Shown here in pieces: positions 1 to 36,209 of a stretch of 36,209 nt of DNA; the stretch's first letter is position 1; the number at the start of each line of letters is the position of its first letter. The notes beneath the pieces are model-generated. The model made no database searches and was not told the origin of the DNA. It saw only the letters and a list, made by a program, of their open reading frames with translations. The position numbers and the translations under genes are program-made. This DNA is from Promethearchaeota archaeon (lineage in GTDB: Archaea; Asgardarchaeota; Lokiarchaeia; Sigyniarchaeales; SOKP01). Location of the stretch: assembly GCA_048938895.1 (NCBI GenBank), contig JBHLLU010000039.1, positions 1 to 36,209 of the forward strand, in the 5' to 3' direction.

Positions 1-116
1 TTCATTAAAAATCAAAGAGTAATTTTGATTTTTTATTCATTTGTATTTTCCTCCATTTTAAGAGACACAAGGTTCGAGTCTTTTTAAATTTTGGTCCAAT
101 TTTCTGTGAAATTTGG

Positions 117-132
117 ATGGAAAGGTAAATTC
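117..132 (+). repeat. Dispersed 16-bp intergenic motif ATGGAAAGGTAAATTC, copy 1
   Basis: Identical to 12520..12535 and 14/16 identical to 12602..12617. Confidence 0.7.
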
Positions 133-177
133 GATTGAATAAATTTATTAATAAATTCTCACTTAAAGGATTTAGAG

Positions 178-1146
178 ATGGCGAAGAAAAGTATTATATC
201 AATAGAGATAATGGCGATTATCAGTTTTAGTATTGTTATTAGCACTATCCCTGTTGAATTACTTTTGGATCATCTCTCAACTTATGGTCAGATTGATTAC
301 TTGGAGAATTACACCTACTCCTCAAACGTACCTTCTTCAGTAGTAAAATTAAATCTGAATGTTGATGTAGGAAATGTGGATATAACCTATGTTGATCCCC
401 CAGTTGAATATATAATAAAAATTAAGGTGAATATCAAAATGAGTGGTCAGTATTTAACAGGGAATTACTCAGATTACTTTAACATTGATTGGGAAAAAAC
501 TACGTCCCCTCTTAATTTTACTCTTAAATTCAAGTCAGATCTAGATCACATCGAGGTGTTATCATTAGTTGAATATATCTCCATTGTTGTAATACTTCGA
601 AAAGACATAACTTTTGATATAGATGCCACTGTTTTAATAGGTGATGTTGAGTTAACGGTTCCATTCGGAGTTTCAATAAGTAATGTAAAGATCATTAATC
701 ACTATGGAAATAGTATGCTTGAATATAGAAATTGCATCATTGGGGGCAATATAACAGGAATTATTGAAGAGGGAGACATAGAATTAAAAACCTATAACGT
801 GGAATATGCATTGAATAGTGTATGGAACCTTTCTACTCAAACTGGTAATGGAGAAATTGAAATCAATCAAGAGAGAGAGATGGGGGATAATATCACAGGC
901 ATAGTGGCAATACCCATTGGCGACTTAACGTTAACTTATAGAGATACTACTGCTAATGTTGGAGCATTGTTTACTTTCCCCTTATCAACTCCTTCCCCTT
1001 TGGTAAATCAATCAGGATTCAAACCTGAAGTATTAGATGATGGTACTGAGATTTATACCTCCTTTGACTTTCCAGCTAAAAATAATTACAATTTATTGCT
1101 TAATTTTACTGGCTTTGCTAATATCATAGAACTCAGAAGTGAATAA
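178..1146 (+). CDS. Membrane-anchored hypothetical protein with adhesin/DUF4097-like beta-strand repeats
   Basis: 322-aa ORF with a hydrophobic N-terminus. Recurring x-x-G-D/N-hydrophobic turns (VDVGNVDI, VLIGDVEL, NHYGNSML, IEEGDIEL, TQTGNGEI, IPIGDLTL) suggest a beta-solenoid. Confidence 0.55.
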   Translation: MAKKSIISIEIMAIISFSIVISTIPVELLLDHLSTYGQIDYLENYTYSSNVPSSVVKLNLNVDVGNVDITYVDPPVEYIIKIKVNIKMSGQYLTGNYSDYFNIDWEKTTSPLNFTLKFKSDLDHIEVLSLVEYISIVVILRKDITFDIDATVLIGDVELTVPFGVSISNVKIINHYGNSMLEYRNCIIGGNITGIIEEGDIELKTYNVEYALNSVWNLSTQTGNGEIEINQEREMGDNITGIVAIPIGDLTLTYRDTTANVGALFTFPLSTPSPLVNQSGFKPEVLDDGTEIYTSFDFPAKNNYNLLLNFTGFANIIELRSE

Positions 1147-1300
1147 ATTTAGTTTATTGAGTTATGATATTAAAAAAATACTTTTTTTTATGAATTAATA
1201 GATTAAAATTCAACTTTAAAGATATATTAAAAAATAGAAATCCCATAATTGATAATAATAGACTCCGGTGTATCACTGTTAATGCGAAAAAAATAATGGA

Positions 1301-3004
1301 TTATATGAAAGAGACCGATTTAAATTCAAGTTTAAATGAATTAAAATAATAGTTTCTTAAATCCGACGCATAAACATCTGCTCTTACTGGTGATAATTCC
1401 CAAATTTGTGGATACAATTCTTCAATTAACCGTTTTTGAATTTTATAATACAATCGTTCTCTAGCAGTTGGATTAGTTTTTCTAATAGCTTCCTCCATCC
1501 ATTGTTGAACTAACGTATCATTAAATTGCCCGAAATTTGAATGCCCATCGGCTTTACTTGAAAAGAATGGATTAATAAAATTGATAGGATCGTTAAAGTC
1601 CCCCATCCATCCATACCATGCAATTGTAAGCATGTCTTTGTTATAACCATATAGTTCAAAGCCACACCAATAATATTCTGCTAAGCTCATTTCATTATAC
1701 TCGATTTTTACTCCAATTTGCTTAAGATCTTCAATAAATTGATATGTGTGATTTAATCCCCAATCAAGCACAAAGTCATAGTTATATGTTGCGAGAGGCG
1801 TTAAGCCTTTTGCGACCATTTCCCATTCATTGTAAGCACTAATATTATCGTTTACAGTTAAATTTGCAGTTCCAGGCCAACCTGTGTCTTTTAAAACTTG
1901 CCTCGCTATTGAAATATTATAATAAGGTACTTTAATTCCTGTTATATTATGATATAAAACAACTTCTGGGATAGGAGATTTTGACCTAACTACTTTACCC
2001 AAATTCTCATAAGGCTTAAAAAGAGCAGAATAATTAAGAGCATAGGAGATAGCCTTTCTCATGGTAGCATTTATTAGTTTATTATTTATTTCGAACGACG
2101 TTACAAAAGGAAGAAGTCCTTCCTGTACAATAAATGAAGAATTATCTCTAAATTCATTGAGGATTGTCTCGTTAAACAAAGGCCATCTAAAAATATCAAT
2201 ATCTCCCGACAATAATGCTTCGATTTGATTAGGTATATTATCAATTTGGTAGAAAATTAATTTATCGATATCTGGTTTACCACCCCAATAGTATGGATTG
2301 GCAGATAATGACAAATTAACTTCATACTCATAATTATTATAAATAAAAGGACCAGTTCCCACCAGTTTTCCCGTATAAACATTAATAAATTCATCTGAAG
2401 GAGTAGCAGCAGGAGATAATATGTGCCCACGAGAAGCCATCAAATTTCTAAGCGGAACGTAAGGAGCATTCAACACAAACTTCACAGTATAGTCATCGAT
2501 AATTTGAGTTTCATTTATGATAGGTCTACCATCTGGAAAGAGCCAACGTTCAGGATATGTCAGATTATCAATTAATCTATATATTCTATCAAAATTCCAT
2601 TTGACTGCTGCAGCATTAAAAGGTGTGCCATCGTGGAATTTAACTTTCTTCCTAAGAACGCAAGTTAATTCTGTAGCATTATCATTCCATTCATGATGTG
2701 TTGCCAAATTATAAATTATTTCTGAATTATTAGTAGTTACATCAATAGTAAATAGTCCTTCAGCAACTTGGTCGATGACAAAAATATCTACCATTCCCAT
2801 AGTACTGTATGGATCGATGCTTGCTGGACAACCTGCTAAACCCACTTTAAGTGTAAACTCCTTTTCATCTTCTTCATTTTTTATATACCAAACAATACCA
2901 CCGATGATACCTGCTAATGCAAAAACAATTATTATTATTCCAACGAAAATTGGCCTATATTCAGTAAAAATCCGCTTCTTTCTATGAGCTTTGTTCTCGT
3001 TTAT
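1301..3004 (-). CDS. ABC transporter substrate-binding protein, family 5 (DppA/OppA-like), N-terminally membrane-anchored
   Basis: Motifs LRKKVKFHDGTPFNAAAVKWNFDR, GTGPF, MRKAISYALN and GWMGDFNDP. The frame stays open upstream of the GTG at 2845 through a TM helix (IFVGIIIIVFALAGIIGGIVWYI) to an ATA at 3004 preceded by GGGAG. The start is inferred. Confidence 0.9.
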   Translation of the reverse strand: MNENKAHRKKRIFTEYRPIFVGIIIIVFALAGIIGGIVWYIKNEEDEKEFTLKVGLAGCPASIDPYSTMGMVDIFVIDQVAEGLFTIDVTTNNSEIIYNLATHHEWNDNATELTCVLRKKVKFHDGTPFNAAAVKWNFDRIYRLIDNLTYPERWLFPDGRPIINETQIIDDYTVKFVLNAPYVPLRNLMASRGHILSPAATPSDEFINVYTGKLVGTGPFIYNNYEYEVNLSLSANPYYWGGKPDIDKLIFYQIDNIPNQIEALLSGDIDIFRWPLFNETILNEFRDNSSFIVQEGLLPFVTSFEINNKLINATMRKAISYALNYSALFKPYENLGKVVRSKSPIPEVVLYHNITGIKVPYYNISIARQVLKDTGWPGTANLTVNDNISAYNEWEMVAKGLTPLATYNYDFVLDWGLNHTYQFIEDLKQIGVKIEYNEMSLAEYYWCGFELYGYNKDMLTIAWYGWMGDFNDPINFINPFFSSKADGHSNFGQFNDTLVQQWMEEAIRKTNPTARERLYYKIQKRLIEELYPQIWELSPVRADVYASDLRNYYFNSFKLEFKSVSFI

Positions 3005-3387
3005 AATTCTCCCTATTTAGATTTTTTTTGATGATTTAGTAATTATTATCAAAATTATATTAGATTTCACAAATTTGTAATAAATTATTTTCATTCATAC
3101 TTAAAGGTTACTATGATCAAAACTTTAGGCCCAAATCCGCAAAATAATTATTTTTAGTTCTCTATTTCTAATTTTACATATAGGTCAATGTGAAGATTTC
3201 AAACCTAATGCACCTTATTGGTTCTGGGGGTGGTTTTCTTTTATTTTCTTTTCCTTTTACAGGGTGCTAGTAAGATTTATTTTATAATTCTTAGAATGCG
3301 GATTTCCCACATAGAAGGATAGATAGTAATTATGTTTCTATATTTTTAAAATTGAGACTAGAAGAAATAAAGCCCAAAGGATGTGTA

Positions 3388-3400
3388 AAGGTTTAAATTA
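3388..3400 (+). promoter_or_regulatory. Putative archaeal BRE/TATA element for the cysteine hydrolase gene
   Basis: Purine run followed by TTTAAATT (aaggtttaaatta) about 65 nt upstream of the ATG at 3464. Confidence 0.4.
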
Positions 3401-3463
3401 GTGAGACCATATTTAGATTATATCCAATATTAACAAACTTGTCAAATAATATGATGTGATTTT

Positions 3464-4195
3464 ATGGAGGATAAGATTAATAGTTTTTATAAATTCCATC
3501 AAAGGCTAATAAATGAAATACTACCGAAGAAAACAGCTTTAATTGTGGTTGACATGCAGAAATATCAAGTGCAGAAGGATTATGCTGCATTTAAGGCAAT
3601 GAATAATATTACCCCTGGAATTTTTGATTATTTTGCAGAAGAAGTGGAAAAAAAAGTTATTCCAAATCTACGAAAAATGATTGATTTTTGTCACGAAGCT
3701 GAAATTCCAGTAATATATACAAAATTTTCGAGTTTCATGCCCGATGGAAGTGATCTTACAAGGAGTACTAAATTTTTAAACGATTTTTGTAAAAATCTTG
3801 TAGGGGAAGTAGCATTTCCTTACATAGAGCACCATAGTTCAGATATAATCGATGAGTTAAGACCTGAAGATGGCGATTTTGTTATTCAGAAAAACACGAG
3901 CGGAACTTTTATTTCTACTAGACTTGACAGTTTCTTAAGAAACATGGAGATCGAAACGGTCTTGATAACAGGAGTAGTAACTAATTTTTGTGTATATGCA
4001 ACAGCACGAGAAGCAGCTGATTATGGCTTTCAAGTTGTTATTGTGGAAGACTGTTGCGCAGCGTGGAACTCTGAGATTCATGAAGCTACTTTGAAGTCAT
4101 TTGGATTACTTACAGGTTTCATACTAACACATGAGAAGGTTATCAAAAAGATATCTAAAGTAGTGAGATCATTGAAGACAGAAATTCCATCTTAA
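3464..4195 (+). CDS. Cysteine hydrolase, isochorismatase family
   Basis: D-K-C triad motifs ALIVVDMQ, IQKNTSGTF and GVVTNFCVYATAREA. Confidence 0.92.
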   Translation: MEDKINSFYKFHQRLINEILPKKTALIVVDMQKYQVQKDYAAFKAMNNITPGIFDYFAEEVEKKVIPNLRKMIDFCHEAEIPVIYTKFSSFMPDGSDLTRSTKFLNDFCKNLVGEVAFPYIEHHSSDIIDELRPEDGDFVIQKNTSGTFISTRLDSFLRNMEIETVLITGVVTNFCVYATAREAADYGFQVVIVEDCCAAWNSEIHEATLKSFGLLTGFILTHEKVIKKISKVVRSLKTEIPS

Positions 4196-4353
4196 TTTCC
4201 TTTGGTTTTATTTTTAAGCCATCTGATGGAATTGGCAATTGCATAATAAATTAACCATCGTCCTGAAATAGCTCTCGCACGACTCCATCTGATTTTTAAT
4301 TGTTGACTAGTTAATGAGGAGCTAGTGGTGGATAGAGATAAGAGATGATACAT
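4192..4353 (-). CDS. Possible small cationic peptide (53 aa), below the ORF-track size cutoff
   Basis: ATG at 4353 reads MYHLLSLSTTSSSLTSQQLKIRWSRARAISGRWLIYYAIANSIRWLKNKTKGN*. A TATTTAAA element lies about 38 nt upstream. No recognisable homology. Confidence 0.25.
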   Translation of the reverse strand: MYHLLSLSTTSSSLTSQQLKIRWSRARAISGRWLIYYAIANSIRWLKNKTKGN

Positions 4354-4477
4354 ACACACAATTAAAATTGATCTCTAGCAATATAGAGATTTTAAATATA
4401 ATATGAATCAAAACTTTTTATTTTTAAAATAATTTTGACAAAATACTGTCTGTAATTAGAAACGAACAAAGTGAAAT

Positions 4478-5410
4478 ATTATTCCATTTATTCGAAAAAC
4501 CTGTAAAATAAATGAAAATACATGGATGTTTGATTGTTTAATTTACAATATGGTAGAGCAAATGGCTCTTTTTATTATTGAAAATAATAGAAAAACTGCT
4601 TTGATTGACACTGGAACAAGTAGTGAAGTTGATAGTTTATTAAATTATCTTCAAACTATCGGTATCGATCACCTCGATTATATTTTTTCCTCCCATGTTC
4701 ACTTAGATCACACTGGAGGTGTGAAAAGATTATCCACTCGATTTCCTGAAGCCGAAATCGTGGTTTCAAAATTATATCAGAAACTACCCGAAACAGAGCT
4801 TGCTAAAAAGAACTCAGAATTAGTAGAGTATCACGAATATTTGTTACAAAACTTAAAAAATAGGGTGATATATGTAAGTGAAGGGGATATTATTAGTTTG
4901 GATGATTTAAAATTAGAAATTTATGCTGCTCCAGGTCATACTCCCGAACATATTGCTATTTTGGATAGGAAAAATATGAATTTATTCCCGGGGGATTCAA
5001 TAGGGGGACACCATTTAGGTTCAGGATTTTCTCGACCGACTGCATATCCTCCTTATTTTAAATATGAATCTTATTCTAAAACTGTTAATAAGTTATCCCA
5101 AATTGAAAATCTAAAATCTATAAGTTTAGCACATTTTGGTGTGGCTACAGGTTCTGATGTTCAAGAAGTATTTAAAATATCAGAGGATGTTTTCAAAGCT
5201 TACAAGGATACAGTAGTTGAAAGTTATCAGAAGTATAATGGTGATCTCAATTTAATAATAACTGCTCTTCTAGATAAATTTGGTCGTTCTCCAAACGAAA
5301 TTAAGCATAATCGACCCGATTCCCTAATTTTCAGGACATTAGGTGGAATATCGATTGGGTTTATAAACGAGTTGGGTCTAAATTCTAAATTTAAAGTAGA
5401 TTTAAAATAA
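4478..5410 (+). CDS. Metallo-beta-lactamase fold hydrolase
   Basis: Motifs ALIDTG, SHVHLDHTGG, PGHTPEH, LFPGD and LAHFG. The first ATG is at 4526, but the frame extends to ATT at 4478/4481 (IIPFIRKTCKINENTW) behind AGTGA. The start is uncertain. Confidence 0.9.
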   Translation: MIPFIRKTCKINENTWMFDCLIYNMVEQMALFIIENNRKTALIDTGTSSEVDSLLNYLQTIGIDHLDYIFSSHVHLDHTGGVKRLSTRFPEAEIVVSKLYQKLPETELAKKNSELVEYHEYLLQNLKNRVIYVSEGDIISLDDLKLEIYAAPGHTPEHIAILDRKNMNLFPGDSIGGHHLGSGFSRPTAYPPYFKYESYSKTVNKLSQIENLKSISLAHFGVATGSDVQEVFKISEDVFKAYKDTVVESYQKYNGDLNLIITALLDKFGRSPNEIKHNRPDSLIFRTLGGISIGFINELGLNSKFKVDLK

Positions 5411-5508
5411 TCAAAAGAACTCACATGTAAACTCGGTGCCTGTTTCAAAGAAAACATATATAAAAAAACTTGGATATGAAAATCGATTGTGATTTGGCTA
5501 AATCCAAA

Positions 5509-6603
5509 TCATTTTGAACTAGTTGTGAGGGGAGGAATAAATATATCCCTGAGCCCAGTTCTTTCTAATATCCTTGCCTTCTCAGGGCAATGATGAGCAC
5601 AGAGGCCGCAACCTATACATTTATTAAGATTTGTTGAGGAAAGAGCATCTACTAATTCAATTGCTTCTATCGGGCATTTTTCTATGCAGGTTCCACATCC
5701 TGTGCATTTATCTTCATCGACTTTTGCGATATAGTAAGATAAAGTATGAAAAGGGAGAATTCCTCGCTTGTATAGTTGGAAAAACTGACAACAACAATCA
5801 CAACAGTTGCAAAAAGCATCTTCTTCTTGGTTAGGATTTTTCATATGAATAGCTTTGTGGATAAGTCCATCATCCTCAGCTTCTTTCAAGATTTCCAAGG
5901 CTTCTGCTTTTGATATTAATGTACTAAAACTGTGATCTATAAGAAATTGAGCGTATCTTCCAAATTGAAAGCAACATAGTTTCGGACTTTCTAATTTGCA
6001 TTGTTGTTGTAGGTTATTTTTCCAATTTCTACAATAACAATAATTAACACCTATAATTTCATTTCTTTCTATAATACTCTTAGCGTTTTCGTAAGGTAAT
6101 ACTACATCTCGATACATTTCGACTTCTTTATTAACAGGAACAACTCTATCTATTGGCTTACGAGTCTTAAACTGTTCTACAATTACATTATAATTACTTT
6201 GAGTCAAATCACTCAACTCATCTAGTAATTTATCTATCAATTTGGCTATTTCCTTCTGCTTTTTGCCTTTTTCGCCTTTCATAAAAGGATATTCAATAAG
6301 CCCTGGAAGGATGGAGATTAAAGAGTAAACCATGCTTCCAGTAGTCCTACTCAGAATTCCCATTATTATTCCATTATCCATTAATTCATTGAGCATATTT
6401 TTTAGTTCTTGATCGTCTAACTCAGTTTTAGATTTAATCTGGTTCATATTTAATGACCGTTTCCTAAAGAGTAACAGAAATTTTGCTTGATCTTCATTTA
6501 CTAAAGTCTGAATTAGCTTTATTAAGGTATCACTTATGGGGATTGGTGCACCTCCTGCATTAACAAAATTTCTAGTTACTTTTTGCCATAATTTCTCCGA
6601 AAT
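5509..6603 (-). CDS. 4Fe-4S dicluster-binding protein with N-terminal helical/wHTH-like region and Cys-rich middle domain
   Basis: Motifs CYCR, CNCCDCCC, CTGCGTCIEKCP and CIGCGLCAHHCP. The frame is open 52 codons upstream of the ATG at 6447 to an ATT at 6603 (SEKLWQKVTRNFVNAGGAPIPISDTLIKLIQTLVNEDQAKFLL). Confidence 0.88.
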   Translation of the reverse strand: MSEKLWQKVTRNFVNAGGAPIPISDTLIKLIQTLVNEDQAKFLLLFRKRSLNMNQIKSKTELDDQELKNMLNELMDNGIIMGILSRTTGSMVYSLISILPGLIEYPFMKGEKGKKQKEIAKLIDKLLDELSDLTQSNYNVIVEQFKTRKPIDRVVPVNKEVEMYRDVVLPYENAKSIIERNEIIGVNYCYCRNWKNNLQQQCKLESPKLCCFQFGRYAQFLIDHSFSTLISKAEALEILKEAEDDGLIHKAIHMKNPNQEEDAFCNCCDCCCQFFQLYKRGILPFHTLSYYIAKVDEDKCTGCGTCIEKCPIEAIELVDALSSTNLNKCIGCGLCAHHCPEKARILERTGLRDIFIPPLTTSSK

Positions 6604-6790
6604 TTTTAATCATCTTTTGTTACTAATTGATTAATCATAATTCAAATAAGACATATATGATAATATACTTAATTGTCGATTTGTTAAAGGGATTAGAGGA
6701 GATTCGTAAATTTATCCAGAGTATTCGCTACTAAAGGGACTGAAAACCAAAAATTATACCTTAAAGAAATTTAAGTTACTCCCTTCAGTG

Positions 6791-7810
6791 TCAGTTTTTC
6801 AATAATTTTGTTAAGATTGGAAATAATTCATCCCTAGTATTTTTTACATTAATTAGCTCTTTCATATCATATTTACCGAAAATTTCCTGACCCAATCTGA
6901 TGTATTCCACTTGTGATGGATTAATGTCAATCAATCCACAGATTAAAGCGTCTAGAGAAACTAAATGGTTACTAAACGCAGCAATGCCTAAATTTTCAAT
7001 TATATCATAGTTCCCCCATGGTACTCGTATGCTTCCTTTTGGATCAGAAACGGTTACAGAATAAATTCCCTCACATAATCCGTAAACATCAAAAAAGGTG
7101 GCATAAATTTTATTTATATCGATAATATTTTGGCTTAAAAGACTGTCTGCTGGTCCGTGCCACCAAGATCTTAATGGATCGGGAATAAGACCAAACATAT
7201 TTTTCAATGTTAAGCTAGGATACGTACTTTTAATTCCTTTTATCTTTCCAAAACTTATAAGGATTTGATCTTTATATTTCAGCAATTTAGATGGAAAAAA
7301 TTGATATAAATTATCTTTGACTACCGGTGGATATTTCCTTTCTACTTCTTTTTTTATTATTTTAGATTCTGCTGAACGATCTTGCCAGATTTCCTCTGTT
7401 ACATTAATATATTCGACTCCAAATTCAGAAAAAAGATCTTTAAACCCAAATTGCGACAAAAACCATTCGTCTTGTTTTCTTAATTGATCCCATCTCCCTT
7501 TTTCCTTTATCCACTTCCAATCTGGATATTCCATAATCCATTTCCAGTCCACTTCATGATCCTCAACGATAAACTTTAATTTACCATCCTGTTTTTCTAA
7601 AGTATAGGATTCTATAATCATTATCTTACCATTTAAAGCCTCAAATAATAATCTCAAAGTTTTTGCTTCCGTAAAATTACCTGGATGAGGACTAAACCAG
7701 TTTGGTTTTATAATAAAAGTATCTGACTCAAAAAATTTAGGGGGGAAGAGTTCTTTTAAATCAGATGCATCTCTTATCTTATTTAGATTAATGGCTCCTA
7801 TATTTTTCAT
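6791..7810 (-). CDS. DUF362-like protein
   Basis: Motifs IIKPNW, SLTLKNMFGLIP and LVSLDA match the DUF362 pattern. Confidence 0.75.
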   Translation of the reverse strand: MKNIGAINLNKIRDASDLKELFPPKFFESDTFIIKPNWFSPHPGNFTEAKTLRLLFEALNGKIMIIESYTLEKQDGKLKFIVEDHEVDWKWIMEYPDWKWIKEKGRWDQLRKQDEWFLSQFGFKDLFSEFGVEYINVTEEIWQDRSAESKIIKKEVERKYPPVVKDNLYQFFPSKLLKYKDQILISFGKIKGIKSTYPSLTLKNMFGLIPDPLRSWWHGPADSLLSQNIIDINKIYATFFDVYGLCEGIYSVTVSDPKGSIRVPWGNYDIIENLGIAAFSNHLVSLDALICGLIDINPSQVEYIRLGQEIFGKYDMKELINVKNTRDELFPILTKLLKN

Positions 7811-7923
7811 AATATTGGCATTTTGGTAGCTTTGTTTTACATATTAGCTAATTATTTGTAAGTAATAATTATCTTCCACATTATAAATATTCTCAAATTC
7901 CTTTGTAAAGTCTTAATAAAATC

Positions 7924-8430
7924 TCATAATTCAGTAGCAAAATCCTTTAGCTCATATATATCATCAGGAAGATGATCAATTCCAGCGAATTCTTTTATAA
8001 CAATAGAAATTATTTTAGATTGTAATTCCGGCTTAAGATTAGGGAAAGTCATCTGATATTTTCCTCCAATACTCTCGCAATCATCTTCAATTATTATATC
8101 TGGTTTTGCTTTTTCAATTTGTACATCCCAATCTTCTTCCTTTTGTCGATAAAAGATAGTGCCTTCAGGGAAATTATATTTTTTTAAGACAATTTCGTCT
8201 TTTTTCACATTTTCAAGAATTAGATGAGAACTTAGATATGAAATCTGGGCTCCTTGATTTTGCCATGAAGTTAGTTTCTTAACAACGTTTCCAATTGGAA
8301 TATACGAAGCAAAATCAGAAATAGATTCATCAGTATCCTCAATAACTTGCTGTACTATTTGCAATCTTGAAAGTCCTAAGGCACTCCTATGCATGATGCA
8401 GGTTCCATGGAGAAATACTAATATTCTCAT
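7924..8430 (-). CDS. Hypothetical protein with a degenerate HAD-like fold
   Basis: N-terminal ILVFLHGT sits at the DxDGT position, followed by YLSS and IIIEDD resembling HAD motifs II and IV. The nucleophile Asp is absent. Confidence 0.5.
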   Translation of the reverse strand: MRILVFLHGTCIMHRSALGLSRLQIVQQVIEDTDESISDFASYIPIGNVVKKLTSWQNQGAQISYLSSHLILENVKKDEIVLKKYNFPEGTIFYRQKEEDWDVQIEKAKPDIIIEDDCESIGGKYQMTFPNLKPELQSKIISIVIKEFAGIDHLPDDIYELKDFATEL

Positions 8431-8588
8431 TCTTCCAATCTACATTCCCAACATTATTTTTTTTTTGGGTTTAGAGAAAGTTATTATCAAAATAAAATGA
8501 GTCATTAATAAATATGCTCGATTTTTGGGAAAAATTAATAGAATATAGATTAAGCTTTTATTAACAATAAATAACTAATTTAAGCATC

Positions 8589-8942
8589 ATGGAGGGTAAA
8601 TATATTAGTCTCATAACATATAAAAGGAATGGAGATCCCAGAGCCACTCCGCTATGGTTCGTAGAAGAGAATGAAAAAATCTACTTCGTAACTTTACAAG
8701 GAAGGTATAAAGTTAAACGAGTAAAAAGTAATCCAAATGTCAAGATTGCATCTTCTAGCATGCGAGGTAAACCTAAAGAAGAATATATTGAGGGAATTGC
8801 TCGCATTCTCTCAGATGACGAGTCTAAACCAATCATTGCATTGTTTAAGAAAAAATATCGGATGTTTAAAATAATGTTTAAAGAAGGTCGGGAAGGGGAA
8901 AAGAAATTAATCTTCATTGAAATTGCATTAAAGGAGAATTAA
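8589..8942 (+). CDS. PPOX-class F420-dependent oxidoreductase
   Basis: Motifs YISLITYKRNGDPRATPLWF and KVKRVKSNPNV. Confidence 0.88.
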   Translation: MEGKYISLITYKRNGDPRATPLWFVEENEKIYFVTLQGRYKVKRVKSNPNVKIASSSMRGKPKEEYIEGIARILSDDESKPIIALFKKKYRMFKIMFKEGREGEKKLIFIEIALKEN

Positions 8943-8972
8943 TACTACAATTTGCCTATTGATCGTGAATCT

Positions 8973-9566
8973 TTAATCCTGGTAACTATAACGTTGTTGC
9001 TTCCAAGGATCGGCTTTATTTGAGTAACCTGCTCTTTCCCAATAGCCTAATCTATCTTCCTTTAGGAAAGTAATCTTGATTATCCATTTTGCACTCTTAT
9101 AAAAATATAAATCGGGAATGATAGCTCTCACAGGACCTCCATGCTTATCATTAATCGGTTCTCCTTCATAAGTCAACGCTAAAATTGCATTATCTCTCTT
9201 TAATCTATCTATAGACACAGTTGTAGTAAATTCACTATCAGCACATAAAAATTCAATGAATCTTGCCGATATTTTTGGTTTTGCTAGATTAAGAAGCTTC
9301 TTAAAAGAAATGCCACCCCATTTTGTATCAAATTTACTCCATGAAGTTACACAGTGTATATCTTCCAATATTTCGATATCTTTTAATTTTTGTAATTCTT
9401 TTAGAGTTAAAATTATCGGTTGCTCAATTTCTCCATTGATTTCTAATTTATAAGTTCCTCTATCTAAATGGGCGACTGCTCCATTTTGAAGGACGGGAAA
9501 ACGTGTAGTTATATGCTGACCAGGAGGTAACCGTATATTTTTATCTGGAATTGTATTGTTTTTCAT
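8973..9566 (-). CDS. Sulfite oxidase-like molybdopterin-dependent oxidoreductase (YuiH/MsrP-like)
   Basis: Motifs RLPPGQ, DIHCVTSWS, HGGPVR, YFYKSAKW and GYWERAGY. Confidence 0.92.
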   Translation of the reverse strand: MKNNTIPDKNIRLPPGQHITTRFPVLQNGAVAHLDRGTYKLEINGEIEQPIILTLKELQKLKDIEILEDIHCVTSWSKFDTKWGGISFKKLLNLAKPKISARFIEFLCADSEFTTTVSIDRLKRDNAILALTYEGEPINDKHGGPVRAIIPDLYFYKSAKWIIKITFLKEDRLGYWERAGYSNKADPWKQQRYSYQD

Positions 9567-9746
9567 ATTTCAGATTCTAAATCCTGTTATTTTCTGAATT
9601 TAATGGGGATAAAAAATTGTAAACTTTTTTTGCTAAATAGATTTAAAGTGAGTTCAATAATAAATTTTTAGGAGGATTGAAATGAGGAGGGAATAAGGGC
9701 AAAGTCAGGTTGTCCTAAAGATAAAAAAAGGTATTTTTTAAATTAA

Positions 9747-10487
9747 TTATTTATTTAATAGGGTACTCATACTTTTCACAATACTTTCAATTTCGTTATC
9801 AAAAGTTTGAACTTGGTTGACAAAAATGTTGTTTACCTCAAGTAATTGTGATATAACATATTCAGGAGATTTAATAATTTGTTTAGCTAGCTTCATAGCT
9901 TCATTTAAGACTTGACCTTTATCGACCAATTTATTAATTATATTTAATCGATACGCTTCTTCTGCGGATATGAAAGTTTCTCTACTAGCAGTATTTAAGG
10001 TAATTTCAAGTGCTTTACCTCGACCTACTAGCATTAGATAAGGAAAAAAAAGCGGACATGCTCCAAATCTGATTTCTGGGTGCCCAAACAGAGTACCTTT
10101 GGAGGCAACTCGGAGGTGGCAGATAACTGCAAGATCAAATCCCCCTGCTAAAGCATAACCATTTATTGCGGCTATTAATAATTTCGGAAATTCAAAAACT
10201 GTCTGATGAAATAGATGATTAGAGGCAATAAAATGTTGATAATTACCAGTTCCCTGAATGACCGCTTGTACTTCATCTCTATCAAATCCAGCAGTAAAAA
10301 TTTCTTCTCCTCCATATATTATAACTACTTTAATTCTTTTTTCTTCTTTCAGTAATTCTAGTGCTTCGATTATTTCAGTTCTCATTACGTCGTTCATTGC
10401 ATTTTTTTTGTCGGGACGATTAAGGTGAAGAATTCCTATATTCCCTTTTCTCTTAACATTTAAAAACTGAAATTCTTTATGTATCAA
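9747..10487 (-). CDS. Enoyl-CoA hydratase/isomerase family protein
   Basis: Motifs LNRPDKKNAM, FTAGFD, IAAINGYALAGG and FGHPEIRFG. The TTG start at 10487 is preferred because the ORF-track GTG is part of the SD (GAGGTGA). Confidence 0.92.
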   Translation of the reverse strand: MIHKEFQFLNVKRKGNIGILHLNRPDKKNAMNDVMRTEIIEALELLKEEKRIKVVIIYGGEEIFTAGFDRDEVQAVIQGTGNYQHFIASNHLFHQTVFEFPKLLIAAINGYALAGGFDLAVICHLRVASKGTLFGHPEIRFGACPLFFPYLMLVGRGKALEITLNTASRETFISAEEAYRLNIINKLVDKGQVLNEAMKLAKQIIKSPEYVISQLLEVNNIFVNQVQTFDNEIESIVKSMSTLLNK

Positions 10488-10659
10488 TTTATTCACCTCA
10501 CTTTTTTATTTTTATTTAGGTAGAAATTAGATAAACACATTTAAATCTCTCTTCATTTTCCATTTTTGTTTTTTAAAAGCTTAATTTTATACAAAAAAGT
10601 AATCCCGTTGACCATTAAAATAAATTATGTGATACTTTCTTACTATTATTACTATTATC

Positions 10660-11316
10660 ATGCAATTCAAAAAAGTCAGCATTTCCATAGGTATCGTAGT
10701 AGTAGTTATTATTTTCGCAATAATCGTCTTAGGATTGATGCAACCAAATAATAGTGAAGATCCATTCGACAATGAAGGCAGGTATGACTCAACCATCCTC
10801 AATAACATGGGTGTGATATATAATGACTCATCGGATATTGCTCACTGGAATAATGGTTATAGTGAGAGTGATAATTGTCCATGGGGCTATGTACATAATG
10901 GCCTTGATTACATGTACTCCAATAATTCTATAGTAATTGCTGCCGCTCCTGGATTAGTAGAGGATATTGAAGTTGGATATCTACCAGCTCCAAATGATAA
11001 CATCTATTTTATTGTAGTTGCGATCAGATTTAATGAATCAATAACAATCAATTACAGTTTTGAAGGGAATTCTGTAGATATCGCAGTGAGAGAGCAACAA
11101 GAATCTATGATAGATGTAGAAATAGGAGATTGGGTAGCCAAGGGGGATAAGATAGGCAGATTCCTTAGACCTGTTGAGTATGATCACATACACTTTGGCG
11201 TGTATCGCAATGATATCGCCATCTGCCCAAGACTTGTCATGGGTGAGGATGATTACAACGGGATCATGAGCTTGGTACATTCTTTTCACCCCACATGGGA
11301 ACTATGTTATCCTTGA
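10660..11316 (+). CDS. Membrane-anchored M23/LytM-like metallopeptidase
   Basis: N-terminal TM helix, HNGLD (HxxxD), VIAAAPGLV, VEIGDWVAKGDKIG and HIHF (HxH). Confidence 0.75.
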   Translation: MQFKKVSISIGIVVVVIIFAIIVLGLMQPNNSEDPFDNEGRYDSTILNNMGVIYNDSSDIAHWNNGYSESDNCPWGYVHNGLDYMYSNNSIVIAAAPGLVEDIEVGYLPAPNDNIYFIVVAIRFNESITINYSFEGNSVDIAVREQQESMIDVEIGDWVAKGDKIGRFLRPVEYDHIHFGVYRNDIAICPRLVMGEDDYNGIMSLVHSFHPTWELCYP

Positions 11317-11547
11317 AAAAAAATGAAAAATTCTATCTTGGACATTTCACAGTAGGATTATCATTAATTGGAGTCAGAGTGATACTTCTTATGATTGTAT
11401 TTTTATGTAGTTTACCACGTGGTTGTTTGAAGAGGATTCGGTGGTAAATTGGATATATTTATAGGTGTATTCTTTTGATTTGGGTTCGATTTATCACTCA
11501 TTTGTCTTTTCCTCCAAAGGTTTTTAAGAGACCTTTTAAATAAAATT

Positions 11548-12396
11548 TTATTCTGAAGTTAAAGCTTTACTAACATCCCATAATCTTTTTTGAATGCTAG
11601 TATTATAAGAATTTTTTGATGATTTTACTTGCTTGCATTTGATCCAATATTTTCCGCTAATATTTTCTACTTCTGGGGAGGATGCTAAAAATATAGAAGT
11701 TTTAGCTCCTTCTTCAGCGCTAACTGTAAACTGTTTAAAAAGTTTCAAAAATCTTCTTGTTCTTTCAGAGAATTCTCGTCCAAAATTTGTTCGTGCAGCT
11801 CCAGGATGAACTACATTAACTGTCACGCCCGAATCTTCCAATCTTCTAGCTAGTTCATAAGTAAACAAAATATTGGCTAATTTCGTATTGTTGTATGCTT
11901 TAAATCTTCCATATTTTTGTTCTAACATCAAATCGTTGAAATCCAATTTTCCACGTTTATGAGATCCTGATGATACGTTAATTATACGTGCTGGAGCACT
12001 TGATTGAAGCATTTCTAACATTAGATTTGTTAGTAAAAAATGCCCTAAATGATTTGTAGCAAAAGTTGTCTCATGACCCATACTATTTGTTTCTCTCTTT
12101 TTTTTCATTATACCTGCGTTATTGATGAGAATATGTAATTTATCATGCGTTGATTTATAATTTTGGACAAATAATCTTATTGAATCATAATCTTGTAAAT
12201 CAGCAATCATTAATTCAATGGATTGGTTTCCAGTGTTATCTTTGATCTCCTTTAAAGCATTGGTCCCCTTCTGTTCATTGCGGCATAACATTACTATTGA
12301 CGCCCCCATCTTTGCAAGACCAATGGCGGTTGCTTTTCCAATACCAGAGTTTGCTCCGCTAATTATACAAGTTCTATTAGATAAGTCAGTCTTCAT
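11548..12396 (-). CDS. Short-chain dehydrogenase/reductase (retinol dehydrogenase-like)
   Basis: Motifs SGANSGIG, LINNAG, TNHLGHFLLT, YNNTK (YxxxK) and VHPG. Confidence 0.95.
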   Translation of the reverse strand: MKTDLSNRTCIISGANSGIGKATAIGLAKMGASIVMLCRNEQKGTNALKEIKDNTGNQSIELMIADLQDYDSIRLFVQNYKSTHDKLHILINNAGIMKKKRETNSMGHETTFATNHLGHFLLTNLMLEMLQSSAPARIINVSSGSHKRGKLDFNDLMLEQKYGRFKAYNNTKLANILFTYELARRLEDSGVTVNVVHPGAARTNFGREFSERTRRFLKLFKQFTVSAEEGAKTSIFLASSPEVENISGKYWIKCKQVKSSKNSYNTSIQKRLWDVSKALTSE

Positions 12397-12493
12397 TATA
12401 ATTAGATAAAATTATGGTTATCATTTTGAATTATCGATTTCGTTCATATTGAATAGAGATTTGTATACCAAAAATAAAATGTCTCTTGGTACT

Positions 12494-12657
12494 AGGTAGA
12501 TTCGAGACACCTAATTAGAATGGAAAGGTAAATTCAGAGTCTGATTTCAATAAAAAATCTGTTGAAAAGACAAGAAAATCTTAAATCCAATAACAATATG
12601 AATGGAAGGGTAAATTTGAAAATGTTAAGTAGATCCAATATTTTTTAAGGTAAACTC
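12494..12657 (+). repeat. Cluster of GGTAAATTC-like motifs, including copies 2 and 3 of the dispersed 16-mer
   Basis: AGGTAGATTC at 12494, ATGGAAAGGTAAATTC at 12520, ATGGAAGGGTAAATTT at 12602 and AAGGTAAACTC at 12647. Confidence 0.6.
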
Positions 12658-12708
12658 TCTTCTTTTCTTTCAAAATAAAAAATTTTACTAAATATACTAC
12701 ATTACAAA

Positions 12709-14223
12709 TTGAATGTAAAAGGAGTACAAAAACCAAGGCAGATTTATGAGAGATATAGAAAGGGTGAACTTGATACAAATTCTATAGTTGAGATTTTCAA
12801 ATCTATAATTGAAGAAGATACCGTTTTATTAAAACGGATACGCGCTATTGAATTTTTAGGCGAAATTAAACCTTATAGCAATAAATTATATGGAGTTCTC
12901 GAATATTGTATAATTTCAGATGTAAACCCTGAAATAAGATTAGCTGCGATCAAAGCAATAATTAACAACTATTTAGAACTCGGATTCGAATCAGTAAGAT
13001 GGGTTATTTCCCATGATAATTCTAATTTAGTTATGATGAATATCTTCGAATTACTAAAGCATAAGACTGATGTAACTTCAAAAGTATTACAAGAAGAAAT
13101 ACTTCAGAGATTTTCTAATATTTTTCAAGTAGTACCTCTCGAGGCAAAATTTTTTATTGATTTGTTTAATGCCTTAAATCAAATCGAAGAGAATTTAGAT
13201 CTTAATATCAATTATACACACAAATTCTCTTTCAAGAATGCTTCACTGCATCATTGTAATGCTGGATTCTATGCGCCTATAATAATCAGTGTCAGAAATA
13301 AACATGCCTATGCTTTAATGTTGGGCGGATTTAAACTAAAAGAATTACCCAAATCTATTTCCTTATTAAAAAAATTGAGATTTCTTACTCTATACAATAC
13401 AGATTTACATCATTTACCTAAGTCTATTCAAAATTTGAAAAACTTATCCTGTTTAAAATTAGCAAGAAACAACTTTAAAAAATTACCAAAGTCTATTTCT
13501 AAATTGGGAAAACTTAGATCTTTAATTTTGAATGAAGAATCCTTGAAGTATATACCAAATCGGATTGGGAAACTTCATAGATTATCTTTTCTTCAGGATT
13601 TATCTGGTAAAATAAGAAAAATTCCAAATTCATTAATAAACATATCAAACCAGAAATTTCTTAAAAGATATATAGATTTAGGAGTTGACAAAACTGAGGC
13701 TCCAATACTGGGTTTATTAGAGCTTCTTAGTGATATCCCCTTAGAAAAAATTGAGTTCTTTGAGGATGAGTTTGATTCAGAAAAATTTGATCCAATCAAT
13801 TCTATGCATTGTTTTAAATTAAATGAGAAAGGTAATATAATTAGACTTTACTTTTATTCTTACCATTATCCATTGGTTTGGATATTACCTAAACAAATAG
13901 ATTTATTACAACATATTAAATGGATATGTCTCTACAATAATACCATTCCACAAATACCTAAAAAAATAGGGAAACTTAAATCACTTGAAATAATGGATTT
14001 ATCAAAAAATTCTATAAAGAAAATACCACTAGCTATTAAAAAGTTAAAGAATTTACAAAATTTGGATCTTTCTATAAATCAAATTAAAAAAATACCGAGA
14101 TTTTTGAAAAATAATCCCATACTAAAGAAGATCGATTTGCTCAGTAATCCTGTATGTAAGAGTAGAAAATTAAATTCCAATTCTCCTGCTAAATTTTCTT
14201 CCTACAAATCCAGCTATAGTTAA
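12709..14223 (+). CDS. Leucine-rich repeat protein with N-terminal HEAT-like repeats
   Basis: HEAT-like segments KRIRAIEFLG and EIRLAAIKAI. Two blocks of about 23-aa LRRs (LKELPKSISLLKKLRFLTL; IPKKIGKLKSLEIMDLSKNSI). TTG start. Confidence 0.9.
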   Translation: MNVKGVQKPRQIYERYRKGELDTNSIVEIFKSIIEEDTVLLKRIRAIEFLGEIKPYSNKLYGVLEYCIISDVNPEIRLAAIKAIINNYLELGFESVRWVISHDNSNLVMMNIFELLKHKTDVTSKVLQEEILQRFSNIFQVVPLEAKFFIDLFNALNQIEENLDLNINYTHKFSFKNASLHHCNAGFYAPIIISVRNKHAYALMLGGFKLKELPKSISLLKKLRFLTLYNTDLHHLPKSIQNLKNLSCLKLARNNFKKLPKSISKLGKLRSLILNEESLKYIPNRIGKLHRLSFLQDLSGKIRKIPNSLINISNQKFLKRYIDLGVDKTEAPILGLLELLSDIPLEKIEFFEDEFDSEKFDPINSMHCFKLNEKGNIIRLYFYSYHYPLVWILPKQIDLLQHIKWICLYNNTIPQIPKKIGKLKSLEIMDLSKNSIKKIPLAIKKLKNLQNLDLSINQIKKIPRFLKNNPILKKIDLLSNPVCKSRKLNSNSPAKFSSYKSSYS

Positions 14224-14299
14224 TGCGTGTTGGGTATGCAATAATGCGCTGGATGAAACCTAAATCTAAAGTGTAATTTTCGTCTGATTGTATTGAAAA

Positions 14300-14863
14300 T
14301 TAACCTGTAGTGCGTAAAAAGAATTTTTTTTCAGCTTTATATGGAGGATAAGAAAATAATTCAACGTGGGATATCCTTGCTATGAAAGGTTTTGTGATCT
14401 GTAAATCAAGATAATTTTGGGAAATTTCCACTGCTTTGGAGATGTCTTGGGTTGGAAGGTCTAGTAGTAGGGTTATATGTGGACTCCACATACTATCTGT
14501 TATTTGATCCAAAACAATCCCTTGGTTTTCTAATGTCTCTAAACAAAGCTTTCTTAAAGATTGAAGATTGCTTGAATATTTAGGATTAAGATAAAAAACT
14601 TGGGTTGCAGGAAAGGTAGTTAAACCAGTAAATTCTAGTGAGAAGGAGTAAAATGTAGAAATTGCAGATTCCAAGGCATCATAATATTGTTGTTTTCTTA
14701 ATTCTTTATGTTCAAATAATGTAATGTGGGGTGGCACTAGCACATATGTATGACCATGCAGATCAGGGGAATTATTTAAAATTTTCTGTAATTCTTTCAA
14801 CTTTTTAGCCGATTTTTCATCAAAACAAACAATGATTCCAGTCCAAAAATCCATGATTCTCAA
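14300..14863 (-). CDS. 2H phosphoesterase (2'-5' RNA ligase family)
   Basis: Two HxT motifs, PPHITL and SPHITL. Confidence 0.85.
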   Translation of the reverse strand: MRIMDFWTGIIVCFDEKSAKKLKELQKILNNSPDLHGHTYVLVPPHITLFEHKELRKQQYYDALESAISTFYSFSLEFTGLTTFPATQVFYLNPKYSSNLQSLRKLCLETLENQGIVLDQITDSMWSPHITLLLDLPTQDISKAVEISQNYLDLQITKPFIARISHVELFSYPPYKAEKKFFLRTTG

Positions 14864-14960
14864 ATTAAATAATCTAATTTAGTTTTAAAATTCATTGGTT
14901 GAAAAGTGGTTGTACTTCCATAGTATTGTGGTGAATATGTAAAAAGGTAACTTTATTAAA

Positions 14961-15815
14961 ATGAGAATCAAAATGATAAATATGAAAATGGAGACTAAAA
15001 TATTATTATCTGGTCTTGAATTTCCAGAGGGACCACGATGGCGAAACGGGAAGTTGTTCTTTTCAGACTTTATTGGAAGAAAAGTTATTACCGTTGATGA
15101 AACAGGTAAATCGAAAATTATAGTAGAAATGCAGGATTCTCCATCAGGATTGGGTTTTTTAAATGATGGTAGGATGCTTATAGTATCAATGCAAAGACGT
15201 TGCCTTATGCGTCTAGATCCAGAAGGATTGAAAATTCATGCGGATTTAAGCAAATTTACAGATTATAACTGCAATGATTCCGTAACTGATACTCATGGAC
15301 GAACTTATATAGGAAATTGGGGCATCAAATCCCTTGAAACCCCCGCTGAGCCCACATGTCTCATCTTGGTAACTAAAGATGGAGATGCAAGAATTATTGC
15401 TGAAAATCTTTTATTTCCCAATGGATGTATTGTAACTCCCAGTTGCAAGACTTTTATTGTAGCAGAAACTTTTGGAAATAAGTTGACTGCTTTTGATATT
15501 GAAAATTCAGGAAATCTAATAAATCGAAGAATTTGGGCTGAAATGAAAGATTTTACACCAGATGGTATATGTCTTGATGAAGAAGGTGCAATCTGGGTCG
15601 CAAATCCATCTAAAGCGGAAGTCTTACGTATTTTGGAGGGAGGGAAAATCACGTCTACTATTAAAGTAAAAGATACAAATGTTTATGCCTGCACTCTGGG
15701 TGGAGAGGATGGAAGAACTCTTTTCCTTTGCACCACTCAATATTTAGAAGGTAAAAGATCAAGCGGGAGAATTGAATTTTTAAAGGTCGAAGTCCCGGGT
15801 GTTGAGATTCCATAA
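14961..15815 (+). CDS. SMP-30/gluconolactonase/LRE family protein
   Basis: Motifs FPEGPRW, CND, FPNG and PDGICLDEEGAIWVA. The start may be one of the downstream ATGs. Confidence 0.93.
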   Translation: MRIKMINMKMETKILLSGLEFPEGPRWRNGKLFFSDFIGRKVITVDETGKSKIIVEMQDSPSGLGFLNDGRMLIVSMQRRCLMRLDPEGLKIHADLSKFTDYNCNDSVTDTHGRTYIGNWGIKSLETPAEPTCLILVTKDGDARIIAENLLFPNGCIVTPSCKTFIVAETFGNKLTAFDIENSGNLINRRIWAEMKDFTPDGICLDEEGAIWVANPSKAEVLRILEGGKITSTIKVKDTNVYACTLGGEDGRTLFLCTTQYLEGKRSSGRIEFLKVEVPGVEIP

Positions 15816-15986
15816 TTTTTTTCTTTTAATGATTATGAAAGGAAGTGAATTTTATTTCACTTAGTTGAAATCAAAACACTTATGTCTTTAAATACTATGT
15901 ATGTTTATTGTAAATTAGGTTTAAAAATGAAACCTAATATAATTAATACATCTGGTGGAAAAAATAAATTAAATTGAAGGTGAAAA

Positions 15987-16907
15987 ATGAACATGGTAAG
16001 TAAGTTTGCGAAAATGTTTATGAAAAAATTAGGAGAACAAAAGGATTTTATCTTCGATATGAAGAATGTAGAGGAATTTAGAAAAGAATTTGAAAAAATG
16101 TTTATAAAGATGAAGCCTGCTAAAGGTATTACCCTTGAAGAAATTCAAATAGGAAATATTCCTGCAGAAAAATATTCGTTAAATTCACAAGACTCAAAAT
16201 TAAGAGTTATGTTATATTTACACGGAGGGGGTTATTTTAGTGGATCTTATATATCTCACCGAAGGTTTGTATCGATATTGTGTAAAAAGTTAAATCTTCA
16301 TGCATACAGCATAAATTACCGGCTTGCTCCAGAAGATCCGTATCCCGCTGGTTTAGATGACGCTTTTTTTGTGTATAAATGGTTGTTGGAAGAGAAATCC
16401 ATTCCCGCAGAAAAGATAATGATTATGGGTGATTCTGCTGGAGGAGGATTGACTCTGGCCTTACTTTATCGAATTGGAATACATAATTTACCTCAACCAA
16501 AAGCAGCTATATGTTTGTCACCCTGGACTGACCTGACCTTAACTAGTGAAACTATGAAGACAAAACTAGATGAAGAGGTTTTTTTTAATCTAGAAAACAT
16601 GGAAACTAGTGCTAGAGCATATCTACAAACGGAGTCTCCAGAAAATCCGGAAATCTCACCTATTTTTGCTGATTTCAATGGATTTCCCCCAATATTTCTA
16701 CAAGTGGGGACAAGAGAAATATTACTTAATGATTCTATAATTATTGCAGAAAAAATGAAAAAACAGGGAGTCTCCGTAACTGTTGATCCGTGGGAAGGAA
16801 TGTTCCACGCGTTTCTAATTTTTATAGCGATTCCAATACTGGGAAAACTGACACCTGAATTTAGAAAAGCCATGAAAAATGTGAAGACATTCGTAGATAA
16901 TCTTTGA
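15987..16907 (+). CDS. Alpha/beta hydrolase, hormone-sensitive lipase-like esterase
   Basis: Motifs HGGG, YRLAPE, GDSAGG, LSPWTD and GMFH. SD GGTGA lies 3 nt upstream. Confidence 0.95.
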   Translation: MNMVSKFAKMFMKKLGEQKDFIFDMKNVEEFRKEFEKMFIKMKPAKGITLEEIQIGNIPAEKYSLNSQDSKLRVMLYLHGGGYFSGSYISHRRFVSILCKKLNLHAYSINYRLAPEDPYPAGLDDAFFVYKWLLEEKSIPAEKIMIMGDSAGGGLTLALLYRIGIHNLPQPKAAICLSPWTDLTLTSETMKTKLDEEVFFNLENMETSARAYLQTESPENPEISPIFADFNGFPPIFLQVGTREILLNDSIIIAEKMKKQGVSVTVDPWEGMFHAFLIFIAIPILGKLTPEFRKAMKNVKTFVDNL

Positions 16908-17009
16908 AAAGATGAATTTGATCAATTTAAGGTATAATCGTCAAGAAAATTTTTTTAATATTATGAATTATGAGAGATATTTGGTATCATATAAACAAGT
17001 TGAGACTTT

Positions 17010-17474
17010 ATGATAGAATTGTTGAAAAAATTGAGCATTGTATGGAAAGAGATGGATGAACAGATACCTCTAATGCGCGAAGCGGTAAGGAAGGACCTTA
17101 AAAAGGATTTCGAAACTTTTGATCATGATGATGCTCATATACAAAGAGAGTTACTTTTTCTCAACGATGCATTAAAATTTTTGCAGAAAAAATGGACAAT
17201 GGATCTTATATATATCATCAGAATTAAAGAAAGACCATTTTTCAATGATATTCGTCGAGCTTTACCAAATATAAATTCACGTACGTTAACAACACGCTTG
17301 AAGGAGTTTGAAGAAAACGATATTGTAATTCGAACAGTAAGCAATACACAACCCATTCGAGTCAGTTATGAACTAACAGATTTAGGAAAAGGTGTGTATG
17401 AGTTATTAATTCCATTACTAATTTTTTTTGCTCGTCAAAAATATCAGAAAGAGAGTCTGGATAATTCTGTTTAA
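17010..17474 (+). CDS. HxlR-family winged-helix transcriptional regulator
   Basis: KKWT...FNDIRRALPNINSRTLTTRLKEFE...PIRVSYELTDLG. Confidence 0.9.
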   Translation: MIELLKKLSIVWKEMDEQIPLMREAVRKDLKKDFETFDHDDAHIQRELLFLNDALKFLQKKWTMDLIYIIRIKERPFFNDIRRALPNINSRTLTTRLKEFEENDIVIRTVSNTQPIRVSYELTDLGKGVYELLIPLLIFFARQKYQKESLDNSV

Positions 17475-17617
17475 ACCACATGAATTTCATTCTCTTTTTT
17501 AATTTGCTCTAAAATTCATTTCTAAGGACAAATTAGAGAAATTAAAAATAAGAAAAGAATAATAAACAAATCGTCATTTATAAGTTATATTCTATCTAAT
17601 TGTAAGGTGTAATTAAT

Positions 17618-18130
17618 CTGTGGATAAAAAGAAATTATGAAAAATGCAGTGGATGCAGAAGATGTGAGATCGCGTGTTCTCTACATCACGAAGGGAAAAT
17701 TTGGCCAGAAGCTTCAAGGGTAAGAGTTTTTATGTTTGTCCCAGGAGTTGAAATACCACATCTCTGCTTTCAATGTGATGATCACCCATGTGTTGAGGAA
17801 TGTCCCGAGGAAGCCTTATTGATAGATGTTCAAACAGGAGCTATAATTACTGACACATCGAAATGTACCGCATGTGGAGTATGCATTAATGCGTGTCCTG
17901 GAAGGGTACCACATCTCCATCCTCAAGATGATCATATAGTAATTTGTGATTTCTGCGGTGGAGAACCAAAATGTACGGCTGTTTGTCAAGAAGGGAAGTG
18001 GGATGCTTTGATTCTCTTAGAGAATCAAGATATTGAAAAAAATCCCGTAAAGATCCCTAAGGAACTAGCATATGAAACTGCGAGGAAGATATTAGGTGAA
18101 AAAATAACTGAAGAGGTGTATGAATGGTGA
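17618..18130 (+). CDS. 4Fe-4S polyferredoxin (DmsB/AorA-like) partner of the AOR
   Basis: Cys groups CSGCRRCEIAC (upstream of the ORF-track ATG at 17732), CFQCDDHPCVEECP, CTACGVCINACP and CDFCGGEPKCTAVC. The start is inferred at CTG 17618 (or ATT 17612) behind GGTGT. The gene overlaps the AOR start. Confidence 0.9.
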   Translation: MWIKRNYEKCSGCRRCEIACSLHHEGKIWPEASRVRVFMFVPGVEIPHLCFQCDDHPCVEECPEEALLIDVQTGAIITDTSKCTACGVCINACPGRVPHLHPQDDHIVICDFCGGEPKCTAVCQEGKWDALILLENQDIEKNPVKIPKELAYETARKILGEKITEEVYEW

Positions 18131-20001
18131 ATGGTTATGCAGGAAAATTTCTGGAAATCAATCTAACAAATAACAAAGTTGAAGAAATTGCATTTTCAGA
18201 TGAAATTCTTCAGAATTACATAGGAGGAAGGGGTTTAGGAGTAAAGATATTATGGGATAGACTTGGAGATAAGTGGGAAACGATTGATCCTCTAGGTCCT
18301 GAAAACATTTTACTCATGCTTACTGGTCCTTTAACTGGATATTTTATTGGAGGTAGAAGTTGCGTAACTGGAAAATCCCCTCAAGGCAATGGAATTATAG
18401 GGTCCACAGTTGCAGGAGAGTTTGGAATTGAATTGAAATGTGCGGGATATGACGGTATAATTTTTACGGGAAAGGCTGAAAAGCCGAGTTACGTATTTAT
18501 TTGTGATAATCATATAGAAATTAAAGATGCTTCACACATTTGGGGTAAGAAAAGCAGAGAGACTATGCGAATTCTCATAAAAGATTCGATTAAAGAAATC
18601 AAAAATATCCATCCTAATTATGGGGAATTTAAGGAACCTTCTGTTCTATATATAGGTCCTGCTGGAGAAAACAAATCCAGAGTCGCAGCGGTTTTAGCAA
18701 AATATACACATGCCGCTGGATACGGAGGATATGGTGGGGTAATGGGATCCAAAAACTTGAAAGCTGTAGTTGTAAAAGGTTTTGGTCCTTTACCAGAGGT
18801 GAATGATCAAGATACAATGGTCAAGTTAACCCAAGAATTTTCAAATAATTGTTTTGCTATAGAATTTTTTAGGCGTTGGGGGACAGGATCAGGAGGATAT
18901 ACATTTGGAGCTGACTCAAGTTCAGAGCCAGTTAGAAATTGGCAGGAAGAATGGCATCATGAGGAAAGTTATAGAGGTGAAGAATTCGACAAATTTTGGG
19001 TAAAAAAATACTGGGGAGATTTTGGTTGTCCTGTTACTTGTCTGAAGTTAGCGGTGTTAACAGATGGGGAATATGATGGTGCCATCTGTGATAATCCTGA
19101 TTACGAGCTTGAGGCATTCCTGGGCGCGAATTTGGGTATTTTTTCACCAGAACAAAATATTTTTCTCTCTTTCATAATTGAAGAATTAGGGTTTTGTGGG
19201 ATTCAAGGTGGTGCAATTTTAGGATTTACAGGGGAATTATTCCAAAGAGGGATCCTTTCAAGCGACGATTTAGGAGGTATTAATCTTGAATGGGGAAATG
19301 TTGATGCATTTGCAGAATTAGCAAGAAAAATCGCTTTTAGAGAAGGTATTGGAGACATATTAGCAGAAGGCATATATCGGGCAGCTTTGAAGCTTGAAGA
19401 AGTGAAAGAAACAGAAGTTCTCAAATATGCCATTCATCTTAAAGGGATGGCAATCGGAGCTCACGGTCTTAGAAGTGGTAAAGATATGGTTACAACAACT
19501 TCTATTGGATATAGCGTATCAGTTCAAGCAGGAGACCATACATCATCAGCTGCTCTTCCTATTGATGGACGTGCAAGTGAGTTACGCTCAATTATGAGCG
19601 ATTCTGGAGTATATTGTAACTTTACCACCTTTACCCTGGCTTTTGATCAAATCGCAAGTTTCTATCAAGCAGTTACAGGTTGGGAATTAACAAAAGAAAA
19701 TTGGTTTAGCGAAAAAGGGTTAAGGATTTTACAATTACAGAGAGCTGTTTCACTAATTGGAGGACCGGATGCGGAATGGAGATCAACGCATGATGATACA
19801 CTACCGTCTAGGTTTTGGGAACCTCTCCCCTCGGGACCGTATAAAGGAGATACAATAGATAAAAATGAATTCGCGAAATTAAAATCCGAATATTACCTAG
19901 CAGTGGGGTGGAATGAGGAAGGTGTACCCACTTCTGATATATTGGAAAAGCTGGATTTAAAAGATGTTGAATCGAAGCTTAAAAAAGAGGCTATGTTATA
20001 A
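18124..20001 (+). CDS. aor: Tungsten-dependent aldehyde:ferredoxin oxidoreductase family protein
   Basis: Motifs GYAGKFLEINL, YIGGRGLG, KSPQ, IGPAGEN, GGVMGSKNLKAV, GIGDILAEG and EYYLAVGWNEEGVPT. Confidence 0.93.
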   Translation: MVNGYAGKFLEINLTNNKVEEIAFSDEILQNYIGGRGLGVKILWDRLGDKWETIDPLGPENILLMLTGPLTGYFIGGRSCVTGKSPQGNGIIGSTVAGEFGIELKCAGYDGIIFTGKAEKPSYVFICDNHIEIKDASHIWGKKSRETMRILIKDSIKEIKNIHPNYGEFKEPSVLYIGPAGENKSRVAAVLAKYTHAAGYGGYGGVMGSKNLKAVVVKGFGPLPEVNDQDTMVKLTQEFSNNCFAIEFFRRWGTGSGGYTFGADSSSEPVRNWQEEWHHEESYRGEEFDKFWVKKYWGDFGCPVTCLKLAVLTDGEYDGAICDNPDYELEAFLGANLGIFSPEQNIFLSFIIEELGFCGIQGGAILGFTGELFQRGILSSDDLGGINLEWGNVDAFAELARKIAFREGIGDILAEGIYRAALKLEEVKETEVLKYAIHLKGMAIGAHGLRSGKDMVTTTSIGYSVSVQAGDHTSSAALPIDGRASELRSIMSDSGVYCNFTTFTLAFDQIASFYQAVTGWELTKENWFSEKGLRILQLQRAVSLIGGPDAEWRSTHDDTLPSRFWEPLPSGPYKGDTIDKNEFAKLKSEYYLAVGWNEEGVPTSDILEKLDLKDVESKLKKEAML

Positions 20002-20011
20002 TTTTAAAGCT

Positions 20012-20035
20012 AAATTTTTTTAATATTTATTTTTT
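20012..20035 (+). terminator. Putative oligo-U terminator after aor
   Basis: Two T7 tracts immediately downstream of the stop codon. Confidence 0.4.
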
Positions 20036-20154
20036 AAATCTTGTTTATCAATAAAGTAAAAAATTTTATATCGAACTGACTGTATATTAATCAATCACAT
20101 TATTCGATGCTTAGAGTCGAAAAAGAGCATAATTGATTTTATAATTGAACCTAA

Positions 20155-23100
20155 ATGACCTCAATAGAAAGTGAAGAGTTACTACTAGAAAAGGCGAGAG
20201 TAGAGGAAGAAAAATTCAATTGGAATGAAGCAGCAAAGTTATATGAAAAGGTCTTAAAATTTTATTTAGATAAAAATCTAGACGAAAAAGCTGCAAGTTG
20301 TTATAAAAATCTTGGATATTATTATAGAAGAGCGGCTGATACTGTGGACACCGATGAAGAGTTTTTAGAACAGATTAAATCTGCTGTTAAAGCATATAAG
20401 GAAGCAATGAATCTCTTTAAGATACAAGCAAATAGATCTGAGGAATTAGAATGCAAGGCAGAAATAAATTGTGCAAATGGGTCTCTTGCAACATCTGATA
20501 GGGAAGCTAAGGGGGAGCTTTACCAGGCTTATAAGTTTTTTAGTGAATCAAGTAAAAATTATTCCATTGAGGACAATCAAGAGAGTTTAGCGAGAGTATT
20601 ATGTCGAGCAGCAAATGCAATATTATTCCTTACATTCTATAATATCGATAAGGAAGAGATGAGGCGCATCGGTCAAGAGGGGAAAGATTTTGCTAAAAAG
20701 GCTTGGGAAATTTCAAGAAAGATAGACAATCTACAGATTTTGGCTGATTCGTTAAATAGGGAATTAATGATTAATTTCAATGCAATAGAAACAATTATAG
20801 ATTTTAAAAAAGACGAGGGATACAAGGAATATAAAGAGAGCATTTTATTAAAGTGCGATGAAAGCATTACACTCATTGAGAACAGTGATGATTCATATGC
20901 TCTCATGCAGGTTTATATGGTAGCAGGTGCTTCTTATTGTTCCTTTGCTTATCAATTCATTGAAGATGAGAAGGAGCAAGATGAAATTCTTGATAAAGGG
21001 ATGAATTTACTAGAAAGAGCCTTGATGGCTGCTAAAAAAACGAAATCAAAATCAGAAATAATTACATGCCTTTTTTTTATAAATTATTTTGCCCTTTATA
21101 GTAATCGAATTAATTATTTACAGAAAAGAATTCTCAATGACATCAAAGAGAGTTTAGAATATGGAAAGATTTATACTTATCCCTATAATATATATAGTTC
21201 CATGTCAAATGTTTTGCCTGCACTTTATTTCTCTAATTCCTCCCAAAGAAGCTTTTTTACTAGAGCGCAACGTAAAACTTACGCTGAAAAAGGAATCCAA
21301 TACACAAAAGAAGCAATGAATGGACCTCATGTTCCTGGTGTTATGGCATGGTTATACCAAGGTTTGGTATTAGCTTATTCTCAACTTACTATTCTCTCGG
21401 ATTCAAAAGCAAAACAGGGAGAAAATGCTCAACTTTTGCTTCAATATGCAAACCAGGCAGAAAAATTCGGCTTAAAATATGATGGAGGGTTTCCTCGAGC
21501 GGGGGGTTATACATGTCTTTATAAAGCTCATAAAACTCTTGCAGACATCACTGAAAAAAGAGAAGAAAGGATTTACCACCTTAAGGAAGCCATCAATGCT
21601 CAAAAAAAATCAACAGATTATGCAATTTTATCTCGAACAGGTACGCTTACAGAAAAAATGAGACTTGGATTGTTATTTGAAGAATTAGGTATTATAACAA
21701 GGGAATCCTCTGATTTGAATCAAGCAAGGGAAATTTTTCTCCTCACAATAAAAGATAGCGTCGATAGAAAATACTTTTCATATGAAGCAGCTAGTTATCA
21801 ATATTTAGCTCGTATAGAAGATCGTTTAGGTAATTACATGGTTTCTGCTGAAAACTACAACCAGGCTCAACAAGCATATGATAAGTCATTAAAAATGATA
21901 AAATACAAATTATTAAAGAATAGGATTATCGAGAAATCTAATTATGTCCGAGCATGGGCCTATATTGAAGAGGCTAAATCATATCATAATCGTGAAAATC
22001 ACAAACAATCTAAGGAACGTTATAAGAAGGCTTATGATATATTAAAAGATTTAGGAAGTTATGCTTATGAGGCATCATATTATTCTGGATGGATATCCTT
22101 AGAGGAAGCAGAACAACTAAGTAAACAAGAGAGGCATGAAGAAGCAATAGAAAGCTTTAAAAAGACAGGAATAATATTTGAAGGAGCTATTAAAACATTA
22201 ATTAAATCCCAAGAGCGATCAAGCGATAAATTTGATAAAGAGAGAATCATTAAATTTGAAAAAGTAGCTCAGGTAAGGGTGAATCATTGTAGGGCAAGAA
22301 TAAATCTTGAAGAAGCAAGGATCTTAGGAAAGCAGGGGGAACATATTGCCGCTGCAGAAAAATTCGCTCTTGCATCTTCACAATTCAGAGATATTTGTAT
22401 TTTATTTAGAATTAAACGAGAGAGAGAGGAATTAGAAGCGGTATATTATCTTTGCAGAGCATGGGAAAATATGGAACTTGCTGAAGAATATAGGGACCCA
22501 AAAAGGTTTTCTGATGCTGCAGAATTATTTGTAGATGCAAGTAAACGGTTCACTGATACAAAATTAAAATTATTAGCTACTGGAAATTCGACTTTTTGTT
22601 TAGCTCTTGAATATGGATGTAAATTTGATGAAACTATTGAAATAAATCTTAAAAAGGAATTATATCCAAAAGTTAAACTGATGCTCAGTAAAGCAGCTAA
22701 CTCTTATCAGGATGGAGGATTTGAAAGTGCTGCTGACTGGGCACAAGCTACCTCTATTTATTTTGATGCTGCATGGCAACTAATTAAGGCTGATGAAGAA
22801 ACAGATCTTCAGGAAAAAGGAAAACTTTTAAGAATAGGTGCTAAGTATTTAAAATCTGCAGTTGAATTATTTGGAAAAGCTGGTTATAAAGATAAGACGA
22901 GAGAAGTTCAAGATCGATTAAATAGAGTTGAAAAGGAAGAATCAATTCTTATTTCTGCTTTAAGCACCATAAAAGAACCCACAATCTCTCGAAGCACTAT
23001 GGGGATTTTTGCTCCCTCTTGCCCACTTGAAAGTAGTCAATCTCCTCGATTAAGCGAAGCCCGTCAGTTTAGCGAAGAGGAACGACGAAGTCAGAAAGAG

Positions 23101-23991
23101 ACAAAAGAAGGAAAGAAATATCAATTAATCTATAAAGATTTGTTTAAGGAATACATTAAAGTCCAAAAACGGGAATGCAGAGTTGGTATTGCCCAAATAG
23201 GAGTTTCTGAGAAGTTAAATATTATGAAAGAGCTATTTGAAATGAAATCGGCTGGTCTTTTAGGCATAAAGGAGGAAAAAATTGAAGAATTAAAATCTAA
23301 GATTAAAATTATGGTTGAAAATGCGCATAATGAAAGAGTTAATATTTTACTTTTCCCAGAAATGACAATAGATCTTAACTACGGTGAAATTTTTGAAGAA
23401 ATAGCAGATTTATCCAAATTGTATGGGATGCTTATTATCCCAGGTTCGTTCCATGATCAAGGTACCAAACGAAATATTAGTAAGGTTTTTGCTCCCGAAG
23501 GGATACTTTGGGAGCAGGAAAAGCATATCCCAGCAATTATTAGTACTGGGGAGGGAGAACGTTTTAAAGAGGGAATAGAAGTTGGGAATTTTCCCCATAC
23601 TACAATTATATGTAACACCGAATATGGGAGAATTGCAATCGCAATTTGTAGGGATTTTCTTGACATGGATCTAAGAGTAGAATTGAAAAATTTTGAACCC
23701 CCCGTAGATATTATATTAAACCCTGCCTTTACTCCAGTTACAGTGGATTTTAATGCTGCCCATTTCGATGCACGAAGATCAATCTATGCATACTGTTTTT
23801 TCGCCAATGTTGCTGAATTTGGTAATTCATTCATACATACTCCAGAGAAGGATAGAACGGAGAGAGTTTTAAAAGCTAAAGAGGAAGGACTAATTTTTAA
23901 GGATATTGATATATTTAAATTACGTTCAGAACGCAAAAGGTGGGAGAAGGAACAGAAAAAGGAAAGATTATTCATCCAAAGTACTCGTTAA
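20155..23991 (+). CDS. Large TPR-like helical-repeat protein with a C-terminal carbon-nitrogen hydrolase (nitrilase-fold) domain
   Basis: About 940 aa of A/Y/E/K-rich helical repeats, then a Ser/Pro linker, then RVGIAQ, LLFPEM (E1069), QEKHIP (K1123), GRIAIAICRDF (C1165) and FFANV. Confidence 0.85.
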   Translation: MTSIESEELLLEKARVEEEKFNWNEAAKLYEKVLKFYLDKNLDEKAASCYKNLGYYYRRAADTVDTDEEFLEQIKSAVKAYKEAMNLFKIQANRSEELECKAEINCANGSLATSDREAKGELYQAYKFFSESSKNYSIEDNQESLARVLCRAANAILFLTFYNIDKEEMRRIGQEGKDFAKKAWEISRKIDNLQILADSLNRELMINFNAIETIIDFKKDEGYKEYKESILLKCDESITLIENSDDSYALMQVYMVAGASYCSFAYQFIEDEKEQDEILDKGMNLLERALMAAKKTKSKSEIITCLFFINYFALYSNRINYLQKRILNDIKESLEYGKIYTYPYNIYSSMSNVLPALYFSNSSQRSFFTRAQRKTYAEKGIQYTKEAMNGPHVPGVMAWLYQGLVLAYSQLTILSDSKAKQGENAQLLLQYANQAEKFGLKYDGGFPRAGGYTCLYKAHKTLADITEKREERIYHLKEAINAQKKSTDYAILSRTGTLTEKMRLGLLFEELGIITRESSDLNQAREIFLLTIKDSVDRKYFSYEAASYQYLARIEDRLGNYMVSAENYNQAQQAYDKSLKMIKYKLLKNRIIEKSNYVRAWAYIEEAKSYHNRENHKQSKERYKKAYDILKDLGSYAYEASYYSGWISLEEAEQLSKQERHEEAIESFKKTGIIFEGAIKTLIKSQERSSDKFDKERIIKFEKVAQVRVNHCRARINLEEARILGKQGEHIAAAEKFALASSQFRDICILFRIKREREELEAVYYLCRAWENMELAEEYRDPKRFSDAAELFVDASKRFTDTKLKLLATGNSTFCLALEYGCKFDETIEINLKKELYPKVKLMLSKAANSYQDGGFESAADWAQATSIYFDAAWQLIKADEETDLQEKGKLLRIGAKYLKSAVELFGKAGYKDKTREVQDRLNRVEKEESILISALSTIKEPTISRSTMGIFAPSCPLESSQSPRLSEARQFSEEERRSQKETKEGKKYQLIYKDLFKEYIKVQKRECRVGIAQIGVSEKLNIMKELFEMKSAGLLGIKEEKIEELKSKIKIMVENAHNERVNILLFPEMTIDLNYGEIFEEIADLSKLYGMLIIPGSFHDQGTKRNISKVFAPEGILWEQEKHIPAIISTGEGERFKEGIEVGNFPHTTIICNTEYGRIAIAICRDFLDMDLRVELKNFEPPVDIILNPAFTPVTVDFNAAHFDARRSIYAYCFFANVAEFGNSFIHTPEKDRTERVLKAKEEGLIFKDIDIFKLRSERKRWEKEQKKERLFIQSTR

Positions 23992-24185
23992 AATAATAAC
24001 TGAGAATATATATTTCCAGCGAATAATTATTGAAAAGTAAATTACTGAAACATCACTTAATTTTAAAGAAATGTTTAATAAAATCTGGTCTTTCGAGTAA
24101 CCTACATAAAATGCTAAAAGTTTTAAATCTCAAAATATAATTAAACCGTTGTTACTTGAAGAAATAAATTTGAAGTGTGGAATTT

Positions 24186-25403
24186 ATGGAAGCAGAATCT
24201 AAGAAAGTAAGGTACCTTTTCTTGGACAATATAAAGGTCCTTTTTACAATTCTAGTGATTTTCTGGCATGTAATGGTAACTTATGCTGAGATAGGTTGGT
24301 GGTACTATAAAGAGTCTAATCCAGTTGATCCAATCAGCTATATCTTTTTTCTTCTTTTATCTTCAATAGGCGGAGTGTTTCAAACCTCACTTTTAGGATT
24401 ATTTTTTTTATTGGGAGGATATTTCACCCCGAAAAGCTATGATCGAAAAGGTATTTGGAGCTTCTGGAAAGAACGACTTATTCGTCTTGGCATCCCTCTT
24501 TTTTTATATATCTTTTTGATTAACCCTATTATAATATATATATTATCTCAATTAGGGATTCCACCTTGGGATGCTGATCCAACATTACAAGGAACTCTAC
24601 TAGATTATTATTTCGGTAAATTTATCTCATGGCAAGATTTCATTGATTTTCTAACGTTTGGAGGACCTATGTGGTTCCTCCGGGTTTTACTAATCTTTAC
24701 TGCACTTTATACTATTTGGCGTCAAATAACCAAGTTAGAAATAGTACAACGAAAAGTTAAAAATGAATTTTCCATCCCAAGATATTCACATTTACTTATT
24801 TTAGCTATTGGCTTAGGATTTCTTACATTTTTAGTACGTATAATCTTTCCGATAGACGTACGTCCGCTGGAAATACCATGGGGTCAACTAATTCAGTATC
24901 TAATGATGTTCTGTATTGGTGTTATCTGTATCAGGTATTTTTGGTTCGAAAAGATGACTAAAAAGCATGTTAAAATCTGGCTAATTACAATAATAATTTC
25001 ATTTATTGTAATTTATGTCGACTTTTTTGTAGCTATAGCAAATGATGTAGATTTTATAGATTTTACAGGAGGTGCCAATTTGCATGCTTTTCTTTTCGCT
25101 TTGGTAGATAATGTTATTTGTATGGGAGTTATTTTTGTCTTGATCAAGATCTTTTACGCAAAATTCAACAAGCAAGGACCTATATTACGAAACCTATCTA
25201 CTAGTGCATATCATATGTACCTTCTTCATCCAATTATCCTTGTAGTAGTATCCATTGGATTTGCATCCTTAAATCTTTACGCTATTATAAAATTAGCAAT
25301 AGTTTTTCCTTTAACTGTCCTATTTTGCTATTTAATAAGTCATTATGTCTTTGAAAAAATTCATTTGAAAAAACTTATAAGGGCTACTCATAAGAGTGAG
25401 TGA
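24186..25403 (+). CDS. Acyltransferase family 3 membrane protein (OpgC/MdoC-like)
   Basis: Motifs RYLFLDNIK...VIFWH, FFLLGGYF, ERLIRLGIP, MWFL and YLLHP, with about 10 TM segments. Start is ATG 24186 or GTG 24177. Confidence 0.9.
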   Translation: MEAESKKVRYLFLDNIKVLFTILVIFWHVMVTYAEIGWWYYKESNPVDPISYIFFLLLSSIGGVFQTSLLGLFFLLGGYFTPKSYDRKGIWSFWKERLIRLGIPLFLYIFLINPIIIYILSQLGIPPWDADPTLQGTLLDYYFGKFISWQDFIDFLTFGGPMWFLRVLLIFTALYTIWRQITKLEIVQRKVKNEFSIPRYSHLLILAIGLGFLTFLVRIIFPIDVRPLEIPWGQLIQYLMMFCIGVICIRYFWFEKMTKKHVKIWLITIIISFIVIYVDFFVAIANDVDFIDFTGGANLHAFLFALVDNVICMGVIFVLIKIFYAKFNKQGPILRNLSTSAYHMYLLHPIILVVVSIGFASLNLYAIIKLAIVFPLTVLFCYLISHYVFEKIHLKKLIRATHKSE

Positions 25404-25463
25404 TGATTTTTTTCAGTTTTATCATTTGAAACTAAATTTGAAAAAAGATTTAGACTATTAAAG

Positions 25464-25477
25464 AAAAAAAAAAAAAA
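25464..25477 (-). terminator. Putative oligo-U terminator (T14 on the minus strand)
   Basis: A14 run 44 nt downstream of the 25521 stop, between convergent genes. Confidence 0.45.
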
Positions 25478-25520
25478 GGATAAAATTATTGATACATATA
25501 AAAAACTAATTAAAGATATT

Positions 25521-26072
25521 TTAACTCTCAGAAGCTTTTGATTTTTCTTCTGCTTTTTTTTGTTTAGCTTGCTTTTTTGCTAATTTAACATCCCCAAAGG
25601 AAGGAGTGAATTTTGAGCCTTTTATGGGTAATATACAGGTTGCGTCTAGTTTTTCAGATCCTCTAGAAGCAACCATTGATGTTTTTTGCTTAAAGTGTAG
25701 TTCTAAGTGCCATTTATCATAAATTTCATCTTCCTTTCCCTTCCCTTTTTTTTTTTGCCATGTTGGTAATTTAATCTTAAAAGGATATTCTTTTGTTTCA
25801 CCTGTTTTCAGTTTCTCACCTGAGGCAATATCCCATTGCTTCAATTCCCTCTTTTGATCTCTCCAAGATTCAGTTTCTTCTCCAGTTTCAAGGTCTTTAG
25901 TGGTAACTAGTTCTTTATACATATCAAATAATTCAATATACAGGCTTTTTAACTTTTTATCCTTTTTCTCTCCATTTGATATTATGATCTTTCCTTCAAT
26001 TTCATCATTGGATTTAACAATCAGCGGTGGATCTTTTATCTCATATGCTACATGAACCTTTGTTCCAACCAT
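25521..26072 (-). CDS. Hypothetical protein with an arrestin-N/Spo0M-like beta-sandwich and Lys-rich tail
   Basis: NDEIEGKIII, LKSLYIEL and LKTGETKEYPFKIKLP resemble the arrestin-N pattern. SD GGTGT and a TTTATAAA element lie upstream. Confidence 0.55.
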   Translation of the reverse strand: MVGTKVHVAYEIKDPPLIVKSNDEIEGKIIISNGEKKDKKLKSLYIELFDMYKELVTTKDLETGEETESWRDQKRELKQWDIASGEKLKTGETKEYPFKIKLPTWQKKKGKGKEDEIYDKWHLELHFKQKTSMVASRGSEKLDATCILPIKGSKFTPSFGDVKLAKKQAKQKKAEEKSKASES

Positions 26073-26185
26073 AATTTTTACACCAAAAAAGTAATAAATT
26101 AAGGATTTATAAATGCATTTGGAATTAGTGTATTAATGCCTTCGAGGAATGAAAACCTAAAAAAAAAAGAAGGTATTGGTTATTA

Positions 26186-26926
26186 TTATTTTGAATTTTT
26201 TTTGAGTATTTCTGCTACTTTGGCTACATTTTTATCCATTTTAGGTCCTTTCTTGATAATTATGGTAACATCCATGTCAGATACTTTTTCTTTCCCTTTT
26301 TTATCGGTGAAAGGAACATCTACTTTATACTTAATAACACCTTTTTTAATCTTCTTCTCTTCAATGTCATAATTGTCTTTAATTGGATAAATGTGACCAT
26401 AATTCAAGATATTAGATGCTTCCATATCAGCTGCCACAGATTTAGCGATTGAATCAGATACTGACTTGTGGACAGCATAGGATCCGAGTCTAATAAATTC
26501 TAAGCCCATTCCACTTAATCTCGCTTGTTTAATTTCTTTCTTTCCTGAAGCAATAATTCTGAAATTCGATATGTAAAGCATGCCAGTAATTTCCGAATTA
26601 CCATCTTGGAGCCATCCCTCTGCAATTACCTTAAATTCTTCACCGGGAAGCTTACAAAAGTTCTTAATGAAATGTTTTTCAAAATCAACCAATTTTGGTC
26701 CGTATCTCGCTGAAGCCATGAACATAAATCCTTTATATATTTTATCATTGAATTGCTCCACATCAGCTTCGATAATAGCTTTGAAAATCTCACCCATCGC
26801 ATCATATTCATCGGGTACAAGCTTTTTAAATCCCCCTAATAGCTTCTTTACAACATTTCCGTGCTTTTTATTAGCAATAAGTTCTAAAACTTCATCTTTA
26901 AGAGCTGAATAATCAGTTGGTGCCAT
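26186..26926 (-). CDS. Hypothetical protein with helical N-terminus and GRAM/PH-like domain
   Basis: LPGEEF...ITGMLYISNFRII resembles the GRAM/bacterial-PH pattern LPGE...G.LY.TN.R. SD GAGGT lies upstream. Confidence 0.5.
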   Translation of the reverse strand: MAPTDYSALKDEVLELIANKKHGNVVKKLLGGFKKLVPDEYDAMGEIFKAIIEADVEQFNDKIYKGFMFMASARYGPKLVDFEKHFIKNFCKLPGEEFKVIAEGWLQDGNSEITGMLYISNFRIIASGKKEIKQARLSGMGLEFIRLGSYAVHKSVSDSIAKSVAADMEASNILNYGHIYPIKDNYDIEEKKIKKGVIKYKVDVPFTDKKGKEKVSDMDVTIIIKKGPKMDKNVAKVAEILKKNSK

Positions 26927-27153
26927 ATTTTTTACCTCATTTTGATTAAATTACAAAAAATATGAAAATCATTAGGAGGAATCTTCATCTAATTAATGAG
27001 AATAATTCCTCTCTCAACCCTTTTCATATCTATTTTTTTTTAATTACTAATAACATGATAAATTTAATGTTTAAATATTTGCCACGTTAATATCATAGTA
27101 AGGTGTATTTATATTAACACAAAATTATACTTCTTTGAGCTGATGCTAAGACA

Positions 27154-28347
27154 TCAATCTTGTTTTTGCACGGTTCTTTCAGAAAAAGTTTTCATAACTT
27201 CCAAATTAGTTTTTCTTACATGTTTTAAAAGGACTTTATATGGTTTTTCGTTGGTACGGAGGAACCCTTGCTTTAGCGGTGAACCAGTTGACGTTTCCTG
27301 ATCTATATATTGACAACGATGATAACCCAATATATAAGGACATTCAATCAAAGCTTTTAAATATTCTGTATAAGCTTTTGCTGCTTCCAATTCATTTGGG
27401 CATTGTAGCCAGATAGTTTCAGGAAATTTTTTTGTTGGAAAATTAATTGCATGGTCACAGATTAAAATTGGTTTACCTGTTATTGAATGCAAATTATTGA
27501 AATATTCTGGATTAAATATAACATCATATGGCTGTACCGATATAGCATCTACGAATGGGAGTGCTTCTTGAAGAACTTCGATTGGATGATCACCTGCTAA
27601 ATACCGATCTCCGAATATAAGATGATCAGGATCTAATTTTTTGGTCACTTGAGCCGCAATCGAATAATATTGACGGGCAATAAGACGTAAGAATTCGCTA
27701 TCATGCTTTTTGACCACTGGGTGTGCAAGGTTTAATTTGGAAAAATCAGATTTCAGTAAGTCTTTATACTTTGGATTTTTAATACCCGAATAAATCTTTA
27801 ATTCGTCGTGGTCATTTATCAACTCATACAGGAATGTTACATACTTTTCTTTTCCTGGTGAAGAAGCCGAGAGTGATCTGAAAGTACTCACCCAATCAGT
27901 ATTATATTGATTACGAGCTTTATTCAAGTCCCAGCGGGGCGTATCGGTCCAATAGTATCCGATTAGATTGGAATGATGCCTTACAATTTTGTAAATCCTT
28001 TCCAATTTATCTTCGATACTCTTTTTATATATAGGATTAAATACATCAGGATATACAGGTTTTCCCATCCAATATGAAATCGGAGCTAGGTATGAATCTT
28101 GCATAAACGGTAAATAATCCATTACTTCTAAAGGACTGTGATAACCTGCTGAATTAAAACCCCAATCAAGGAAATCAGAGACAATTTTTTTAACTAGTTT
28201 ATTATTGTTTTTACTCTCAAGATTCGTCCTGCCTTTTAATTCGAAATATACTTTAGAGTGAACAATTCCAAGAGTGAAAAATGGTTTACCCTGAGGATCA
28301 ACAAGGCATTCTCTTTCACTATGTTTACCTATTTGATAATAATCCAT
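27154..28347 (-). CDS. Agarase-like glycoside hydrolase (TIM-barrel, clan GH-A-like)
   Basis: Motifs LVDPQGKPFFTLGI, WGFNSAG, YPDVFNP, LIGYY, DPDHLIFGDRY, TGKPILI and ILGYH..QYID. Confidence 0.72.
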   Translation of the reverse strand: MDYYQIGKHSERECLVDPQGKPFFTLGIVHSKVYFELKGRTNLESKNNNKLVKKIVSDFLDWGFNSAGYHSPLEVMDYLPFMQDSYLAPISYWMGKPVYPDVFNPIYKKSIEDKLERIYKIVRHHSNLIGYYWTDTPRWDLNKARNQYNTDWVSTFRSLSASSPGKEKYVTFLYELINDHDELKIYSGIKNPKYKDLLKSDFSKLNLAHPVVKKHDSEFLRLIARQYYSIAAQVTKKLDPDHLIFGDRYLAGDHPIEVLQEALPFVDAISVQPYDVIFNPEYFNNLHSITGKPILICDHAINFPTKKFPETIWLQCPNELEAAKAYTEYLKALIECPYILGYHRCQYIDQETSTGSPLKQGFLRTNEKPYKVLLKHVRKTNLEVMKTFSERTVQKQD

Positions 28348-28486
28348 TTTCTATTAGTAATTTTTTAAACTTTTTGAATGTTCAGTAGTTAATGATGTTT
28401 TGAAGCAATGATTTTGAGGAATTATAGGAATTTTGCTTTTATTGGTCTACAAATTTTTTAAAATAGAGTTTATTTTTAATTTAAAT

Positions 28487-29119
28487 ATGAATAATAATTA
28501 TGAAATCGATAGCCTATATAAATTAACGTCGGATGATGTTAAAAAGACGTGTGCAATGGCGGGAAATGCTTTTCAAGATGATCCTATCATGGTATATACA
28601 TATCCTGATGAGGAAGAAAGAAAGAAAAAGGCACAATATGGATTTTATATGATCTATAATTATGGAATAAAATATGGACTAACTTATGCTACGTCTAAGA
28701 ACTTAGAAGGAACTATAATATGGTTGCCACCTGATAAGGTATATCCTTCTACTTGGTCTATGATGAGACATGGGGGGATTTATACCATGCGCAAAGTAGG
28801 CTTAAAAATGGAAGCAATGAAAAAAACTATGAGGATTTTTAAATATGAAGAAGAGAGACATAGACATCATGCACCTTTTGATCATTGGTATTTTCAAAAT
28901 ATAGCAGTTGAACCAAAAGAACAAGGGAAAGGATATGGAGGTTTACTCATAAGTACTATGCTTAAAACAATTGAGAGTGATGGGTTACCTGTTTATGTGG
29001 AAACTAATACCGAAAAGGCTATGTCAATTTACCAAAAATATGGTTTCGAAATTGTTGAATACGGAATAATACCTGAAACGCCTGTACCTTTATGGTGTAT
29101 GTTAAGAAAACCAGAGTAA
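28487..29119 (+). CDS. GNAT family N-acetyltransferase
   Basis: Motifs AFQDDP, HWYFQNIAVEPKEQGKGYGG, VYVET and YQKYGF. ATG 28487 is preferred over TTG 28433. Confidence 0.92.
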   Translation: MNNNYEIDSLYKLTSDDVKKTCAMAGNAFQDDPIMVYTYPDEEERKKKAQYGFYMIYNYGIKYGLTYATSKNLEGTIIWLPPDKVYPSTWSMMRHGGIYTMRKVGLKMEAMKKTMRIFKYEEERHRHHAPFDHWYFQNIAVEPKEQGKGYGGLLISTMLKTIESDGLPVYVETNTEKAMSIYQKYGFEIVEYGIIPETPVPLWCMLRKPE

Positions 29120-29128
29120 TATTGATAA

Positions 29129-29632
29129 TTATTCAGTACGACAAACAACATGTACGGGGTTATTTGGAATCTTTTTCAATAATTGTTTCAAACACCCTGG
29201 TTTGAGGTCGACATGACTAAGTTCGTCTAACTTAAACCATTTAAAGATAAATTCTGGAGAGTCAATAGAACGAAATTCTTCTTGTTGCCAAGGCCCATCA
29301 GGTTCTTTGGGAGCCACCAGATAAAAGAACCCTATTCCGTGGATTTTTCTCCCGTCAAGCGTATCCCTTTTACTTTTCCAAACAAAAAAATTCTCCATTA
29401 TCCATAACAATCGTTGAACTTCGATCTCAAATCCTCCTCTTTTCTTGATAATTCTCTTTATAGCATCTTTAGTGGTTTCACCAAATAAAGGACCACCTCC
29501 AGGAAGTACCCAGTAATCTTCACTCTGGTGTCTATACAGTAAGATTTGGTTTTGTTCAATCATGACAATCCGGATATTTGGTCCACCAATAGTCCCTGGT
29601 TCTGATCCAAAACCTATGTGATTTGATGTCAT
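29129..29632 (-). CDS. Nudix-fold protein with a degenerate Nudix box
   Basis: ILLYR...YWVLPGGGPLFGETTKDAIKRIIKKRGGF, LLWIMENFF and FKWFKLDEL. Confidence 0.82.
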   Translation of the reverse strand: MTSNHIGFGSEPGTIGGPNIRIVMIEQNQILLYRHQSEDYWVLPGGGPLFGETTKDAIKRIIKKRGGFEIEVQRLLWIMENFFVWKSKRDTLDGRKIHGIGFFYLVAPKEPDGPWQQEEFRSIDSPEFIFKWFKLDELSHVDLKPGCLKQLLKKIPNNPVHVVCRTE

Positions 29633-29811
29633 TAATTTAACAGTGGTAATAATATTTAACAGAAATGTAAGAAACCTTCTAATATATAATTTTGTTTAAA
29701 TTCATGTGTTAGAATAATTAATGAATCGGGTAAACTATCCAGGGAATGAATAGATTTTTATTCACAATACTATTTAAATATACAAAATCTTTTTCTTTTG
29801 AGTATATTAAG

Positions 29812-31692
29812 TTGAGCGAATTAGAAATAGAAGAAAATTCTGTATTAAAGCCTAATGATATTATATATTTAAATTCAGAATTTAGTTTTGAAAAAGATCC
29901 TTTTGAGAAAAAGCGTTTTAAAGGTCCCAGATCTTGGATTTTAGCACATCTCTTTCATAAAAAGAATAAATTTTTACTCTTTCTGTATATCACACTTAGT
30001 ATAGTGGCTAATTTTATGCTTTCATTTAATATCGTTATCCTTGGATGGGCAATTGAAGATACCATCACTCACATGTTCGGAGGTACTACACCGAATATTT
30101 TATTTTGGACAATTTTATATCTCTCAATTTCCTTGGGAACCCAATTAATTGCAGTTATACAAAGGGTCTCAAGGATTATTTTAGCTCAAAATTTAGAAGC
30201 AGAAGCAAGAAGGGAGTTTTATATAAGTTTACTTGGGAAAAGTCAATCATTTCATGATAGACAAGCGATTGGAGATATTATGGCAAGAGCGACAAATGAT
30301 GTTCGCTTTCTAAATTTCTTAATCAATCCAGGAATCTCCAATTTAGTATATGCGTTAAATAGTATCTTTGTACCAATAATTACCATCTTTATAGTATTTC
30401 CAGACTTACCTCAATTAGGTATTATTCCTATAGTTTTTGTTATTTCCTTTCTTTATTCACTGAAAACTTATGTTACCAAATTAACACCTCTTTTCCGATC
30501 GAGACAAGCAGAATTTGCGAATATGAATGCAATTTTGAATGAATCTCTTGATGGAATTGAAGTGATTAAAAGCATGGCACAGGAAAAGCAAAGTATTGAG
30601 AAATATAGATCATCTGCTGTAATTTTTAGGGATCTATCCATTAAAGCTGGCTATATCCAAGCTCGTTATTATCCCAGATTGCTTATAGCTGTCGCAATAA
30701 CTCTGGGATTAACTCATGGATTTATCCTTAGTTATTTTAATTTGATGTTAGTGACCGATGTTATTATCTTTTTAGGATTATTAACTACTTTAAGAAACGC
30801 CATCGATTCAAGTCTTTATAGCTTTTTTTATATCAAAGCTGCCTCAATAGGAGCAGAAAGACTAATTGAAAAAATGCTTTCTGAATCAGAGATTTCAAAT
30901 CCTCATAATCCGACAATAAAACAAATAGAGGGTAAATTAGTATTTGATAATGTATCTTTTCGTTATCCAAGAACGACCAATTATGTATTGAAAAATATCA
31001 GTTTTGAAATATTTCCTGGTCAAACAGTAGCAATTGTTGGCACAACAGGTTCAGGAAAAACTACCTTGACTAAATTAATTTCTCGGTTATATGATGTTAA
31101 TGAAGGGAAAATATCAATTGATAATATTGATGTACGAGAGTTTTCTTTAAATTCCTTACGGGATCAAATTGCCTATATCGAACAGGATGTATTTTTGTTC
31201 TCTAAATCTGCTTATGAAAATATAGCGTTTGGGAGGGAAAGTTTTACAAAAGATGAAATTATTGATGTAGCTAAGCAAGCTCAAGCTCACGACTTTATAA
31301 GCGAATTCCCTGATCAATATGAATCGGAAGTTGGGGAAAGGGGAGTGCAATTAAGTGGTGGAGAGAGACAAAGAATTGCAATAGCGAGAGCCTTTTTATC
31401 TGATCCAAAAATTTTAGTTCTGGATGATGCATCATCTGCTATTGATGCCCAGACTGAAGAAAAGATACAAGAAGCTATTTCCAAAATCCTTCGTGGTCGG
31501 ACTACCTTACTTATTACTCATAGACTAAGTCAAATTAGGTGGGCTGACCTAATAATCGTACTGAAAAAAGGAAGGATAGTAGCGAAGGGTTCTCATAAAG
31601 AATTGTTACAATCATCAGAAGAATATCGAAAAATTTTCATAAAACGATTTGATAAAACCTATTCAGAATTAATTGGAGAGGCAGAGAAATGA
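29812..31692 (+). CDS. ABC exporter half-transporter (TMD+NBD), TM287-like subunit
   Basis: Six TM segments, GTTGSGKT, LSGGERQR, Walker B VLDDASS and ITHR. TTG 29812 is preferred over ATG 29746 because a TTTAAATA element lies between them. Confidence 0.93.
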   Translation: MSELEIEENSVLKPNDIIYLNSEFSFEKDPFEKKRFKGPRSWILAHLFHKKNKFLLFLYITLSIVANFMLSFNIVILGWAIEDTITHMFGGTTPNILFWTILYLSISLGTQLIAVIQRVSRIILAQNLEAEARREFYISLLGKSQSFHDRQAIGDIMARATNDVRFLNFLINPGISNLVYALNSIFVPIITIFIVFPDLPQLGIIPIVFVISFLYSLKTYVTKLTPLFRSRQAEFANMNAILNESLDGIEVIKSMAQEKQSIEKYRSSAVIFRDLSIKAGYIQARYYPRLLIAVAITLGLTHGFILSYFNLMLVTDVIIFLGLLTTLRNAIDSSLYSFFYIKAASIGAERLIEKMLSESEISNPHNPTIKQIEGKLVFDNVSFRYPRTTNYVLKNISFEIFPGQTVAIVGTTGSGKTTLTKLISRLYDVNEGKISIDNIDVREFSLNSLRDQIAYIEQDVFLFSKSAYENIAFGRESFTKDEIIDVAKQAQAHDFISEFPDQYESEVGERGVQLSGGERQRIAIARAFLSDPKILVLDDASSAIDAQTEEKIQEAISKILRGRTTLLITHRLSQIRWADLIIVLKKGRIVAKGSHKELLQSSEEYRKIFIKRFDKTYSELIGEAEK

Positions 31693-33527
31693 CATATTAT
31701 GGGTTAGATGCTGAAGAATACGATAGAGTTTACAGTGATAAAGAACTCCTCTCTCGAATAGTCAAATTATTCAAACCATACCGTAAATCAATGCTTATTG
31801 TCATTGTATTTATGATAATCAATTCCTTTAGTTTTGGGATATTACCCGTATTGACTCGAGAGATAATTGAGAAATTAGATCAATCAAATTATGTCATTCC
31901 ATTTATAGCTCTCATTATTCTAGTGTCCCTTGGTTTAAATTTGCTCTATTTTATATTTAATGTGGTAATCCAAATGATTCTCTTTAAAATTGTTTCTGAA
32001 TTAAGCTTCCAATTACGTTTTAAATTAAATTATGCCATACTTTTACAGGATCTTTCTTTCTTTGACAAATACCCTACAGGAAAAATTGTAAGTCGAATTA
32101 ATAATGATGGAACCCGTTTTGGGGAGATGATTAATATAACTATTACTGGATTGGCTTCATTATTAATTTTAATAGTTGTTTTAGTACCAATGTTGATGAT
32201 CAATGTTCTAATCTCTTGTATTATATTTACTGTGGTTCCGTTTCTATTTTTACTCACCTTTTCCTTTAGAAAACTCGTCAGAAAAAAAACATTGCTTGGT
32301 CAAAGATCTTTAGCCAATGTGAATGCTTTTGTACAGGAAACAATGAGTGGAATTCAAATTGCGAAAACATTTCGACAAGAAGAAAAGTTACTTAAAGAGT
32401 TTGAATTTGTTAACGAACAGAATAAAAAAGTGAGCATTGGAAAAGATTTAGCTATGAATATGCTATGGCCTTTGATAAATACGATTATATTCATTCTTTA
32501 TGGTGTTCTCCTATATATAGGTGGTACTGCGATTTACCAACAAGTTATAAGTGTAGGAGATTGGTATTTAATACTTCAAAGTTTTGGTCTACTTTTTAAT
32601 CCCTTACTTCAACTGGTTAACTTTTGGCCTCAATTTCAACAAGGAATGAGTGCTGCTGAACGGATTTTTAGTCTTCAAGATGCTGAGGCAGATATTAAAG
32701 AAGGAGATTATGTTTTTCCTAGTATTAAAGGTAAAATAGAATTGACAAATCTTAATTTTAGCTATACTCCAGGACTCCCAATTTTTGAAAATTTTAATTT
32801 AACAATCGAGTCAGGTGAATCTATTGCTATAGTAGGACATACAGGTGCAGGGAAAACAACATTAGCTAGAATATTGTTAAGATTATATGAATTCCAATCT
32901 GGGGATGATTCAGTAAAAATTGATGGGAGAAGTATCAGAGATTTGAAATTAAATGAGTACCGTCGACAGGTTGGATATATTGGACAAGTACCATTTCTAT
33001 GGAATGACACAATTGAAAATAATATAAAATATGGATTACCTAATGCTGCTTATGAGGATGTTATTTCAGTTTTAAATCAATCTGGTGGTGTAGAATGGGT
33101 AGAAGATTTAGATAATGGACTAAAAACTCGAATTATGGAAAGAGGAAAAGTTCTATCAATGGGACAAAAGCAATTACTTGTTTTTGCTAGGGTATTATTA
33201 CAAGATCCTTCTATTCTCATTTTAGACGAAGCTACTGCTTCAGTGGATCCATTTACAGAAACTAAGATTCAAGAGGCTATGGAAAAAGCTATGGAAGGGC
33301 GAACTACTATAGTCATCGCTCACCGGTTAGTAACTGTTAAACATGTTGATAGGATTATTGTGCTTGATAATGGAAAGATACTGGAAGAAGGCAACCACGT
33401 ACAATTAATGAAAAACGGAGGATACTATGCAAAACTTTATGATACGTATTTTAAACATCAAAGTTATGAATTCATTGAAGACCACAAACCTAAAGAAAGA
33501 AAAGATTTAGGAGAATTTAGAGTGTGA
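31689..33527 (+). CDS. ABC exporter half-transporter (TMD+NBD), TM288-like subunit
   Basis: GHTGAGKT, LSMGQKQ, ILDEAT and IAHR. ATGA overlap with the upstream gene. Confidence 0.95.
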   Translation: MTYYGLDAEEYDRVYSDKELLSRIVKLFKPYRKSMLIVIVFMIINSFSFGILPVLTREIIEKLDQSNYVIPFIALIILVSLGLNLLYFIFNVVIQMILFKIVSELSFQLRFKLNYAILLQDLSFFDKYPTGKIVSRINNDGTRFGEMINITITGLASLLILIVVLVPMLMINVLISCIIFTVVPFLFLLTFSFRKLVRKKTLLGQRSLANVNAFVQETMSGIQIAKTFRQEEKLLKEFEFVNEQNKKVSIGKDLAMNMLWPLINTIIFILYGVLLYIGGTAIYQQVISVGDWYLILQSFGLLFNPLLQLVNFWPQFQQGMSAAERIFSLQDAEADIKEGDYVFPSIKGKIELTNLNFSYTPGLPIFENFNLTIESGESIAIVGHTGAGKTTLARILLRLYEFQSGDDSVKIDGRSIRDLKLNEYRRQVGYIGQVPFLWNDTIENNIKYGLPNAAYEDVISVLNQSGGVEWVEDLDNGLKTRIMERGKVLSMGQKQLLVFARVLLQDPSILILDEATASVDPFTETKIQEAMEKAMEGRTTIVIAHRLVTVKHVDRIIVLDNGKILEEGNHVQLMKNGGYYAKLYDTYFKHQSYEFIEDHKPKERKDLGEFRV

Positions 33528-33562
33528 CATCTAATTCCCCCTTAGGTATAACTTTCTATTTT

Positions 33563-33877
33563 TTAAGAGGAACTTGAACTTCGTGAAGACATTAAATCAA
33601 ATAATGATTCTGAGGTTATCACAGAATGACATCTTGAACAAAAGTGAATTATTAACGGGATGGCTCCTATAAGTTCTAAATATCGGTTAACAAATTTTAG
33701 ACTATATTGTGCCATTCTTTTTAACATTTTCCCTCCAAATGGGACAACTTCAGCTTGAATTTCTATGAAACTTTCATAGGCTTGTAATAAATCATTTTTA
33801 AACTTGTCATTGATGGGTGCTGGCTTTATTTCAAGTTCTAATTCAAGTTCTTCTTTACAATATGGGCATTTAGACAA
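33563..33877 (-). CDS. Small zinc-binding hypothetical protein
   Basis: CPYC and CSRC separated by about 70 aa of helical insert. TTG start 6 nt after AAGGTGA. Confidence 0.75.
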   Translation of the reverse strand: MSKCPYCKEELELELEIKPAPINDKFKNDLLQAYESFIEIQAEVVPFGGKMLKRMAQYSLKFVNRYLELIGAIPLIIHFCSRCHSVITSESLFDLMSSRSSSSS

Positions 33878-34085
33878 CGAAGATCACCTTTTTATTATTA
33901 AATTTCTGTTATCTATTTATTCTATTTAAAGGATAGTATAATTTCTTTACTATTAAATTAATCTTCATTTTTACTTGCATCGAACATAAGAACTCCATTC
34001 AAGAAAAACTGAGAGATAAGTAATCTAGAAAGTAGGAGTTTAAATTTTCTACAAAAAATAAAATAAATATTTTAAAAATTATTAT

Positions 34086-34913
34086 TTACTCTACAATAGC
34101 GTAGGAATTTCCTAAGACTACAGTATTTTCTTTTCGCACTTGGATAATATAGCGTCCATTATCTTTCCATCCTTCGGTCACAACTTTTTCACCTGGAAGC
34201 ACAGGGCTCTTAAATCGAGCACTGAACTCTTTAAAACGAGAGACATCCCCATCACATAACTCATTTACAATAGCACGCGTGGCAATCCCGTATGTACATA
34301 AACCATGAAGGATCGGTCTTGGTTGACCTGCCATTTTAGCAAAGTTCGGATCGATATGTAATGGATTAAGATCTCCATTTAATCGATAAAATGCTGCTTG
34401 ATTTGTACTAGTCTGATAAGGACTGCTAAAATCTGGCTCTTTACCCTCTGGAGGATTTATAGGTATCGTTTTTGGTCCGGGGTCTCCACCGAAACCTCCT
34501 GCACCACCAACGAAATAGACATACCTTGCATCAAATAAATGCTCGTCTTCTGGGGAATGTCCGGATACTTTTATGTGGATAACAGCAGCTTTACCCTTAT
34601 CATAAATATGCTCTATAAGCCCTTTTGTGTTCACTTTTCCACTTGCTTTAAAAGGTGCATAAAGACGAATAAATTGTTCACCATGTAAGAGTCGCACAAA
34701 ATCGGTGCCAGGGGGGAATATCATTGCGCTACCTGCTACTATCGTTGCAAAGCTCGGAAAAACTTTCATACCACCTTGTACTCTCTCATAGACAAAAGGT
34801 AAGTCTTCTGCTTGTGCACCAATTCCCAAATTATACAAAGCAGCTGCCTTCCAATCATATTCAAATGTTCCCTCTCTTGTGTTTCCTAATGAATCTACAT
34901 CTATTTTTGACAT
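34086..34913 (-). CDS. MaoC-like double hot-dog (R)-specific enoyl-CoA hydratase 2
   Basis: Motifs LYNLGIG, LLHGEQ, YRLNGDLNPLHID and PILHGLCTYG. Start is ATG 34913 or 34922. Confidence 0.93.
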   Translation of the reverse strand: MSKIDVDSLGNTREGTFEYDWKAAALYNLGIGAQAEDLPFVYERVQGGMKVFPSFATIVAGSAMIFPPGTDFVRLLHGEQFIRLYAPFKASGKVNTKGLIEHIYDKGKAAVIHIKVSGHSPEDEHLFDARYVYFVGGAGGFGGDPGPKTIPINPPEGKEPDFSSPYQTSTNQAAFYRLNGDLNPLHIDPNFAKMAGQPRPILHGLCTYGIATRAIVNELCDGDVSRFKEFSARFKSPVLPGEKVVTEGWKDNGRYIIQVRKENTVVLGNSYAIVE

Positions 34914-35292
34914 AATAACCATCTCATATTTTTATGGTAAAAAATTGTAAAAACAATTTATATGTTTATGATAAGTTACCATTTTTTATAGTTATTATTA
35001 GTTATTCTCTAAATTTTGTATTTATTTTAGGTCAATGAATATTACCTCCTACCAAGAGCTTCTTCAAGTTTGTATGAAAGTATGTTTTTTTTGATCATAA
35101 ATTCTTGTAAAACATGGAGTTGTTGTCTATATCCTTTTATGATACTAAATTTAGGAAACCAGATTATTAATCCAAAGAGATTTAGGGTTTTTTAGAAATT
35201 TCCATTCTATCTTTTAGAAAACTTATAATTCTGATAATCTGAAATGTAACTATTAATGGAATAATGTATGTTATTGTACAATTTGCGGGAAT

Positions 35293-35622
35293 ATGAAAAA
35301 TTGCACAACTTGCGGGGAAAAATTAGAGGAGTTCTATGAAATCTGTCCTTTTTGTTTTACTAACTTAATTCATGGATCAGAGGATGAAGAAAAAGCTAAG
35401 AAAAGGAAAAAAGCTAAGAAATTAAGGTTAATTTCAATTATTATCTCCTATTCTTTATTAATTGGTTGTACGATATCATGGATAACAATAAGTGTTGAAT
35501 GTTTTCAAAGTAACAATCGGATCTGTTATACTATTACTTTAATCCTTATGATGCTATGCTGGATATTTGCTTGTGTAGCTCCTGTTTTACTCGGGGAAGA
35601 AATACCGAAAGAGGAAAAATAG
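35293..35622 (+). CDS. Zinc-ribbon protein with two C-terminal TM helices
   Basis: CTTCG...CPFC, a basic linker and two hydrophobic segments. Confidence 0.75.
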   Translation: MKNCTTCGEKLEEFYEICPFCFTNLIHGSEDEEKAKKRKKAKKLRLISIIISYSLLIGCTISWITISVECFQSNNRICYTITLILMMLCWIFACVAPVLLGEEIPKEEK

Positions 35623-35687
35623 TCTAAATTTATTAAAGTTATCTTGAAATATTAAAATAGAAAATAGATAAAGATTTAAAAAAAAGT

Positions 35688-36209
35688 TTAGTTAATTTTT
35701 GAACCACATAACATACAAAAATTCCCTACTTCGGTCAATTTTGCTCCGCAATTTCGGCAAAAATTAATTTCCCGCTCAAGATTTCTTATTGGCTGAGGTT
35801 TAGGTACGACTATTTCTATATCTGAAGATTCCGGAGAGTTTTCAGTTGGTAATTTATTTAATGATGCGAGCATAAAATAACCTTTCACTTGATAGACAAA
35901 GCCGATAATTGCAGGAACGATTAAGAACCATAATGAGATTAAAAGAGTACCTTTTTTTAGTTTATCACACCCTTTTACAGCTTCTTCGGAAATATCTGCT
36001 GGAAACATCTTAAAATTACTCTCAAAGAATGTTTTTAGATTCTTCCACGCTTTCATTTCAGCTGCCACACCAACATAAATAACTATTATACCAGAGATCA
36101 TGAGAATTGTAGATATAGATAGCGACATGTAGATAGGGAGTGAGTTTGGGATAAAGAAAAATATAGCAAGGTTCACTCCTCCAACAATCAAGATGATCAT
36201 ACCACATAT
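35688..36209 (-). CDS. Membrane protein with C-terminal zinc ribbon (5'-truncated by the window edge)
   Basis: TM segments plus FCRNCG...FCMLCG. The frame is open to the end of the window. Confidence 0.78.
   Translation of the reverse strand: MCGMIILIVGGVNLAIFFFIPNSLPIYMSLSISTILMISGIIVIYVGVAAEMKAWKNLKTFFESNFKMFPADISEEAVKGCDKLKKGTLLISLWFLIVPAIIGFVYQVKGYFMLASLNKLPTENSPESSDIEIVVPKPQPIRNLEREINFCRNCGAKLTEVGNFCMLCGSKIN

Follow-up and report, generated by a model that had tools for sequence, protein, structure and literature searches.

Probable AUU and AUA start codons on Shine-Dalgarno-led mRNAs in a genus of Lokiarchaeia

In model organisms, translation starts at ATT, ATA or CTG in a handful of genes, and in the AT-rich genomes of mitochondria and Mollicutes AUA and AUU are routine initiators (NCBI tables 2, 4 and 5). 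The bacterial gene infC, which encodes IF3, is described as starting at AUU within an IF3 autoregulatory loop (PMC4705826). Eukaryotic eIF1 is described as regulating itself through an AUG in poor context, and near-cognate initiation at CUG and other codons is reported for eukaryotes (PMC4705826, PMC6237735). Within the Asgard archaea, a "rare ATT start codon" was proposed for the tubulin AtubA of Kariarchaeaceae (Sci Adv 2026, PMC13394414): the deposited protein was too short, and an upstream ATT, with a ribosome-binding site at a plausible distance, restored the fold.

The window analysed here is a stretch of 36,209 nucleotides, and its source is a Lokiarchaeia-type Asgard archaeon (Promethearchaeota archaeon) whose genome (G000) is a metagenome bin of 4.65 Mb in 174 contigs. 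The best explanation of what was found is that AUU and AUA are, very probably, real start codons on Shine-Dalgarno (SD)-led mRNAs in this genus, with AUC and CUG apparently serving as rarer ones. As with AtubA, deposited Asgard proteins are too short; in contrast to the present case, AtubA is treated, in the portions of that article drawn on here, as a single-gene exception, belongs to a different family of Asgard archaea and has neither a genome-wide nor a comparative claim attached to it. As with infC, the gene of a discriminating factor itself starts at AUU behind an SD motif, and the AUU is conserved across species. Unlike infC, the factor is aIF1, the homologue of eIF1/SUI1 and not of IF3, its autoregulation is suggested by analogy, and the aIF1 genes of related lineages use ATA, CTG, GTG, TTG or ATG. 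With eIF1, as the sources cited above describe it, the case shares a homologous fidelity factor whose own mRNA carries a weak start site, but the weak element here would be an AUU codon on an SD-led mRNA, rather than Kozak context, and no scanning is involved. The codons and the presumed initiator-tRNA mechanism are those of the rare ATT, ATA and CTG starts of NCBI table 11; unlike those, ATA (23) and ATT (20) each outnumber GTG (7) at strong-SD starts, and uS10, L7Ae and aIF1 are among the users. The mitochondrial and Mollicutes codes likewise initiate at AUA and AUU, whereas nothing points to a changed genetic code here, as ATT and ATA inside genes are ordinary Ile codons.

Four genes of the window and their candidate starts

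A preliminary description of the window had singled out four genes with protein-like N-terminal extensions, each bounded by an upstream stop and devoid of ATG, GTG and TTG. Its coordinates and motifs were reproduced for all four (Table 1), as were the canonical sites it had used for comparison (GGTGA+3 ATG 15987, GGTGA+5 TTG 10487, GGTGA+6 TTG 33877 and GGTGT+7 ATG 26072), and homologues aligned into all four extensions. Its statement that the SD spacing is that of canonical starts held for genes 2 and 3, where one-mismatch motifs stand at +6, and for gene 4 took the form of GGTG+8, but gene 1 reached only +3/4. A near-cognate codon occupied the position homologous to Met1 at ATT 6603, ATT 4481 and ATA 3004, but not at CTG 17618.

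Table 1. Positions of the four genes and of their start regions in the window
Feature	Position	Strand	Details
Gene 1, family-5 solute-binding protein	1301-3016	-	SBP_bac_5, E 1.1e-58; stop-to-stop ORF 571 codons
Gene 1, candidate RBS and starts	3002-3013	-	GGGAGA 3013-3008, ATT 3007-3005, ATA 3004-3002
Gene 2, metallo-beta-lactamase-fold protein	4475-5410	+	stop-to-stop ORF 311 codons
Gene 2, start region	4470-4483	+	AGTGA 4470-4474 (holds in-frame TGA 4472-4474), ATT 4478-4480, ATT 4481-4483
Gene 3, Fe-S (2x4Fe-4S) protein	5509-6609	-	stop-to-stop ORF 366 codons
Gene 3, start region	6601-6614	-	GATGA 6614-6610 (holds in-frame TGA 6612-6610), 6-nt spacer, ATT 6603-6601
Gene 4, polyferredoxin subunit	17606-18130	+	stop-to-stop ORF 174 codons
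Gene 4, start region	17600-17620	+	TTG-TAA 17600-17605, AAGGTG 17604-17609, ATT 17612, CTG 17618-17620

The Fe-S protein (gene 3) has its first canonical start, ATG 6447, 54 codons into the frame. ATT 6603 coincides with the ATG Met1 of its paralogues, and among orthologues of 58-90 % identity the start was ATT in 9/10 and ATG in 1/10, while the adjacent codons varied synonymously; three of these orthologues carry a TTG four codons 3' of the ATT. A start at ATT 6603 is proposed on this basis. For the metallo-beta-lactamase-fold protein (gene 2), with its first canonical codon (ATG 4526) 17 codons in, the paralogues align beginning at residue 2-6, and their ATG or TTG Met1 falls on ATT 4481. 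Four orthologues were found (88-89 % identity); ATT 4481 is invariant (5/5 orthologues) at (A/G)GTGA+6, and sequence conservation in the alignment starts at the SD motif itself. The likely start is ATT 4481, 6 nt past AGTGA, and a shorter protein could be made from ATG 4526. The orthologue in G118 has an in-frame TGA at extension codon 7, and those in G128 and G117 have an in-frame ATG immediately 3' of GGTGA.

The solute-binding protein (gene 1) is open from a TAA at 3019-3017 (minus strand), and its first canonical codon is GTG 2845, 57 codons in. Upstream of this GTG are encoded a basic N-terminal stretch and a membrane anchor, and 10/10 homologues open with ATG, a basic stretch and a hydrophobic anchor; in the alignment, ATA 3004 falls on the ATG that opens the homologue in G008. 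At 3-4 nt, the SD spacing falls short of the 6-7 nt that is optimal in this genome, and a search of 54 genus genomes turned up no orthologue more than 56 % identical. ATA 3004 (or ATT 3007) is the proposed start.

The polyferredoxin gene (gene 4) overlaps the start (18124) of the gene for an aldehyde:ferredoxin oxidoreductase. Between its upstream stop (TAA 17603-17605) and its first canonical codon (ATG 17732, 42 codons in) lies an extension that contains the first CxxCxxCxxxC motif, with CTG 17618 placed 8 nt past GGTG 17606-17609. All four orthologues start at an ATG 6 codons upstream of this CTG, so that it does not stand at the homologous Met1, and the site of their ATG-GAA is taken by TTG-TAA. 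Judging from this alignment, the ancestral ATG was clearly lost through a stop at codon 2, and translation plausibly restarts at CTG 17618, upstream of which an AAGGTG has newly arisen; this CTG is the weakest of the four candidate starts.

Start codons across the genome and the genus

Codons downstream of strong SD cores were counted at proper and at control spacings in a refined scan of G000. Proper spacing gave ATG 98, TTG 32, ATA 23, ATT 20, GTG 7, ATC 7, CTG 3 and other 38, so that ATT, ATA and ATC made up 50/88 of the non-canonical sites versus 56/317 at control spacings (56 versus 261 other; odds ratio 6.1, p 2e-12). The SD optimum in the genome was GGTGA+6-7 nt, strong motifs at ATT and ATA starts peaked at the same spacing as those at ATG starts, and the control motif AAAAA gave a flat profile. 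Where GGTGA itself holds the upstream stop (89 ORFs), codon 3 after the stop was canonical in 32, ATT, ATA or ATC in 30 and CTG in 2. The GGTGA+6 pattern was noticed and first tested on the one genome G000, where ATT, ATA or ATC stood exactly 6 nt past the motif in 24/31 GGTGA-stop ORFs lacking an early canonical start (TAA/TAG control 179/1142; binomial p 4e-14), and its sole independent replicate is a relative of the same genus, G006, whose 800-kb sample yielded 23 canonical, 9 ATT/ATA/ATC and 8 other codons (control spacings 16/67; p 0.006). In 800-kb samples of two genomes from other families the enrichment fell short of significance (G032, p 0.27; G065, p 0.08).

When the codon at the homologous Met1 was tabulated through paralogues, the check recommended in the preliminary description, it was ATT, ATA or ATC in 18/38 mappable genes of G000, compared with a background of 10.3 % (p 7e-9) and with 5-30 % at adjacent offsets. 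Pfam domains (S10, ATP-grasp_2, Maf, AFOR_N, Usp and NifU_N) begin at residue 4-9 of such ORFs. The ratio of 4 genes in 31 that had suggested a lineage-wide rate proved an overestimate, as about 50 strong-SD cases were counted; starts of the ATT/ATA/ATC type may perhaps reach some 100-200 genes overall, roughly 1-5 %.

Essential genes showed the same codons across the genus. The start of uS10 is ATA in 20/20 genus loci and ATG in 9/10 loci from other genera, with a TTG seven codons downstream in 14/20 genus loci, and that of L7Ae is ATA or ATT in 5/5 genus loci and ATG in G032. For aIF1, identified by PF01253 (SUI1, 62.6 bits) and by the archaeal aIF1 structures 4mo0/5jb3/5jbh (E 2e-25), the start is ATT in all 23/23 readable genus copies (22/22 loci plus G087); this ATT stays fixed while an Ile codon close by can be ATT, ATA or ATC, and the first canonical codon ranges from codon 17 to absent altogether. 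Codon conservation exceeded the synonymous expectation for gene 3, gene 2, the uS10 ATA and the aIF1 ATT. Together with the Met1 positions, the SD-spacing peak and the result in G006, the conservation in uS10, L7Ae and aIF1 largely bears out the earlier suggestion that relaxed start choice is a property of the lineage. The anticipated mis-annotation was found as well: since intact genes apparently start at ATT or ATA, standard gene callers clip their N-termini, and in the public collection gene 3 appears as a 312-aa truncation (P0121) and many uS10 entries are 94-aa truncations.

Other readings of the open frames

The start codons might instead have been lost, leaving young pseudogenes, or proteins shortened to the first downstream ATG, GTG or TTG, with the upstream frame a relic. 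The TTG-TAA of gene 4, the TGA within the gene 2 extension of G118, the downstream TTG carried by a part of the uS10 and gene 3 orthologues and the use of downstream starts in public annotations all speak for such loss, which is nevertheless unlikely. One and the same non-canonical codon is kept over 20-23 genomes in essential genes, while the downstream canonical codons shift position, in aIF1 to the point of vanishing, and relics would not be expected to show ATT, ATA and ATC enriched at the exact SD spacing. Starting downstream would also remove half of the S10 domain, the zinc knuckle of aIF1, the Walker A region of an ABC protein, the membrane anchor of gene 1 and, in gene 4, the first Fe-S motif. 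The four ORFs are intact over 174-571 codons, and gene 4, the one gene for which dN/dS was obtained, gave 0.16-0.25 against its four orthologues (0.12-0.20 among the orthologues themselves) with all Cys retained, which is not the state of a pseudogene. Errors of sequencing or assembly that turned ATG into ATT or ATA, or homopolymer indels beside the starts, would fit the A5 runs near three of the four starts and the origin of the genome as a 174-contig metagenome bin. This has next to no chance of being right, as identical codons recur in independently assembled genomes and the window's long genes are otherwise unbroken (e.g., 1278 codons at 20155-23991). Partial support for the start bases, whose confirmation the preliminary description had sought from read mapping, came for three sites from contigs of another sample (X2), which span 2298-3569, 3641-4534 and 6490-6882 gap-free with 4, 9 and 1 differing letters, respectively, and none at a start site among the differences listed; 17618 lies outside the pieces displayed. 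Among RNA runs, none was found to contain this stretch.

A canonical start out of frame with the gene, or one within a mini-ORF, could also lead into the gene, either by a +1 slip on an A-run after an ATGA, TTGA or GTGA overlapping the stop, or by reinitiation once a mini-ORF has been translated, e.g., the five-codon GTG...TAA frame that ends across the aIF1 ATT. An out-of-frame NTG that overlaps TGA and precedes an A-run does occur in gene 3 and in two orthologues of that gene, and in all genus copies of aIF1 the GTG within GGTTGTGA opens a five-codon frame with its TAA overlapping ATT-AAA. The NTG, though, is part (G/T/A) of the SD motif and has nothing SD-like upstream of it, the gene 3 orthologue L048 keeps the ATT with neither NTGA nor an A5 run, and uS10 and most GGTGA+6/7 cases have no slip site or closed mini-ORF. 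The Met1 of paralogues, moreover, aligns with the ATT or ATA codon itself and not farther upstream, and the whole route is highly improbable; as for a programmed +1 frameshift, L048 lacks both the upstream start and the slip site, and uS10 lacks the arrangement. Equally distinct from AUU and AUA read by the ordinary initiator would be true starts that insert Ile through a dedicated or elongator tRNA, or a codon altered at the RNA level. Nothing direct favours this, beyond an incomplete tRNA detection (17-24 found, many probably intron-bearing), and it is very unlikely: a normal-looking initiator tRNA with anticodon CAU is present, a weak search of G000 saw no second initiator-like tRNA, and near-cognate pairing by initiator tRNA is an established mechanism for AUU and AUA starts in bacteria, mitochondria and eukaryotes.

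Proposed initiation at AUU and AUA and a possible aIF1 circuit

With AUU and AUA taken as real start codons, a simple route for their use can be proposed. In relatives, the 16S rRNA terminates with GAUCACCUCC, a tail that would pair with GGTGA-type motifs and place the codon 6-7 nt downstream in the P site, where the ordinary initiator Met-tRNA (anticodon CAU, A1:U72 and a GGG/CCC stem) would tolerate a third-position mismatch. The factor aIF1 is described as discriminating against non-canonical starts (PMC6237735). When its sequence was inspected for fidelity substitutions, as had been advised, none was readable from it; the finding was the ATT start of aIF1 itself. By analogy with infC, a rise in aIF1 would lower initiation at the AUU of the aIF1 mRNA, and aIF1 would thus repress itself from its own start codon, with the remaining AUU and AUA genes following the aIF1 level in the same way.

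The aIF1 start is also ATT in three g14 and two g12 genomes, which gives ATT for genera g1, g12 and g14; ATA candidates were seen in g5, g21 and g28, CTG candidates in g16 and G092, and GTG, TTG or ATG in other lineages. If aIF1 does control its own start, it is possible, though doubtful, that aIF1 titrates the translation of dozens of AUU and AUA genes, uS10 and L7Ae among them, as one regulon, and that ATT, ATA or CTG at the aIF1 start in six or more further genera of this phylum reflects convergence on such a circuit.

Candidate starts in the window

The window, contig C59 of a genome bin (G000) of 4.65 Mb in 174 contigs with 31 % G+C, carries ordinary metabolic genes. In the preliminary description, four genes were proposed to start at codons other than the canonical ATG, GTG and TTG, behind motifs resembling Shine-Dalgarno (SD) sequences. 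On re-reading of the sequence, the stops, extensions, motifs and spacings were correct at all four sites, as were the four canonical sites used for comparison. The in-frame extensions of genes 1 to 4 are 57, 17, 54 and 42 codons long; each begins after a stop and contains no ATG, GTG or TTG, and protein-like features include a basic stretch and membrane anchor in gene 1 and the first CxxCxxCxxxC motif in gene 4. The observation is confirmed, and the analysis supports reading it as a property of the lineage, with the reservations that the rate across the genome is lower and that the CTG is uncertain. Farther along, in the window's second half, two extensions (26132 and 29695) appeared non-coding and were dropped.

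Candidate start codons in the window and genes of the same genome (G000) discussed with them
Feature	Position	Strand	Details
Gene 1 (solute-binding protein), candidate start	ATA 3004	-	GGGAGA+3
Gene 2 (metallo-beta-lactamase fold), candidate starts	ATT 4478, ATT 4481	+	AGTGA+3, AGTGA+6
Gene 3 (Fe-S protein), candidate start	ATT 6603	-	GATGA+6
Gene 4 (polyferredoxin), candidate start	CTG 17618	+	GGTG+8
uS10	C4:50517-50825		ATA or ATT at homologous Met1
L7Ae	C65:682-1059		ATA or ATT at homologous Met1
Succinyl-CoA synthetase beta	C55:18722-19849		ATA or ATT at homologous Met1; ATP-grasp_2
aIF1 (SUI1), locus L058	C39:32845-33171, outside window	-	PF01253, matches solved aIF1

A search of 54 genomes of the genus gave four orthologues of gene 2 (88-89 % identity), and in 5/5 sequences, the window included, an ATT lies 6 nt past (A/G)GTGA, the motif at which nucleotide conservation among the five starts. 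ATT 4481 also aligns with the start of paralogues that open M/L-V-F-I-N-K-E-G-K-F-N-E-N-T-W. There are counter-points, however: an in-frame ATG immediately follows GGTGA in two genomes (G128 and G117), and the orthologue in G118 (L316) has an in-frame TGA replacing CGA at extension codon 7, so that this copy may be broken or the species may initiate downstream.

Gene 3 paralogues open M-S/T-D/E-K-L/F-W and the window has K-I-S-E-K-L-W, and ATT 6603 is placed on the paralogue ATG because these N-terminal residues match. In the orthologue set (n=10, 58-100 % identity: the window, L013 and L047-L054, with L015 identical to L054), the start codon is ATT in 9/10 and ATG in L051, and the Ser and Glu codons beside the ATT differ synonymously. 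An out-of-frame ATG over the TGA is TTG or GTG in other orthologues and missing in L048, and because of this lack of conservation it is read as part of the SD motif. The counter-point here is a TTG four codons downstream in three orthologues.

The homologues of gene 1 (48-56 % identity) begin with ATG in 10/10 cases, followed by a basic stretch and anchor, and ATA 3004 aligned to the ATG of the one in G008; the SD spacing is short, and no closer orthologue was found in the 54 genus genomes. Gene 4, which precedes an AOR gene, has four orthologues (80-85 % identity) that start ATG-GAA behind GTGAGG. At that position the window has TTG-TAA, the ancestral GTGAGG has been lost, and a new AAGGTG lies 8 nt upstream of CTG 17618; in the orthologues this codon reads CTG, TTG or GTG. 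Selection on the gene is purifying (dN/dS 0.16-0.25 with every Cys kept, in a codon alignment against the four orthologues with a 2-codon indel handled). On this sequence comparison CTG 17618 is a plausible start, the least secure among the four calls.

As to the bases themselves, the same codons stand in independent assemblies, and contigs from a different sample run across three of the four sites gap-free, which is partial support given many related strains and, among the pieces listed, none over 17618. A look for RNA runs containing the stretch listed none. The summed contig depth over 11973-13106 and 15942-18200 in four metagenome runs, from sediment and other sources, is 10-50x that of the rest of the stretch, and many loose contig ends fall at 12513-12556. 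The high-depth segments (LRR gene, hydrolase, HxlR, AOR region) probably represent conserved or repeated sequence that many strains have in common. The LRR gene, at 12679-14223, encodes a leucine-rich-repeat protein (LRR_14, LRR_8) of a type common in Asgard genomes and was called from TTG 12709.

Start codons across the genome

Among 3795 non-shadow ORFs of at least 100 codons with an upstream stop, the distribution of distances to the first canonical start is heavy-tailed. The proposed tabulation of codons at the homologous Met1 was carried out on G000 with paralogues: 1261 ORFs have an extension of at least 8 codons, 131 of them have a paralogue reaching at least 8 residues into it, and in 38 of these 131 the Met1 of a confident-start paralogue falls inside it. 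The codon there was ATT in 11, ATA in 6 and ATC in 1, or 18/38, against a share of 5-30 % at neighbouring offsets and 10.3 % Ile codons in coding sequence (p 7e-9).

In G000 the SD consensus reads GGTGA, the A falling at -7, and the 16S 3' end of relatives, GAUCACCUCC (from G032, of another family in the order, and a 16S fragment in G023), is compatible with it; searches of G000 and of G006, a member of the same genus, found no 16S rRNA. Of the 89 ORFs that follow the TGA stop of GGTGA, 32 have a canonical third codon, 30 have ATT/ATA/ATC there and 2 have CTG. The 31 that lack a canonical start early in the frame have ATT/ATA/ATC at this codon in 24 cases and CTG in 2, and the controls are 1-9/31 at flanking codons and 179/1142 after TAA/TAG stops. 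When spacing was scanned, the ATT/ATA/ATC peak coincided exactly with the canonical one, and the profile of an AAAAA motif was flat.

A de-duplicated scan of strong SD motifs, from which non-canonical sites were removed if the next 6 codons include a canonical one, gave ATG 98, TTG 32, ATA 23, ATT 20, GTG 7, ATC 7, CTG 3 and other 38, compared with ATT/ATA/ATC 56 vs other 261 at control spacings (odds ratio 6.1, p 2e-12). From these counts, ~42 ATT/ATA/ATC starts stand above background, or ~1/4 of strong-SD starts. A test with looser motifs, in which in-frame ATT/ATA/ATC reached only 4.1-4.6 % vs about 2-3 %, was confounded by the proximity of canonical starts and was given up for the anchored tests.

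A coding-potential model counted 86 coding-like extensions vs 37.5 at 8 bits or more and 211 vs 117.5 at 4 bits or more, a rough rate only, as upstream genes inflate the off-frame null and the list includes selenocysteine genes and a gap-spanning ORF. The excess of extension length leads to an estimate of 100-200 genes with near-cognate starts (1-5 %), a figure that includes selenocysteine genes and possibly broken genes. The rate first put forward, 4 of about 31 genes in the window, exceeds the G000 average (about 1-5 %). A tRNA-Sec was found in G000, where HdrA-like ORFs follow TGA. Two of these, C33:120840-121400 and C115:12770-13324, lie directly after an in-frame TGA behind a Cys-rich stretch, and both probably reflect selenocysteine read-through and not an unusual start codon.

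Conserved genes and the extent of the trait

In ORFs with near-cognate candidate starts, Pfam domains begin at residues 4-9 (for example Ribosomal_S10, ATP-grasp_2, Maf, AFOR_N, Usp, NifU_N); the Walker A of one ABC ATPase of G000 lies upstream of every canonical start. The first canonical codon of succinyl-CoA synthetase beta is codon 160, with none across the preceding 159. The uS10 gene has ATA in 20/20 loci of the genus vs ATG in 9/10 loci of other genera, and its first canonical codon is at 27 or beyond in 6/20 genus loci. L7Ae has ATA in G000 and ATT in four other members of the genus (5/5 ATA/ATT), and ATG in G032. The predicted N-terminal mis-annotation is real but uneven: in a public protein collection, gene 3 has 312 aa (P0121) vs about 364 expected (orthologues 297-412 aa) and about 20 near-identical uS10 clusters of 94 aa begin at an internal TTG, yet the uS10 of G000 has 101 aa and begins at the ATA codon.

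The SD-anchored scan was repeated on evenly spaced 800-kb samples of other genomes, which are kin and the samples small. G006 gave canonical 23, ATT/ATA/ATC 9 and other 8 vs 16/67 at control spacings (p 0.006). The excesses were below significance in G032 (canonical 22, ATT/ATA/ATC 2, other 9 vs 3/40; p 0.27) and in G065, from another family of the phylum (canonical 36, ATT/ATA/ATC 2, other 6 vs 1/34; p 0.08), where with samples of this size the trait may still exist. ATT/ATA initiation is strong in the genus, and relaxed start choice as a lineage property, suggested in the preliminary description, is supported by the G000 scan, its repeat in G006 and the conserved codons of uS10, L7Ae and aIF1. 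In another genus, g5 (loci L157 in G030 and L082/L084 in G030 and G034), aIF1 has ATA, and in uS10 the homologous codon is ATT and an in-frame ATG stands right behind GGTGTGA, eight codons upstream. Near-cognate starts may have had a second origin in g5.

The start of aIF1 and a possible mechanism

The lead of greatest interest is the conserved ATT on aIF1, the archaeal start-codon fidelity factor. The G000 ORF lacks ATG, GTG and TTG before codon 90 of 109, and an invariant ATT behind GGTTGTGA, followed by K-D-D-D-I-C-P-x-C, is present in 22/22 readable genus loci (23/23 readable genomes once G087 is included; the G006 copy is masked). The second Ile codon may be any of ATT, ATA and ATC, and the position of the first canonical codon ranges from 24 to 90. 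A five-codon GTG...TAA mini-frame has its end overlapping the invariant ATT, the apparent start. Within the family the ATT also occurs in three genomes of g14 and two of g12, g13 having GTG, and judged by this codon the trait would extend to three genera of the family.

The phenomenon is near-cognate initiation, already known as a kind. With SD motifs at canonical spacing, ATT/ATA at conserved positions homologous to Met1 and a normal initiator tRNA, Met-tRNAi may read AUU and AUA through a third-position mismatch, assisted by SD positioning. The suggested inspection of initiator tRNA and initiation factors gave one normal initiator tRNA in incomplete scans (17 and 24 genes) and no aIF1 substitution interpretable as a fidelity change in comparison with the solved aIF1, alignable over its full length. 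An intron-mode call of tRNA-Pyl is probably a false positive. Through its AUU start, aIF1 might limit its own synthesis, in the manner of IF3 at infC or of eIF1 through poor context (PMC4705826, PMC6237735).

In the literature searched, supplements aside, frequent ATT/ATA starts were not found, the sole Asgard mention being a single 'rare ATT start codon' proposed for tubulin (PMC13394414), nor was anything on a non-AUG start of aIF1; SD sequences are described as rare in Lokiarchaea (PMC7531240, PMC12993045). Prokaryotic gene calling takes ATG, GTG and TTG starts for granted nearly everywhere. If ~1/4 of strong-SD starts genus-wide are ATT/ATA, Asgard proteomes would be systematically clipped or mis-started at the N-terminus, including the eukaryote-like proteins studied for eukaryogenesis, and signal peptides, domain calls, structure prediction and expression constructs would be affected. 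AUA/AUU on uS10, L7Ae and aIF1 would mean that near-cognate initiation can serve essential, highly expressed archaeal functions, and with AUU on aIF1, a deliberately weak start of the fidelity factor in all three domains becomes a testable idea.

Elsewhere in the order, aIF1 has ATA in two g5 genomes and GTG or TTG in five. Across a sample of the phylum, 6/30 loci lack a canonical start upstream of the zinc knuckle, with four ATA candidates behind AGGAGG+9 and two CTG candidates behind AGGTG+7; the other 24/30 are canonical, mainly ATG, and 20 further loci added one CTG candidate, in G092. The genus member G087 has, accompanying its ATT-started copy, a second aIF1 paralogue (L168, C2:79646-79861, 61 % identical) with GTG start candidates.

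What the first reader, a model, noticed from the sequence alone, without database searches (positions are those of the whole stretch)
20155..23991. Giant TPR-like solenoid fused to a nitrilase-fold domain with an intact catalytic triad
Seen: about 940 aa of helical repeats (e.g. WNEAAKLYEKVL, SAENYNQAQQAY, AAEKFALASSQF), a low-complexity linker (aa ~940-990), then a C-N hydrolase domain with E1069, K1123 and C1165. There is no TM or signal peptide. Established: nitrilase-superfamily enzymes are usually ~270-aa stand-alone proteins or fused to NAD synthetase or Lnt. Divergent nitrilase domains also occur in anti-phage reverse-transcriptase systems (DRT1-type), and TPR arrays act as sensors in prokaryotic immune proteins. 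Inference: a one-component sensor-effector or a scaffold-targeted protein/nucleotide deamidase, possibly one of a family with swappable C-terminal effectors. This is the best candidate here for an undescribed system.
Basis: partly seen in the sequence, partly recalled or inferred. Interest (0 to 1): 0.75.

Follow-up and report, generated by a model that had tools for sequence, protein, structure and literature searches.

The report
Asgard TPR solenoid with defence-type nitrilase
This gene encodes a giant helical-repeat protein ending in a nitrilase enzyme, and it belongs to a large, apparently undescribed archaeal family that swaps that end for other enzymes such as TIR.

Summary
ORF 20155-23991 (+) encodes 1278 aa. 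It has a confidently modelled all-alpha TPR-like solenoid (aa 1-940, pLDDT 93.5), a linker, and a nitrilase-fold domain with invariant E1069/K1123/E1139/C1165. The same ~940-aa module carries nitrilase, TIR, metallophosphoesterase, Zn-ribbon-like or roadblock-like ends in Asgard archaea. In a distant branch (one named member is Bathyarchaeia) it carries an Ig-like domain, alone or followed by wHTH-like, KaiC-like, cyclase, AAA or DUF835 domains.

The nitrilase is closest to defence-associated nitrilases: CARF-nitrilase, UG5 and DRT1 profiles matched 50 of 50 family members. Curated metabolic models did not match. The only plasmid relatives are Sinorhizobium UG5 RT-nitrilases.

Three findings are new. 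Thirteen of 36 related loci hold tandem paralogues. The "low-complexity" linker is a conserved motif. A conserved promoter/operator-like element lies upstream.

Best reading (about 0.5): an NTPase-free sensor-effector whose nitrilase is switched on by oligomerisation. Against an immune role are the housekeeping neighbours, strong conservation, and absence from the plasmid and phage collections. I found no paper describing the family. Function is untested.

The parts
20064..20154 (+). Conserved upstream non-coding element. It comprises a TATA-like box (20064-20071), a core motif with short inverted arms (20081-20095), a second conserved block (20114-20122), and a Shine-Dalgarno-like TGAxCC (20144-20151) before the ATG. 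It is a candidate promoter plus operator shared by family genes.
   Evidence: 18 upstream regions align at 77% mean column identity. The core regex matches 21 times in 505.7 kb. Of these, 19 lie within 130 nt upstream of family starts and 1 lies upstream of the 825-aa TPR-nitrilase gene. There is no Rfam match and no supported RNA structure. The sequence was read.
20155..23991 (+). Whole gene, 1278 aa plus the stop codon.
20155..21654 (+). N-terminal half of the solenoid (aa 1-500). This is the more variable part and the candidate ligand-recognition region. The first helices (A14, W23, A26, Y30) are nearly invariant family-wide.
   Evidence: Conservation is 0.47-0.69 per 30-aa block, lowest at aa 150-260. 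Many distant relatives match best only from aa ~500 onward.
21655..22974 (+). C-terminal half of the solenoid (aa 501-940). This is the conserved core of the family module.
   Evidence: Conservation is 0.59-0.86. Most nearly invariant columns lie at aa 552-914. AF2 pLDDT is above 90 over most of it. Structural neighbours are long TPR scaffolds: Ctr9, IFT-A TPR subunits and Ski3, at TM 0.2-0.35.
22975..23079 (+). Conserved linker motif (aa 941-975, core aa 947-968). It is kept in front of nitrilase, TIR, metallophosphoesterase, Zn-ribbon-like and roadblock-like ends.
23080..23154 (+). Variable charged spacer (aa ~976-1000).
   Evidence: alignment excerpt
23155..23988 (+). Nitrilase-superfamily (C-N hydrolase) domain, aa ~1001-1278.
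   Evidence: Pfam, PADLOC, model, Foldseek.
23359..23361 (+). Codon of E1069 (catalytic Glu, FPE motif).
23521..23523 (+). Codon of K1123 (catalytic Lys).
23569..23571 (+). Codon of E1139, an invariant second Glu and candidate fourth member of a catalytic tetrad.
   Evidence: Invariant in 50 of 50. The tetrad assignment is inferred from recalled knowledge of the superfamily.
23647..23649 (+). Codon of C1165 (nucleophile, CRD motif). It aligns with C1116 of DRT1.
   Evidence: C1116 is named in PMC13275509
23911..23988 (+). C-terminal helix (aa 1253-1270) and the last six residues (aa 1273-1278). Four of the six are invariant and two are at least 90% conserved. This tail is a candidate lid acting in trans on a neighbouring protomer.
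   Evidence: I, Q, S, T invariant; F and R at least 90%. (helix 269-286 of the model; tail pLDDT below 50 in the monomer). (the alignment runs to residue 1224 of 1229 in DRT1). DRT1 lid role: passages of PMC13275509.

Best explanation
The gene encodes a one-polypeptide, NTPase-free sensor-effector of an Asgard archaeon. A 940-aa TPR-like solenoid acts as the input module. Its variable N-terminal half is the likely recognition surface. Its conserved C-terminal half, together with a conserved linker motif, couples it to the output. The output is a nitrilase-fold hydrolase of the kind used as an effector in bacterial anti-phage systems (DRT1, UG5/DRT11, CARF-nitrilase). I propose that the enzyme is held inactive in the monomer. 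It is switched on when ligand binding drives the solenoids to associate and brings the nitrilase domains into the oligomer that this superfamily needs for activity. The invariant extreme C-terminal tail then completes or gates the neighbouring active site. The Cys1165-Glu1069-Lys1123(-Glu1139) centre would hydrolyse an amide or nitrile-type C-N bond of an essential small molecule or protein side chain, so growth stops. Paralogues carrying TIR or a metallophosphoesterase on the same module would work the same way with another chemistry.

Shown: the architecture, fold, catalytic residues, effector swapping, kinship with defence nitrilases, tandem paralogues and a shared upstream element.

Inferred: sensing, activation by oligomerisation, the lid role of the tail, the substrate, and an immune or conflict role.
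For: Architecture and fold.

Catalytic residues are invariant in 50 of 50 domains, and the last six residues are invariant or nearly so.

The same N-module carries many different ends. Among 114 representative tails there were 8 nitrilase (plus 1 Ig+nitrilase), 6 TIR, 2 Metallophos, 3 Zn-ribbon-like, 3 roadblock-like, 49 Ig-like only, 20 Ig+wHTH-like, 13 KaiC-like (12 of them after an Ig-like domain), 1 each of cyclase, AAA and DUF835, and 6 unclassified.

TIR-bearing members sit at two separate places in the N-module tree, next to nitrilase-bearing clades (SH-aLRT 100 and 95, quick tree). They lie in tandem with nitrilase paralogues (L015, L021). The same nitrilase, at 69-70% identity, is also fused to an ordinary MalT-like TPR in an 825-aa protein.

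Kinship with defence nitrilases: all 50 of 50 family domains match the PADLOC CARF_nitrilase (best E 9.9e-19), RTasNitrilase (2.3e-17) and RT_UG5-nitrilase (2.5e-16) models, and 34 of 50 match Drt1a. NCBIfam, which holds curated metabolic amidase and nitrilase models, gives 0 matches at E<=0.01. The generic Pfam model gives only E 3.5e-5. tblastn against 72,556 plasmids finds 3 records, all Sinorhizobium meliloti. The hit ORF examined, in H1, is a UG5 RT-nitrilase (1016.9 bits), 25% identical over 218 aa with E, K and C in register. A profile of the C-terminal half finds DRT1 (9yfd) first in the PDB, at E 0.0017 against 0.25 for the next hit.

From papers (passages read): in DRT1 the nitrilase is the effector, needs tetramer assembly, and is gated by a conserved C-terminal tail acting in trans. 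The catalytic Cys mutant abolishes defence in the UG5 system.

TIR tails keep a conserved Glu in 7 of 7 sequences. That this is the catalytic position is recalled, not tested.
Against: The context is not that of a typical defence gene. The window carries metabolic genes on both sides: HxlR, ferredoxin and AFOR upstream, and an acyltransferase downstream, with nothing mobile. In 36 related loci the recurrent neighbours are housekeeping genes: H+-pyrophosphatase in 5 loci, a methyltransferase in 5, TauE in 4, acetyl-CoA synthetase in 4, UbiA in 4.

The family is strongly conserved, with near-constant length. The best 120 hits are 52-97% identical, and 113 of them are 1260-1294 aa. Paralogue clades are each shared by several Asgard lineages. 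That looks more like stable cellular machinery than a fast-turnover, patchy defence gene.

Neither the N-module nor the whole protein matches anything in 72,556 plasmids or 50,697 phage records.

The wider family carries outputs that are not toxic effectors: wHTH-like, KaiC-like, DUF835, roadblock-like and Ig-like only. This points to signalling in general.

The PADLOC library holds only defence models, so a higher score there is not a phylogeny. No tree against metabolic nitrilases was built. No ligand, oligomer or activity was tested here.
Confidence: 0.5

Rival explanations
1. It is a non-immune signal-transduction protein. The solenoid is a sensory or scaffolding input module of a broad archaeal 'one-component' family. 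The nitrilase is a regulated metabolic or signalling output, for example controlled removal or production of a small amide, or deamidation of a partner protein. It responds to a physiological cue and not to a virus.
For: Most family representatives carry regulatory-looking outputs. Of 114 tails, 49 are Ig-like only, 20 Ig+wHTH-like, 13 KaiC-like, and 1 each cyclase, AAA and DUF835. A roadblock/longin-like end occurs in the Asgard branch (a lead at score 0.90-0.92). Neighbours are housekeeping genes. Orthologue conservation is strong. The shared promoter/operator-like element suggests a regulon.
Against: The Asgard-branch ends that alternate with the nitrilase include TIR and a metallophosphoesterase. 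The nitrilase itself is nearest to effectors of proven anti-phage systems. The DRT1 paper states that class 3 UG/Abi reverse transcriptases likewise carry either a nitrilase or a phosphohydrolase domain (passage).
Confidence: 0.3
2. It is a structural assembly. The tandem paralogues co-assemble through their nitrilase domains into a large hetero-oligomeric solenoid complex, a scaffold of Asgard cell biology. In this reading the nitrilase fold serves mainly as an oligomerisation core.
For: Tandem same-strand paralogues occur in 13 of 36 loci, up to 4 in a row. The clade order recurs between genomes. The nearest structural neighbours of the solenoid are eukaryotic scaffold subunits: Ctr9, IFT-A and Ski3. 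Nitrilases are obligate oligomers (passage of PMC13275509).
Against: The catalytic E, K, E and C are invariant in 50 of 50 domains, which argues for catalysis and against a dead scaffold. The structural matches have low TM (0.2-0.35) and are generic for long TPR superhelices. Many genes of the window's own clade stand alone, as this one does.
Confidence: 0.13
3. It is an ordinary metabolic amidase that was fused by chance or by assembly error to a repeat protein.
For: Pfam CN_hydrolase is only just above its cut-off. The top structural matches are metabolic enzymes such as Nit2 and beta-ureidopropionase.
Against: The fusion recurs at constant length in hundreds of independent contigs. There are 0 NCBIfam matches. 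The domain is closest to defence nitrilases.
Confidence: 0.02

Closest known systems
DRT1 (UG1) and UG5-large/DRT11 reverse transcriptase-nitrilase anti-phage proteins
   Same: Both are large single polypeptides ending in a divergent nitrilase domain with an intact catalytic centre, followed by a C-terminal helix and short tail. Profile similarity holds for all 50 of 50 family domains. BLASTP to a Sinorhizobium UG5 protein gives E 1e-9. DRT1 is the top PDB match for the C-terminal half. DRT1 also has an alpha-helical repeat domain between the RT and the nitrilase (passage).
   Different: There is no reverse transcriptase: Pfam and PADLOC find none in aa 1-1000, and the model of aa 1-940 is all helical. 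The input module is a 940-aa TPR-like solenoid. The host is an archaeon. No DNA synthesis step can be involved.
CARF-nitrilase fusions (type III CRISPR ancillary candidates; PADLOC model CARF_m7--CARF_nitrilase)
   Same: A sensor domain is fused to the same kind of nitrilase. This gave the best PADLOC E-value among family members (9.9e-19, 50 of 50).
   Different: The sensor here is a solenoid and not a CARF nucleotide-binding domain. The match covers only the nitrilase part of the model (positions 211-395 of 457). As far as I recall, CARF-nitrilase function has not been tested.
STAND/NLR-like prokaryotic immune proteins with TPR sensors and swappable effectors (Avs-type)
   Same: The logic is the same: a long repeat sensor plus exchangeable effector domains, including TIR, with activation expected through oligomerisation. 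Gene families are expanded.
   Different: No NTPase domain is present: there is no P-loop family in Pfam and no alpha/beta domain in the model. The effector is C-terminal to the repeats. The comparison with Avs rests on recalled knowledge.
Long eukaryotic TPR scaffolds (Ctr9 of Paf1C, IFT-A TPR subunits, Ski3)
   Same: These are the best structural matches of the N-module (E 4e-10 to 1e-8). They are similar in size and have an all-TPR-like superhelix.
   Different: TM-scores are only 0.2-0.35 and identity is 10-14%. This is a generic solenoid likeness and gives no evidence of orthology.
Canonical nitrilase-superfamily enzymes (Nit2, beta-ureidopropionase, archaeal amidase PH0642)
   Same: The fold and the Glu-Lys-Cys centre.
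   Different: Sequence similarity is marginal (best PDB E 4.1e-4 with a family profile). There is no NCBIfam match. The domain is fused behind a giant solenoid and has an invariant C-terminal tail.

Membership tests
Nitrilase superfamily (Pfam CN_hydrolase, PF00795) | Sequence match at or above the curated gathering score | tested here: met
   23.7 bits against a cut-off of 23.2 for the window protein. Relatives score 27.2 and 28.7 bits.
Nitrilase superfamily (Pfam CN_hydrolase, PF00795) | Alpha-beta-beta-alpha sandwich fold | tested here: met
   AF2 model with pLDDT 80.8 and pTM 0.86. 213 PDB matches at E<=0.001; those listed are all nitrilase-superfamily entries, the top one being 2w1v at TM 0.64.
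Nitrilase superfamily (Pfam CN_hydrolase, PF00795) | Catalytic Glu-Lys-Cys triad (plus a second Glu) | tested here: met
   E1069, K1123, E1139 and C1165 are present and invariant in 50 of 50. The geometry was not inspected.
Defence-associated nitrilase group (DRT1/UG1, UG5, UG6-associated, CARF-nitrilase) | Specific profile similarity to the defence nitrilase models, and not to metabolic models | tested here: met
   50 of 50 match three PADLOC nitrilase models at E down to 1e-18. There are 0 NCBIfam matches. The only plasmid hits are in 3 S. meliloti records, and the one examined (H1) is a UG5 RT-nitrilase. No phylogeny was made.
Defence-associated nitrilase group (DRT1/UG1, UG5, UG6-associated, CARF-nitrilase) | Fusion to, or adjacency with, a UG/Abi reverse transcriptase or a CARF domain | tested here: not met
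   No RT or CARF was found in the protein or its neighbours.
Defence-associated nitrilase group (DRT1/UG1, UG5, UG6-associated, CARF-nitrilase) | Conserved C-terminal tail that gates the neighbouring active site in an oligomer | tested here: inconclusive
   The tail is invariant or nearly so. The alignment with DRT1 reaches residue 1224 of 1229.
Defence-associated nitrilase group (DRT1/UG1, UG5, UG6-associated, CARF-nitrilase) | Protection against viruses that depends on the catalytic Cys | not testable with these tools
   This needs an experiment.
Tetratricopeptide repeat proteins (Pfam TPR clan) | Sequence match to a TPR model above the cut-off | tested here: not met
   TPR_12 scores 23.3 bits against a cut-off of 30.1. 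Some relatives do pass, for example P0128 at 61.9 bits.
Tetratricopeptide repeat proteins (Pfam TPR clan) | Superhelix of paired antiparallel helices | tested here: met
   38 helices with no strands. The best structural matches are TPR scaffolds.
STAND / NLR-like immune NTPases (Avs-type) | Central P-loop NTPase (NACHT / NB-ARC / STAND) domain | tested here: not met
   No such Pfam or PADLOC match, and the model is all helical.
SNAP (PF14938) and MIT (PF04212) domains | Match above the curated cut-off | tested here: not met
   Only sub-threshold or borderline hits in relatives: SNAP 19.6-27.9 bits against 25, and MIT 22.7-25.3 bits against 30. None was found in the window protein at E<=0.01.

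The most novel reading that the evidence does not exclude
This is one member of a previously undescribed, NTPase-free class of innate-immune receptors in the archaeal relatives of eukaryotes. Giant TPR solenoids, encoded in tandem clusters like NLR gene clusters and under a shared operator, each recognise a different invader-derived ligand. They fire by oligomerising an exchangeable C-terminal enzyme (nitrilase, TIR or metallophosphoesterase). The family's wider distribution (Bathyarchaeia, with wHTH-like, KaiC-like or cyclase outputs) would make the solenoid a general archaeal sensor module that Asgard archaea recruited for immunity.
Probability: 0.35. Interest if true: 0.85.

Novelty: new variant of a known kind. 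Interest (0 to 1): 0.72.

Why it matters
Nitrilase effectors are among the least understood parts of prokaryotic immunity, and the substrate is unknown even for DRT1. This family offers the same kind of nitrilase without a reverse transcriptase, coupled to a simple repeat sensor. It sits beside TIR-bearing paralogues built on the same chassis, so it is a natural comparison set for asking how such effectors are switched on and what they hydrolyse.

The family is abundant in Asgard archaea. There were 717 clusters at 90% identity with E<=1e-3 among the 8000 candidates scored, with several paralogues per genome. Yet it is absent from PADLOC apart from its nitrilase part, from Pfam as a family, and from the papers I could search. 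If it is immune, it adds a receptor class to the lineage from which eukaryotes arose. If it is not, it defines a large new archaeal signalling module with at least eleven kinds of output.

Tried and rejected
1. Complex prediction with two copies of the nitrilase domain (alignment A2) was never run. The queue was full, and the tool was declared unavailable. Oligomerisation therefore rests on what is known of the superfamily.

2. The single-sequence PDB search of the C-terminal part gave only noise-level hits, for example Cas12f at E 0.0017 over the charged C-terminal helix. I rejected these as compositional.

3. The ESM Atlas search of aa 1-940 gave only generic TPR clusters below 0.9, which was uninformative.

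4. The search for stand-alone relatives of the nitrilase (161-515 aa) returned 194 hits.

5. Organism names for the distant Ig-like branch: two cluster look-ups and one homology search gave a single named member, from Candidatus Bathyarchaeia. The range of that branch is therefore unknown.

6. Structured-RNA reading of the conserved upstream element: there was no Rfam match, a consensus fold of only -2.6 kcal/mol, and 0 compensatory changes in 11 pairs. I rejected it in favour of a DNA-level promoter/operator.

7. A conserved operon partner: of the 97 neighbour ORFs examined (two on each side of each array), none recurs in more than 5 loci, so none is claimed.

8. The careful tree of N-modules did not finish in 288 s, so only the quick tree (SH-aLRT) is used. 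The nitrilase-domain FastTree was read without support values and is a lead only.

10. I did not open the supplements of the Asgard defensome papers. They may list candidate systems that include this family.

Full report
**What is there.** The ORF at 20155-23991 on the + strand is real and 1278 aa long. The window has about 32% G+C. The best relatives of the protein are named by their depositors as Promethearchaeota, Loki-, Thor-, Hermod-, Hod-, Heimdall- and Odinarchaeota MAGs. The source is therefore an Asgard archaeon. The gene has its own 153-bp AT-rich upstream spacer and a 185-bp downstream spacer.

**The N-terminal module.** With a 61-sequence alignment, AlphaFold2 models aa 1-940 at mean pLDDT 93.5 and pTM 0.85, as 38 helices and no strand.
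- Foldseek against the PDB returns long TPR scaffolds first: Ctr9, IFT-A TPR subunits and Ski3. E-values are 4e-10 to 1e-8, but TM-scores are only 0.2-0.35 and identity is 10-14%. This is a generic long TPR-like superhelix and not an orthologue of any of them.
- Pfam gives only a sub-threshold TPR_12 hit. No NTPase or other embedded domain is seen.
- There is no membrane-like segment.

**The C-terminal domain.** Pfam CN_hydrolase matches aa 1039-1256 just above its cut-off.
- The AF2 model (pLDDT 80.8, pTM 0.86) matches solved nitrilase-superfamily enzymes. The top hit is Nit2 2w1v at E 6.3e-13 and TM 0.64.
Together with E1139 they are invariant in 50 of 50 aligned family domains.
- The domain ends in a helix (aa 1253-1270) and a six-residue tail. 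In those 50 sequences four of the six are invariant and two are at least 90% conserved. In the monomer model the tail has pLDDT below 50.

**Which nitrilase.** By sequence the domain is far from every solved metabolic enzyme. The best PDB E-value with a family profile is 4.1e-4. It matches none of the NCBIfam models at E<=0.01. The evidence that it belongs with defence nitrilases is as follows.
- All 50 of 50 family domains match three PADLOC nitrilase-bearing models: CARF_nitrilase (best E 9.9e-19), RTasNitrilase (2.3e-17) and RT_UG5-nitrilase (2.5e-16). Drt1a is matched by 34 of 50.
- tblastn of the domain against 72,556 plasmid records finds only 3 records, all Sinorhizobium meliloti.
- The hit ORF examined, in H1 (S. 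meliloti Rm41 pRM41A), is a 1005-aa UG5 RT-nitrilase (PADLOC 1016.9 bits). It aligns at 25% identity over 218 aa (E 1e-9) with the Glu, Lys and Cys motifs in register.
- A profile of the C-terminal half of the domain finds DRT1 (9yfd) first in the PDB. Its E-value is 0.0017, against 0.25 for the next hit. The family Cys aligns with DRT1 C1116, and the alignment runs to residue 1224 of 1229.

The caveat is that PADLOC holds only defence models and I built no tree against metabolic branches.

**What the papers say about such nitrilases.** I read passages only.
- In DRT1 the nitrilase is the effector. It is active only in a tetramer held together by the nitrilase domains. It is gated by conserved C-terminal residues that cover the active site of a neighbouring protomer. 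Its substrate is unknown (PMC13275509).
- In the Sinorhizobium UG5 system the catalytic Cys mutant abolishes protection (PMC13436386).
- Class 3 UG/Abi reverse transcriptases carry either a nitrilase or a phosphohydrolase (PMC13275509).

**The family.** A search with the full protein gave 717 clusters at E<=1e-3 among the 8000 candidates scored. The best 120 are 52-97% identical, and 113 of these 120 are 1260-1294 aa long. A search with aa 1-940 alone over 1.84 billion representatives gave 522 at E<=1e-3 and 276 at E<=1e-30.

In 114 of the best 150 the module is complete at its C-terminal end and a tail of at least 60 aa follows. By seed-based classification, with Pfam confirmation of examples, the tails are:

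| Tail type | Count |
|---|---|
| Ig-like only | 49 |
| Ig-like + wHTH-like | 20 |
| KaiC-like (12 of them after an Ig-like domain) | 13 |
| Nitrilase | 8 |
| Ig-like + nitrilase | 1 |
| TIR | 6 |
| Zn-ribbon-like | 3 |
| Roadblock-like | 3 |
| Metallophosphoesterase | 2 |
| Cyclase | 1 |
| AAA | 1 |
| DUF835 | 1 |
| Unclassified | 6 |

The roadblock/longin assignment is only an Atlas lead (0.90-0.92). The Ig-like branch is 25-32% identical to the query. The only named member I could find is from Candidatus Bathyarchaeia. The same nitrilase (69-70% identity) is also found behind an ordinary MalT-like TPR in an 825-aa protein (L030, L032, L033).

**Paralogues and arrays.** Thirteen of 36 related loci hold two or more family ORFs in tandem on one strand, up to four (L029). 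In L035 the three ORFs are pieces of broken genes. Spacers of 133-140 bp occur at 10 of 17 junctions. A quick ML tree of 37 N-modules shows at least six well-supported paralogue clades. Each holds genes from several Asgard lineages, and the clade order recurs in arrays. The window's gene sits in a 12-member clade (SH-aLRT 100). Two TIR-bearing genes (L015:4440, L021:9127) branch at two different places next to nitrilase-bearing clades and lie in the same arrays. The end has therefore been exchanged more than once. TIR tails keep a conserved Glu in 7 of 7 sequences.

**Conservation pattern.** Over 129 full-length Asgard-type members:
- The N-terminal half of the solenoid is the least conserved (0.47-0.69 per 30-aa block, lowest at aa 150-260).
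- The C-terminal half (aa 720-940) scores 0.74-0.86.
- The linker block aa 931-960 scores 0.80.
- The nitrilase scores 0.66-0.89.

The linker motif (core aa 947-968) is kept in front of nitrilase, TIR, metallophosphoesterase, Zn-ribbon-like and roadblock-like ends. It is therefore a functional element and not a spacer. It could be a peptide that docks on the solenoid, or a processing or modification site. I could not test either idea.

**Context.** The window carries ordinary metabolic genes. Nothing mobile or defence-like lies next to the gene. In the related loci the recurrent neighbours are H+-pyrophosphatase (5 loci), a methyltransferase (5), TauE (4), acetyl-CoA synthetase (4), UbiA (4) and a JAB/MPN protein (4). 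None is shared by more than 5 loci. Neither the module nor the whole protein matches the plasmid or phage collections. This argues against a mobile defence island.

**Upstream element.** The 108 nt before the ATG of 18 family genes, including the window's, align at 77% mean column identity. That is higher than the proteins they precede. The element has a TATA-like box, a core with short inverted arms, a second block and an SD-like TGAxCC.
- A regex for the core matches 21 times in 505.7 kb of loci plus window. Of these, 19 lie within 130 nt upstream of family starts (19 of 42 complete starts), and one more lies 88 nt upstream of the 825-aa TPR-nitrilase gene. The motif was derived from these same sequences, so only its rarity elsewhere is informative.
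- There is no Rfam match and no supported RNA fold.
- I read it as a shared promoter plus operator, which would imply common regulation.

**Interpretation.** The pattern is one conserved input module, a conserved coupling segment, and exchangeable enzymatic ends. Two of those ends (TIR and this nitrilase type) are known elsewhere as oligomerisation-activated immune effectors. This is the design of a sensor-effector protein, here without the NTPase that STAND/NLR-type proteins use.

The most likely mechanism is ligand-driven association of solenoids that assembles the nitrilase oligomer, with the invariant tail acting across protomers as in DRT1. The substrate is unknown.

Against an immune role stand the housekeeping context, the slow evolution and the regulatory outputs of the wider family. 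A non-immune signalling role is therefore a serious rival (0.3 against 0.5).

**Novelty.** No paper in the searchable library combines Asgard, nitrilase and TPR in this sense. One search returned 1 paper, which is not about this. Searches returned 0. The main texts of three Asgard papers (two on defence systems, one on structural modelling) mention neither nitrilase nor TPR. One of them lists 'RTnitrilase-Tm' only as a system excluded from a figure. Their supplements were not opened. Pfam, NCBIfam and PADLOC have no model of the N-module. I rate it a new variant of a known kind: a sensor-effector fusion with a known effector type on a new, NTPase-free sensor chassis.

Noticed in passing
window 20064-20154; also L001-L033 upstream of family genes: A conserved ~100-nt non-coding element lies upstream of family genes and of the 825-aa TPR-nitrilase gene. 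It has a TATA-like box, a core with inverted arms, a second block and an SD-like site. It is more conserved than the proteins it precedes. No RNA structure is supported, so it is a candidate shared operator.
   Followed up: partly
L029 3937-19745; L017 2504-14270; L021 1224-12418; L011 3951-14023: Tandem same-strand arrays of 3-4 paralogues of ~1275 aa, with spacers mostly 133-140 bp. The order of paralogue clades recurs between genomes. Some arrays mix nitrilase and TIR ends.
   Followed up: partly
L030 1631-4108, L032 6268-8745, L033 6420-8897: An 825-aa protein has an ordinary MalT-like TPR region fused to the same nitrilase domain (69-70% identity). In L033 it is followed by a gene of the solenoid family.
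   Followed up: partly
L013 (DATKTW010000007.1) versus L019: A contig labelled Candidatus Nanopelagicaceae bacterium (Actinomycetota) carries a family gene almost identical to one in a Promethearchaeota MAG (tree branch lengths 0.006), with the same neighbours. It is probably a mis-binned Asgard contig and not a transfer.
   Followed up: no
L015 2296-3695, L017 498-1897, L020 2147-3546, L036 3027-4429: A JAB/MPN-domain protein (163-166 aa) lies next to a ~291-296-aa protein on the opposite strand, just upstream of arrays in 4 loci. The larger proteins of L015, L020 and L036 form one cluster, and the one scanned has no Pfam match. Any link to the family is unknown.
   Followed up: no
L035 8055-12388 (CP070831.1): Here the family genes are in pieces: a 139-aa nitrilase end, then ORFs of 151 aa and 1100 aa that together cover one gene. 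This could be a frameshift, a stop or a sequencing error. It was not examined.
   Followed up: no
window 12709-14223 (+) and 14300-14863 (-): A 504-aa leucine-rich-repeat protein (LRR_14, E 8e-27) lies next to a 2H/LigT-like phosphoesterase (2_5_RNA_ligase2, E 2e-14).
   Followed up: no
window 25521-26072 (-) and 26186-26926 (-): A 183-aa ORF has sub-threshold Spo0M/arrestin-N-like hits. A 246-aa ORF has no Pfam family and a weak PADLOC NsnC hit (E 5.6e-4). Both are unexplained.
   Followed up: no
aa 1-40 of the family (window 20155-20274): The first helices are nearly invariant across the whole family (A14, W23, A26, Y30). In relatives they give sub-threshold MIT and SNAP hits. This could be a conserved capping or docking unit.
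   Followed up: no
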